From assembly GCA_040954595.2 (NCBI GenBank), contig CM082583.2, positions 280,542-344,541 on the forward strand: a DNA stretch of 64,000 nucleotides, read 5' to 3'. This document shows, piece by piece, positions 1 through 64,000 of the stretch. The translations under genes were made by a program, and so were the position numbers. The notes under the pieces are model-generated. The model did not search any database, had not been told where the DNA came from, and saw nothing but the letters and a program-made list of their open reading frames with translations. Every line of letters begins with the position of its first letter. The stretch's first letter is position 1. This DNA comes from Balanoglossus misakiensis. Lineage: Eukaryota; Animalia; Hemichordata.

Positions 1-12
1 ACCAAATGGTAC
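1..12 (-). pseudogene. PRKDC: Probable start of the next PRKDC exon, running off the window edge
   Basis: Minus-strand ttttacag acceptor; phase fits the phase-2 end of exon 978-1135; only 12 bp visible. Confidence 0.45.
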
Positions 13-172
13 CTGTAAAAATGTGATCATATTTTATCCATTTATCCTCTAAATTCACGGCCTTGTATTTCACTAAACTAGATATGGATTTCAATAACAT
101 GTTATGATGTACTAAGTCAAGAATCCTAAGAAATGACAATACTTTTTAACTGAAATGACTCTATATCCTTAA

Positions 173-953
173 GATGGGGCACCCATATCATTTTACCCAT
201 TGCTATGGGTCGCTTTGGGACATTACACCCAGATTTGGACTAGTCTAAGAAGGGGCTGGTACCTAGTTGAAAATCTGCACAATTGTGAGCGCGTGCCCCC
301 TGAAGCCATTCATATGAAAATTAGCTAACTCAAATTTCAAAATCCTACCACTTTTCAGTCTGTGACGTCAAATACAAAATTGATTACATATTTGTTAGGT
401 GCTCGAACCAGAGAAGACCGTGAAGGAATTTGTTTTCGAATATGGTTGTTGTATCTGTGGATTTCAGCATACATATACCACCCCTGAACAAGTCACCGAT
501 TTTGGGTGTTTTTGGACGCACTCTTCCATCGGTATCGCTCTTAGTGCGTTGATAACCGCTAAATCGATCCTTCACGCTATGCGGAAGTGTGTTCTCTGTG
601 AACAGGTGAAATCGGACTAGCGTACGTGGCCTGTACAAAATGTCTTAGGGATTTTTTTTACGATACTAAATCCAGTGTACAAAATCAGTGGAATTTTAGT
701 GTTTGATCCAGTTACTGTGGTTACAGGATACTCACGCTGGCGCTGACCATTGCTTTGCCGTACTAGCATGGTGGCCTATGGCCGGTTGGTAGCTCCCGTA
801 TCCATACTTGGATACGGGGTGTGCACACAATCGTACATATTTTAACTACAGTAACAAGCCCCTTGATGGACGTTCATAGTGGTTTTGTTCAAAAGCGAGT
901 CAACTCTCCTGTAAAGGCCCACAGCAATGGCCAAAAGATACAGGTGCCTCATC
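173..953. mobile_element. Non-autonomous TIR element with TTAA TSD (Kolobok-like), diverged member of the family at 1989 and 41803
   Basis: TTAA|GATGGGGCACC...GGTGCCTCATC|TTAA; colinear with 1989-2784. Confidence 0.8.
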
Positions 954-977
954 TTAACACCTGAAATATGTACTCAC

Positions 978-1135
978 TGTAGCTGTGCAAGTTCTGGCTG
1001 TGGTAACCTTGCAAAGAAGTAAAGAATATCCAAGACACGGCTTTTGAATGCCAGTGATGTGGCAGCATTTGACAGCTCAGCCAGGTACATTTCAAAAACT
1101 GGTTTGAAAGCCACATGTTTGGGATCCGAAGACAA
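978..1135 (-). pseudogene. PRKDC: PRKDC (DNA-PKcs) exon
   Basis: AG/GT-bounded; LSSDPKHVAFKPVFEMYLAELSNAATSLAFKSRVLDILYFFARLPQPELAQL resembles DNA-PKcs [36 protein letters not shown]. Confidence 0.88.
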
Positions 1136-1678
1136 CTGAGAACAAAGAATAGAAGAACACTTGATGCATTAAGGATGTACGTTCAGTAAAATTGAAAGTA
1201 TTGTCATTTTTTTTAATTGTGGATTTTTGGATTCTCCTTTGTATGTATAATGAAAATCCGTAATAAAATATAGGGGTAACCGCGCTTGTTTTTGAAATAA
1301 AGAGCCATGAATTTAGTCGATAATAGAAGAAAACTGCTGACTCAGCATTTTTCACCAATGGTTTGTCTATGGGCAAAATTTTTGACGCAATTTATCTAAA
1401 AATAGAGCGCGGTGACCCCTATATTTTATTTGACCAATGAATTTATATTTGCTGGACTGAGCTATGTGTAAAATTTCGTGAAAATGACAATAGTAGAAGT
1501 TTGTTTTCTAGCAATTTTCAATGTAATCCTATGCGAAAAAGACCGGGCGCGCACTGTTTCCGGTTTATGTTCTGCGCGTACATCCTGAAAAATATCAATC
1601 AAAATTAAAGCTGTTGTGTCACAAAAATGATTCTTTTTACTTTAATTCAAAGAAGTATAAGGTAAAAACTCCTTTTAT

Positions 1679-1984
1679 AGGGACAAAGTCTCTCTCTTGC
1701 TGCCCTTTTTTCATTAATTATAGATATAGTGAATCAGCGTTCAACCACACAGAACTTCCATCCTGTTTGTAGGATATGAGAGTAAAATCTCACCCAAATG
1801 AAAAAATGGTGAACACTGATTATTCATTTTGGAGAGCGTTTCCCTATCGTGCCTTCAAAAGGGATGGAAGTTGTGTGTGGTCAAACGTGATTCACTATAT
1901 ATCCACATGTAGAATAACATAAACGGTGTCTGGTATCAAACATAATTAATGGAAAAGGGGCAGCGAGAGAGAGACTTTGTCCCT
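1679..1984. mobile_element. Palindromic MITE with AGGGACAAAGTCTCTCTC termini, TTAA-type target
   Basis: Long terminal inverted repeats; further copies at ~16666-17003 and 46162-46693. Confidence 0.8.
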
Positions 1985-1988
1985 TTAA

Positions 1989-2784
1989 GATGGGTCCCCC
2001 GGATCTTTTTGCCCGTTGCTATGGGCCTTTGTAGGACATTACACCCCGATTTGGACTAAGCCGTTTTCAGAGTCTAACAAGGGGCTGGTAACTAGTTGAA
2101 AATCTGCGCGATTGTGAGCGCGCGCCCCCTGACGCCATTGATATGCAAATTAGCTAGGTCAAATTTCAAAAAGCCTAAGGCTTTTTATTCCGTGACCTCA
2201 AAAACGAACTTGATACGTATTCATTAGTTGCTTGAACCAGGGAAGATCGTGACGGATTTTGTTTTCAAATATTATCGTTGTATCCTACGATTTCAGCATA
2301 CCCGTACCACACCTGAAAAAGTCATCGATTTTGGGTGTTTTTGGACGCACTCTTCCACCGGTATCGCTTCTTAGCACGACGAAAATCGAAAAAACGATCC
2401 GTCACACTGTGCGGAAGTGCGTTCTCAACAAGCAGGTCAAATTTGGCTGGCCTACGTCGCCTGTGAAAAAAGCCTTAGGGATTTTCGTGAACGGTACAAA
2501 ATCTCTGTGTACAAAACATTGGATTTTTAGCGTTCGATCCAGTTACTGTGGTTACAGGACGCGCACGCTATCGCTGACCGCTGCTTTGCCGTATTAGCGT
2601 GGCGGCCTATGTCCGGGTGGTAGCTGCCGTCACCATACTCAGACAGGGGGTGTGCACACAATCATGTGTATTTTTAACTAGTTACAAGCCCCTTGTCGGA
2701 CGTTCATAACGGTTGCGATCAAAATTGAGTGTAGTGTCCTATAAAGGCCTATAGCAACGGGCAAAAAGATCAGGGGGACCCATC
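1989..2784. mobile_element. Non-autonomous Kolobok-like element, TTAA TSD
   Basis: TTAA|GATGGGTCCCC...GGGGACCCATC|TTAA; near-identical to 41803-42597. Confidence 0.88.
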
Positions 2785-3173
2785 TTAAGTGGTTGGAAAG
2801 GCTATTTTTGAAGCAAATTCTCTCAATGTTTTATTTTCACAAGTTAGAATAAAGATAATGACTTGAAATTTGCAGCAAGTTTTTGTTAACAAACTAAAAA
2901 GTGAGGGAAAAATATGACTGTAAAAATACCTGCTAAAATTATGAAATTTGATAAGCCTAAATATAAATATTCATAATTTTACAAAACATTGATTGAATCT
3001 TGACATGTTTTCACAAATTATTGAATAATTTGTATTCATTTTAATATTAAGCAACCCCTCAAGCAATGTACGGGACATTTTCAGCATAAACTTATTTTTT
3101 TTAAGTTATCAGTCAGGAAAATATAGCGTCAAGGACACTGTGGTCCCATTTGAGGACATAGCAATAATCATAT

Positions 3174-4285
3174 CTGCTCTGGATGCCAAGATATGGAAAA
3201 GTAGGTCAAAGGTCACCTGAGGTCATGCAAAATTTGGGCAAGAAATTTTGACCCTATACTGGTCCATGTTCCACAAAAACCAAACCTATAGCCCTATTGG
3301 TTTGCCTGTAATTAGGTATGCACATAATTAATGAGATATGCAGGTGTCACAGGTGACCCCCAATTTTGGTGCTAACCCTCCAAACGCCATGTCTGTACCT
3401 GCTCTGGATGCCAAGATATGGTAAAGTAGGTCAAAGGTCACCTAAGGTCATGCAAAATTTGGGCAAGAAATGTTGACCCTATACTGGTCCATGTTCAACA
3501 AAAACCAAACCTATAGCCTTATTGGTTAGCCTGGAATTAGGTATGCACATAATTAATGAGATATGCAGGTGTCACAGGTGACCCCCAATTTTGGTGCTAA
3601 CCCTCCAAACGCCATGTCTGTACCTGCTCTGGATGCCAAGATATGGTAAAGTAGGTCAATGGTCACCGTAGGTCATGCAAAATTTGGGCAAGAAATTTTG
3701 ACCCTATACTGGTCCATGTTCAACAAAAACCAAACCTATAGCCTTATTGGTTAGCCTGGAATTAGGTATGCACATAATTAATGAGATATGCAGGTGTCAC
3801 AGGTGACCCCCAATTTGGGCTTTTCAATTTTAGTGCCAATCCTCCAAACGCCAAGTCTGTACCTGCTCTGGATGCCAAGATATGGAAAAGTAGGTAAAAG
3901 GTCACCTGAGGTCATGTAAAATTTGGGCAAGAAATTTTGACCCTATACTGGTCCATGTTCAACAAAAACAAAACCTATAGCCCTATTGGTTAGCCTGGAA
4001 TTAGGTATGCACATAATTACTGAGATATGCAGGTGTCACAGGTGACCCATATTTTGGCTTTTCAATTTTAGTCCTAACCCTCCAAACGCCAAGTCTGTAC
4101 CTGCTCTGGATGCCGAGATATAGGAAAGTAGGTCAAAGGTCACCTGAGGTCACCCAAAATTTGGGCAAGAAATTTTGACCCTATACTGGTCGATGTCCCA
4201 CAAGAACGAAACCTCTAGTTAGCCCGGAATTAGGTATGCACATAATTAATGTGTTAAGCAGGTGTTACAGGTGAGCCCAAAAATT
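3174..4285. repeat. Tandem array of ~225-239 bp units, about 4.7 copies
   Basis: CTGCTCTGGATGCC recurs at 3174, 3399, 3624, 3863, 4101. Confidence 0.95.
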
Positions 4286-4389
4286 TGCCTTTTATTTTGG
4301 CCCCATTGTGCTCACTGACCAATAGACAGTCACTGTACAGGACTATTGCACAGACCAGAATTCCACAATAAGGTGTGGACATAGCTTAA

Positions 4390-5479
4390 AGGCGGAACTC
4401 CCGTATAAAAGCGCGAGAGCATGCGAGAGTTGGCATAATGGTGGGAGATTCAAACTCACTAACAACAGAACGGACGTTGTCCATAAAAGACTGTAAATTT
4501 AGGTCTACCGATGATTTTTTTGTCTCTAAATTCAAAAAGGAGTGCATGAGTTTATTTAGCACTAAATCCGCGGTTTCTGGTGCAATACAATTTGAAAATA
4601 CTTTCGAAAACCGAAGATGAAATCATTTTGTCGCCGAGATATGACCGGTATATCGGTACGATGTTCAGTTTGAATCTGCGTGATTGACATATTATGCAAA
4701 TCGAAGTTGGGCACCATTGATACGTAGTGGCGTTGATTGCAAAGTGTGCGAGACCTGAAAATCGGGATATGATCGTACCAAATTTATCACACATGAACAT
4801 GCACACATCCATAAAATCGGTAGTTCTCTTCTTGGAAATTGTGTTGGTCCTGAAAAGGACCGTTTGTATTTGTGTATCAACCGTACAAAGTGAAGAGGGG
4901 AAAGCCTCATCAGTGCAATTTATGCCCAACGTACGAAACACCGGGTAAATTCGGGTAGAGACCACGGACTAGCCAAGACTGCCTATGTGTGGTTACACAT
5001 TGCGAACAAAAACAAAATTCACAGGAGTTGACCGAATCTCCGGAAGCCGATGTGCTCATGGACACGGTGTTTACTTCCGCATCAAACTCGCCGGTAGCCG
5101 ATACCATGGAGGTACTAGTACCTCCATGCCGATACCACGCACGGTACTAACCCCCGCGGTCGCAGCAGGTGAACTTATGTGCCCCCGCCGGTCGATGACC
5201 GAAAGCTCGGCAGAGAAAATTGCCAGTGCTTTCTCCTGCTCTTCAGTGACCGCTATCTTGATAATTCGTGTCGACATGATAGATTCAGCTGACAACACGT
5301 TCCGCGGGTGCCTAAGAACTAGCTGGATCGCGTGGGTATAGAAATGTGTTTGCTTTTGGCGGGCGCGGGATGCCCATTTGAGGTCAATTGTTGTAACAAT
5401 ATATAGTGGCGTCAGAGCTTTAGCCACGCCCACATTTTATTGATTTTTGCTCGGTAGGGCCCTACCGAGCGTTCCGCCT
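4390..5479. mobile_element. Kolobok-like TIR element, TTAA TSD, with a coding remnant
   Basis: TTAA|AGGCGGAAC...GTTCCGCCT|TTAA; more GC-rich than its flanks. Confidence 0.8.
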
Positions 5480-7299
5480 TTAACCATAGAGGTATAAGTA
5501 AAGGTATAAATTTAATAAAAATTCATAAAAAAAAAACATCCATGATATCAATTTAACACTTACAGGTCGGTGTGAGGTTGACAAAAGGTACATACATACA
5601 AATTTTCAAAGCAAACTGACCAGTAATTGGTGACTTACAGAGTTTTGATCAATTTCACATTTTACAAGCTAATTTGCATATTTTTGGGCCTGGCAACTTC
5701 GTTTGGACAAACTCCCATCTACAGCCCAGCCTGCACCTACACACCAAATATTGACGTGATACGCGCAGCGGTTTTCAAGTTTTTGATGTGGACGGTCATA
5801 CAGACATACATCCATACATCCATACATACATCCATCCATCCATACATACATACAGACGCAACCCATCCCATAAGGTCCCATGGTATATAGGCCTATACCC
5901 ATGGGACCTAAAAACAGTTTTTGTTGATATTTTGTATACAACTTGAACGTGCTGCAAAAACACACCGGGAAAATTTATGCAAAAACTGCTCCGTTAAATT
6001 GTTCTTTTGGATGTTCCGAGCCTTTCCTGAAAGTTTCATGATAAAAAAATTATCTGGCATACCAATTCAATCACAAATAAAAACCATAACATTATGGCGA
6101 AGGCCAGAAAAGTAGCGAAATACGCAAGGTTTAGCGGCAGTTCACGGCAAAGGATCGCATTTATCTGGGTCAAACTCCTTTCCGCTGGCCTTTGGGGTTC
6201 CAAAGAAGCGTAAAAATGTCCATAATTTGGCAGCCTTTAATGTACAAGCAAGGCTATCTATCGCTGAATATTGCAAGAATCAGTGTTTGCAAGTTACATT
6301 TAAATGCCCTTGGCTAGGGGAACCCGTCCTTGTGCGCATGCGTAGCGTCTTGTATAGCAACAAGTCGCTGTGGGAGTCCTACATCGCTGGTTGAGTATAT
6401 GCGTTTGCCTGTTCCGTGAGCGTGACACGAGTGGGTAAAAATTGATGCGAAAGCTTCAATTTTTTAGTCCGAAAGTGGACTTACAGCAAAACGTGTCAAA
6501 CGTACAAGCAGCCAGGGCCAAGAGAGACTACTAGTCCGAGCAGGACAGGGGAAGAATCTGAACATGGACCGGTCGAACACGGCAGTCAATCATACGCACG
6601 TAACGCAGTCAACCATTGCCAATCAAGAGTCGAGCTCACTCCGTTGGCGTAAAAAGATGTTCTATCGAGTGGCAGTGGAGAATTTACAGATTTTTCAAAC
6701 AACCTCAATTATATGCCGTCGATAATAAGATTCCCTAGCTTCCTTGCCAGGTGTATGAAATTAGCTATCATAAAACCAGCCATATCTTGTTACACGTTTA
6801 TTGCTCAGAATTTTTCAATGTTTTAATTTTTCTCAAATACATTTTTAGATATAAATTCAGTGGTTTTAAATGAAATTTTAACTGACACCCTAGCATTTCC
6901 AACCACCTTAATTGGGTGTTTACTTTTTGAAACATTACAAATAAAAGTGTGCACAATGAGTTGTCCGGAGACATAATTCAAAATTCATAGACCGATAACT
7001 TCACTCGGTAATACCACAGGATCTGCAATATATTTACATTTCTCCAGCTAGCGAGAGAGGCAGTTTATTTACCATTAGGAAATGTAAATTGTACGTGAAG
7101 CATACGGTTACAGGTGACACACTCATTTAATCGGCCTCCATGCAAAGTGTACAAAACTGATACAAATACAAGCAAAACAGCTTGATGATTCTAAAGAATA
7201 GGGAAAAGATTTTATTGTAGAAAAAATGTGTGAAATGTGGCAGCTCAGGGGGCTTTCATGGTGTGCCATACAGGCTTAATTTAGATTCAAATGACCAAC

Positions 7300-7435
7300 C
7301 TTGGAATCAATCTGCAAGAGTTTCTTCAGCAAAATGATAACAGAACTTCTCTGGTCAGGAGTAGCACCATCACTCCACCAGGACTTCAATAAATTCCAGT
7401 TAGATAATATGGCTGCGTGTACTGTCATGCCTTGA
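7300..7435 (-). pseudogene. PRKDC: PRKDC exon
   Basis: QGMTVHAAILSNWNLLKSWWSDGATPDQRSSVIILLKKLLQIDSK resembles [45 protein letters not shown]; AG/GT; phases fit neighbours. Confidence 0.92.
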
Positions 7436-7588
7436 CTGAAATAATTATTGAAGAACATCCACAAAAAACTAATATGATGTAGTAGGGTTTGATGACAAGT
7501 AGTGTACACAATGGAATTCTGTTTTCCAGTTGCAATTTTTTAGTATTTGAAGTTATGGGTGTGAAGTTTGTTTAATCATGAAATCAGT

Positions 7589-8050
7589 TTATAACACACC
7601 TCATCCACAGTCAGTGTTCTCATTCATTAATCAATTGTCAAGTAGTACGCGTTCTTTTTGTGCTGATCCATATAAAATGATGTCATCAGCCATCAGTTGT
7701 TGGAACTGTTGCACGCCAGGCATCAGTTCCAAAAAATGATGCCTGCTCACATCAAAAACAACATGTTGGGCATGTGCGATATAGAAAGCAAACAAAGATG
7801 TCATCTGCGGCCGAAGGAAAGGATAGTTGAGAAATTTCACCATACAATTTTTGTATCGTGAGTTCTTATGCGTAGCTGCGAATGAGATGTGTTACAAAAC
7901 ACATATTGACTGGCTTTTCAGGCATCAGCATACGTCTTTCACCCCTCGGGACTGTGAGTCACCCCCAAAACAGACTGTTTCCCGAGGGCGAAGGTCAAGT
8001 GAAACAGTCTGTTTTGGGGATGACTCGCACTCCCTTGGGTTACAGATGTA
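7589..8050. mobile_element. Hairpin-ended non-autonomous element; partial second copy ~8320-8470
   Basis: TTATAACACACCTCAT / ATGAGATGTGTTACAA inverted pair, then hairpin 7931-8050 with tip CCC-GA-GGGC-GAA-GGTC-AA. Confidence 0.6.
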
Positions 8051-8500
8051 TGCTGATGCCCTTATAGCCAGTCAACATGTGTATAATGTGCAGTCATGTA
8101 GGGTGCATCAATTTCACACTGATACATACAAAAGAGGACTTACCAGTCAAAAGTTACATTGTCAGGCAACAGTTCCGAAAACTGTTAAACTGTTGCCTGG
8201 CTAGGTTGGAAAGCACCATCTAGACATGCACACTCCAGAAAACTACATGTGCAATTTTATCTTTGCCTGAGACCAACTTGATGACAGTGGAGAAATGTCC
8301 TGATTTTATGCTACTGTTGGATGAGGTCTGTTATAAAACACATATGGACTGGCCGTATTCACGTACCGGTAAGAGCATAATTATGTTTGTAGGGACTGCG
8401 AGTCACCCAAAAACAGTCTGTTTTGGGGCGATTTATTTTGGGGTGACTCACAGATCCGAGGGGACACAATTTTAGTGGCAATTGATTCTGAGAAGCTTAC

Positions 8501-8750
8501 TTTTTCCTAAGGTCTCTATTGTTGGTGATGTGATCCAGCAATCCATTCAGTATGGTACTAATAACAGTGGAGTTTGACACTGCCTCCTTCATCAGTGTCT
8601 GTGTGACTTCCTGTGCATGCAATGCAAGCTGGGTATTGATGGGTATTTTGAACTGACTGTAGAAGGCTATCCCATATATCCTGTGTAGACCTCTGCAGCA
8701 CTTGATTTGACAGCCGTCTTGTTCAAAAGCCCTCTTAGAAGCTCTTTTGA
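8501..8750 (-). pseudogene. PRKDC: PRKDC exon with a frameshift
   Basis: SKELLRGLLNKTAV... then, in another frame, YGIAFYSQFKIPINTQLA...VISTILNGLLDHITNNRDLRK, resembling HGEYFYSLFSETINTELL...MVSAVLNGMLDQSFRER; 250 bp does not fit phase 0 to 2. Confidence 0.88.
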
Positions 8751-8851
8751 CTGTGGAGAACAGTTGAAATCAAACTCTTTTGAACTGTACATGTATTACA
8801 TCTTGTTCACAAGACTGAAAAACGGCCAGAAAGTGAAACACAAAGCTAGAA

Positions 8852-10868
8852 TTAAAGCTGCAAGCAGCATTGAAGGGGCCCAAGCATAGAGTTAATAACC
8901 ATTAGACTCCATTCAGGGTTGTACCATTCAAATGCGTAGGCCGTATGTATTTGCTCTCGATGTTGAGATATGGGGAAGTAGGCAACCACCCGAAATGCAT
9001 GTCCTACAACAAGTACAAACACAACAACCAAAGGTGAACTTCTACGTTGTAAGTACTTCAGTAAGTATACTTCAAAGGTCAGCTGAGGGTACCCAACATT
9101 TTTTTATTTGGTTCATATTCAAGACAACGGAAAATCCCCGCTGGTTGGGTTTGTCAAATTAGATATGGCCATAATAATGAGTTACTCGAGTAAGTTACAG
9201 GTGGCCCCAGGAATTTAGCATTTCATGACGCAGAGGGTCCTACCCTACCCCTCCAAACACCTGGCTATATATGATGTGCGTGCTAACATATGGAAAGCAG
9301 GTCAATGGACACCTGAGGTCACCCAAAAATTTGACAAAAAATTTTCATTCCTGTTTATGTCATGTGCAACAAATCCTACATTTGCAGCCCTTTCACTTTG
9401 CCTACCATTAGGTATGCATGTAATACATGAATCAAGCAGGTGTCGCAGGTATCCCCCTGTATTTGACATTTCATGATAGTTTCATCTCTCCAAATACCAA
9501 AGCTGCACCTGTACAACGGGCTGAGATATGGCACTGTATGACAGAGGTCATCCAAATCAACTTATACATTTGGGCAAAAACAAACTGACACTTACATTCG
9601 TCCCTGTGGAACAAAAACCACACATATTGCCCTGTTGGTTAGTGTCCAATTAAATGTACAAAATCAATGACTTAGGCAGGTGCAACAGGGGACCCCGCCT
9701 TTGGTATATCATTATGGTCCCATCCGTATATGCCCCCCGCACCCCCAACGCCAAAGCTGCATGCATCTGCTATGGATGCTCACTCAGCAAAAGTAGGTGA
9801 AATGTCACATAAGGTCGCCCATAACTTGACAGGAAAATCGGACTTCAAATTGATCCATGTGCAACAAATACCACGCTAGCATCCCTTTCATTGACCCCAC
9901 AATTACGCACATAATTGAGTTACACAGGTGTCACAGGTGACCCCCGAATCGGACGTATTACTAGTATTTTGGTCCCATACAGCTGCATGAAGCTGCGTGC
10001 CATTACGGGCGACCTGATAACCCCCACGGCCACCTGTGGGCCGACCCCCATACTGAACGTCCAGTTGCAACGTCACGACTGAAGTAGGAACTTTTGAACG
10101 GCAACGAAGCCTGATCTCTGATTATTGCTGGTACCATACTCCCTACGTGCAAGAAAATCACTGGTCTGCTGATGTATTTCGGCCACATTAGCGACTGAGG
10201 GTCAAAGTCCGCGGCCGCATTACATTGAATTTAACCAGTGTAGCCGGGTCTGGATAGAAACATTTGAACGGCATTAGCTAACAAACTCAGCGTAATTCAA
10301 TAAAACGCCCTAACACAGCCTGAACTCCGATAATGTGTTGTCCCAAAATTCATTCCGTGGAAAATAATCACTGGTCAGTTTACGTATTTCAGCCGATTTT
10401 CCAAGGACTACTGCAACCCGCCAGAAGTGAGTAGTGCTAATGAGATCTCCACAACATTACGTAATGACGGTCAAAGTCCGATGCCCCAGTGTCCGTCCTC
10501 AGCCCACCAAAAAATGTGAAAAATATTACAAAAATCTTCTTCTCAAAATCGACGTGGCCTAGGACCTTGAAATTTGGCACAGGGGATTTTGGCCACATGA
10601 TCTACAAAAATCGCGAAAAGAATGTACATGCCCCCATTAACGTGCAAATTAGGTCAATTTGAAAATTTCGCTCGATTATAGTCACCAAGTCACGTGACTA
10701 ATTAAAAATTCAAAGGGCAGGTGCACCAGTACTCATGGGCCCCAACCATCGTGCCAAATTTCAAGGTCCTAGGCCACGTCGATTTTGAGAAAAACGGGAG
10801 CAAAAAAACGACTCAAGAAGAAAGAAGAAAAACTCCAGCAATAATAATCAGGCGCTTGGTCCCCTAAA
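8852..10868 (+). mobile_element. HINE-like element containing a diverged ~240-bp tandem array (~9130-9960)
   Basis: AGCTGCAAGCAGCA...GGGGCCCAAGC start, GCTTGGTCCCC end; AGGTGTCACAGGTGACCCC-like motif about every 240 bp; same start motif at 63981. Confidence 0.55.
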
Positions 10869-11175
10869 TATCATGTATAAACTCATTGGTTTGGTGTGCT
10901 TTGGTGTGCTTTTGTGTGGTGCAGTGTGCCCTTAACAAACACAATTTTTAAAAGCTTTGAGTCAATTTAAGGATATCTAAAAATTTCTCTGAGGCAGCCC
11001 TATACATTTGAATGTGGTGTTGATAATTTTCTTGAGTGAACATTGAGCTTGTTGAGTCAGTAGCGTGACAAATGGGCTAGAGGGCACACTGCTGTGATAT
11101 GCCATGGTGCGGAGACACTAGGGTAGGGAACAACATTAACAATAACAGACATAAATAATAAAACATGATACAGAG

Positions 11176-11802
11176 AGCAATATCACGATTTGAAGCCTGC
11201 ATGAGGGATGGTGCTCTCTGACCACAATATTGATGATGCCCGAGCCGCAGGCGAGGGTATCATCAATATTGTGGTTAGAGAGCACCAGCCCGAGGGCAGG
11301 ATTCAAATCGTGATGTTGCCCAAGCATCATGTGCTATTAATTTTATTACGCCGAACATTTGAACATATATACACTACAGCATAGAAGAACGTAGACTCGC
11401 GTCCATATGTCGTACGTTGCTGAGAATGTAAAATGTCTCGATCTCCCAAGAACTATACCTACTTCGAACTCAGACAATTTTGAGGATACTGCGCTGTTGG
11501 TTGCGATTTTGGTGTATTTACTGTCTGTTTGCATAAAATATCGTCCATTTGAACAGGTATTAAGCTTATGTGTCGCTTTGAAGCCATAGATGCGGGAGTT
11601 GACTGATCGTGAAGGAAGCCATTGAACAACAGTTAGTATGCGCAGAAGTCGCACGCAGAACACCAAAACAACTCAGCGGCCAATATCAGCGCACGCGACA
11701 GGGCTTTATCAACTCTAGCCATGTTATATCACTTTTTTTTCTATATCACGTGAGCGCATCTCAGCCAATCATGAATACGGTATAATACATGAGGTGTAAT
11801 AA
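11176..11802. mobile_element. Hairpin-ended non-autonomous element
   Basis: Hairpin ~11176-11320 with tip CC-GA-GCC-GCA-GGC-GA-GG; body bounded by TTATTACGCC...GGTGTAATAA. Confidence 0.7.
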
Positions 11803-11854
11803 TGAATATTATAACAACATGACAAAGTTCAATTAATCAATCAATCAATCAATC

Positions 11855-12492
11855 AAAAATCGTGTCAAGGACACAATGGTCCCATTGAGGAATTGCACAA
11901 GAAAAAATGTACACCGGAGTACACTTTTTCACATATACAGACAGACAGACACACACACACACACATAGCGAGAGATCAATGGGCAAGCACTGACTGACCC
12001 ATAAGCTGCCAATGGCATTTGTACTGTACATACACTAAATAGAACAGCTGGTCTCTTTAAAACTTAGCCAGTTATGTAATCATTCAAGAATTTGCTGTGT
12101 ATATAAACAACTCAATAAAGTAAATACACACCACTTCGTAAAGCAATCTGACCAGTAGTTCTTGAGTTACTGAGTTTTGACCAAATTCACAGTTTCCCAG
12201 CTAATTTGCATATTTTTGGCAATGACAACTTCATTTGAACGAACTCCCATCTACAGCCCAGCCTGCATCTGCAAACAAAATATCAAGGTGATACACGCAG
12301 AGGTTTTTTAAGTTTTTGATGTGGACGGACATACAGACATACACACATACACACATACATACATACATACATACATACATACATACATACATACTGTTAC
12401 ATACATACATGCATGCATACATACATACATACATACATACAGACGCAACCTGTCCCATAAGGTCCCATGGTACATACCAATGGGACCTAATC
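11855..12492 (+). mobile_element. HINE-like element with (CA)n and (CATA)n microsatellites
   Basis: Colinear with 22288-22895; terminal GGTCCCATGG...ATGGGACC hairpin. Confidence 0.7.
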
Positions 12493-12623
12493 AAAAACAT
12501 TTATATGGCGGTAATATCCAGATGTACTGTTCAGTGGCGGCCAATGGTTGTTCACACACTGTAGGCTATTCCAAACAAATATGTCTTCAGTTTTATCTAA
12601 TAAGACTCAAGATTGGGTGTTAG

Positions 12624-12805
12624 TCAAATCTCATTAAGCTGTGAGTTCCATAGCTTTGCAGTAGCATAAGAAAATGCACGTCCATAATTGACTTGCTTGT
12701 ACTGTGTTGTTGTCAGAAGGTTCTTTTCCTGAGACCTTAAGTTGCGAGAAGGGGTATATTGATTAACCATGTTAGAAATGTACTCCAGGGTAAGGCCATG
12801 AGTTT
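12624..12805 (-). mobile_element. L2/CR1-clade LINE 3' remnant
   Basis: HGLTLEYISNMVNQYTPSRNLRS...YGRAFSYATAKLWNS, typical of an L2 ORF2 C-terminus. Confidence 0.75.
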
Positions 12806-12827
12806 CTTTACTTCTGAATATCATTAC

Positions 12828-12989
12828 CTGATTAGCCTGTAGGGAAGTCAGCCCTAGGAGTCTGGTAGCCAGTTCATGTGGGGTTGGTGAAAGATGGGCA
12901 GCGATAAGTGAGTTGCCTGTCTTTGTAGCAATGCTCTCAAACACAGCAGTCAACAACTTGTAGGACAGTTTATCACCAGTGATACCTCC
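12828..12989 (-). pseudogene. PRKDC: PRKDC exon
   Basis: GGITGDKLSYKLLTAVFESIA...LSPTPHELATRLLGL resembles VGTELLSLVYKGIA...LDLSCKQLASGLLEL; 162 bp, phase 0-0, AG/GT. Confidence 0.82.
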
Positions 12990-13898
12990 CTGCAGTGTGA
13001 ATAAAAATATTGCCATTTACTTTGTAATATATCCAAAATCAGAAAAGGGCATACTGGTAAATGTTATCTGCATTATTATGAAGGCGTTTTTACATTCCTG
13101 GATCACATAAGCTTGTATTGTAAAGGCTAAAGCTCCGTATGTATTGTAACTTTCCCGGTTGCTGTGTTACAAGAGTTTATTTTCCTCAGGAAGCTTGTTG
13201 AAAAAAAGGTGTGTTTGATTCGTGTCTGATATTGGAGTTGTCCCCTTTCCATGTTCATGATTCCACAAACAGAACCAAATCAAATCCATCAGAAATAACA
13301 TTATCCAGCCTGTGGAAATACCTAAGTAAAAGGCCAGAGATTATCACTTGTTCTGCATATGACAGAAAATAAATACTGCTAAATACTGGCACAAGTTTGC
13401 AGTCCATAAACCCCGGTGCAGGGTATAAAAAGCCCCCCAAATCAGTGGCTAATCTTAATGCCGTTTGACTGACAACAGACAATACCAACGATCTCGGCTC
13501 TATGAAAATTGGCCCAAACAGGTCCAAGCATACAGAATTACACCACACAACGACAGTAGTTGGCTTTATAAACACACACAACATAAAGTTATCGACGAAA
13601 AAGTAAACGAGCTTTGGAAACAACGATGATTTTGGGAGAAATCTGGTTTCAGTGCTTTTCAGAACAATGGATCGCGTCCCTGGGAAACAATGGCCACGCA
13701 ATTCAAACAGCTGTCAATCGCATGGAGTTGTAAAGTGTTCAATTATTTTCAATGTACATGAGATCAATTACACAGTTGATATGCACGATGACCACTCCCA
13801 AATAAAGAACTATACAAACACACGTTAATCCGAATCCCCGGCCTTTTACGCACCAGGGTTTAAGAACTCCCTCATCTTTGGCTTATTCAGTAACTGAC

Positions 13899-14037
13899 CT
13901 TTTGTTGCAACGCTGGAAGCAAGTTTGCCTTGTGAAGCTGTTCATATTCTGATACCATGTGAATCAGTTTGATAATGTTAACATCCTTCTCACTGCCTTT
14001 CAGTAAAGATGGTGTAATCAGGAGAATATCATCATGT
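13899..14037 (-). pseudogene. PRKDC: PRKDC exon
   Basis: ...DVNIIKLIHMVSEYEQLHKANLL resembles [23 protein letters not shown]; phase 2 to 0, AG/GT. Confidence 0.82.
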
Positions 14038-14113
14038 CTGTAATAGATAATGATAAGACACTGTCATTTTGGTGGTCTATTTTGCTCAGAGATTATGAGG
14101 ATCTAATGACAGA

Positions 14114-14114
<1 letters not shown>

Positions 14115-14152
<38 letters not shown>
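14115..14152. repeat. (GAT)n microsatellite
   Basis: Seen directly. Confidence 0.95.
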
Positions 14153-14215
14153 AACAGAGAGACTTAATTCCATTTCATTAGCACTCTGAGTCACTGAATG
14201 ATTATCAATCCTTAC

Positions 14216-14310
14216 CCTTTCTGGCCAAGCATCTTCTGGATACATTTTTTCAAATCCATCACAACACTCTTAGGTGCTTTCTGTGCAAGCAGTCCCAGTA
14301 ATTGTCAAGT
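14216..14310 (-). pseudogene. PRKDC: PRKDC exon with an in-frame TGA at codon 2
   Basis: gcag|ACT TGA CAA TTA CTG...AAA GG|gtaag; T*QLLGLLAQKAPKSVVMDLKKCIQKMLGQK; position and phase fit neighbours. Confidence 0.75.
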
Positions 14311-14430
14311 CTGCTCCCAATGATAAAATAACAATTATAAATATCATATCATGCTACAATCTGCCAGTCTGAATGGATGAGAGCTCAACCAAATAATGCT
14401 TAGCACTTCCAAACCCGGCCCTTTAACTAG

Positions 14431-14610
14431 TAGTGCAGGAGCTTAACCCCACATTTTGGCATAATTGTGCACTTTGGGTTAAAAGCATAAAACTTGGTAC
14501 ACTTATGCATTGACCCATGGCGGCCATTTTCTGATATGGATCCAAAATGACAGCCAAGTTTCATGCTTTTAACCCAAAGTGCACGATTTTTTTTGTTAAC
14601 TGCCCCACTA
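14431..14610. mobile_element. Short TAGTG...CACTA element, 3-bp TSD (TAG); internally deleted relative of 36930-38815 (Academ-like non-autonomous)
   Basis: TAG|TAGTGCAGGAG...CTGCCCCACTA|TAG. Confidence 0.75.
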
Positions 14611-14969
14611 TAGCATGCTAAAGAGTAAATTCATGCCATTCTCATTATGTATCATTTCTTTGCAAAAAAAAATTCTTCCACAAAGGCACCTGACAAATGG
14701 GACCGCATAATATTGATCTCTTCATTTTGGCACAACATAGTTCCAAATTTCATCCTAACAAGTTTTATTTGACAATCAAAATTAGCTGATGTATGTATTT
14801 GATAAACATATCTTTCTCGTCATTAGTCCTCACTCGTGTACCTGTGTTACAGACTATTGATTCCCCTTATAGCTGCAATCCCCCCATAAGGGAATCACTC
14901 ATCCACAACACAGACACACTTGTTTAAAATATGGGAAAAAACGTTATAAATTCTTATAATAATACTTAC

Positions 14970-15096
14970 CCTGGCAGGTAAGTTATTGATGACTTCAACA
15001 TCAGCCATGTCAAAACCAAGAGATGTGGGGTCTAAAACACAAGCTGGTGATGCATTCGTACAAATGGGTGCTCCACAAGGTGCTTGGGATGGACTG
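14970..15096 (-). pseudogene. PRKDC: PRKDC exon with a +1 frameshift
   Basis: SIPSTLWSTHLYECIT, then in another frame ACVLDPTSLGFDMADVEVINNLPAR, resembling [36 protein letters not shown]; 127 or 124 bp between phase-0 junctions. Confidence 0.88.
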
Positions 15097-15160
15097 CTAA
15101 AGCAAAACATCAAATCCGTAATCAAAAAATTGGTGTCATTCATTACACTATTAACACTGT

Positions 15161-15265
15161 ATAGAGGCTTAATGAGGCCACAGGAATATATATTTTTTAT
15201 TTCATGAATTTTTTATTACAGGCATGAAATAAAAAAATTACTCCTGTGGCCTCATTAAGCCTCTG
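15161..15265. repeat. Palindromic MITE-like inverted repeat
   Basis: AGAGGCTTAATGAGGCCACAGGA / TCCTGTGGCCTCATTAAGCCTCT. Confidence 0.75.
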
Positions 15266-15420
15266 TAACACTGCATGGTTAAAATAGTAATTTGTGTGTA
15301 TTTTGTACTTACAATCACCGCATTTGAATGAATCAATGGGACACTTAGAAGAAAACAAAAATAATTATCATTCATTGTCTTACTTCAAACTGAATGTGAT
15401 AATGTCATCATATAAATGTC

Positions 15421-16090
15421 TTTATCATACATGCAACGCCTGTATTTGGCACTTTCTATTGTTCTCGCCCCGAAGATATTTTACAGTACTACACTGAGTG
15501 CAATATATCTTCACTCCGCGTCTCGAACTATTTTTGAGAACGCGCGGCGCGACAGTTCGCTGCGTGTGCGCGCGACGTATGGGGCATAGGACACTAGAGG
15601 AGAGGGGTGTTGTAAAATTCGGTTATTAGAAGCTGTAATAACGTTTTCAAAGCTGGCAGTTTTGCCATGTTGAACGTATCATTTTTACTTCTTTGAAATT
15701 CTCAATGCAAAATAATTGTTAACATGATATTTTGAAAGAGAACGTAGACAATTTTATTTAGAATGCGGATGTGCCCATCGTAATGAAAGCTGCCAACCCC
15801 CTTAAAATGATACTACGGCCCACACGTCATACGTCACAACATGGCTACTGCCGTGATCCCAGGGCGCCCGTTCAAATTTGAAATCGTTTTTCTCGGCGCA
15901 TTTTCGCAAATTGTACTGTTTTATAGGTAGGCATGTATGATAAAGGGGTTATTACACGAATTTTGGTCGATAACGCGACGCATTCTCATGATCTCCGTAT
16001 TTTGACTTGTTGCTTCGCAACTCGTCCAAAAACGGACATCACTCGAATACGACGCGTTATCGACCAAAATTCGTGTAATAACCCCTAAAT
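15421..16090. mobile_element. Hairpin-ended non-autonomous element
   Basis: TTTATCATACATGC...GCATGTATGATAAA, then hairpin ~15944-16086 with tip GTTGC-TTC-GCAAC. Confidence 0.75.
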
Positions 16091-16108
16091 ATGGGCTGCA
16101 AACGTATA

Positions 16109-16269
16109 CTGTAAAACAGGTTATTTTCATGAAAGAGGCAACTGTTATGCGAGAATTAATTTTCACTTTCCATATTTTCATTTATTGCATCGTTATCTGT
16201 CAAAAACATTTTTTGGCTCTCGTGTATCTCGCGAAAATTTATTGCTCGCGAAAATAAACTGTTTTACAG
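16109..16269. mobile_element. Tc1/mariner-type MITE, TA TSD
   Basis: TA|CTGTAAAACAG...CTGTTTTACAG|TA. Confidence 0.7.
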
Positions 16270-16665
16270 TACCTTTAGACATCAATAACCAAATGAATAT
16301 ATTCACTCTTAACCCTTTCACCCCCTAATCCCTCTAAAGAGGTCCAATTTCACCATAGAAACAATTGTGGTAACAGGGTTAGAGCAGCTTTTAAAGGGCA
16401 TGTCATACTTGTCTTTGAACTTCAAGTAACTAGGTAAATGCATATTGAACCAGTAAATTATATTTGAAGAATTTGCAGAGGCAAGGAAAATTATCACAAA
16501 GTGGATGAAGTGAGATATAACAGGTGAATGGCTGGTCTGACTGGACAGTTCTAATCAACAACACTTTTTACAAGTACTGTTTAACCCTTTCAAAGCCATG
16601 GTTCAGTCCAAACGCATTGTTTCCTATGGAATGTACGACCTCTAAAGAGAGAACTTGGGTGAAAT

Positions 16666-17003
16666 GGGACAAAGTCTCTCTCTTGCTGCCTTTTCCATAA
16701 ATTATGTTTGATACAAGACACTGTTTATGTTATTCTACATGTGGATATATAGTGAATCAACGTTCAACCACACACAACTTCCATCCCACTTTCAGACACT
16801 AGAGTGAAAAAGTCACCAAATTGAATAATTGGTGTTTACCGTTTATTCATTTTGGCGAGATTTTTACTCTCATATGCTTCAAATGGGATGGAAGGTGTGT
16901 GTGGTCGAACGTTGATTCACTATATATCCACATGACATAAACGGTGTCTAGTATCAAACATAGTTAATGGATAAAAGGCAGCGAGAGAGAGACTTTGTTC
17001 CTC
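16666..17003. mobile_element. Palindromic MITE, family of 1679-1984
   Basis: GGGACAAAGTCTCTCTC...GAGAGAGACTTTGTTCC. Confidence 0.8.
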
Positions 17004-17191
17004 TAAAGTATACCTTAAATCACTACTCATAATCAATATTGTTTTATGTAATTTTTTGTTGGATCAACCTCACCCTTCTTATATCACATAAACAGAAATA
17101 AAATTGATAAAATGTCCCTTGTATAACAAAAATAGCATAAATGACACTGTGCTCACATTTTGAGGCGAAAAACTGCATCCTTCATCCTTAC

Positions 17192-17421
17192 CTTTCCCAA
17201 TTCATTGGAGTGGAGAGCCAGCAAGACAGTCAGGAAATCAGTCAATCGAACAATGATAGTACATTCGCTCTTGTTGTAACTTTCCATCTCTCTTGAAGTA
17301 AACACCAGTCCTTGCACAGTTGTGTCAAAACACTTGGCTGCACCATAGATATCTTCTAACGCAAGCTTTGTCAGAAAGAACTCCAGCGATTTAAACAGAC
17401 TGCTGGTTTTTTGCACTTTGC
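17192..17421 (-). pseudogene. PRKDC: PRKDC exon
   Basis: SSLFKSLEFFLTKLALEDIYGAAKCF...SREMESYNKSECTIIVRLTDFLTVLL resembles [26 protein letters not shown]...[25 protein letters not shown]; phase 1 to 0. Confidence 0.93.
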
Positions 17422-18002
17422 CTGTGTGCAAAGATAGAATAAATTCAAATAATGACACACTAGTTGTCAGAAAAAATTCAATTCAAGCTCAAGCAAATTC
17501 TTTGGCTTAGGATAGGTCAATTTGTCTGTTAAATATTAGGCCAAAGTAAATTCTTTGTGTTACATCCACACAAATATAAGTTTTCAAATGTTTTCAAGTA
17601 AAACACATGCAAAGTTTTCTTGGGAAATTTTTCTTATGGACAATATTGTCTCACAAAATTAAGTCATGACTCTGTGCAGTCATAAGACAGCCACTGAACC
17701 AAATCACTACAGGGACATTCATATAGCATGACAAAATGAAGGAAAAATTGTTTTGTACTAGATTTTTGTTGTGTACTGTTTTATAACCGTTTAGCCACCT
17801 AGCTAACAGAATACTCAGTGGGTGCAAAATAAAGAATTTACTTTAATATTTTGGCCTTATGTCTATTCTGCAAATACAAGCACAGTGTTTTATTTGGGTA
17901 ATACACAGTGCTTTAGAAGACCCAACCTACCGGTAATAGGTTAGCCATTTATGCACCTGTATTACACCTGTTCAAAGAGTAAATTGATTGATGAGGAACG
18001 AA

Positions 18003-20516
18003 CACTGGGCAAAATGATTGATATACGACAATATACGTAAAACTACTAAGTTTGTACATTTGACATATACGTTTCATATACGTGCATTTACGTAACAAAT
18101 GCAAGCTGCTAGATATGTGTACAAATACGTGAAGTATACATCATGTACACGTTCTCTTACATATACGTTCCGCAGATCTACGCATTTGTAGTTATTTTCT
18201 TCCGAATCGTGTGCCTACAGTATACATCCATGTATATGTACGTATATTCATGCTAATTATTAGGATTATTTGGACCACCCGTTTTTAAAAGCAAACGCTT
18301 TCAAAAGTTTGATGAAAGATCTGGGTCGCACTTCTGCGGCCACTTTATGTCGCAAAACGCTGGTTGTTTTACGACGTTTTACGACGTCCACCTCCGGTAC
18401 ATAGAAACACCAGCACCGCTGGCAGTCACTGTACGCCGTCAACCGTGTGCATAAGTTTGTTTCAACACCAGAAAAAGCGAAAGAAGAGTTGTCACAGAAA
18501 CTCGATAGTCTGGACGCAGAACAGAAGTCTTTGAGGGAAAATCGACATGCGGCGGTGATAATCTATGCACCAACAAAGGAAGACCGGATCGTATGATTTT
18601 TGTAAGTTTAAACATACATCGTGTTTTGGTCTTGTCCATATCCACCCCACCCAGGTGTCTGCGTTTTGACACTATTTCTACTCGTTGTTAGTCCGAGTCC
18701 TTTTTATTTCTGCCGTTTGCATTAGTGCATCAAGCATGTCTATGTAGAACGAGAAACAGGTTTTGATTGACAATTTGACATTTCCACCAAGCATTTGTAT
18801 TGTTATCTCAAATGTCCCTTGTTTTACTTTGCAGCGGCAGGTAAAGCACTCAGCTTTATGTAACCATAGAAGATTCATCTGATACAACCAACGAGTAAGT
18901 ATATCTCTTTTATTCTTAGACTTTTCATTCAATTTGGTGTAGTATGATTTATAACATTGAGCATAACCCGTAGAGATTAAAGACGCGGAACATCGGCCAA
19001 GATCAAAGGCCTTGAGGATTAGCTAGAACAAAAGATAAACAAACTGGGTTGATTTCCATGTGTGCGCTACAGCTTGGTGTTTCATGGTTGACGACAAACA
19101 AAAGATGCATATAAGCGCGGGATTGCTGGATTGCCAGAATAGCTGACGTTCAGATATTTTAGCAGCTACTGAGCTTGGATACTTGGTAGCTCTAACCATG
19201 CTCTTACGCGTGATAGTTACAACTATTCAGTCATAACTATTTGACCTCGGTTGCGATAACAGCACACTGAATCTGTATGCTTTTTGTACCTTGTCAACAT
19301 GACAGATAACAAAGTATACATTTGGAAGGTGTGAAGACATTTCCCATGGCCCGATTTGTTGAATGCAAATGAGACATTTTCACCCATAAACTAAAAACAA
19401 TGGGGGACGTTTATTATAAACTTAAACAGTGCACTGTCATGTTGGCGACAAAGGTAAAAAAAGAACGGACTGACTTGTCGCTGTGTTCCAGGTGAAGGTA
19501 TTTACAGCCCACTCTATATAAACTGCCAGTGGTTCAGACTTACCAAAAGTTGTAGCTCATAGGCACTGCAGTCAAAGATAAGTGCTTAAGATGACCAAAC
19601 TAAATACTCTTTTTCTTTTCTTTTTGACAGCTTCTACAGAGTCATGGCAAGATGTTGGATTTTGAAGACAAATCTTAATAGGATAACATGGTGCAAGCAG
19701 GCGATCTGATGATGTCAGATGAAGCAAATTTTTCATGGTATTTTGGAGTTACTGAATGAAGCTAGACATTGAGGATTATTTTTCAGATTTTAGGTTTGCA
19801 TTTAAAAACAAAACACTTTGTTCTTTGTCCATGTAATGTCTTTAATCATTTTATATGTTTTAAATAAAATTACCTTTTAAGTGAATTTTATTATGTGAGC
19901 AGTTTTTTGTTGATGCATGATGGGAGGAAGTGTATCGGCTTGAAATAGGCTTTTACCGATTTGTTGCTATTGAGCTGCTTTGAAATGCAGTTGCATCTCA
20001 AAGCAGATTAATAGTAACAAATTTACAGCAAAGGTGAATAAGAAGGAAAGGTCAAATCCTGACCATGAAGGATGACCCCAGAATTGTGACCTTTGGGGTA
20101 ATTTAAATATGACCCCAAAATTATTTTGCAAATATTTGCTAACAATGATGACATAATGTATGGTAATTTCTGGAAGGGTCTGCGTTAAATATACGTAAAA
20201 ATACCAGGAACGTGAACTCAACTATGCAAATAGCAAGGAAGATATGCACTGAGAATGTGTACAAATACGTTGGAATGTTCATAGTGTGCACTTGATCTGC
20301 ATTGGTCTGCGTTGTGCACACCCGTGATCTTCATAGATATACGTGCACGTATACTAACACATTGGTATGTTCCATATACGTGAATATACGTCACATATAC
20401 GTGGTGCAGATTGTAGATGTACAACTGTGCAGACTATTGTATACTTGCGCATATTCTTGATCTACGTGTCCATATACGTGAAAATACTGAATGTATATCA
20501 ACCTTTTTGCCCAGTG
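18003..20516. mobile_element. EnSpm/CACTA-like element with CACTG termini, 3-bp TSD GAA and a decayed interior
   Basis: GAA|CACTGGGCAAAA...TTTTGCCCAGTG|GAA; TATACGT-rich subterminal repeats. Confidence 0.75.
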
Positions 20517-20652
20517 GAACTAATCAAAGACAACCTTATGAGATTGCTTGTGTTTCAAATGAACAATACTACATGCTGTTTTACATTAGGTAGTGTTGCT
20601 GTAAAAAATAAAACTCCACAAACAAACTTCATTTTTTTATTTGTTGTGTTGA

Positions 20653-21874
20653 TTATCACATGAACTGGCCTGTATAGCCACCAGTGTGACGAAGAACAGG
20701 TCGAACAAAAAATCCGAATTTTCCCCTGTTCTACGTCATCAACCGGAACTATTTTCACTGATTCGCCCGTCGCTATAACTTCCTTGTAAAACGGAATAAC
20801 AAGTGCATAAACCCGTAGTTGTACACGATTGAAATAAAAATGACGGTTCCATGACGGTTGTGAAAGAATATTGCTTGGTAAAAGCAATACGAGAAAGGTA
20901 GAATTTGAAAAGTCAACGCTACGATCGTGAATGTGTGCTTGCAGCTAGCCAGCCTGGTCGATCCCAAGCGAGCCAGCACACTTGATTTTAGGCTTACGGA
21001 AGTTACGAGAATGATTTCGAGCCACCTGAACGGGACGACTAACACTCTGTATTCTGTTCACCGGTCAACGAAATGTATAAGACGTGGAAAAACGTCGCAG
21101 TTCATTTGTTTGAGAATCGAAAACATTTGTGTGGGGTTCGAGGATGAGATTCTGTACGAGGGTTGTAGTTTCTGCGGAAACACAACAGCGCTGACTAGCC
21201 AGGCCGAAGCAAACACAACCTTGAACATCTTTCCTGCACTAATATTTTTAATATCCTGTCACAATATACGGTTTTAGGATATATGGCAATGGAACTGTGA
21301 TATTTTTTCATAAAGTTTTACATGAAGCGCGTCATTTTTTCTGTCAAACTGTGACTTGCAGCATAACTTTGCGGGCGAACCCGACGCGATGACTTGTGTT
21401 GACATGTACACAGCGCGAGACGATGATTGACAGGCAGAATGTATCAAAATTCTGGCCCATGTGACTGACTCCGCGAATCTGATTGGTAGACAAGACGCAA
21501 AAGTGTATAAACTTGAAAGTCGATTTCACTTTATGAATGAAAGGGATTCCATTATTAGCATATCTCGTGGGGGCCACAGATCGTTGCGCAGGGGAAAGAA
21601 CGTAATCCCGCTAAATAAACTGCAAGGCCGCTCGAATATTTTAGCAAGATATTGGAATATTTTTATCCTACCTCTTCTAACGAAAATAAGAAGACTGTTC
21701 ATGTGATAAATATATAATCCCATGATATTTTTCTTTGTTTAACATCATCGTATACTCGTGGTTTTCGCGGAGTCGTACAACTTCTGGCCTACGGCACGAA
21801 GTTGCACGGCTCCGCAAAAACCACTCGTATACGATGACGTCAAACAAAGAAAAATATCATGGGATTATGTATAA
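20653..21874. mobile_element. Hairpin-ended non-autonomous element (~1.2 kb); relatives at 36451-39579 and 58295-58787
   Basis: TTATCACATGAAC...GTTCATGTGATAA, then a ~160-bp hairpin 21710-21873. Confidence 0.8.
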
Positions 21875-22287
21875 GAACAATTGACCGATGTATGTGAAGA
21901 TTGACTGGTACCCTGCCTCAGTGACAAACATCAAAGAGGCAGGTAAGCACAAACCGCCATATTTAGAATTGTGGAATCTCATTGGCTAATAAACAAACTT
22001 TCTATTACTTCCAGGCTAGAGTCAATCTGTCACGTTTCTTGGCAATCATTTTTACCCTTCCTTAATAATCATATTTTAAAAATCGCGACAAGAATGCCCC
22101 ACGTACTGTTGAGATCAAACTGACATATTTCTTCACTCAGACTGCTATCTGCTAAATACTGTGAGGACATGTAACGCACACCTGCAAAGTACATCACTAT
22201 CAATATCATTGAGAATTGGTTAAGTTTTAACCCTTCCCCCCCCTTCGGAATGGTCCCCTCTATAGAGGTCCAACTTTACCATCGAAA

Positions 22288-22895
22288 AAAATCGCATCAA
22301 GGACACGGCGGTCCCATTGAGTGATTACAAAGAAAAAGTCTACACCGGAGTACAGGGCCATATACAGACACACACACACACACATAGCGAGAGATCAATG
22401 GGCAAACACTGACTGACCCATAAGCTGCCATGGCATATGTACTACACATACACTAAATAGAACAGCTGGCCTCTTTAAAACTTAGCCAGTCATGTAATCA
22501 TTCAGAAATTTGCCGTGTTCATATGAATCACAGGAGGGGAGTTCCTGCCTAATTAAACCAACTCAATAAAGTAAATACACACCACTTTGCAAAGCAATCT
22601 GACCAGTACTTCTTGAGTTACTGAGTTTTGCCCAAATTCACATTTTTCCAGCTAATTTGCATATTTTTGGCAATGACAACTTCATTTGAACAAACTCCCA
22701 TCTAGAGCCCAGCCTGCATCAGCAAACCAAATATCAAGGTGATACACGCAGCGGTTTACAAGTTTTTGATGTGGACGGACATACAGACATCCATCCATCC
22801 ATCTATCCATCCATCCATCCATACATACATACACACATACATACAAACGCATCCGATCCCATAAGGTCCCATAGTACATACCAATGGGACCCAAA
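22288..22895 (+). mobile_element. HINE-like element; an uninterrupted version of the repeat the Academ element inserted into
   Basis: Colinear with 11855-12492 and with the flanks 28872-28927 plus 40651-40770. Confidence 0.7.
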
Positions 22896-23128
22896 AAACC
22901 AACAGTTTATGATGGAAGTGAAGCTAAAATTAATGCAACTACTGACACAAATGTACGTAAGTTTTACAACAGACATGCGCATTAGACCATTTCCAGAGTG
23001 TCAAAAAACCAACACATTACAAAATGGTGGATGGCCTGTATCTGTGTCTGTCTTCGTGAGGTGTCTTGCTTAGTCACGTGAGACGCAGTGTTCAGCGAAT
23101 ATGTGAAGACAAAAATTTCAGACCCAAC

Positions 23129-23316
23129 CTGAAAACAAGTCTGCTGGTCCTAGTAACTTCTCACCAAACACCCAGGTGTAACAATCCAGTGCAGCTAACA
23201 GCCAGTCATACCAGTTCATTGCCACTTTGACAGAAAATGTCTCTGCCATGCTCTCCATAGTTGGGTGTTTAGAAATCCCAGTCCTGTGTCCAGCCTTTCC
23301 ACCTCCAGATTCAAAT
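23129..23316 (-). pseudogene. PRKDC: PRKDC exon, the 5'-most one found in the window
   Basis: FESGGGK...GISKHPTM...FSVKVAMNWYDWLLAALDCYTWVFGEK resembles FEGGGCGQPSGILAQPTL...[27 protein letters not shown]; AG/GT. Confidence 0.93.
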
Positions 23317-23871
23317 CTGTCAACAATGAACAGTAAACAGGACTGAGTAATCACAATTGGTGATGGACTGGATTTCAGCAGAAATGAAAAAAAATGTTCT
23401 GAAAGATCAAACAAAGAAATGTGTAAACAGTCAAACATTGTCATCTGTGTCAATCTACTTACAGGTAACATGACTACAGGAGCTTCAGCCAAGCCAAGCT
23501 TTTCACTTGGGAGATTATTGAAATCAATTTAAAACTCAGTAACTCCAACTTCGGGTTATTTTCTCAATACTTTTGTTTTGGTGGTCACCTTTCATTGAAC
23601 AATGAATGGGCAAGTGCTCGCTCACTTCTTCAGTGAATTTCACTGTTTGTTTATCTTATCATAAAAACTTGGGCACCACAGTCCTTTGGAAAACAATATT
23701 CATGTGTGGTGATTTAAATCAATGATGCAAGAAGCAGAATTAATCACAGGATTAATGGCTTCTGATTGAAAAATACTAAATGCTTAATATGCCATATGCC
23801 GCACACAGAGTGATCACATAAGTCAATTGAACCTCTGTTCCAAAGGACTAAAATGATTGCAACGTTTTAAT

Positions 23872-24442
23872 TAAGCAATAACCCCCGCCGCAGGCGGGTA
23901 TACACGAGATTTGGGTACAATTCGAGACATATAGCACGAGCCGTCAGGCGAGTGCTATATGGAGGGAATTGTACCCAAATCGAGTGTATACCCGACTGAG
24001 GCGGGGGTTATTGCTATTATATTATATCAACAACTGTTTTTGTGGCATATCAGTGTCATTTTCGTACCGAAACGGCGTCAGAAAGAGAAATTACGATCGT
24101 GAACCAAAATGGCGACGACGAATGTAAACACGCGCGGCCGGGATCGAGCATTAAACATGCAGCAGACGACAAAAAGTGACAAGACGGGCATCGCGCGTGG
24201 CAAAGCGACAAATATATCCACAGAGCAGTTCCAAAATAAAACGTCCGTTAATTCAACAGTATTTTTGTTTTATTTATTTGGTTTAAACACGCGCGACTGT
24301 GGTTTAACCGCACATTTTTGCTGCCGAATGCTAGTTCAGGGGCCCGTTTTACCACTGCTAGCCATGGTAAAACAGTATTTTACCATCGCTGGATTCAGCT
24401 CTCGTCCAATCAGAATCACGGACGGTAGCATGATATAATATA
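23872..24442. mobile_element. Hairpin-ended non-autonomous element
   Basis: Hairpin ~23875-24014 with tip GCAC-GA-GCC-GTCA-GGC-GA-GTGC; body TATTATATCA...TGATATAATA. Confidence 0.75.
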
Positions 24443-25086
24443 ATATTATATTTATTTTACAAAAACTTGCATCTGAGCTTTACTTTAAAATACTTCCATT
24501 TACTAGTAGTACAAGTACACATCAGTTAACATTGACAGCTAGGCATGATGTCATAGATGTAGGACTTCAAAATTGACATTCTAAACAGTGGGGGCGCTCT
24601 ATCATAGTAGGTTTTAATGAACATGTGTATTTAATTTCGTGAATCAGATATATTGATGAAAACTGCGTATTTTCACATACGCTTATAGTTAAGGCATTTG
24701 CTGTATCTAGTCACATTACAGTAATACACCAGACATGTTCTTTTACTCAACTCAATGTATGTAAGTTCAATTTCTGACACACTCAGATTACCCAAGTCCA
24801 TGTGACCAACTCTATTGCAAGTATACAGACTTGAACTCCAGAAAACTAGTCACCTACAATACTTGAACTGGAGCCACATCCAAAACTTGACTTTGAGATC
24901 TTTTATCAAATCAGTTTTCCTTTTAGAATTATAATTCCCATGCAATTTTTGTGACAGAAGAAATAAAGATATTCCCAGAAAAAAAAACAGTTTTCTCTTT
25001 AAAGATCCAACCTTACCATAGAAAACAAACGGGTTTAGACTGAACCATGGTGGTGATAGGGTTAAGCCAGAGCATGTATCAAAATA

Positions 25087-25250
25087 CAGTAAAACCTGTC
25101 TCAACCGAACCCTGTTGGGAAACCTGTCTATTCCAAAGACATTGTTCAAACCCTTTGACATGGAACCACATGTTGAAAGAACCCTTTAAATTGGACACCT
25201 GCAATCTGAACAATTTCTTCAGTCCCTTTGGTGTTAGACGGGTTTGACTG
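25087..25250. mobile_element. Tc1/mariner-type MITE, TA TSD
   Basis: TA|CAGTAAAACC...GGTTTGACTG|TA. Confidence 0.7.
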
Positions 25251-26033
25251 TACTTGAAAGTGCAATTGAACAAAAATGCTAAAACTATAATTGCAGACAG
25301 TCAGTATATTTAGGCTGGGCATCATCTACATAGTTCCCAGAGTCAATAATGTCACAGTATTCCATTTCTCTATGTACCAAATTGTCATAAAACATTGCTA
25401 TGCAGTCATGTTACCCTTCCAAGACGCGAACACGAGGCCAGTTGGTTACAGAGTAAAAACTTGAGAGTCTTGTGTATCAACACTATAGTTGGGACTTATG
25501 TTCGACAGCCACATTTTATTGTAAGGTCAGTTTTACACGCAACTTGTATCATGTATAAAACAAACTAGATGAGCTCGAGCAGTACTCTACTGACCGCCTT
25601 TTTCACATTGTCTGCATTGAGATGACACTTAATTTTGGAAGGCTGCCCTCTTTATGAAAAATGTCATGATTGTGTTACACGTAAAACAGACAGAAATCAA
25701 CACAACAGCTGTCAAACCTGCTCATTATGGCTAGTGAAGGGACTTTTCTAAACTGGCCTTTATAGATAGGTGGCCATTATACCTTGTAGAAAAGTCAATT
25801 AATGTAGTTGTAAATTGCACAGGGACTAGAATAAAGTGGCCACTATATAGAGGTGGCTGCCTAATAGAGGTGGCCACTAACAGGTTTGACTGTATGTTGA
25901 TCTGTGTCATGAATAGCAGACATTTACCAATGACTGATTGTACAATATATGATTTCAGTGTCACATATACATGTATAAGACACTAAGTACAAACCCATAC
26001 ATCTTACTTTCTCTCCAAATTGTAGATACTCAC

Positions 26034-26145
26034 AAACGCATGTATGTTGAATCCTGGTCTGCAACCACACTCTGGTAACTGGTTGGTGTGTTGCAACCTA
26101 CTTGTTGGCATGGTGACAAACCAGCTTGATCGCACTCATTGTCAT
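26034..26145 (-). pseudogene. Degenerate cbEGF exon (copy B 48626-48737)
   Basis: DDNECDQAGLSPCQQVGCNTPTSYQ / frameshift / CGCRPGF. Confidence 0.7.
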
Positions 26146-27931
26146 CTGCGGGGAAAACACAAATATCATAAAATGTATTAGAATGAATACATGTGAATTA
26201 CAGTTTTCTTTGAGTACACATTTCAAAATATACGACAAGAGAGCAAAATTGTGTGAAACTTAATAAATATCATCTGGCATATAACTTGGCCATTACATAT
26301 GTTTATCTGTACCAGTACTGTATACTGATAAACAAACAATGTAGTAACCACATTAAATTTAACAAGGTAGTGTTTGAAAGCCAAAAATATCATGCACGAG
26401 ACAACAAACTCGTTTTTTTTTGGCTCCGAAGTGTAAACAGAGGAGTCTGTCAAGTTGGGTATGAGCTACTACCGTCTGTCAAACTACTTCCATCCGTCAA
26501 GAATTCATACCATTTTCTAGCTTTATGTTTTTGGCGGTGGTGTGTAGCTTTGAGGTGTTGCGGAAGAATTGGAACAGGGACAGAAATCGGAACGGATTAG
26601 CCAGCAGTGTTTTTGCTACCCGCGAGAAAAAAGTTTGGCGAGACAATTTTCATACAAATTAGTCAAACTTGCGAAGCACTGCTCTCTAACATCGTCGTTT
26701 GTTTTGACATGATCAACTTGCCATGATCAGTGCACTACAATGCGTGAAAGTGGACCGCTGTTCTGTTCATTGATCATCACCCCCTTGTATCATGAACATT
26801 GTAAGGCAATCCATTGAGCTCTTTCAGCTAGTGGCCACACTCGCTTGATTTCCTGTGTGTGTCTCTGGAGGCACAAATAATGCATATGCGTCTTTTTCTA
26901 ATTTGCATATTTTGAATGGGTTAGGTGTGCCCTGACTTGAATGCGTCAAGCGTACAGGTTGTTATGGAAGTTTCTTTTTAGAACCACTAGTGTTAGTCTG
27001 TGGGCCCAACCATCAAAAAAAGGTTCTAGAAATGTTATTATGTTGTATAGGAGTTTTGTTCTACATGAAATTAGCTGGAAATGATGGGTGGGAAACTATT
27101 GATGTGAAATCAGGTCACTTCTACCGAAAATGATGGACCAGAGAGCAATGACTATTTTAATTTATTTCATATACTATGTTCACAACTGCTATGCACCCAT
27201 AAACTGGGGAAACTAAATGATTGAACTTTCTGTTTGAACAATTCATGTATTTTTTTTGCTACCACCTACACTACTATAGTCAGCACATGAAAGTATATAC
27301 TTGAATATGGAGAAATTTTATCAAAACACTTCAGCTGATCTTGAATGCTGTCTGATATTTTTTTTTCCAAATGTATTTCTTTCACTTTTAGACTAGTACT
27401 TCTAAGCACTGTTTTTTTTCAAAACACATTTCTCATAGCTCGCACTGGTGCAATTTGATACGACATACACAATGAATTCCATCAGTATAACATAATATAC
27501 AGAATCTGAGAGGGAAATGACAATATATTTGTGTGAGGCCATTTGTGAGTGCAGGCCATTTTTAAGACTTAATTTAAAACAGTTATTAGAGCCCAGGACA
27601 AGTGGTTTTTCCCCCTGTCAAGCACCTACGTTATCAGGCTGCATTCAATATTACATGAGCAAATCAGTTCAGCATTTCACTGTGGTGTTTGCACTGTTCT
27701 CCAAACATTCTGCTCGTCATCCACTACACACTGAGAGAGCACCAAGTGTCCTTGACGCTATATTTTTAATTTCTAACTATGGAAAGTGCCTGATAACTTT
27801 AAATTATTTTCTTTTTTAACATGGTGACTGGCTGTAATCTCTGCAACTTACAACTTCTGTAAGCACCCTTTTGTGGCAGGAAAAACAAAGCCATTGTTAG
27901 CCTATACCCTCCCCACTCAAAAAAAACTTAC

Positions 27932-28051
27932 CTAAACAATTGACATGGTCTGCACTCAGAGAAAAACCATCATCACCACAACTACAGCTGAATCCACCCT
28001 CTGCATTGTGACAACCTCCAGCACAAACAGAATCTGAACACTCATTCACAT
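27932..28051 (-). pseudogene. Calcium-binding EGF exon, phase 1-1, open
   Basis: DVNECSDSVCAGGCHNAEGGFSCSCGDDGFSLSADHVNCL; AG/GT; 120 bp. Confidence 0.88.
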
Positions 28052-28371
28052 CTGAAAATAGAAAACAAAAACATCCATTGTAATTATTCAAGTCAATACC
28101 TATCCTCCCTTCCTTTAAAATTTTCTTAAATTGAACAAATTCACATGGCTTTGAAATTAAGTATTAACAGTGATATTTCTAATATTTCTAACAGGCCTGA
28201 CTTTTCTAAACTTTCAGTTTCTTTGTGGATTTGTAGAAATGATGTAAAAACTGAGCTGTCAGGTCATAACTGTTTGTGCTTTGGCATGAACACATATCCC
28301 AGAATGCCCTACAGGGTTGGCAAAGAAATTGATAAACTCTTCACCTAAAATTTCAAACTCGTAGATCTTAA

Positions 28372-28812
28372 TTATATAGATTCTCACACTCCTGGCATGC
28401 TGAGAGTGTGGGATCAGAGTGTAAGAACAAATCAATCCCACACACTCACTGAATCGAAAGCTGTATATGACGCGAGCGCTGATTGGATGACAAAGTGATT
28501 TTTAATAACGTGCGCTAAATGTTATCCAATGACAGGATAAAGAAACTACAACATGCCAGATGACAACTCAAGAGTCATTTATTCAATGTTTTAAGACGAA
28601 TTTGGCTAATTTGTGCCCGTGTGAGAAATATAATCTCATACACAAAGGACCTAGGATCATATTTCCCACACTTGTCAGGGATATTTTGTCCCACATTCGC
28701 CTGCGGCTCGTGTGGGACAGAAAATCCCCAACTCATGTCAGAATTATGACCCCTAGTCCTTGGGAGTGTGAGATTCTATTAATCTCACAACCTTAGGACC
28801 TGGGATAAGATT
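28372..28812. mobile_element. Hairpin-ended element (copy B ~51713-52153)
   Basis: Hairpin ~28632-28775; tip TC-GCC-TGC-GGC-TC, which reads GA-GCC-GCA-GGC-GA on the minus strand. Confidence 0.65.
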
Positions 28813-29799
28813 TCTCAGATGAGTTGGTGATATTTTTGCTTGTGTTAGTCAACATATACCTGATAAGTGTAAAAAATTGCGTCAAGGACACAGTGGTCCC
28901 ATTCAGTCTACACGGAGTACATATACACAGTCAGATCCCACGGTGCTCATTTGCATATGAAAGTTCATCAAGCGAGCGACCGTTAACTTTCAAACAGACT
29001 GCAATAGGCCAATTTTCAAGGTGATTTTCAACTTGATTTTTATGCTCTGTTGTGCAATAAAATACCATGTTAGCTGGATAAATTACGAAAGTGATTCCCA
29101 TTTTTCACTGCAGACGTAAATTTTATGAAAATCTGTCGGTAATAGTAGAAGTTTTTAACGTGTTTTCAGTGGTATGTTGGTGACCCCGAAAGAGACGTCC
29201 ATAAACGTGTCAAAAAGCATTTGAAAACGACCTCGGAAGTTAACCAAACTTTCCTGACAGAGAGGTCTAATATCGGTCCCGACATCCATGAAAAGAAATT
29301 AATTCGAAATGCTTGTGTAACAGTCCGCTTAAAAATAATCGATGTCGTTCAACGATATGACCCGGAAGTATACGTTGACCTCTCCGGCTCCATGTTAGCC
29401 TTGTAAATACAGAAGTGTTGCGTTGATCGTGAAACGATACGTTTACCGTGGGGAAAACAGCTTTTGAAAGGCAATTCTTAAGTAAAACAGTTACTGGATA
29501 ATGTATAACACCCTAAGGTAACGTATTAGCCAAGTTTTAACTTAATTACTAGCCTGATTTCAATACAACATCGATCTATCGCCTACAAATGTAGGTCCCA
29601 TATGGACAGAATGCCAGGTTTACCATACATGACTACGTACGTGTGAGGAGCTCAGCTGGTGTATTTTTTTTCTCTTTATCGTGGCCTGGGATATTAGTAG
29701 ACATTTCGAGAATGCAAAATGCCAACTGTAACTTCAGAACCATTTCCCTTTATTCACTGATAATATATGCAATAAATATTTGTGTCTGATGGCAAGCAA

Positions 29800-30700
29800 T
29801 TTTTGTTGTCATCATTGCATTGGGCTGAACAGGACAGAGTTTGAGCTGATCAGCTGACTCCAAGTTTCGATTTGGAACATACAATTTGATCATATCAGAC
29901 AGATATGATGGTCCAAGTCTATGAATGAATTCAAAAATAAGAAATAAAATCTTGAAAACAATACGATCAGACACAGGTAACCAATGCAACTGAAATTGCA
30001 TTGATGTAAAAGGTGATTTTGGAACTAGCAGCAATATTTTGAACTTGAATACGGCTGATCTAGTACTTAGGGAGCCCAAATAAAAGTGAATTACATGAAT
30101 CTATTCAAAATGCAACAAAAGAAGGAACTTTATTGCTCTGTGGCGGCTTGAGATAAATATTTACAGACAAGTGCAATATGCTGCAAATGAAAAGCGACTG
30201 AATGGCAGATCTGTGCAATCATTGTCAGACAATGAACAGGTTTCAGAGCATCACATGCATTTCTGTAATCCCTCTGGCAGATAGATTACCCGAAGTAGCA
30301 GAAAAAATAACAAATTCAGTCTTATCGTTATTTAAACACAAGACATTTTCAGACATTCAGTACCGACATCGGAAATACAATGTTCTAGATTTGAAAGCAT
30401 TCTGGGAGCATTCTTCTTGGTAAAAGACAATGAAGAGCCATCTGCATAAAAGCTATGTACAGGCATCCATGACTAGAAACTAATTCACCTAATGGAGAAG
30501 TGTACATATTAAAAAGTATAGGACAAAGAACTGATCCCTGTGTTACCCCAGTGTCAAGCGGATAAAATGGTGATTGTTTGGAACACGGTTACAGTAACCA
30601 TGTCTGAAATTAACACATACACACAGGGTGCGATTGGAAAGGTATGACTGAAACCACAATAGGGCTGCAACCCACAAAAGACCAATCAATTTCATTGATG
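29800..30700 (-). mobile_element. Decayed L2-clade LINE ORF2 fragment inside Academ copy A
   Basis: ALLWFQSYLSNR, QGSVLCPILFNMYTSPL, FYADG and LHWLPVSDRIVFKIL..GPSYLSD motifs. Confidence 0.8.
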
Positions 30701-32147
30701 ATTCATTAAATGTCATCACAGTCACCATCATTGGAATCACAATCACCATTCTTTGAATTATCAGTTTGTTTTTCTTCCGTCCAGTTATATTCATCAGTCA
30801 GTTCGTCAAAGTCAGAATCAGTCTCGTAAATATTTCCCTCTTCTTCTCTTAAAATGTCAAATTAATGTGACTCCTCCTGTAAAATTGCATCAATGCTATT
30901 TTCCATATTATGATGTTCAGTATCAGTGATTGGTGATGGTGATTCTAATAGTGGTGACTTATCTGTATATTTTGGGCATACCCCATACTTTTTCGATGTG
31001 GTACAGAATCCAGGGTTCCCATTATGTGGATTACTGGAGTCATTGCATTGACACGCAGGGCCACAACCATTGTGGGTCTTATAACATTTACAACATCTGC
31101 TATTACAAGTTGGCATCTTTTTGCAGCCACACCCTTTTGTTAGCAACTCCAAATTATTTTTCACTTTTTCTAAATTGGCATCACTGTCCCAAATAATATC
31201 AAGTTCGCCGTTGCTTAGTCTGTATCCATAATTATTGAATAAGGGAAACGTAACATGGCACTGATCGGCCTGGGACCATTACTGAGAGACCCAGCATGAT
31301 CTTTTCCAGTGCAGTTGTAGGGCTTCAAAGGAAGGGATACATTCTTCCTCATACTGGATACGTGGCCAAATTGTTTCTCATATATATGTAAGCCATTTGA
31401 TGTGGTTATCTTTAAGACTGTTAGTGACACTGGCTACTTGTCGATAAAGTTCAAAAAGATGAGATGCATCAAATGCTTGGAAATGTTTCTTAACATAAAC
31501 ACTACCTTTTAAACGTATGAAAGCGAAAATTCCATTCCCTACACTGTCTACTGTTGTGTCTATCAGTGTTCCAAGTATAAGGGTGCCACTAGTTATAAAC
31601 TCAGGGTATTGAAAAAATGTCTTGTAGAAAGATATCTTTCCGATGCCTGCAAAGTATAGTCACAACCTGTGCATATGAACACTGTTTGAAATATTTTGCC
31701 TACATATTGGAGGGGAATATGTTGCAAATAAGGGTCTAAATTTAAATCTGATTTGAATTGATTCATGTCTAAATAAGTGAGATTGGATAAATCATTATCC
31801 AGTTGTAAAAATATCTCCTTTTGAACATGTTGATATAGTACTGGGAGGAGAACATGATAAGTATCGGTATCAGGGGAGTAAATAACACCTTTCTTGTAAG
31901 AGGACTGAACTGCATGAAGGATGCATCTACTGTCAGCTTCTTCATGACAACTTTTGGCTTCCCACTCAGACACAATTCCATTACTACCGACGAAAAGACT
32001 CTTGTCCCTATTTTCCCCATCAAAGCCACCTGCTGTAATGAGGACATGATCACCTTGCAGAGCCGGTACAATTATTTTTAAAGATGTGGCTGACAAGAAG
32101 TTCACTAGTTTTCTCTTGTTTGGCCTACAATTAATGTATGTTTTGAG

Positions 32148-33133
32148 CTAATATTATTGATTTCCTATTTTTTATGCATTTGTTTGTATTTTTCCATGTT
32201 ATTGGTAAAAAGTCTTCATTTCTGAAAGTGATGGGCTTACTTCTTTTAAATTTAGTATGAAGCTTCCCAATTGTTGTCTGAGTAACCATAGTTGTGTTCA
32301 AATTGTTGTAAAATTTGCATATTTATAATTTTGAGCAATATTTGCCATTTTTGGTCAATTTTTTTTTCCTGTAAAACCGCATGCCGGATTGCTTTGCAAT
32401 TTGGTAGGCATGTTCGTAGGTGTAACCCAAATAATATGTTGTAAAAAATGTGATATTTTCATAAATGTGTTATCGGGGAAACTTTTGCAATTTTTGTCAA
32501 AAAATGTTTTCCTGAAACTGCTTGTCATATTGCATTGAACTTTGGCAGCATGTTCCTTGTAGTGGTTGAAGTAAGGTATTGTACAATTTTGTGTTTTTGC
32601 CACTTTTGAACAAATATTTTTTTGTGAAACTGCTTGTTGATTGCTTTGAAATTTGTTTTTTCTCTGATTGCTTTGAAATTTAGGATATAATTTCATAACA
32701 CATACATGTATATGTGCAACTTTTATTCAATTCTGATATCACAAATATTCAATATTTAGCGAGTTTTTTCTCCTAAACCAATTGTCCAGTTGTTTTGAAA
32801 GTTACTGTTTACAAGGAGTTGTTACCCCCAACTGAGACATGTTTACATAACTTCAATAAGCCAGCTGTTAGAGAGACCATGGGCTATTAAATTGTTTATT
32901 ACTAGTGGCAGGTCAGTGTGTGTGTCTGTCTGTCTGTCTGTTTCAGAGCTGACTGAAAGAAGTTGCTTCTCATATGTGTTTGTACAGACAATTTTTGGTC
33001 AATTTTTTTTACATTCCATATTTCTATATCGTAAGATCATATATGCTTGCAATGTCACCTGTAATTTTTATTCTGGTGTGTCACTGTTTCCGCATAATCC
33101 TCAAATGGGACCACAGTGTCCTTGACGCTATTC
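32148..33133 (-). mobile_element. HINE-like insertion in the Academ ORF (copy B ~53907-54962)
   Basis: TGGGACCACAGTGTCCTTGACGC is the reverse complement of the HINE 5' motif; AT-rich and non-coding; left boundary approximate. Confidence 0.55.
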
Positions 33134-33721
33134 TTTGCTGTGTCATCTGAAAATATATTAGTTAGCTCCCTGGCGGTATTAAGTGGTGAAAATACATCAG
33201 CACCTTCAAGACAATTGATATACAACCTGCAGTTTGACTCATGTATTTTATGTACACTAACTGAATTATGGGTTTCATTTTAGAAAGAAAATAACTGATC
33301 TTTTAGATTCTTGGCAGCCATAGCTCTATAGGGTAAATAAATTGCTATTCTCTCCATTAACCCACCTGTAGAAGTATGCAATGCAGCTTTAACATCTTTA
33401 TTGACGCACATTTCATGGGCTTCATCTAGTGCTACATTAACCCAAGTTGAGCCTGACAAATTGCAAACAAAACCACCTGCTTTGAAATGTCACAACAGAG
33501 AGTTTGGCATCTTCAGAAGGTCAGCAAGGTGTCTGGGAATTAACCTCAAGTACAGGGATCGGTCATATGCATGGAACAGTTGGTTCATTTTTTTCAAAGC
33601 CGATATTCGAAGGTTCCAATTTCCTGACCTTATTGCAATGTACAAAGACATGTATGCAAACAAATCTTCCTCTATAAATCTAACCCAAAATTTGAAAGTT
33701 TTGTCTGTATTTGCCCTTCTG

Positions 33722-34345
33722 CACAGTACGTGAAATATCCCATAATTCATTCTGATTTGTACAATTAGAGATTACTCAGTCAAACCAGGCAAAGTGTAGA
33801 GAGAATTGTAGACCACTAATAGAAATTTTGAGATCTTACTTTTAAGGTGAATCTTATTGTCAATTACCATTTCAAATGATTTAGAAAATTATGTATTATT
33901 GAGAGAGAAGATACGAATTTTATAAAATAATCAAGCAATTGCATAGCCAGCCATACCAAAAAGTTTGGAGTAAAACAGGGACACTTGAAACACCTGTTTA
34001 ATCAAACAAAAAGATATTGATATTTTCTTTTGACAGAACAATGGAAATTTACATGTTAACTTTCAACAGAGACTGGCCACCTCAGTCAATCATTGCTTGT
34101 TTCCTCATTGCTTGTTTCCTCCGAAGTGTGGCATTTGCAGTACATGAATACTTTGATTCTTAATGCTTTTAAATTTTGATTTTGGAATTTCACTCTAATT
34201 CCTCAACGTACTTTTCCTAGATAAACATAAATAGATTTATATGTACTTCATATCATTGTTAGTGTCTAAAACAGAAAAAGTTATTAAATGGGCAACCTTC
34301 GATGATACAAATCATGGAGAATTGTGGGTAAAATATCGTACTGTG
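33722..34345. mobile_element. Transib-like non-autonomous element, CACAGTACG TIR, 5-bp TSD TTCTG
   Basis: TTCTG|CACAGTACG...CGTACTGTG|TTCTG; removal restores the Academ frame FCDRRANTDK. Confidence 0.8.
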
Positions 34346-36929
34346 TTCTGTCACAAAAAATCTGAAATTCCTCTTGCAAGCGAGTAAGTTGAGCCTTAAG
34401 GTCACCATTAATTTTGTCAATATGATCAGCTTTATCTTCAGTACATTCCAAAGATTTTGTGACAGCTTCTAGTAATTATTTTTGGACTGTTTCTGTATTT
34501 AAGGGACAGTGCTGGGTATTATGGGTTTCACCCGTCTTATTCAAAAAGGAATTGACAACACATCTAAACATACTTTCCCAAATTTGTGTTAGGAAGCGAT
34601 GAGTTAGCTTGAAATTTGTACACTGTACTAGGGTTTCCAAAGTTCCCCCTTTATGATTGAACCCTGCCAGATGTTTTAGGCCAGCATCCCAGAATATTTT
34701 CATGATGACTGGTTGGTAATTTTTTAGAGTGTGCCAGTCTCTGATAAAAGGCTGCAACCAGTCTAAATTTGCACCATACATGTCTTTTAACTTTATCAGG
34801 TGATGGGAAGTTTTCCCATCACCAACCACAACCAGGTATTTTATTCTTACACCAACTCTGAATGTAACATATACAGCTTATTGATAATGTTATGGACAGT
34901 TTCAATGGTGTCTGCGTGTTCACTTGCTATGCCCAAATAAATGACATCTGAGCATTCACTGTCATCACTGTTAGCATTTGTTGCTAATGTTGATTTAAAA
35001 TCCCCAAAAACTGTTTCTATATCAGCTCTGTGCATTGCATTTTTCTGTAGAGCAAAAATGAATTGTCAGAAAACAGTTCTGACCAAGCAATGGCTTCTTC
35101 TTGTTTAATGTCAAAATCTGACAGCGAAATTGATGACCGTGGTTGATGTTGTCTCAGTAGAGGTGGTTTAAATACTACATCATCATGAACAGTATCATTG
35201 GATTTTTTTCTCCGTAAATGTACGGGCTTTTGCAATCAAACCTGTACCAGTATTTTTTTAGATAGATCTGTCAACCATGATTTTAGTATTATTTCCACAA
35301 ATTGCCAAAAATTTCATTCATTTCAGAGTCTACTGTATTTTGTGAACAAAAGCCACTGTTTAATTCCTGCCACCGTTCAAATGAATTCTGTGCATTTTCA
35401 CTCACCAGACTATCTTTACTTTTAATTAACTGCCTGTTAAGAAGCAAATCATAATGGCCTGGTTGACCTGGCCTGTCTGGTGTGTACAAGAGACAGACAG
35501 GCTCAGTCTTGGAGAACACATCACCATCACCTCTTGCAAATATATCATTCTGCTTGGTGTATATATGTAATGGACATTTTGCAACATACACTACAGATAA
35601 CATTTCTGGCATACCAGCATATTAATCTGCCTTTTCCATACATTGTGTCCTGTGCAAAATGTCCATATAACGAGTGCCGTCTAACAGGACATCAAGTTGT
35701 GCATCATCCATTCCTTCAAAGTATATATGATTGGCACGCATTATGTCTACTGTATCTGCTCTTAACTTGTCTGCGAATATTTTCTCTCGGTCAGCTAAAA
35801 TTGGGTCAGAAGGGAGTCCACTAGGTAGATGATCGCAATTTTGCAATGCAATATCATTTCTCACAGAGATGCTCCTGAAAAAGCACCTTCCACCACCATA
35901 TATGTTGATTAGCTTAAAATCTTTGACAGTTGAATGTTTGTCATGACTGCCAAAAACAATATCATCAACACTGTTCAAAATTGACTTTGGTTTTGGTTGG
36001 ACCATTTGATAAGAGGTACCGTGGAAACCTCTGTCCTTTGGATCAGCTCTAGCAGCTGCATATTTAGCTGATTTATCAATATTGTCAATGGAAGTTATAC
36101 AAAATGCATTATTTGCAATATTTTACTCTGTGAAATCAGCTGATGTTCTTTTGTTGATAACTCCCAACATGTATCTATGCAATGTATCTCCAGAACAAAT
36201 AATACCAAATCAATTTAGAATTTTCACTAGAGTAGATGACCTACTATAACCTTCAACAATATCAGCCAGGTAAGTATGCAATGGGTAAGTACAATGATCA
36301 GAACAAGTGAACAATAGCATACACACAAAACAAACGCCTGAGGAATCGTGCTCTACTCTCCATAGAGTGCTGGTCATAAAATCCATAGTAGTGTTTATTC
36401 CATTCAAAGTTGGGGCTTTTTAATTTACTGCATTCACTGTTGTTCAACGTTTTATCACATGAACTGGCCCCTATAGCCGCTTGTGTGACGTAGAACAGGT
36501 CGAATAAAAAATCCGAATTTACTCCTGTTCTACGTCATCAACCGGAACTATTTACACTGATTCGCCCGTCGCTGTAACTTTCTTGTGAAATGGAATAAAC
36601 AAGTGGATGAACCCGTAGTTGTACATAAGTCATATAAAACTGACGGTTCCATGACGGTTCCGTAAGAATATCGCTGGGTAAAATCAATACGAGAAAGGTA
36701 GAATTTGAAACGTCAACGCTACGATCATGAATGTGTGCTTGCAGCTAGCGGGCCTGGTCCCGAGCGAGCCAGCACATTGTCTTGATTTTAGGCTTACGGA
36801 AGTTACGAGAATGGTTTTGTTCCAGCTGAGCGGGATGACTAACACTCTGTATTCTGTCCACTGGTCAACGATAAGTATAAGACGTGGAAAAAACATCGCA
36901 ATTCATTTGTTTGAGAATCGAAAACATTT

Positions 36930-38815
36930 TAGTGGGGCAGTTAACAAAAAAATCGTGCACTTTGGGTTAAAAGCATGAAACTTGGTACACTTATGCATTG
37001 ACCCATGGCGGCCATTTTCTGATATGGATCCAAAATGACAGCGCCCTCTAGTGGCCAGAAACAGACATTCATACTTAAAAACCGTGCACTTCAGGTTAAA
37101 AGCCTGAAACTTGGTACACTTATGCATTGACCCATGGCGGCCATTTTCTGATATGGATCCAAAATGACAGCGCCCTCTTGTGGCCAGAAACTGACATTCA
37201 CACTTTCCCCCAATTAATGGCACTTTTTGGTCATTTGTAACACTCTGAAACAGGAATGTGGGTTGTAAAACATGCTTGCTACCATACATTCATGTGTATA
37301 CTGTGGAATACTTTTTGTTCGCGTGGAATTTATTTTGGCTGCTTTCGCGGAGGTAATTTTTGCGCGAAAATTTGTTCCAGCGGTATGTTTTGAACACAAT
37401 AGACATGAATATTAATGAGCTAGATCGACTGACGCAGTGACCTTTGACCACTGATTACTTGCATGTTACGTCTATGGAAAACAATCTGACACGGAACACG
37501 CACTCACGCTCACGCACTCACATGCCGACAGTCATTATCGACACCTAGTAATTGACACCATAACTAAAACTGGTTAAAAACAATAAAATCAAATGTTTGC
37601 CGACTCGATTGACACCCAAAACGCATTGTTTGTCACCTAACAGCAGCCTGTGATGTTTGTGTTTGACGACTTAGCTTTGTCGATGTCAATCTGACACGGA
37701 ACACGCACTAACGCACTCACATGCCGACAGTCATTACCGACACCTTGTAATTAACACCATAACTAAAACTGGTTAAAAACAATAAAATCAAATGTTTGCC
37801 GACTTGATTGACACCCAAAACGCATTGTTTGTCACCTAACGGCAGTCTGTGATGTTTGTGTTTGATGACTTAGCTTTGTCAACGTCTAATTTCAATTAGC
37901 GTACAGCGCCTTGGCTGATGACAATGTAAAGCGATCAGCGCGAAAATAAAGTCGCGCCGACGTATCGATTTTATCCATTGCGCGAAAATATATTCCAGCG
38001 ATAATAAAGTATTCCACAGTATTATCCTAATCCTGATATACATGTATCAGATCAATCTTGATTACATCTTCCTTCACAGTAACAATGACCACTGCTGTCA
38101 GACTAGACCTAAAGCACCTACAGAATCATGTCCATGACTTTTGGCCACTGATTTCCTGAGGTTGACTCTTTTCTTGGGCTTGACTAAGAGTTGTCCAACT
38201 TGATTTCCACTGGGATTCTGTTGGTTTGATATAGCTTTGCTAGGTTTCTCACAGCACATGTTCTTTAGATGCTGCCTGTATTCTCGAGAATGCTTGACTT
38301 TCTGGAGAAGAGGTGTTGTATTATCCCTTTGCATGACTTTGTGTATTGAACTGGTTGTTATTTCGAAGAACAAATCGTTCAATTAGTAACATACAAGATT
38401 GATCTGATGCATGTACATCAGGATTAGGATAATATTCAAAGGAATGTATGGGAGCAAGCATGTTTTACAACCCACATTCCTGTCTCTGAGTGTTAAACTT
38501 GCCCAAAAAGAGTCATTAATGGGGGGAAAAGTGTAAATGTCAGTTTCTAGCCACTAGAGGGCGCTGTCTTTTGGGATCCATATTGGAAAATGTCCGCCAT
38601 GGGTCAATGAATAATTGTACCAAATTTCATGATTTTAACCCAAAGTGCACAATTTTTAAGTATGAATGTCTTTTTCTGGCCACTAGAGGGTGCTGTAATT
38701 TTGGATCCATATCAGAAAACGGCCGCCACGGGTCAATGCATAAGTGTACCAAGTTTTATGCTTTTAACCCAAAGTGCACAATTATGCCAAAATGTGGGGT
38801 TTAGCTCCTGCACTA
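36930..38815. mobile_element. TAGTG...CACTA element with long subterminal inverted repeats, 3-bp TSD TTT (Academ-like non-autonomous)
   Basis: Empty site AAACATTTGT at 21121; filled ACATTT|TAGTG...CACTA|TTTGT. Confidence 0.8.
37301..38019. mobile_element. TA-TSD MITE with an internal ~205-bp tandem duplication
   Basis: TA|CTGTGGAATACTTT...AAAGTATTCCACAG|TA. Confidence 0.75.
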
Positions 38816-40964
38816 TTTGTCTGGGGTCCAAGGCTGAGATTCTGTACGACGGTTGTATTTCCGCGGAAGCACAACTGCGCTGACTAGCCAGGCCGACGCA
38901 AACGCAACCTTGAACCTTGAACATCGTTCCTGGACTAATATTTTTAATATCCTGTCACAATAACGGTTTTAGGATATATGGCAATGGAACTGTGTTTATT
39001 TTTTCATAAATTTTACAGTGAAGTGCGTCATTTTTTCTGTCAAACTGCGACTTGCAGCATAACTTTGCAGGCAACTCGACGCGATTAATTGCTAAGATGT
39101 TGTGTTGACATGTACACAGCGCGAGACAATGATTGACAGGCAAAATGTATCAAAATTCTGGCCCATGTGACTGACTCCGCGAATCTGATTGGTAGACAAG
39201 ACGCAAAAGTGTAAAAACTTGAAAGTCGATTTCACTTTATGAATGAAAGTGATTCCATAATTAGCATATCTCGTTGGGGCCACAGATCGTTGCGCAGGGG
39301 AAAGAACGTAATCCTGCTAAATAAACTACAAGGCCGCTCGAATATTTTAGCAGGATATTGGAATATTGTATCCTACCTCTTCTAACGAAAAATAAGAAGA
39401 CTGTTCATGTGATAAATATATAATCCCATGATATTTTTCTTTATTTAACGTCATCGTATACTCGTGGTTTTCGCGGAGTCTAGCAACTTCTTGCCTACGG
39501 CTCGAAGTTGCACGGCTCTGCGAAAACACTCGTATACGATGACGTCAAACAAAGAAAAATATCATGGGATTATATATAAAAATAGTATTCCATAACACAG
39601 GGTCAATCTCACTGACAATATATTCAACATCAAGTGTACTCAGATCAACAGTGTTTGTTTTGCAGTAATTACTGAATTTTTAAGATTGCTGATAAATGCT
39701 GACATTTAATTTCACAGCCACCAAATCAAGCATTTTGAAAAAGTCAACGTCAACTTTACTCAAGTCTCATACTTGCTTTTCAAGCCTCTCTATCTGTTTC
39801 TCAGCTTGCACAACATACTGGGGATGTTCGACAAGTGCATTTTGGAGGGCAATAGTGAGATCTGAACCCGTTCGGTACAAAAAGGTGGAGAACTTTCTAC
39901 TCACTTTTGATACAACAGAAAGGTGAATTGGATAATACACACATAGAAATTCCCGAATAAGCCAGCTATTAGGTTTTCTGTGGAATTCCACTGGTTGTAC
40001 CTTGACCTTGGGTCGCAAAGTCTGATATTCATCGTCTAAACAATCATTGAAATATTGCCTGACGTCAAACAATAGAAGGAGCACTTCTCCTAAAAACACA
40101 ACAGTTTTCCAGCATGCAAAATTCACCAAGTCGGTGTCACAGCTGCAGCCTTTTTGTAGCATTGTGACATATTTTTTAATTTCTTCAGCAAGTGCTATAT
40201 CACTCGACATAATTAGGCCTTGTTGAATACTACACGTTGCTTTTTCCGCTAAAGCAACAAATGTTTATAACATTTCAAACAAGTCAGGCTGTCTTGAGTA
40301 AGGGCAAATGGTGTGTTAGTTTGTTGGTGAATTGTTTGCACCATATCAAAATCAGGGATTTTAAACAAATTGTTTGCCCGTGATAAGCACGAAGTACACA
40401 AGGGATGGCTTTTTCTCACAGCAAGGATGTAGTGATGTTGACACAGTGGAAATGATGAAAATCCTTTAAAACCTGAGTTGGCTATACTCAATTTTGTACA
40501 CAGTCCTCCTCGCCTGAAATCAGCTCTATAATGTCGCGTAAAAAAATGGCCTATTTCGCGACCCTTCAGCGGGGCCCACGGTAACGGCTACATGGTATGA
40601 AGTACTTTCCCTCATTAACATATGTTAATGAGTACCATGCGATCTGACTGTACAGACACACATGCACAACGAGAGATTAACAGGCAAACACTGGCTGACC
40701 CATAAGCTGCCAATGGCATGTGTACTGTACACACAGCAAATGGTCTCTTTAACAGATAGCCAGTTATGAAAACATGCAGTTACCAATCACTGTTATTATT
40801 GACAAATTGCATCCAAGTCCAGACCCAGGCTTGAATACAATTTTTAAACAATAACAACATTGCTTACCCTGCTTCACCGAGCTGAACAAGAAATGATGGT
40901 TGATAACCAGCATAATACTGAATAAAAATTCAAAAGTTACAAATATAGGACCTTTCGTTGCCCA

Positions 40965-41330
40965 TATATTATATTACCATGGTCTGTGCGTTGCATTTTA
41001 ATTGGTCAAGATGAACGACATCACTGACCACAAATACCCAGTAATGGTTTGTTTACATGCCCGTAAATCTGAATAGTAATATTAGCAAATAGTTCAGTGA
41101 ACACAACATTTTGCATAACACAAGTTCTGGGGCCCCTAGTCTTGTGTGTGGGACATTTTCATAAATATTGATGGTTTTCTTGAGATTGTTGGTAATGTAA
41201 TGGAAATAAATGTAGGGCTCGGGCTCTAGGAAAGCCAAATTTCATGGGCTCAGAAGCCTTGCCCATGAATTTTGGGCTTTCCCCTCGACCTTGCCCAAAA
41301 ACAAACGTTAATGGTCAGGGCGTTGTGCAT
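40965..41330. mobile_element. Decayed hairpin-ended element (copy B ~60188-60555)
   Basis: ATTATATTACCA / TGGTAATGTAAT pair, then imperfect hairpin ~41214-41297. Confidence 0.5.
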
Positions 41331-41355
41331 TATTTCTATATTGTGTTGATCTTAC

Positions 41356-41472
41356 CTGTACACTCTCCATTGACCAATCAATATTCCACAGCACAAGTGC
41401 AATAAAAAGAGCCTGCTGTATTCACACACTGGCCTCCACAAAGATCTGCTCTCTCTATATATTCATTGACAT
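41356..41472 (-). pseudogene. Degenerate cbEGF exon with a Cys loss and a stop; copy B ~60579-60698
   Basis: DVNEYIERADLCGGQCVNTAGSFYCTCAVEY*LVNGECT; AG/GT. Confidence 0.82.
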
Positions 41473-41802
41473 CTGAAATCAAAGATAGTTATTATTAATA
41501 AATGTATTATTATTTATTTCCTAACAAATGTAATACACATCCATCTCAGTGCATTTTCTACAGAAAATAATAAAATTAGAAAACAAGTGAAAGCTTAAAG
41601 GATAAACATTACACTTAAAAACCCCAAACAAACAGAAACAGTTCTGAAAGACAATCCCTATAAACCAAAAAAGCAATGGAATGAAATAGTGCTGAATAAA
41701 AGGACGAGTCTTAAAAACCCCTTTGAAAACTGTCAATAGATCCAGCATTGTGGATAGAAGGTGCACAAACACTGAATCCTCTTTAGCCATATGCCTTGTT
41801 AA

Positions 41803-42597
41803 GATGGGTCCCCCGTATCTTTTTGCCCGTTGCTATGGGCCTATATAGGACATTACACCCCGATTTGGACTAAGCCGTTTTCAGAGTCTAACAAGGGGCT
41901 GGCAACAAGTTGAAAATCTGCACGATTGTGAGCGCGCGCCCCCTGACGCCATTGATATGCAATTTAGCTAGGTCAAATTTCAAAAAGCCTAAGGCTTTTT
42001 ATTCCGTGACCTAAAAAACGAACTTGATACGTATTCATTAGTTGCTCGAACCAGGGAAGATCGTGACGGATTTTGTTTTCGAATATTATCGTTGTATCCT
42101 ACGATTTCAGCATACCCGTACCACACCTGAAAAAGTCATCGATTTTGGGTGTTTTTGGACGCACTATTCCACCGGTATCGCTTCTTAGCACGATGAAAAC
42201 TGAAAAAACGATCTGTCACACTGTGCGGAAGTACGTTCTCAACAAGCAGGTCAAATTTGGCTGGCCTACGTCGCCTGTGAAAAAAGGCTTAGGGATTTTT
42301 GTGAACGGTGCAAAATCTCTGTGTACAAAACATTGGATTTTTAGCGTTCGATCCAGTTACTGTGGTTACGGGACGCGCACGCTATCGCTGACCGCTGCTT
42401 TGCCGTATTAGCGTGGCGGCCTATGGCCGGGCGGTAGCTGCCGTAACCATACTCGGACAGAGTGTGTGCACACTATCGTGCGTATTTTTAACTGGTTACA
42501 AGCCCCTTGTCGGACGTTTATAACGGTTTCGATCAAAATTGAGTGTAATGTCCTGTAAAGGCCCATAGCAATGGGCAAAAAGATAAGGGGTCCCATC
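41803..42597. mobile_element. Kolobok-like element, TTAA TSD, absent from copy B
   Basis: Empty site CCTTG-TTAA-GTTTTG at 61033-61036. Confidence 0.92.
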
Positions 42598-43215
42598 TTA
42601 AGTTTTGAAATGATCATTCACGGTGATGAGTTATCAAGAATATACCCGTTAAAAATTACTGTACCCTCAGAGAAGCATTTTGTAATGTCTTTAAAATTTG
42701 ATGAAAACTATATGAATTTTCTAAGTGTATATTTATTCATTTGCAGAGGTAATTTACTTAGCTATAGGTTGATAATTTATGTTAATTTCAATGAATTATG
42801 CAAATAAGTAATGAAAATACTTGTACATGAATATATCAGACAGTCTTATAGTGTCGTGTGAGGTTGATGACACATATTCTTAACCACATATTTCTTGATC
42901 AATTAATTGTGTTTACACCAAAGTCCTCAATATCCATGGCAATCTCTTCCTAGGAATTGTAACACTCTCTCCAAAATCCCCTGAAACTTGTGTACCCTGT
43001 CAGCAAAACTTTGTCTGATTTTTAAAATACAGATTACTTTTTCACCCTTGCAAACACATTTTCAAAGATAAGTTTTCACATTTGTTAATTTGTTTATATT
43101 ATGCATAATTATAATTGGAACAATTCTAAGATACAATTTCAACAAACATGTGTTCAGTACGAGTGTGCGGTTGATTTCAAATTTTAAAATGTGTGCAATG
43201 GATAGACAGGATGTG

Positions 43216-43412
43216 TGTTTAGCTGATTGTAACCATAGCAATATGCAATCCCCAAAAACAGTGTAGCCACAGAAGAGACCAATGTTTAGCTGATTGTAAC
43301 CATAGCAATATACAATCCCCAAACAATGTAGCCACAGAAGAGACCAATGTTTAGCTGATTGTAACCATAGCAATATACAATCCCCAAATAATGTAGCCAC
43401 AGAAGAGACCAA
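43216..43412. repeat. ~62-bp minisatellite, three copies
   Basis: TTTAGCTGATTGTAACCATAGCAATAT...GAAGAGACCAA repeated head to tail. Confidence 0.9.
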
Positions 43413-43429
43413 AATCCACAGTTACATAC

Positions 43430-43552
43430 CGCCACATGCATGGCCATCTTCCAGCAGATAGAATCCTGGTCTGCAAGCGCAGAGATAACTACCATGGGTA
43501 TTCTGACAACAGTGTTGACATGCATTTCCACCACTGTGACATTCATTCATAT
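43430..43552 (-). pseudogene. cbEGF exon, phase 1-1, open (copy B 62602-62724)
   Basis: DMNECHSGGNACQHCCQNTHGSYLCACRPGFYLLEDGHACG; AG/GT; 123 bp. Confidence 0.88.
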
Positions 43553-44485
43553 CTGGAAGGTAAGAAGAAATTAGAAATTATTTACAAGCATTACATTATT
43601 CAAGATAAGCCTACTTTTGACTACTGGAATCTCACACCAAAGACACCTGGGCTCAGATTTATAACAAGATGGGGATAATTTGTCTCAATTTGATCATTTG
43701 AGACAAAATATCCCCAAACTTATATATTGTCGATGTAACATTATAATATAGTTATATCACTGTCAGGCATTTATGTCCTACAGTCAAGCGGTTTTAGGCA
43801 CCTGCAGTCATTTTGATGGAGTTGGTTTGAATCCCACCAGTGCCAGAAGTGTGAGATGGTCAACTGGACTTGAGGCGTTTGAGTTCAACCAAACTTTATT
43901 TCTAAGTCTAGGAACTGCATGCACCAACAAAGGCCTACAAAATGGCTTCTGGATTGAAGAGAACTCACAAACACATGCAATCACTTTTATAGGAGTAAAC
44001 AGGTGTTAAAATAACATGTAAATTTTAGAGTTTTTTTTGTTTAATAAGATTTGTATTCAAATTCTATTTCTGAGTCTTACATAGTGATGACCTTTTGTCA
44101 TGCATTGATGTCATGCAACCACTCACTAATTACACACATGTGTTGGTGAGTATCTACAACCACATGTTGAACCTCTTTAAATTGGACACCTGCAATCCAA
44201 ACAATTTCTTCAGTCCCTTTGGTGTTAGACGGGTTTGACTGTACTTGAAAGTGCAGTTGATATACAGAACAAAATGCTAAAAATAGAAATTGCAGACACA
44301 GTGACCCTTTAAAGGCCCTGCTCAACAGTTGCGTGCTAACACAAAGGATTTCTTATTTGTCTTCATTGTTCTGCCCTGAGATTGAGAAAATGGCCTTTAA
44401 TATGTAAAGTGTCAGTTGCAGGTGCATGGCAGTACAATTGACATGATCCTTTAATTTTACAGTGCAATTATAAGATAATACTTAC

Positions 44486-44593
44486 AAATCCTCCAGACAT
44501 TATTCTGAAGAGAGATATGTATGCTTCCTGGCTGTTATTCACAAACTGGAACTCCACAGTGCGTGAGTTTTGAAACATGGCACCAAGTGATTG
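44486..44593 (-). pseudogene. MED25: Isolated MED25 ACID-domain exon
   Basis: QSLGAMFQNSRTVEFQFVNNSQEAYISLFRIMSGGF resembles [36 protein letters not shown]; 108 bp, AG/GT. Confidence 0.85.
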
Positions 44594-44699
44594 CTGTGGG
44601 GAAAAAAATTGACTCCAATCACCATCCCTTGTGCAGGCAAAAGATCATGATATTGCCCTCGCTAACATGTGTTATTATTTAAATATTTCACCTCTACTT

Positions 44700-45015
44700 A
44701 TGCAATGAATTAATGAATACAAAGTGTTGTAGGTCATCCAACATGAGAATGTCACTAACAAAATTATCATTGAGTTTCAAATCCCAAGTAACAGTGGACT
44801 TATATAGTTTATCACCCAGATGAAATTGTTTATCTAAATCTGCTCCTGTCGTATAAGGTTGCTTTGTTAAGACATACAAAGGGAAATGATTGCATTGCAT
44901 GTACACTGTGTGCCTCTGGATGAAAGACCAATCTGTGTATTTCCTTGATGGGTACTACCACACGTTGTTCAGCCAAGCTCATAATTTGTGTAATGTGTAC
45001 CCTCCAAAGATACAT
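44700..45015 (-). pseudogene. Remnant of a peptidase C76-like (herpes tegument deubiquitinase-type) domain; copy B 63014-63335
   Basis: CGSTHQGNTQIGLSSRGTQCTCNAIISL, then in a shifted frame ADLDKQFHLGDKLY...ILMLDDL. Confidence 0.7.
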
Positions 45016-45125
45016 CTGGAAGCACCCTAAAAAATGCTCACTATCCAACATGATCCAACCACAATAACCCCATTGACCTACAGTCAATTGTTTTAATTAG
45101 TTATTTGTATGTGAGCTGTACACAC

Positions 45126-45294
45126 CTCTGGCCATTCCAAGGCTCCGTGCCAAACAACACTTTTCTGCTGTTGTTGTTGTTGTTGTTTTTGTTGTTGTGG
45201 ATCCACTTGCTGCTGGTGAGTCAACTTGATGCACTTGAGCTGTAGAGGGCACTGGTATGTCCAGATCCATCGGTAGTGAAGTACTGGTATTAGC
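45126..45294 (-). pseudogene. MED25: MED25 exon: Q-rich linker into the start of the ACID domain
   Basis: QQQQQQQKSVVWHGALEWPE|gt resembles NKLLAWSGVLEWQE; AG/GT. Confidence 0.7.
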
Positions 45295-45336
45295 CTGTAA
45301 TAACACATACAAATCATGACTGTAAATAATTCTGTA

Positions 45337-45560
45337 TTATATTATATCATGCTACCGTCCACAATTCTGATTGGACGAGAGCTCAATCCAGCGATGCTAA
45401 AATTAAGCAATAAAACATCCCTAGCCATGGTGTACCACGAGATTTTGACCAGTTCACAACATATACGCAAGAGCGATAGCGAGTGCGTATATGGAGTTGA
45501 ACTGGTCAAAATCTCGTGGTATACCATGGCTGGGGGTGTTTTAATGCTATTATATTATGC
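45337..45560. mobile_element. Minimal hairpin element related to 23872-24442
   Basis: Hairpin ~45407-45548 with tip GA-GC-GATA-GC-GA; shares TATTATATCATGCTACCGTCC...CTGATTGGACGAGAGC with the 24400-24440 end. Confidence 0.7.
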
Positions 45561-46161
45561 CAGTATATTGAAACTTTGCATAAAACCTTTTAAAAAGGCA
45601 TTTTCTTTGACTATGATATATGACTGTGGTAAATAAAAATATTACAACCATTTTACGGAAGTACCGATTTAGGGTAATGAAAATTTTAACAACCACAAAA
45701 AAGGTGTTCTACATCACCACAATATGATGAATTGGTTGTCAATGGCCATGTAAACAAGTTGTATATTTGTCCTTTGAACTTTAGAATCTGGATTGTATGA
45801 TTTCAAATATTTGCTTAGCAACAGATACCCAAGCAGTCACGCAGTTACACCCATTGGAAAATTGTATCACCCACACCAAGGTGGGTGGAAGTTGGTCCTG
45901 GTGCTTTTTTTTCCCATGATTCAAATTACAGTAAACGCCATATTAGAAATTCTGCCAACTTTCCCTCGATTTTGTAAAAAAATATGATGACTTATACATG
46001 ACAAATATTTTTTTTTCTGAAAGAGTGACCTCAAAGCTACCAAATTATGTAGAAATTACCTGGACCGGATTTTCCCTTTAAGGATAGATTGTTCAAGACA
46101 AAAGTAATGGCTTGAATAGAATATTACATGCACATTTCTATTAAGGACACCTCTGTATTAA

Positions 46162-46693
46162 AGGGACAAAGTCTCTCTCTCGCTGCCCTTTTTTCCATTA
46201 ATAATGTTTGATACAAGACACTGTTTATGTTAATGTACATGTGTATATGTAGTAAATAAACGTTCAACCATACACAACTTCCATCCCGCGTGTATGATAT
46301 GGGAGTAAAAACTCACCCAAAACGAATAAATGGTAGAGACTGATTATTCATTTTGGCGAGTTTTTTCACTCATGTCCACAAGCAGTATATATGTTACTTT
46401 TTATCTACTTTCTGGGGGCATTGCAGGGTTGTTCTTCATTAAGTTTTTGGGATTTTTTTTTCTTTTGTGTCTTTCTTTTATGGCGTTGTTTCTGGGTTTG
46501 TTTTGTATGTTTTTTTTTACAGTATGGGCATACGGCCTGAATTAAAGAATAAATAAATAAATAAATATACTTTGTGTGTGGTTGAATATTGATTCACTAT
46601 ATATCCACATGTAGAATAACATAAATAGTGTCTTGTATCAAATATAATTAATGGAATAAGGGGCAGCGATCGGGAGAGAGAGCCTGTATCCCT
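46162..46693. mobile_element. Palindromic MITE (family of 1679-1984), TTAA TSD, with an internal insertion
   Basis: TTAA|AGGGACAAAG...ATCCCT|TTAA. Confidence 0.75.
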
Positions 46694-46892
46694 TTAAGGA
46701 CATGTTGTGTGATCCCAGAGGTGCCCTTACTAGGCAGGTTTCAATGTACTTCACATGTGAGTTGTACTTTACTGTCGGTATGGAATCATTTCCTGGTTGA
46801 CATGGTGAGCTTTACATACAGATAAACCACCTCAAAAAGTGGGGGCTATAACTAGAGAATGATCTTTAACCTCAGAATTTTACCATAATTAC

Positions 46893-46991
46893 CTTGAATA
46901 TCGTAAACTCTTCATATCGTCAAATAACTGCACTGCAGTACTTAGACCTTCTGAAATCATACTGTATTTCTCACCTGCTCCTGACAAAAAT
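46893..46991 (-). pseudogene. MED25: Isolated MED25 VWA-domain exon
   Basis: FLSGAGEKYSMISEGLSTAVQLFDDMKSLR resembles [30 protein letters not shown]; 99 bp, AG/GT. Confidence 0.85.
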
Positions 46992-47299
46992 CTGAAATAC
47001 AACACAGTACAATTATTTAACAACAGGTGTATGTAAACAATGTCTACTCCGATTGTAGACAGATTTGGTTAAACATTTTATGAAACATTTAAAGGTAGGA
47101 ACCTCTAATAAAAGCCAGTGAGTCAAAGGACAAAACTGAGACTTTGAAACAGTAACCCATTGCCAAGTGTGACAGGGTGATGCGATCAGGCTAATAAAGG
47201 AGTTTTAATTTACCTTAGTATACTAAATTTAGAATAAACGAAAAAATCTACGATTAAAAAACAACTGTTACAACGGGTTGGCGAAAACAAATATAAGGA

Positions 47300-48466
47300 A
47301 CCCCCCCCCTCCCCCCCAAAAAAAAACAAATGTGGTAAAGGGGTCCAACATTTTGCACACCATCACTTTTCGGCAGTCAGTCTGCATTCAAGCCAAAGGA
47401 GCAAACCAAATTGCAAGAAATACCACGACAATACTAACCGTATAGTAAATAGGTGAACAAGTATCTTCAGGGTGGCTAAAACAAAAATGATTACCCCCCC
47501 CCCCCCCAAGACATGATGGAAGGTTCCAAAAATTTGAATCCCATCATTTTAGTTCTGGTGGAGCCCCATTGAAACCAAAACATCAAAGAAAAATAATATT
47601 TTTAGCAAAATATTGTATGAGAAGGGAGTAAATCGGCCAACAAACAACTTCGGAGTGGCCAAAATGGAAGTGCCAATAAAAAATGATGGGGGGCCTATAA
47701 TTTGCACCCTATTATTTTTGGCCAGGTGGGTCCCCTCCAAAGCAAAAACAACAAAAACAAATTAATTGTAGCCCAAATTCCCATGATAATAGAGTAAATA
47801 GGCCAACACACAACTTCGGAGTGGCCAAAATGGAAGTGGCCCCTCCCCCAAATAAAAAATGATGGAGGGGCCCTATAATTTGCACCCAATTATTTTTGGC
47901 CAGGTGGGTCCCCTCCAAGGCAAAAACCACAAAAATAAATTAATTGTAGCCCAAATTCCCATGATGATAGAGTAAATAGGTGAACAAATATCCTCGAGTG
48001 ACCACAACAGAAGAGACCCCCCGAAAAAAATTGATGGAGGGGCCCTAAAAATTGCACCCCATGATTTTTGGGTAGTTGGGTCTCCATTGAAGCCAAACAG
48101 CAAAAAAAAAACAATTTTAGCACAAAAATCCTACGGGAATATACATCATACCACAAAACGGAAGTACCCCCCCCCAGAAAAATATGATGGAGGGGCCCTT
48201 AAAATTGCACCCCATCATTTTCGGGTAGTTGGGTCCCCATAGAAGCCAAAACAGCAAAAAAATCAATTTTAGCACAAAAAACCTACGGGAATACACATCA
48301 TACCACAAAACGGAAGTACCTCCCCCCCCCCCCCCCAGAAAAATATGATGGAGGGGCCCTTAAAATTGCACCCCATCATTTTCGGGTAGTTGGGTCCCCA
48401 TAGAAGCCAAAACAGCAAAAAAATCTATTTTAGCACAAAAATCCTACGGGAATACACATCATACCA
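47300..48466. repeat. Diverging tandem array of ~150-175 bp units
   Basis: GATGGAGGGGCCC..AAATTGCACCC recurs near 47686, 47861, 48033, 48186 and 48347. Confidence 0.85.
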
Positions 48467-49480
48467 CACTAACAGGTTTGACTGTATGTTGATCTGTGTC
48501 ATGAATAGCAGACATTTACCAATGACTGATTGTACAATATATGATTTCAGTGTCACATATACATGTATAAGACACTAAGTACAAACCCATACATCTTACT
48601 TTCTCTCCAAATTGTAGATACTCACAAACGCATGTATGTTGAATCCTGGTCTGCAACCACACTCTGGTAACTGGTTGGTGTGTTGCAATCTACTTGTTGG
48701 CATGGTGACCAACCAGCTTGATCGCACTCATTGTCATCTGCGGGGAAAACACAAATATCATAAAATGTGTTAGAATGAATACATGTGAATTACAGTTTTC
48801 TTTGAGTACACATTTGAAAATATACGATAAGAGAGCAAAATTGTGTGAAACTTAATAAATATCATCTGGCATATTATAACTTGGTCATTACATATGTTTA
48901 TCTGTACCAGTACTGTATACTGATAAACAAACAATGTAGTAACCACATTACATTTAACAAGGTAGTGTTTGAAAGCCAAAAATATCATGCACGAGACAAC
49001 AAACTCATTTTTTGGCTCCGAAGTGTAAACAGGGGAGTCTGTCAAGTTGGGTATGAGCTACTAGTAGGCAACTTTCAGTCTCGAGAGACTATGGCATGAT
49101 GCACTATGATTTAAAACAGCTTCGTGAGTGGCTTGTCAGACCAATACGGGAATGACAATCCTTCCTGCAGTTGGAGCACAAGAACTCTGATGCAGCAGTT
49201 TCAGTTGCGCACTGCATCTTTCGCCGTCTGTCAAACTACTTCCATCCGTCAAGAATTCATACCATTTTCTAGTAGGGGTGTTTTTGGCGGTGGTGTGTAG
49301 CTTTGAGGTGTTGCGGAAGAATTGGAACAGGGGCAGAAATCGGAACGGATTAGCCAGCAGTGTTTTTGCTACCCGCGAGAAAAAAGTTTGGCGAGACGAT
49401 TTTCATACAAATTAGTCAAACTTGCGAAGCACTGCTATCTAACATCGTCGTTTGTTTTGACATGATCAACTTGCCATGAT

Positions 49481-50054
49481 TAGACTGTCGACAGTCCCTC
49501 GCGCCTAATGTGTATCGACTCGGCGTTTCGTTCGAGGGCCGTAAGGCCCGTATCTTTTGAGGGCCGAAGGCCCGATTCGGCGTTTCGTGGTGCGATGGCC
49601 GTAAGGCCTCGGGCGTGGGCGTGGCCCGAGGGACTGTTAAACCTTGTTTCGCCCTCACACGGGCACTGTGGGAAAATGCCCCTGTAAAATGATTGACAGT
49701 TAATATACGTCATAAACTCATAAACGGCAAAGATGTTTTTGTGGCGTCGCCAACGGGCACTGGGAAGTCTTTGGCGTATGAAATCGCACCTTTTCTCTTG
49801 GACAGGATCGGCGAATTTACCGAGGAACCGTCATCGATAGTTTTGGTTGTATCGCCGCTGATTTACGCCCCCATATGCAAATTTTACTACGTCATTTTCT
49901 GCACGCATAATTAATATCAAGGCAAGGCTTACAAGCTATAACAGTCTCTCGGGCCTTACGGCCCTCGCTCCACGAAACGCCGAATCGGGCCTTCGGCCCT
50001 CGCACGAAACGCCGAATCGATACACATTAGGCGCGAGGGACTGTCGACAGTCTA
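49481..50054 (+). mobile_element. AcademH-like deletion derivative with a RecQ-type helicase fragment, 8-bp TSD
   Basis: TIR TAGACTGTCGACAGTCCCTCGCGCCTAATGTGTATCGA; TSD GCCATGAT; empty site near 26720; GKDVFVASPTGTGKSL...VLVVSPL. Confidence 0.85.
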
Positions 50055-51272
50055 GCCATGATCAGTGCACTACAATGCGTGAAAGTGGACCGCTGTTCTG
50101 TTCATTGATCATCACCCCCTGTATCATGAACATTGTATAGCAATCCATTGAATTCAGCTCTTCCAGCTAGTGGCCGCACTCGCTTGATTTCCTGTGTGTG
50201 TCTCTGGGGACACAAATAATGCATATGCGTCTTTTTCTAATTTGCATATTTTGAATGGGTTAGGTGTGCCCTGACTTGAATGCGTCAAGCATACAGGTTG
50301 TTATGGAAGTTTCTTTTTAGAACCACTAGTGTTAGTCTGTGGGCCCAACCAGCAAAAAAGGTTCTAGAAATGGTATTATGTTGTATAGGAGTTTTGTTCT
50401 ACATGAAATTAGCTGGAAATGACGGGTGGGAAACTATTGATGTGAAATCAGGTCACTTCTACCGAAAATGATGGACCAGAGAGCAATGACTATTTTAATT
50501 TATTTCATATACTATGTTCACAACTGCTATGCTCCCATAAACTGGGGAAACTAAATGATTGTACTTTCTGTTTGAACAATTCATGTATTTTTTTCGCTAC
50601 CACCTACACTACTATAGTCAGCACATGACAGTATATACTTGAATATGGATAAATTTTATCAAAACACTTCAGCTGATCTTGAATGCTGTCTGATATTTTT
50701 TTTTTCCAAATGTATTTCTTTCACTTTTAGACTAGTACTTCTGCTTGCACTGTTTTTTTCAAAACACATTTCTCATAGTTGCACTGGTGCAATTTGATAT
50801 GACATACACAATGAATTCCATCAGTATAACATAAGATACAGAATCTGAGAGGGAAATGACAATATATTTGTGTGAGGCCATTTGTGAGTGCAGGCCATTT
50901 TTAAGACTTAATTTAAAACAGTTATTAGAGCCCAGGACAAGTGGTTTTTCCCCCTGTCAAGCACCCACCTTATCAGGCTGCATTCAATATTACATGAGCA
51001 AATCAGTTCAGCATTTCACTGTGGTGTTTGCACTGTTCTCCAAACATTCTGCTCGTCATCCACTACACACTGAGAGAGCACCAAGTGTCCTTGACGCTAT
51101 ATTTTTAATTTCTAACTATGGAAAGTGCCTGATAACTTTAAATTATTTTCTTTTTTAACATGGTGACTGACTGTAATCTCTGCAACTTACAACTTCTGTA
51201 AGCACCCTTTTGTGGCAGGAAATGCAAAGCCATTGTTAGCCTATACCCTCCCCACACAAAAAAAAAACTTAC

Positions 51273-51392
51273 CTAAACAATTGACATGATCTGCACTCAG
51301 AGAAAAACCATCATCACCACAACTACAGCTGAATCCACCCTCTGCATTGTGACAACCTCCAGCACAAACAGAATCTGAACACTCATTCACAT
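51273..51392 (-). pseudogene. cbEGF exon, copy B
   Basis: Same peptide as 27932-28051. Confidence 0.88.
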
Positions 51393-54300
51393 CTGAAAAC
51401 AGAAAACAAAAACATCCATTGTAATTATTCAAGTCAATACCTATCCTCCCTTCCTTTAAAAATTTTCTTAAATTGAACAAATTCACATGGCTTTGAAATT
51501 AAGTATTAACAGTGATATTTCTAATATTTCTAACAGGCCTGACTTTTCTAAACGTTCAGTTTCTTTGTGGATTTGTAGAAATGATGTACAAACTGAGCTG
51601 TCAGGTCATAACTGTTTGTGCTTTGGCATGAACACATATCCCAGAATGCCCTACAGGGTTGGCAAAGAAATTGATAAACTCTTCACCTAAAATTTCAAAC
51701 TCGTAGATCTTAATTATATAGATTCTCACACTCCTGGCATGCTGAGAGTGTGGGATCAGAGTGTAAGAACAAATCAATCCCACACACTCACTGAATCGAA
51801 AGCTGTATATGACGCGAGCGCTGATTGGATGACAGAGCGTTTTTCAATAACGTGCGCTAAATGTTATCCAATGACAGGATAAAGAAACTACAACATGCCA
51901 GATGACAACTCAAGAGTCATTTATTCAATGTTTTAAGACGAATTTGGCTAATTTGTGCCCGTGTGAGAAATATAATCTCATACACAAAGGACCTAGGATC
52001 ATATTTCCCACACTTGTCAGGGATGTTTTGTCCCACATTCGCCTGCGGCTCGTGTGGGACAGAAAATCCCCAACTCATGTCAGAATTATGACCCCTAGTC
52101 CTTGGGAGTGTAAGATTCTATTAATCTCACAACCTTAGGACCTGGGATAAGATTTCTCAGATGAGTTGGTGAAATTTTTGCTTGTGTTAGTCAACATATA
52201 CCTGATAAGTGTAAAAAATTGCATCAAGGACACAGTGGTCCCATTCAGTCTACACGGAGTACATATACACAGTCAGATCGCACGGTGCTCATTTGCATAT
52301 GAAAGTTCATCAAGCGAGCGACCGTTAACTTTCAAACAGACTGCAATAGGCCAATTTTCAAGGTGATTTTCAACTTGATTTTTATGCTCTGTTGTGCAAT
52401 AAAATACCATGTTAGCTGGATAAATTACGAAAGTGATTCCCATTTTTCACTGCAGACGTAAATTTTATGAAAATCTGTCGGTAATAGTAGAAGTTTTTAA
52501 CGTGTTTTCAGTGGTATGTTGGTGACCCCGAAAGAGACGTCCACAAACGTGTCAAAAATCATTTGAAAACGACCTCGGAAGTTAACCAAACTTTCCTGAC
52601 AGAGAGGTCTAATATTGGTCCCGACATCCGTGAAAAGAAATTAATTCGAAATGCTATTTTCCATATTATGATGTTCAGTATCAGTGATTGGTGATGGTGA
52701 TTCTAATAGTGGTGACTTATCTGTATATTTTGGGCATACCCCATACTTTTTCGATGTGGTACAGAATCCAGGGTTCCCATTATGTGGATTACTGCAGTCA
52801 TTGCATTGACACGCAGGGCCACAACCATTGTGGGTCTTATAAACATTTACAACATCTGCTATTACAAGTTGGCATCTTTTTGCAGCCACACCCTTTTGTT
52901 AGCAACTCCAAATTATTTTTCACTTTTTCTAAATTGGCATCACTGTCCCAAATAATATCAAGTTCGCCGTTGCTTAGTCTGTATCCATAATTATTGAATA
53001 AGGGAAACGTAACATGGCACTGATCGGCCTGGGACCATAACTGAGAGACCCAGCATGATCTTTTCCAGTGCAGTTGTAGGGCTTCAAAGGAAGGGATACA
53101 TTCTTCCTCATACTGGATACGTGGCCAAATTGTTTCTCGTATATATGTAAGCCATTTGATGTGGTTATCTTTAAGACTGTTAGTGACACTGGCTACTTGT
53201 TGATAAAGTTCAAAAGGATGAGATGCATCAAATGCTTGGAAATGTTTCTTAACATAAACACTACCTTTTAAACGTATGAAAGCGAAAATTCCATTCCCTA
53301 CACTGTCTACTGTTGTGTCTATCAGTGTTCCAGGTATAAGGGTGCCACTAGTTATAAATTCAGGGTATTGAAAAAATGTCTTGTAGAAAGATATCTTTCC
53401 GATGCCTGCAAAGTATAGTCACAACCTGTGCATATGAACACTGTTTGAAATATTTTGCCTACATATTGGAGGGGAATATGTTGCAAATAAGGGTCTAAAT
53501 TTAAATCTGATTTGAATTGATTCATGTCTAAATAAGTGAGATTGGATAAATCATTATCCAGTTGTACAAATATCTCCTTTTGAACATGTTGATATAGTAC
53601 TGGGAGGAGAACATGATAAGTATCGGTATCAGGGGAGTAAATAACACCTTTCTTGTAAGAGGACTGAACTGCATGAAGGATGCATCTACTGTCAGCTTCT
53701 TCATGACAACTTTTGGCTTCCCACTCAGACACAATTCCATTACTACCGACGAAAAGACTCTTGTCCCTATTTTCCCCATCAAAGCCACCTGCTGTAATGA
53801 GGACATGATCACCTTGCAGAGCCGGTACAATTATTTGTAAAGATGTGGCTGACAAGAAGTTCACTAGTTTTCTCTTGCTTGGCCTACAATTAATGTATGT
53901 TTTGAGCTAATATTATTGATTTCCTATTTTTTATGCATTTGTTTGTATTTTTCCATGTTATTGGTAAAAAGTCTTCATTTCTGAAAGTGATGGGCTTACT
54001 TCTTTTAAATTTAGTATGAAGCTTCCCAATTGTTGTCTGAGTAACCATAGTTTTGTTCAAATTGTTGCAAAATTTGCATATTTATAATTTTGAGCAATAT
54101 TTGCCATTTTTGGTCAATTTTTTTTTCTTTAAAACCGCATGCCAGATTGCTTTGCAATTTTGTAGGCATGTTCGTAGGTGTAACCCAAATAATATGTTGT
54201 AAAAAAATGTGATATTTTCATAAATGTGTTATAGGGGAAACTTTTTCAATTTTTGTCAAAAATTGTTTTCCTGAAACTGCTTGTCATATTGCATTGACCT

Positions 54301-55549
54301 TTGGCAGCATGTTCCTTGTAGTGGTTGAAGTAAGGTATTGTACAATTTTGTGTTTTTGCCACTTTTGAACAAATATTTTTTTGTGAAACTGCTTGTTGAT
54401 TGCTTTGAAATTTGTTTTTTCTCTGATTGCTTTGAAATTTAGGATATAATTTCATAACACATACATGTATATGTGCAACTTTTATTCAATTCTGATATCA
54501 GAAATATTCAATATTTAGCGAGTTTTTTCTCCTAAACCAATTGTCCAGTTGTTTTGAAAGTTACTGTTTACAAGGAGTTGTTACCCCCAACTTAGACATG
54601 TTTACATAACTTCAATAAGCCAGCTGTTAGAGAGACCATGGGCTATTAAATTGTTTATTACCAGTGGCAGGTCAGTGTGTGTGTCTGTCTGTCTGTCTGT
54701 TTCAGAGCTGACTGAAAGAAGTTGCTTCTCATATGTGTTTGTACAGACAATTTTTGGTCAATTTTTTTTCTAGCACTACTTGTAAGACTGTAATGACACA
54801 TGACAGTTTATTGGGCATGTTCCTTGTTAATTTTTTTTACATTCCATATTTCTATATCGTAAGATCATATCTGCTTGCAATGTCACCTGTAATTTTTATT
54901 GGGGTGTGTCACTGTTTCCGCATAATCCTCAAATGGGACCACAGTGTCCTTGACGCTATTCTTTGCTGTGTCATCTGAAAATATATTAGTTAGCTCCCTG
55001 GCGGTATTAAGTGGTGAAAATACATCAGCACTTTCAAGACAATTGATATACAACCTGCAGTTTGACTCATGTATTTTATGTACACTAACTGAATTATGGG
55101 TTTCATTTTGGAAAGGAAATAACTGATCTTTTAGATTCTTGGCAGCCATAGCTCTATAGGGTAAATAAATTGCTATTCTCTCCATTAACCCACCTGTAGA
55201 AGTATGCAATGCAGCTTTAACATCTTTATTGACGCACATTTCATGGGCTTCATCTAGTGCTACATTAACCCAAGTTGAGCCTGACAAATTGCAAACAAAA
55301 CCACCTGCTTTGAAATGTAACAACAGAGAGTTTGGCATCTTCAGAAGGTCAGCAAGATTTCTTGGAATTAACCTCAAGTACAGGGATCGGTCATATGCAT
55401 GGAACAGTGGGTTTATTTTTTTCAAAGCCGATATTCGAAGGTTCCAATTTCCTGACCTTATTGCAATGTACAAAGACATGTATGCAAACAAATCTTCCTC
55501 TATAAATCTAACCCAAAATTTGAAAGTTTTGTCTGTATTTGCCCTTCTG

Positions 55550-56181
55550 CACAGTACGTGAAATATCCCATAATTCATTCTGATTTGTACAATTAGAGAT
55601 TACTCAGTCAAACCAGGCAAAGTTCACATGTGTAGAGAGAATTGTAGACCACTAATAGAAATTTTGAGATCTTACTTTTAAGGTGAATCTTATTGTCAAT
55701 TACCATTTCAAATGATTTAGAAAATTATGTATTATTGAGAGAGAAGATACGAATTTTATAAAATAATCAAGCAATTGCATAGCCAGCCATACCAAAAAGT
55801 TTGGAGTAAAACAGGGACACTTGAAACACCTGTTTAATCAAACAAAAAGATATTGATATTTTCTTTTGACAGAACAATTGAAATTTACATGTTAACTTTC
55901 AACAGAGACTGGCCACCTCAGTCAATCATTGCTTGTTTCCTCATTGCTTGTTTCCTCCAAAGTGTGGCATTTGCAGTACATGAATACTTTGATTCTTATT
56001 GCTTTTAAATTTTGATTTTGGAATTTCACTCTAATTCCTCAACGTACTTTTCCTAGATAAACATAAATAGATTTATATGTACTTCATATCATTGTTAGTA
56101 TCTAAAACAGAAAAAGTTATTAAATGGGCAACCTTCGATGATACAAATCATGGAGAATTGTGGGTAAAATATCGTACTGTG
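55550..56181. mobile_element. Transib-like element, copy B
   Basis: TTCTG|CACAGTACG...CGTACTGTG|TTCTG. Confidence 0.8.
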
Positions 56182-57279
56182 TTCTGTCACAAAAAATCTG
56201 AAATTCCTCTTGCAAGCGAGTAAGTTGAGCCTTAAGGTCACCATTAATTTTGTCAATATGATCAGCTTTATCTTCAGTACATTCCAAAGATTTTGTGACA
56301 GCTTCTAGTAAACATTTTTGGACTGTTTCTGTATTTAAGGGACAGTGCTGGGTATTATGGGTGTCACCCCTCTTATTCAAAAAGGAATTGACAATACATC
56401 TAAACATACTTTCCCAAATTTGTGTTAGGAAGCGATGAGTTAGCTTGAAATTTGTACACTGTACTAGGGTTTCCAAAGTTCCCCCTTTATGATTGAACCC
56501 TGCCAGATGTTTTAGGCCAGCATCCCAGAATATTTTCATGATGACTGGTTGGTAATTTTTTAGAGTGTGCCAGTCTCTGATAAAAGGCTGCAACCAGTCT
56601 AAATTTGCACCATACATGTCTTTTAACTTTATCAGGTGATGGGAAGTTTTCCCATCACCAACCACAACCAGGTATTTTATTCTTACACCAACTCTGAATG
56701 TAACATATACAGCTTATTGATAATGTTATGGACAGTTTCAATGGTGTCTGCGTGTTCACTTGCTATGCCCAAATAAATGACATCTGAGCATTCACTGTCA
56801 TCACTGTTAGCATTTGTTGCTAATGTTGATTTAAAATCCCCAAAAACTGTTTCTATATCAGCTCTGTGCATTGCATTTTTCTGTAGAGCAAAAATGAATT
56901 GTCAGAAAACAGTTCTGACCAAGCAATGGCTTCTTCTTGTTTAATGTCAAAATCTGACAGCGAAATTGATGACCGTGGTTGATGTTGTCTCAGTAGAGGT
57001 GGTTTAAATACTACATCATTATGAACAGTATCATTGGATTTTTTTCTCCGTAAATGTACGGGCTTTTCTCACAGGTGCACTCAAACCTGTACCAGTATTT
57101 TTTTAGATAGATCTGTCAACCATGATTTTAGTATTATTTCCACAAATTGCCAAAAATTTCATTCATTTCATAGTCTACTGTATTTTGTGAACAAAAGCCA
57201 CTGTTTAATTCCTGCCACCGTTCAAATGAATTCCGTGCATTTTCACTCACCAGACTATCTTTACTTTTAATTAACTGCC

Positions 57280-57770
57280 TGTTAAGAAGCAAATCATAAT
57301 GGCCTGGTTGACCTGGCCTGTCTGGTGTGTACAAGTGACAGACAGGCTCAGTCTTGGAGAACACATCACCATCACCTCTTGCAAATATATCATTCTGCTT
57401 GGTGTATATATGTAATGGACATTTTGCAACATACACTACAGATATCATTTCTGGCATACCAGCATATTCATCTGCCTTTTCCATACATTGTGTTCTGTGC
57501 AAAATGTCCATATAACGAGTGCCGTCTAACAGGACATCAAGTTGTGCATCATCCATTCCTTCAAAGTATATATGATTGGCACGCATTATGTCTACTGTAT
57601 CTGCTCTTAACTTGTCTGCGAATATTTTCTCTCGGTCAGCTAAAATTGGGTCAGAAGGGAGTCCACTAGGTAAATGATCGCAATTTTGCAATGCAATATC
57701 ATTTCTCACAGAGATGCTCCTGAAAAAGCACCTTCCATCACCATATATGTTGATTAGCTTAAAATCTTTG
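57280..57770 (-). pseudogene. OTU cysteine-protease (deubiquitinase) domain within the Academ transposase ORF; copy A ~35440-35925
   Basis: IYGDGRCFFRSIS...LR...YAGMPE...PLHIY...LY...GHYDLL, with the catalytic D/C and H motifs. Confidence 0.9.
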
Positions 57771-60700
57771 ACAGTTGAATGTTTGTCATGACTGCCAAAA
57801 ACAATATCATCAACACTGTTCAAAATTGACTTTGGTTTTGGTTGGACCATTTGATAAGAAGTACCGTGGAAACCTCTGTCCTTTGGATCAGCTCTAACAG
57901 CTGCATATTTAGCTGATTTATCAATATTGTCAATGGAAGTTATACAAAATGCATTATTTGCAATATTTTCCTCTGTGAAATCAGCTGATGTTCTTTTGTT
58001 GATAACTCCCAACATGTATCTATGCAATGTATCTCCAGAACAAATAATACCAAATCAATTTAGAATTTTCACTAGAGTAGATGACCTACTATAACCTTCA
58101 ACAATGTCAGCCAGGTAAGTATACAATGGGTAAGTACAATGATCAGAACAAGTGAACAATATCATACACACAAAACAAACGCCTGAGGAATCGTGCTCTA
58201 CTCTCCATAGAGTGCTGGTCATAAAATCCATAGTAGTGTTTATTCCATTCAAAGTTGGGGCTTTTTAATTTACTGCATTCACTGTTGTTCAACGAATTGC
58301 TAGGACGTTGTGTTGACATGTACACAGCGCGAGACAATGATTGACAGGCAGAATGTATCAAAATTCTGGCCCATGTGACTGACTCCGCGAATCTGATTGG
58401 TAGACAAGACGCAAAAGTGTAAAAACTTGAAAGTCGATTTCACTTTATGAATGAAAGTGATTCCATAATTAGCATATCTCGTTGGGGCCACAGATCGTTG
58501 CACAGGGGAAAGAACGTAATCCCACTAAATAAACTACAAGGCCGCTCGAATATTTTAGCGGGATATTGGAATATTGTATCCTACCTCTTCTAACGAAAAA
58601 TAAGAAGACTGTTCATGTGATAAATATATAATCCCATGATATTTTTCTTTATTTAACGTCATCGTATACTCGTGGTTTTCGCGGAGTCTAGCAACTTCTT
58701 GCCTACGGCTCGAAGTTGCACGGCTCTGCGAAAACACTCGTATACGATGACGTCAAACAAAGAAAAATATCATGGGATTATATATAAAAATAGTATTCCA
58801 TAACACAGGGTCAATCTCACTGACAATATATTCAACATCAAGTGTACTCAGATCAACAGTGTTTGTTTTGCAGTAATTACTGAATTTTTAAGATTGCTGA
58901 TAAATGCTGACATTTAATTTCACAGCCACCAAATCAAGCATTTTGAAAAAGTCAACGTCAACTTTACTCAAGTCTCATACTTGCTTTTCAAGCCTCTCTA
59001 TCTGTTTCTCAGCTTGCACAACATACTGGGGATGTTCGACAAGTGCATTTTGGAGGGAATAGTGAGATCTGAACCCGTTCGGTACAAAAAGGTGGAGAAC
59101 TTTCTACTCACTTTTGATACAACAGAAAAGTGAATTGGATAATACACACATAGAAATTCCCGAATAAGCCAGCTATTAGGTTTTCTGTGGAATTCCACTG
59201 GTTGTACCTTGACCTTGGGTCGCAAAGTCTGATATTCATCATCTAAACAATCATTGAAATATTGCCTGACGTCAAACAATAGAATGGCGTGTTTTCTGAG
59301 GAGCACTTCTCCTAAAAAGACAGCAGTTTTCCAGCATGCAAAATTCACCAAGTCGGTGTCACAGCTGCAGCCTTTTTGTAGCATTGTGACATATTTTTTA
59401 ATTTCTTCAGCAAGTGCTATATCACTCGACATAATTAGGCCTTGTTGAATACTACACCTTGCTTTTTCCGCTAAAGCAACAAATGTTTTATATCATTTCA
59501 AACAAATCAGGCTGTCTTGAGTAAGGGCAAATGGTGTGTTAGTTTGTTGGTGAAATGTTTGCACCATATCAAAATCAGGGATTTTAAACAAATTGTTTGC
59601 CCGCGATAAGCACGAAGTACACAAGGGATGGCTTTTTCTCATAGCAAGGATGTACTGACATTGACACAGTGGAAATGATGAAAATCCTTTAAAACCTGAG
59701 TTGTCTATACTCAATTTTGTACACAGTCCTGTTCGCCTGAAATCAGGTCTATAATGTCACGTAAAAAAATGGCCTATTTCGCGACCCTTCAGCGGGGCCC
59801 ACGGTAACGGCTACATGGTATGAAGTACTTTCCCTCATTAACATATGTTAATGAGTACCATGCGATCTGACTGTACAGACACACATACACAACGAGAGAT
59901 TAACAGGCAAACACTGGCTGACCCATAAGCTGCCAATGGCATGTGTACTGTACACACAGCAAATGGTCTCTTTAACAGATAGCCAGTTATGAAAACACGC
60001 AGTTACCAATCACTGTTATTATTGACAAATTGCATCCAAGTCCAGACCCAGGCTTGAATACAATTTTTAAACAATAACAACATTGCTTACCCTGCTTCAC
60101 CGAGCTGAACAAGAAATGATGGTTGATAACAAGCATAATACTGAATAAAAATTCAAAAGTTACAGATATAGGACCTTTCGTTGCCCATATATTATATTAC
60201 CATGGTCTGTGCGTCGCATTTTAATTGGGCAAGATGAACGACATCACTGACCACAAATACCCAGTAATGGTTTGTTTACATGCCCGTAAATCTGAATAGT
60301 AATATTAGCAAATAGTTCAGTGAACACAACATTTTGCATAACACAAGTTCTGGGGCCCCTAGTCTTGTGTGTGGGACATTTTCATAAATATTGATGGTTT
60401 TCTTGAGATTGTTGGTAATGTAATGGAAATAAATGTAGGGCTCGGGCTCTAGGAAAGCCAAATTTCATGGGCTCAGAAGCCTTGCCCATGAATTTTGGGC
60501 TTTCCCCTCGCCCTTGCCCAAAAACAAACGTTAATGGTCAGGGCGTTGTGCATTATTTCTATATTGTGTTGATCTTACCTGTACACTCTCCATTGACCAA
60601 TCAATATTCCACAGCACAAGTGCAATAAAAAGAGCCTGCTGTATTCACACACTGGCCTCCACAAAGATCTGCTCTCTCCATATATTCATTGAGAAAAATC

Positions 60701-61692
60701 TGAAATCTGAAATCAAAGGTAGTTATTATTAATAAATTTATTATTATTTATTTCCTAACAAAAGTAATACACATACATCTCAGTGCATTTTCTACAGAAA
60801 ATAATAAAATTAGAAAACAAGTGAAAGCTTAAAGGATAAAAATTACACTTAAAAACCCCAAACAAACAGAAACAGTTCTGAAAGACAATCCCTATAAACC
60901 AAAAAAGCAATGGAATGAAATAGTGCTGAATAAAAGGACGAGTCTTAAAAACCCCTTTGAAAACTGTCAATAGATCCAGCATTGTGGATAGAAGGTGCAC
61001 AAACACTGAATCCTCTTTAGCCATATGCCTTGTTAAGTTTTGAAATGATCATTCACGGTGATGAGTTATCAAGAATATACCCGTTAAAAATTACTGTCCC
61101 CTCAGAGAAGCATTTTGTAATGAGATGAAAACTATATGAATTTTCTAAGTGTATATTTATTCTTTGCAGAGGTAATTTACTTAGCTATAGGTTGATAATT
61201 TATGTTAATTTCATTGAATTATGCAAATAAGTAGTGAAAATACTTGTACATGAATATATCAGACAGTCTTATAGTGTCGTGTGAGGTTGATGACACATAT
61301 TCTTAACCACATATTTCTTGATCAATTAATTGTGTTTACACCAAAGTCCTCAATATCCATGGCAATCTCTTCCTAGGAATTTTAACACTCTCTCCAAAAT
61401 CCCCTGAAACTTGTGTACCCTGTCAGCAAAACTTTGTCTGATTTTTAAAATACAGATTACTTCTTCACCCTTGCAAACACATTTTCAAAGATAAGTTTTC
61501 ACATTTGTTAATTTGTTTATATTATGCATAATTATAATTGGAACAATTCTAAGATACAATTTCAACAAACATGTGTTCAGTACAAGTGTGCGGTTGATTA
61601 CAAATTTTAAAATGTGTGCAATAGATAGACAGGATGTGTGTTTAGCTGATTGTAACCATAGCAATATGCAATCCCCAAACAGTGTAGCCACA

Positions 61693-62440
61693 AGTCGCTT
61701 GCACACGTGCAATGATTAGGGCGCCCTTTTTGGGATTATAAAAGTTGGTAAACATTTCTTATCAGCGACTCAAATAGTTTTGCATTCACATGTGTATAAA
61801 AGGGACGGGATCACCGCACTCAATGCGTCCACAGCAGCGTGGCTAAAGGTCGCAATGGCGGATTCAGTGATGTGTTTACTGTATATATAGCTCTGGACTT
61901 ATACCCAAACAGCGTATAAGTCCAGAGCTACTGTATATGGTACTCCTGAATTTGCTTTTTAAACGTCGCCGACGCCGATTTCATGGGCATTTGAATGAAC
62001 CGATACCGGTTTATGGTAACCTTTCATTGGAGGTTGCGCCTGGAAGTCTGCAGTCCATGCTACTAAATCGTCATCGGAGGTCGAGTTTGCAATTCCTTTG
62101 TATGTGCCTTGGCCATTTCCGCGTCACTCCAATTGTTGCCTCGAGACACTGCTTCGGCCATTGTTTTAGTAAAGTGAACCTCAACGCTTAATGCAGCGCT
62201 TAATGAGACAAACCGCGCCGGCAGAGTGCGTTTAGATCGGCGTTTAGTGCGGTGTTTCTGTTCACACGTGATTTGAATCGCTGTTTAGTGCGGCGCCCCG
62301 ACCCAGGTCCCACCCCTCAACACCGTCACAAAAAAGAGCGGCGCAGGGCCGCTCTCACCTTTTCACACGTGGCACTTACAAATTAACGCCGCCCTAGGGC
62401 AGCCGCTGGGGCGGCGTTGACGGCACGTGAGAAAGGCACT
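61693..62440. mobile_element. PIF/Harbinger-like MITE, 3-bp TSD ACA, absent from copy A
   Basis: ACA|AGTCGCTTGCACACGTGC...GCACGTGAGAAAGGCACT|ACA; empty site GCCACAGAAG near 43266. Confidence 0.75.
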
Positions 62441-62806
62441 ACAGAAGAGACCAATGTTTAACTGATTGTAACCATAGCAATATACAATCCCCAAACAATG
62501 TAGCCACAGAAGAGACCAATGTTTAGCTGATTGTAACCATAGCAATATACAATCCCCAAACAATGTAGCCACAGAAGAGACCAAAATCCACAGTTACATA
62601 CCGCCACATGCATGGCCATCTTCCAGCAGATAGAATCCTGGTCTGCAAGCGCAGAGATAACTACCATGGGTATTCATACAACAGTGTTGACATGCATTTC
62701 CACCACTGTGACATTCATTCATATCTGGAGGGTCAGTTGCAGGTGCATGGCAGTACAATTGACATGATCCTTTAATTTTACAGTGCAATTATAAGATAAT
62801 ACTTAC

Positions 62807-62914
62807 AAATCCTCCAGACATTATTCTGAAGAGAGATATGTATGCTTCCTGGCTGTTATTCATAAACTGGAACTCCACAGTGCGTGAGTTTTGAAACATG
62901 GCACCAAGTGATTG
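62807..62914 (-). pseudogene. MED25: MED25 ACID exon, copy B, acceptor mutated AG>AT
   Basis: Near-identical to 44486-44593. Confidence 0.82.
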
Positions 62915-63435
62915 ATGTGGGGAAAAAATTGACTCCAATCACCATCCCTTGTGCAGGCCAAAGATCATGATATTGCCCTCGCTAACATGTGTTATTATTT
63001 AAATATTTCACCTCTACTTATGCAATGAATTAATGAATACAAAGTGTTGTAGGTCATCCAACACGAGAATGTCACTAACAAAATTATCATTGAGTTTCAA
63101 ATCCCAAGTAACAGTGGACTTATATAGTTTATCACCCAGATGAAATTTTTTATCTAAATCTGCTTCTGTCGTATAAGGTTGCTTTGTTAAGACATACAAA
63201 GGGAAATGATTGCATTGCATGTACACTGTGTGCCTCTGGATGAAAGACCAATCTGTGTACTTCCTTGATGGGTACTACCACACGTTGTTCAGCCAAGCTC
63301 ATAATTTGTGTAATGTGTACCCTCCAAAGATACATCTGGAAGCACCCTAAAAATCAAATCGTTTATCGAAAAATGCTCACTATCCAACATGATCCAACCA
63401 CAATAACCCCATTGACCTACAGTCAATTGTTTTAA

Positions 63436-64000
63436 CACTTTCACTGCGTAGTTAATATATGCTAATGTATTCCTGTGCGTAGTTTCCTATGGTAAATTTA
63501 ACTAATAAACAATGTTTTACTTTACCCTCTCTATCTCTTGTAATATGAAAGTATATGCAATGATATTTCCAGCAAGTATATTTTATAAGACAACCAACAT
63601 AATAAAACTGTAAAATGGTCACATGACCATTAATTGGTCATGTGACACTGGCAGCCATAATGGATTTCTGTCGAAATATGGTAAAAACAACATATATTGT
63701 AATATAAGTGACTGAAATACTGTATTTAATTCATTGTATCACAGCTGACAGACAAACATAGTCAAAAACAACTTCCCCCTGTATAAAAGGGAATAACAAG
63801 TGACTTTTGAGCAAGAAATTTGATCAAATTTATTAATGGACCATAAAAACAATTATCAAATCATGCCCACCATTTACATGTATACATGTTTAAAATCTGA
63901 GAAAGAAATATAGATTATTAGTGAAAAGGTGAATGATTGAACTTGTAAATAAATAATAATAATAAAATAAATTAAATATAGCTGCAAGCAGCAATAGCGG
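63436..64000. mobile_element. Probable insertion at TTAA (piggyBac-like left end), right end not visible
   Basis: Homology to copy A breaks exactly at TTAA|CACTTTCACTGCG. Confidence 0.45.

Follow-up and report, generated by a model that had tools for sequence, protein, structure and literature searches.

Recombination on folded single-stranded DNA is known from integrons and phage CTX. DIRS elements are tyrosine-recombinase elements in which an internal segment is complementary to the termini; the accessible text of PMC13465315 mentions this internal complementary region. According to the available part of Nivina et al. 2016 (PMC5027507), the body of an integron cassette is flanked by a short repeat and an imperfect hairpin, the latter becoming complete on end joining, and attC sites keep their structure without keeping their sequence, with bottom strands skewed towards G-T pairs and purines and a GAA tip. 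Helitron2 elements have asymmetric inverted repeats of 8-15 bp, one of which has a hairpin on its outer side, and they produce no target duplication (accessible text of Bao & Jurka 2013, PMC3627910). CryptonA elements have been reported in hemichordates (PMC3212892); animal Cryptons were described by Kojima and Jurka (2011) as being without terminal repeats, their mode of movement was not shown, and their ends were entered as undetermined (PMC3212892, supplement 1). The available text of the Crypton papers gives a double-stranded circle model and mentions no hairpin, mirror or strand skew. Searches of open-access papers on Cryptons, Eulor and the end motif, outside Repbase Reports, Dfam notes, paywalled journals, article figures and the Glomhopper supplements, returned no description of the design presented below.

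A stretch of 64,000 nucleotides of Balanoglossus misakiensis (contig CM082583.2, positions 280,542 to 344,541; the window) contains gene-less mobile elements with a common end layout of hairpin, mirror, body and short end repeat. They share with integron cassettes the placing of the body and the completion of the hairpin, with attC the conserved structure, the skew of purines and G-T to one strand and a GAA-type tip, with DIRS the internal segment complementary to the termini, and with animal Cryptons the short, abundant, gene-less copies in an animal. Unlike attC, they have no RYYYAAC/GTTRRRY cores, IntI, attI platform or cassette array, their arms are longer, and the insertions are dispersed in an animal genome in an intron context. 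Unlike DIRS, they lack a reverse transcriptase and long terminal repeats, and the mirror adjoins the terminal hairpin.

Inventory, ends and target sites

Once a segmental duplication is taken out, the non-duplicate set comprises nine elements of seven families, whose termini read TTA...TAA; three further copies are duplicates and are not counted. The strand listed is the one on which the hairpin comes first, and the termini of five families were placed by eye, partly guided by the layout rule itself.

7590..8086, minus: element 7589; hairpin 7899-8082, mirror near 7883-7900; GA/AA mid-stem on the minus strand, cap 7984-7998 flipped to the plus strand; ends by eye
8320..8430, minus: partial second copy of mirror and hairpin arm of element 7589, from alignment
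11151..11802, plus: element 11176; hairpin 11153-11342, mirror from 11343; cap GA-GCC-GCA-GGC-GA at 11242; CCAAT 38 nt from the right end
15422..16088, minus: element 15421; hairpin 15944-16086; mirror 12/12; cap GA-GTTGC-GAA-GCAAC-AA; no CCAAT
20653..21874, minus: element 20653, 1.2 kb; hairpin 21710-21872; mirror 12/12; cap decayed to GT/CA, GA/GA retained mid-stem
23871..24444, plus: element 23872; hairpin 23874-24015, containing three purine loops; mirror 12/12 at 24017-24028; CCAAT 38 nt from the right end; contigs show both ends and the empty site
28372..28782, minus: element 28372; decayed hairpin; cap GA-GCC-GCA-GGC-GA near 28697; weak mirror, 7/12
36452..39579, minus: element 36451, second insertion of the 20653 family; hairpin 39416-39577; sits in an Academ-like reading frame and holds a nested TIR element at ~36930-38815
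40968..41341, minus: element 40965; decayed hairpin with AA/GA mismatches; mirror 11/12; CCAAT 38 nt from the right end
45337..45556, plus: composite 45337; inverted 23872-type right end 45337-45403 and hairpin 45406-45548, no body; cap GA-GC-GATA-GC-GA; mirror 10 nt
51714..52124, minus: duplicate of 28372 by segmental duplication
58295..58787, minus: duplicate of 36451, hairpin-bearing part only, truncated by a deletion
60190..60570, minus: duplicate of 40965, limits approximate

A sequence-only reading had drawn attention to these elements; its hairpins and tips stand, and several details of its layout had to be corrected. It counted 58295 as an insertion of its own, which self-BLAST places, together with the copies near 51714 and 60190, in a segmental duplication of 97-98% identity. 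Composite 45337, taken for a body bracketed by inverted repeats, consists of a 69-bp right end in inverted orientation, which shares 93% identity with the right end of 23872 and adjoins a hairpin; its two TTATATTAT copies are in direct orientation. The bodies are mostly unrelated in pairwise comparison, as it had claimed, except that 23872 resembles 45337 and that 11176 and 23872 have related right ends.

The absence of a target duplication was borne out for 23872, which has sharp ends and an empty site. Its left limit, 23871, appears as a loose end in 26 contigs and its right limit, 24444, in 39, 37 and 3 contigs, with unrelated flanks, and the empty-site joint, seen in two runs of one sample, skips 573 bp, the element length. 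For 36451 the surrounding reading frame indicates a net insert within one base of the element length, so these two measurable scars differ by one base: the net 573 of 23872 corresponds to TTA..TAA, and the frame at 36451 implies one base less. Both sites agree with animal Cryptons in having microhomology only and no true target duplication. The two insertions of the 20653 family have identical termini, TTATA...GATAA, and internally deleted copies are visible as joints in contigs. A 6-bp TAATTA target duplication was rejected, as it holds at 23872 only and other targets differ.

Hairpins, strand skew and joined ends

Long hairpins were present wherever they had been described. Four of them reached 42.5-55 in the ungapped scan, and 7589 reached 24.5, against best scores of 10-12.5 in 10 shuffled windows, and self-BLAST added the gapped hairpins 28620-28789, 39416-39577 and 45406-45548. 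Their total length is 143-190 nt, with ~100 nt for the decayed 40965. The tip sequences agree with those first quoted: GA stands on both sides in four of the nine non-duplicate hairpins (11176, 23872, 28372, 45337), GA/AA in four (7589, 15421, 36451 at 39491, 40965) and GT/CA in one (20653). A G-N(N)-A loop is found in 8/9 and is closed by C-G in all eight, and GA/GA loops recur along the stems beyond the tip. The claimed strand specificity holds for the two mid-stem GA/AA loops of 7589 and fails for its cap, which lies on the strand against the layout rule and pairs poorly, its 4-bp stem containing a G-G and a G-T; the 40965 loop likewise shows its GAA on the other strand.

By itself the tip counts as weak evidence, because a descriptor search of the window gave two strict hits against none in each of 12 shuffles and four relaxed hits against 0-4. 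The cap also occurs in viral contigs without any long stem (33 loci, at most 31/70 positions paired) and, within the same window, in the subterminal repeats of a TIR element whose target duplication is 8 bp; it is therefore a general stabiliser of single-stranded DNA and not diagnostic, and the tip was rejected as a family marker. Among bacterial sequences, the cap GA-GC-GAA-GC-GA is present in 14 attC-like sites, and an integron integrase scored above the cut-off in four of the five host genomes tested. The CCAAT motif, attributed to most elements, is missing from the 7589 and 15421 bodies and has a background of 1.86 per kb; it exceeds chance only in the three families where it stands at a fixed distance of 38 nt from the right end. 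Within the 23872 family, the common variant of the tip, GTCA to GTTA, preserves G..A, and neither loop is an RNA GNRA loop.

The strong signal is the strand skew of the whole stem rather than the tip. On the hairpin-first strand of seven hairpins, arm mismatches are purine-purine 47 times and pyrimidine-pyrimidine 6 times, although such columns are not independent, and G-T outnumbers A-C by 23 to 8, whereas five control TIR pairs gave 19 against 16. Counted per loop, 15 are purine-only and 2 pyrimidine-only (p=0.002). Whichever genomic orientation an element has, the purine-purine excess follows the hairpin-first strand (24/0 and 23/6), and this strand folds better than its opposite in 7/9. 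Structure is kept while sequence changes, 16 of 59 pairs being changed on both sides between two related hairpins, with the structure taken from one of them; since template switching homogenises palindrome arms, paired changes alone are no proof of selection.

The joined ends equal the internal mirror plus two unpaired bases in five of the seven families (15421, 20653/36451, 23872, 11176 and 7589). All of the last 12 nt agree with the mirror in three families and 9-11 of them in three more (p<0.01 each); 28372 reaches 7/12, a non-significant value (p about 0.34). Once joined, the ends lengthen the hairpin, as happens in an integron cassette, and the predicted fold gains 5.5-12.5 kcal/mol in each of the five copies for which it was computed. 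The likely candidate recognition site is the hairpin base, where the ends meet the mirror.

Candidate enzymes and mode of movement

None of the 197 open reading frames of the window matches a recombinase or HUH family, nor is a Pfam Rep or helicase domain present, and 66 DUF3504 recombinases gave no tblastn match to it. Protein searches with a DNA-PKcs exon and the Academ-like reading frame as queries returned no match. DUF3504 was found in two of 380 genomes of one order, in none of 400 genomes of a class sample searched twice (one genome unscored) and in 0/3 and 0/5 entries of two small sets; the sole strong match of an alignment search in 151 genomes was a contig already found. Plasmids gave no match, and viral scans gave none and one weak match at 31%. 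Element ends were not found on two contigs with DUF3504 recombinases (L182, L184). A recombinase-motif pattern and an outer-arm pattern had no hits in viral contigs, and 17 metagenomic loci with the outer-arm pattern included none with a long hairpin.

We consider the elements to be probably non-autonomous CryptonA-type transposons in which a tyrosine recombinase would cut and rejoin the folded strand at the joint (probability roughly 0.5). Eulor5/6 and the salmon Crypton-N elements appear to begin like element 23872, and the likely assignment to Cryptons rests on this putative resemblance of ends and on the Repbase filing of Eulor5/6. That filing places them with salmon Crypton-N elements (available text of PMC5753468). 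The published CryptonA trait of no terminal repeats does not hold here, where six of the seven families have an asymmetric repeat of 12-14 bp and no symmetric TIRs; the 2011 statement is a negative one and may reflect what was looked for.

Under the CryptonA reading, the hairpin-first strand would form one long stem once both ends are brought together, stabilised in vivo by sheared G-A pairs and the C-G-closed GNA loop, which would also break the palindrome in duplex DNA. The right end would pair with the mirror, so that the TAA|TTA joint would lie in duplex beside a 2-nt bulge, a putative counterpart of the attC R box and its unpaired spacer. A DUF3504 recombinase encoded elsewhere could then exchange one strand with a target sharing at most one base of sequence with the element, and replication would resolve the product. 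More tentatively, and at somewhat less than even odds, animal CryptonA elements could share this end grammar of GA/GA-loop hairpin, mirror and 2-nt bulge, recombine as single folded strands and represent a convergent counterpart of attC. The earlier interpretation is partly supported: structure is conserved over sequence, and an enzyme that recognises folded single-stranded DNA stays a candidate.

Crypton derivatives might instead move through a recombinase acting on a double-stranded circle (Goodwin model); hairpin and mirror would then provide additional binding sites, form a cruciform or signal replication of the circle. We regard this as rather unlikely, although it is the published model in the available text of PMC3212892 and PMC13465315, the joint contains a TAATTA palindrome, and the 28372 joint resembles two inverted arms flanking a short spacer. 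A duplex site requires neither the mirror, the constant 2-nt excess nor the purine and G-T skew of one strand, and the targets do not share any direct repeat of 4-6 bp. A non-autonomous rolling-circle origin, Helitron2/Helentron-like or through another HUH nuclease nicking the folded strand, appears less likely still. The elements do have asymmetric inverted repeats of 8-15 bp, one of them 0-2 bp from an end, as well as T-rich ends; a T|T reading is possible for the 23872 site, and HUH enzymes suit the folding of single-stranded DNA. The sequence-only reading had left the choice between a Crypton-type recombinase and an HUH nuclease, and the former fits better because the hairpin distance and T|T targets of Helitron2 fail: the inner repeat lies 140-190 nt from the end instead of 20-30, and T|T is possible at only four of eight sites, several with ends set by eye. 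The hairpin is five to eight times longer than in Helitron2/Helentron HLE2, as far as the accessible texts of PMC3627910 and HELIANO (PMC11417382) go. The first 40 nt of the repeat-first end appear to fold weakly, at -1.4 to -5.8 kcal/mol without a shuffled reference, and the fold takes in the repeat only in the 20653 family. Another family of the window, with a short palindrome and a microsatellite, has the look of a usual Helentron derivative and differs from these elements.

Decayed palindromes or RNA structures, with chance or mutation bias behind the shared pattern, would accord with the exact caps in only 4/9 hairpins, the near-chance relaxed descriptor, the small sample and the non-independent mismatch columns, and we hold this explanation to be very improbable. 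Both genomic orientations within one host gene show the skew, which is therefore not transcription bias, and deriving GA/GA from a perfect palindrome requires two transversions. An Rfam search gave no match, and the best-supported 40 of the 94 variant sites of the 23872 family all lie outside the GA/GA loop bases.

The rule of TTA...TAA ends, mirror plus two bases and one-strand GA loops allows elements of this kind to be located and their limits set in any genome, and it yields a precise substrate for a cleavage assay. If the CryptonA reading is true, the folded single-stranded DNA chemistry of integrons and phage CTX would be extended to animals, with a possible structure-guided insertion tool, and the ends would also account for hairpin-shaped ancient repeats such as Eulor5/6.

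Setting and layout of the hairpin elements

The window is animal DNA dense in repeats, and a profile search of its ORFs found five minus-strand ORFs at 7279-23528 that match DNA-PKcs (PF20502), thus placing the first five hairpin elements, with both orientations represented, in introns of a DNA-PKcs gene. A segmental duplication relates 25875-45096 to 48467-63435 at 95.5-98.8% identity, its copies differing by insertions and deletions; an EGF-like exon lies within it near 27900-28163. With duplicates removed, nine elements in seven families remain, named by their approximate starts: 7589; 11176; 15421; 20653 and 36451; 23872 and 45337; 28372; 40965. Other repeats and fragments are listed here.

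Further repeats in the window
44620-44681, duplicate 62940-63001: lone hairpin-arm fragment of the 11176 family, without body
49481-50054: TIR element of ~570 bp with TAG...CTA ends and an 8-bp target duplication, not present in the duplicated copy at 26718
30860-40590 and 52650-59780, minus strand: decayed transposon frame with weak DUF6589 and CXC matches, an OTU-like stretch and 159 homologues
5585-5911, 11855-12490, 22287-22894: CATA-microsatellite family with a short terminal palindrome
36930-38815: TIR element nested in the 36451 element, its subterminal units repeated; 14426-14610 holds a related piece
3136-4301 (units ~225-240 bp) and 47441-48468 (units ~160-170 bp): tandem arrays

We take the decayed frame to be Academ-like and the helicase-like fragment contained in the 49481-50054 element to be AcademH-like; the CATA family is presumably Helentron/HINE-like, its short palindrome contrasting with the long hairpins.

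The long terminal hairpins described by the sequence-only reading occur far above chance expectation, and the tips it quoted were confirmed on re-reading. The common layout it proposed holds in most elements but is broken by 45337, in which an inverted right end adjoins the hairpin without a body, and by 7589, where the cap and the mid-stem GA/AA loops are on opposite strands. The cap is exactly GA/GA in 4/9 hairpins, GA/AA in 4/9 and GT/CA in 1/9. A G-N(N)-A loop is present in 8/9, all eight with a C-G closing pair, the pair described as giving DNA GNA loops the greatest stability (PMC3201870).

Ends, insertion scar and mirror

Contigs of three runs from one sample were compared with 23872. 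Matches break off at 23871 in 26 contigs of X1, and at 24444 in 39, 37 and 3 contigs, the flanks beyond being unrelated (agreement 0.43-0.6), and in two runs a joint from 23867 to 24441 omits 573 bp, the letters between being marked as not known; it probably derives from host-repeat copies without the element. Both 20653-family insertions share exactly TTATA...GATAA. Taken together, these breaks, the joint and the identical ends indicate that the elements run TTA...TAA without target duplication. The 36451 copy interrupts the Academ-like frame. Where homologues have L-T/S after the W-N motif, it lies six residues on in 18/20; from this spacing the net insert comes to 3127 bp, 1 bp short of TTA...TAA, although the scar is fixed only to within one base because the frame has further breaks.

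Directly inside each hairpin lies the reverse complement of the element's last 12 nt, the mirror, which matches at 12/12 in 15421, 20653/36451 and 23872, 11/12 in 40965, 10/12 in 7589 and 9/12 in 11176 (p<0.01 for each of these six families, random placement) and at 7/12, not significant, in 28372. When the right and left ends are abutted, they equal the mirror plus two bases in 5/7 families; joining makes the predicted fold 5.5-12.5 kcal/mol more stable and, in the cleanest copies, leaves a 2-nt bulge at the joint. Three families have CCAAT at 38 nt from their right end. On L218, an AT-rich contig of an unrelated assembly, a capped hairpin occurs with CCAAT 37 nt before TAA on the same strand, in a different arrangement.

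Strand skew along the stem

Elements were oriented from layout only, hairpin first, before arm mismatches were classified in seven hairpins; 36451, a second copy, and 40965, too decayed, were omitted, as was the 7589 cap from the column count. Purine-purine mismatches outnumbered pyrimidine-pyrimidine ones 47 to 6, and G-T outnumbered A-C 23 to 8, against 19 versus 16 in five ordinary TIR pairs. Since mismatch columns are not independent, loops were also counted by eye, giving 15 purine-only versus 2 pyrimidine-only (p=0.002, flipped cap included, one mixed loop set aside). Plus- and minus-oriented elements show the skew alike; additional GA/GA or GA/AA loops lie 21-39 columns below the tip in 6/7 hairpins, and 45337 has one at 13. 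Folding energy is lower on the hairpin-first strand in 7/9, 36451 and 40965 being near-ties in the opposite direction. The strand bias, originally claimed for the tip, is a property of the whole stem.

Candidate enzyme and proposed mechanism

As in integron cassettes, one end has a short repeat and the opposite end an imperfect hairpin that circularisation completes. Unpaired bases are described as marking the recombined attC strand, which is also richer in G-T pairs and purines and frequently has GAA at its tip (PMC5027507). A bacterial genome scan gave 129 loci, and 14 distinct sites had both attC cores together with the cap GA-GC-GAA-GC-GA; an integron integrase was present in 4/5 tested host genomes. 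The ORF ending at the site lay opposite the cap in 5/5 informative sites, one having an additional ORF on the cap strand, and nine were uninformative.

Capped sites on outside contigs
L052, L057, L098, L103, L126 (bacterial genomes): attC-like sites with the GA-GC-GAA-GC-GA cap
L182, 1339-1421: 40-bp GA/GA-capped hairpin, GA-GCC-TCT-GGC-GA, with a perfect 35-bp stem, intronic in a gene for a DUF3504 recombinase

Window ORF searches and comparison with 66 DUF3504 recombinases (their source being two animal-like contigs within bacterial assemblies; one recombinase is annotated in Ptychodera flava) revealed no recognisable coding content in the element bodies, and no element ends were seen on either contig. 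The L182 recombinase gene retains R, H-x-x-R, H and Y; its intron hairpin, whose loop is TCT and which appears to have inserted later, does not link ends and recombinase.

The ends of Eulor5/6 and of salmon Crypton-N elements, we assume, resemble 23872. Repbase groups these elements together (PMC5753468). The elements here fit the criteria of Helitron2 poorly. Given this filing, the assumed likeness and the poor Helitron2 fit, we consider it quite likely that a Crypton-type recombinase moves the elements; that it also acts on the folded strand is a closer call, at about 0.52. The enzyme would most likely act at the joint of the two ends. Because the cap is also seen without a long stem at 33 viral loci, and in the TIR element at 49481-50054 on subterminal mini-hairpins (GA-GGGCC-GAA-GGCCC-GA), we regard it as stabilising folded single-stranded DNA in general.

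Animal Cryptons were described as having no terminal repeats (Kojima and Jurka), and the 2026 Glomhopper paper again puts forward the model of short direct repeats, flanking repeats not having been found (PMC13465315). The literature searched, which did not extend to Repbase Reports, Dfam or figures, holds no account of this end design. The mechanism proposed for the hairpin-ended elements is testable.

Follow-up and report, generated by a model that had tools for sequence, protein, structure and literature searches.

An OTU-fold domain predicted inside the transposase core of a dead AcademX-type transposon from Balanoglossus misakiensis

OTU domains are already known from transposons, namely Ginger1 elements and Helitrons, and both roles suggested for such domains have appeared in print. 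In Ginger1, as in the element described here, a DDE transposase and an OTU domain are combined in one protein in marine invertebrates, and a role in DNA repair has been proposed for the Ginger1 OTU and Ulp1 domains (Bao et al. 2010, PMC2836005). The Ginger1 transposase is integrase-like and carries its OTU as a C-terminal appendage, whereas the OTU considered here sits within the catalytic domain, and the transposase it splits is unrelated. Ginger1 is recognized by a Gypsy-integrase-like core (YPYY, H2C2, GPY/F) together with a C-terminal OTU; in our element the OTU is internal, the best transposase fold is that of the P element, and no integrase match was found in Pfam.

In Helitrons, OTU and VTD domains are optional, have been captured repeatedly and have left inactive derivatives in host genes (PMC9741609, PMC11417382), and VTD deubiquitinases have been proposed to act against proteasomal degradation (PMC9741609). 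Helitrons differ from the present element in being rolling-circle transposons with such domains outside the catalytic Rep/helicase, and the fold class of VTD differs from that of OTU. As of the 2022 VTD paper, the activity of transposon OTUs had never been assayed (PMC9741609).

A single dead insertion in a duplicated segment

The window, a stretch of 64,000 nucleotides from Balanoglossus misakiensis (contig CM082583.2), holds two copies of a TIR transposon (Table 1). The terminus of copy B, CAGTCAGATCGCA, starts at 52270 and its inverted form ends at 59873; when the TIR 13-mer was searched for with up to two mismatches, it matched both ends of copy A, both ends of copy B and nothing else. The preliminary description had reported CAG...CTG TIRs of ~32 bp and a TACA TSD, and both were recovered, with 28/32 terminal bases paired and TACA at both ends of copy A and copy B. 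The TSD length comes from one insertion event, and a 2-bp AC with TIRs one base longer also fits. The empty-site sequence CATATACAGAC is found at 11932 and 22359, where the rejoined element flanks align as unbroken host repeat with local scores of 176 and 194, in agreement with the empty sites claimed earlier; 200 random window slices used as a control gave a median score of 24, and six of them, which presumably overlap host-repeat copies, scored 155-244.

Both copies lie in a segment that was duplicated in tandem (about 25875-45096 and 48467-63435, 95-99% identical), and differ from each other at 89 of 7500 aligned bases. Because they share this one duplication, they represent a single dead insertion that was copied along with its flanks, and not two transpositions. 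The earlier view of two dead copies sharing lesions thus stands as regards their being dead and having in common an in-frame stop at 58057, but they are duplicates of a single insertion; likewise, the change to GGGRC claimed for copy A is present, but its OTU frame has two extra stops and not one. The window copies themselves, being dead, are of no functional interest.

Table 1. Features of the element, its target site and its paralogous empty sites in the window
Feature	Positions	Strand	Evidence or remark
Copy A, same insertion as copy B	28928..40650	-	extra segments of 1584 bp and 2637 bp; GDGRC>GGGRC; two further stops
Copy B of TIR transposon, dead	52270..59873	-	TIRs, TSD; colinear tblastn to P0024 (2213 aa) and others
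TIR, gene 5' end	59842..59873	.	28/32 complementary to opposite terminus
TIR, gene 3' end	52270..52301	.	28 of first 32 bases pair with opposite terminus
TSD TACA, left	52266..52269	+	flank comparison; empty sites
TSD TACA, right	59874..59877	+	flank comparison
Empty target site, paralogous host repeat	11932..11942	+	sequence match; flank alignment
Empty target site, paralogous host repeat	22359..22369	+	sequence match; flank alignment
N-terminal coding region, broken; relatives have Cys-rich and helical parts here	58765..59756	-	weak tblastn pieces to P0024, P0128; ORF pieces
Nested insertion with long hairpin 58624-58785	58295..58791	.	skipped by contigs of runs X1, X3, X4, X5
Transposase core, first part: SIDNID and FHGT strand	57833..58265	-	codon of first putative catalytic Asp at 57931
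OTU-fold domain	57284..57770	-	AF2, Foldseek, VIA-align, profile search vs PDB
Post-OTU helices, linker, third core strand	56683..57283	-	frameshifted; ORF pieces, tblastn
Second putative catalytic Asp (VGDGK), DWH motif, start of helical domain (DUF6589-like)	56182..56713	-	tblastn; Pfam
Nested 637-bp insertion, breaks reading frame	55545..56181	.	P0024 residue 1365 joins 1368 across insertion
Helical domain and DEAHE	54913..55544	-	putative catalytic Glu, codon 55251-55249
High-copy repeat DNA replacing about 214 codons	53907..54912	.	P0024 gap 1579-1793; depth peak
XPG/FEN1-like region (EEAD, DTD, GCD)	52837..53906	-	frameshift near 53415; 37% to P0024, E 1e-34
C-terminal Cys cluster (Tesmin/CXC-like)	52750..52841	-	tblastn; PF03638; LIN54 CXC E 0.028

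On the minus strand of copy B, every motif listed in the preliminary description occurs in the order given there: DNID (57931), FHGT (57871), GDGRC (57742), GHYD (57304), VGDG (56662), WHTLKN (56572), DEAHE (55254), HEEAD (53705) and TGCD (53429). DNID and the OTU share, as claimed, a single frame (57134-58054, 306 aa from stop to stop), in which the putative catalytic codons of the OTU are Cys 57730-57728 in GDGRC, and His 57301-57299 and Asp 57295-57293 in GHYD; that of the second putative catalytic Asp of the transposase is 56656-56654. In contig 22 of run X5, 55544 continues straight to 56182 with no trace of the 637-bp insertion. The segment 55545-56181 is not read as an intron, since it is missing from a contig, probably of DNA, from another organism. 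With the codons replaced by the high-copy repeat, the 5'-nuclease-like domain has lost its first half. TIRs were looked for in the inserts at 55545-56181 and 53907-54912, and none were found; the nested insertion with the hairpin has a related copy near 21394-21877.

The Academ superfamily, AcademX included, is reportedly treated by Kapitonov and Jurka in 2010 and by Kojima in 2020. Academ termini are YR...YR TIRs, a pattern that the CAG...CTG ends fit, and the TIRs, single long ORF and C-terminal Cys cluster of the element correspond to the description of AcademX. The DN.D, GD, DWH and DE motifs are conserved in an alignment of relatives. DUF6589 (PF20231) scores above cut-off in relatives, the match in the window copy being below it (E 4.1e-5). 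Relatives also have in common a set of acidic motifs (EG, FD, ERxRR, EE.D, D.D, GCD) in the XPG/FEN1-like region. Pfam XPG gave no match in the 26 alignment members, EXO1 matched at E 0.39 only, and an Atlas XPG_I cluster (0.79) is a weak lead, so that the XPG/FEN1 call stands as putative, at the level of motifs. The nine-Cys cluster at the C-terminus of relatives fits a Cys8-type finger, a name taken from the preliminary description; with E values of up to 1 allowed, PF03638 appears in 9/26 members of the alignment, its best match (E 2.6e-4) lying below cut-off.

AcademX elements have a 3- or 4-bp TSD and an encoded nuclease, and AcademH elements a TSD of 9-10 bp (PMC10045372). The TACA on both sides of the insertion and the empty sites, which record one insertion event, match the former, as would the putative nuclease. 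The AcademH features, a RecQ-type helicase and the longer TSD, are absent: the TSD is of 4 bp, and there is no helicase among the 25 families listed for the 26 alignment members. Judged from TSD length, termini and domain order, and not from alignment to named Academ proteins, the element is assigned to the AcademX-type cut-and-paste transposons, in keeping with the lineage first proposed for it; among the matched relatives, no source record bears the name Academ. It differs from AcademX in the OTU found inside its transposase core. Our literature search, which did not extend to Repbase, Dfam or the AcademH paper, found no Academ element described as having an OTU and no OTU described within a DDE domain, and an earlier mention is possible.

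The OTU-fold domain and its place in the transposase core

Taken alone, the window OTU matched no Pfam family above cut-off (best Peptidase_C65, E 0.13; no PF02338 match) and had no significant phmmer match in the PDB; profile and fold were therefore needed to identify it. Its AF2 model (pLDDT 92.6) is matched by Foldseek to OTUD3 (E 7.8e-7), to which it aligns with Z 14.4 and an rmsd of 2.5 over 131 residues in VIA-align, and an OTU profile retrieves Otu2 from the PDB (E 3.9e-9). Among relatives with both the first putative catalytic Asp (D1) and an OTU, four of the 11 scanned (P0029, P0032, P0034, P0050) pass the PF02338 gathering score, and P0034 bears the UniRef name 'OTU domain-containing protein'. 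These models and relatives establish that the insert is predicted to fold as an OTU domain, a complete one in copy B, where GDGRC...GHYD is kept, as had been claimed. It has the fold (Z 12.7-14.4) and the GDGxC...HYD order in common with OTUD1/OTUD3/Otu2-type and nairovirus OTUs, to which it is about 20% identical; with about 165-170 aa matched, OTUs of the transposon type exceed these in length, and in the tree they make up a separate group to which Academ-, pogo- and hAT-type proteins all contribute. None of the datasets listed for the OTU region was an RNA dataset, which is uninformative on expression.

In lancelet, annelid and echinoderms, unbroken relatives have DNID, OTU, GD and DE within one protein, the arrangement expected from the preliminary description. 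P0024, P0029, P0032 and P0035 are unbroken from D1 through the OTU to the second Asp and Glu and also have the nuclease-like region; P0035, with 1893 aa, is encoded on a 6783-nt contig, which leaves little room for introns. The insert starts at an identical point in all OTU bearers, and 428-495 aa separate D1 from DWH in proteins with a complete OTU, as against 178-291 aa in those without. In the model of P0034, residues 496-667 form the OTU (Z 13.5 to OTUD1); its flanks, within 361-1196, match the P-element transposase with Z 12.0 (rmsd 5.6, 340 aligned) and Hermes with Z 8.9; integrase cores were matched too. Because the P0034 flanks reassemble into one modelled RNase H core, the OTU is regarded as a guest domain. 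Together with the unbroken relatives, this agrees with the earlier placement, after the first putative catalytic Asp and before the second, and the order of secondary structure elements makes it likely that the site is a long loop between core strands 2 and 3. Disorder is predicted at 702-770 of P0034.

In P-element, Hermes and IS256/Mutator-type transposases, as here, a helical domain separates the second Asp of the RNase H core from the Glu. Those transposases are not known to have an enzyme domain between their first and second Asp, where our element has a second insertion. A core loop that tolerates an enzyme of 170-200 aa is of relevance to transposase evolution and to fusion design.

Possible functions, retention and loss

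Tentatively, and with somewhat less than even confidence, we read the OTU of this dead AcademX-type element as a tethered deubiquitinase that removes degradative ubiquitin from its own transposase. The domain would fold independently while its flanks rejoin into one RNase H core, as AF2 predicts; judging from strand order, the loop that joins strands 2 and 3, which is long and in part disordered, may accept the insertion, so that cutting and pasting would proceed as in OTU-less relatives. From the biochemistry of the OTU family, it would cleave ubiquitin isopeptide bonds. The least certain step is that its substrate would be the transposase or the DNA-bound complex, whose lifetime would be extended against proteasomal clearance. 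In favour of this reading are the retention of the Cys and His and a dN/dS below 1 in the OTU (both detailed below), and the anti-proteasomal role proposed for Helitron VTD deubiquitinases (PMC9741609).

Sequence comparison further indicates that the module is optional in the family, being absent from many relatives and decayed in others: an OTU-free query found nine D1-bearing proteins, only one of which has an OTU, and in this one, P0004, the closest relative (reading frame of 1227 aa), its Cys and His are lost. The NCBI gene models P0009 and P0128 also have no OTU; in P0002 the domain was spliced out of the model, which may be true of those two as well. The preliminary description had raised the possibility that intact relatives lack the OTU; unbroken ones carry it, but many others are without it or hold it in decayed form. 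OTU bearers do not form one clade (AU p=5e-5), and core and OTU trees have matching subclades. The OTU in this transposase is likely to be old, optional equipment, and its history may have been a single old gain, followed by inheritance that was for the most part vertical and by recurrent decay and loss, the course to be expected of a useful yet non-essential accessory in host conflict.

It is somewhat unlikely that the OTU acts instead on host chromatin near the breaks or the element, stripping K63, H2A or PCNA damage ubiquitin and so steering repair after excision and integration, or removing H2A silencing ubiquitin. Its location inside the catalytic domain, the part that engages DNA ends, and the 5'-nuclease-like domain in the same protein would suit such a role, as would the PHD-like fingers in which pogo-type OTU carriers end (weak Pfam matches, P0150 and P0159). 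The link drawn between the AcademX TSD length and its nuclease (PMC10045372) and the repair role proposed for Ginger1 (PMC2836005) point the same way. However, the in-core position is not required, since OTUs of the same type lie at the N-terminus of hAT-type and on the C-terminal side of pogo-type transposases, and many relatives do without the domain. The present data do not discriminate between self-protection and chromatin substrates.

Deubiquitinase-like domains recur on transposons, and a wider proposal, which we consider rather unlikely as a whole, would be a widespread class of transposases with a working in-core deubiquitinase that erases ubiquitin at its own transpososome and breaks, the OTU being a mobile counter-defence cassette of Academ, pogo and hAT elements that hosts have also acquired, on Mab-21/cGAS-like proteins, in tandem copies of which most are inactive. 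If true, this would suggest that hosts use ubiquitin to defend themselves against DNA transposases. The family offers natural controls at one site (intact dyad, dead dyad, eroded domain and none), and ubiquitin restriction of transposases and counter-attack by the element are therefore directly testable.

It seems quite unlikely that catalysis is not what maintains the OTU, the permissive loop merely tolerating it as a passenger or housing it as a ubiquitin-binding module without catalytic function. Dyad-less versions do persist in long proteins (P0004, P0045, P0068), four more proteins retain only faint remnants (19.5-26 bits), some public contigs of the family have an in-frame 144-bp deletion within the OTU, and in proteins that have no OTU the loop is likewise long and disordered. 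Against this, the Cys, the His and a third acidic or amide residue persist across relatives only about 25-40% identical and across three transposon superfamilies. The catalytic Cys is retained in 18 of 24 proteins with D1 and OTU (6/24 are without it), Cys and His in 10/10 relatives with both sites covered by the profile, a count that leaves out degenerate domains, whose His site the profile missed, and the third position, two after the His, is Asp, Asn or Glu. A dN/dS of 0.28 for the OTU also argues for maintenance, as a value from one pair only (the window and a ~92% identical contig of another organism) that reports selection on the protein and not on catalysis; substitutions fall on 18/99.5 synonymous and 21/374.5 non-synonymous sites (Fisher p 2.6e-4), and both catalytic motifs are unchanged.

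Some viral papain-like proteases process themselves, and the very long multidomain protein with a disordered linker adjoining the OTU could suggest a self-processing protease that divides the 1700-2200-aa product into parts. We regard this as very improbable, since cleavage at that linker would break up the RNase H sheet, separating its catalytic residues, OTU-less relatives are equally long, and the nearest folds are ubiquitin-type OTUs. The element does hold several true nested insertions, but a recent nested fragment, for example of a Helitron, landing in frame in one dead copy is refuted by the unbroken OTU-bearing relatives: site and frame are identical in relatives of several phyla, and the ~92% identical relative is without two of the nested insertions and retains the OTU.

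The OTU domain and its place in the transposase core

Profiles and structural models identify the insert in the transposase of the element (a dead AcademX-type TIR transposon with a minus-strand gene) as an OTU domain. The window ORF alone gave no Pfam OTU match and no phmmer match in the PDB; a 61-sequence profile matched yeast Otu2 (E 3.9e-9), OTUD3 and OTUD5, and 4 of the 11 scanned relatives carrying both the first catalytic Asp (D1) and the OTU passed the Pfam OTU cut-off. In the AF2 model of the insert (mean pLDDT 92.6), Foldseek ranked OTUD3 first (E 7.8e-7); VIA-align gave Z 14.4 to OTUD3 (rmsd 2.5, 131 aligned), and its top 31 rows were all OTU-type entries.

Searches for relatives contributed 3 proteins from one and the best 150 of 239 from another, and the sample of 171 proteins is enriched for OTU by query. 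The first-Asp segment is present in 74 of these; it is directly followed by an OTU in 24, continues without a detected OTU in 36, and ends too early to judge in 14. The order DNID-HGT-OTU-GD-DWH-DE, in which DNID, GD and DE hold the putative catalytic D1, D2 and Glu, runs through a single chain in P0024 (Branchiostoma lanceolatum, 2213 aa), P0029 (Owenia fusiformis), P0032 (Amphiura filiformis) and P0034 (Patiria miniata), and likewise in ENA proteins such as P0035. The NCBI entries are gene models, but P0035 takes up 5.7 kb of its contig of 6783 nt. P0024, P0029, P0032 and P0035 also carry the nuclease-like region downstream. In all bearers the insert starts at the same point, immediately past HGTS..QPxP, and DWH lies 428-495 aa from D1 where the OTU is complete, against 178-291 aa where there is none (partial cases: P0002, 357; P0142, 369).

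P0034 was modelled with AF2 (mean pLDDT 80, pTM 0.65); in this model the OTU spans about 496-667 (Z 13.5 to OTUD1), and its two flanks together (range 361-1196) match the P-element transposase (Z 12.0, rmsd 5.6, 340 aligned). The flanks score Z 8.9 against Hermes and Z 6-7 against integrase cores, a range rated non-specific by the tool. In chain order come a strand carrying D1 (441-450), another strand (464-474), the insert, a strand (856-863), a helix, a strand carrying D2 (893-897) and a further strand (919-923). This order would put the OTU between strands 2 and 3 of the core, with a disordered linker (702-770) after it. The preliminary description had placed an OTU within the transposase core and proposed looking for intact copies with DNID, OTU and GDG in one ORF; the OTU fold, the one-chain proteins and the joint match of the flanks bear this architecture out, and the feature is real.

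The element, its copies and surrounding repeats

Of the 32 terminal bases, 28 pair between the two ends, TACA lies on both sides, and a TIR 13-mer has no occurrences besides those at the ends of copies A and B, four in all. When rejoined, the element flanks align to uninterrupted host-repeat copies with scores of 176 and 194 (control median 24). TIRs, TSD and empty sites are thus as first described, as is the protein motif order, every motif being recovered in the same sequence, with DNID and OTU in a single 306-aa frame. TSD, termini and domain order, rather than alignment to named members, support the assignment to Academ. Because both copies lie inside one tandem segmental duplication, with 89 differences between them in 7500 aligned bases, they record one insertion. 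The lesions said to be common to both were found; of those claimed for copy A, the change GDGRC to GGGRC stands, and the single stop gives way to two further stops beyond the common one. Two gene interruptions are nested insertions, since a contig of another organism (~91% identical) runs across without them. The contigs with a skip within the OTU would come from a different allele, or a different copy, that carries an internal deletion.

Features of the window (window positions)
Feature	Position	Remark
Copy B	52270-59873	minus-strand gene
Copy A	28928-40650	same insertion as B
Empty host repeats	11932; 22359	
Common stop	58057	A and B
Common frameshift	near 53415	A and B
Nested insertion	58295-58791	tblastn with long relatives
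Nested insertion	55545-56181	tblastn with long relatives
Third gene interruption	53907-54912	~214 codons missing (tblastn with long relatives)
Host-repeat copy (GACACAGTGGTCCCATT end)	54930-54960	of the host repeat that received the element; inside element, bordering segment that replaced ~214 codons
Skip within OTU	57413-57556	144 bases (48 codons, in frame) skipped by contigs of sequencing runs X1, X3, X4
Tandem segmental duplication	25875-45096 / 48467-63435	~15-19 kb, 95-99% identity, separate later insertions per copy
Later insertions, duplication copy A	29308-30891; 36450-39086	
Element with 261-bp inverted arms (90%)	36951-38783	inside A-only segment, related to 14426-14554
Repeat family, long near-perfect hairpin at one end	58624-58785; 39416-39577; 21710-21872	
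Similar hairpins, 70-bp arms	11177-11319; 15944-16086; 23874-24015	
Tandem array	3136-4301	225-239-bp unit x five
Diverged tandem array	47441-48468	bordering segmental duplication

Distribution and conservation of the OTU

Sequence comparison indicates that the domain is optional in the family. An OTU-free query found it in 1 of 9 D1-bearing matches, namely P0004, the closest relative, which has lost both catalytic residues. Faint remnants (19.5-26.2 bits) persist at the same site in P0129, P0131, P0142 (Mytilus) and P0156; 771 scored shuffles reached at most 7.0 bits and clearly OTU-less inserts at most 2.2. A core tree built without the OTU (33 rows selected for both core segments, 425 columns, LG+G4) contained a clade of ten intact-OTU proteins (99/98) and placed the window copy, P0024 and the degenerate cases among OTU-less proteins; grouping all 15 bearers was rejected (AU p 4.7e-5; 5 changes). 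A single old gain with repeated loss fits the remnants best; several gains at the shared site, or recombination there, are a less likely source of this patchy pattern. The reappearance in the OTU tree of subclades (P0001, P0027, P0035) and (P0050, P0034, P0025) suggests vertical inheritance. Where a gene model lacks the domain, faulty splicing could in some cases be the cause: P0002, an Amphiura gene model, lacks the OTU middle and retains both catalytic motifs, likely through a false intron, which counsels caution on absence calls.

Of the 24 D1+OTU proteins, 18 retain the catalytic Cys; those that have lost it are P0004, P0037, P0043, P0045, P0068 and P0120. Leaving out degenerate domains, Cys and His are both kept in 10 of 10 relatives with both sites profile-covered, as well as in both window copies, and the second residue after the His is Asp, Asn or Glu. 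Against a contig of run X5, the window OTU shows 39 differences over 477 bases and one in-frame 6-base insertion, with both catalytic motifs identical. The proposed selection check gave 18/99.5 synonymous and 21/374.5 non-synonymous changes per site (Fisher p 2.6e-4), i.e. dN/dS 0.28 for one pair, neutral decay of the dead copy included.

Related OTUs and putative function

The pogo/Tc5-type proteins P0054, P0140, P0148 and P0150 carry the same OTU type on the C-terminal side of DDE_1, and the DUF4371 hAT-type proteins P0040 and P0139 carry it at the N-terminus; P0003 and P0067 look hAT-like from their motifs. The catalytic Cys-His dyad is intact in the pogo/Tc5-type set (the four above, P0077, P0153 and P0159), whose C-terminal OTU is often accompanied by a PHD-like finger, and, where covered, in the four hAT-type transposases with N-terminal OTU.

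Transposon-borne OTUs are already known. Ginger1 transposases bear an OTU or Ulp1 domain at the C-terminus, for which a role in repair was proposed (PMC2836005), Helitrons carry OTU and VTD domains (PMC9741609, PMC11417382), and AcademX elements encode a nuclease linked to the length of their 3-4-bp TSDs (PMC10045372). Whereas the Ginger1 OTU is C-terminal, the present one sits inside the catalytic core. The portions of PMC5751038, PMC10799480, PMC4455052, PMC10294476 and PMC5718144 covered hold no Academ-OTU link, and the literature searched, a scope exclusive of the AcademH paper, Repbase and supplements, describes neither an Academ OTU nor one placed within a DDE domain. An OTU inside the catalytic core, its occurrence across several phyla and the graded series of decay appear undescribed.

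The transposase likely cuts and pastes as other RNase H DDE enzymes do, and the nuclease-like domain likely processes the ends. The predicted OTU is quite probably an active deubiquitinase. That three superfamilies carry it at three different positions favours a role by tethering over one that depends on a specific geometry. We tentatively rank first, at somewhat under even chances, that it would shield its own transposase from degradative ubiquitin; an anti-proteasome role was proposed for Helitron deubiquitinases in PMC9741609, as of which transposon OTUs were unassayed. Editing of chromatin or break-site ubiquitin is doubtful and comes second; a passenger or binding module, third, is less plausible still, and self-cleavage, last, is very improbable.

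Three tandem OTU copies of the transposon type, mostly without the dyad, occur in the ENA proteins P0031 and P0041 (1502 and 1438 aa), preceded by GS...DIDEFD, which we take to be a Mab-21/cGAS-like nucleotidyltransferase motif; P0031 has a weak Mab-21_C match. Host capture of a transposon OTU into an immune-sensor-like protein is possible. In the OTU tree (69 rows, some group labels assigned from flanking motifs), which is unrooted and so names no donor, the pogo set makes up a single branch (100/100); a second branch (96/95), adjoining Academ rows, unites the hAT and Mab-21 sets.
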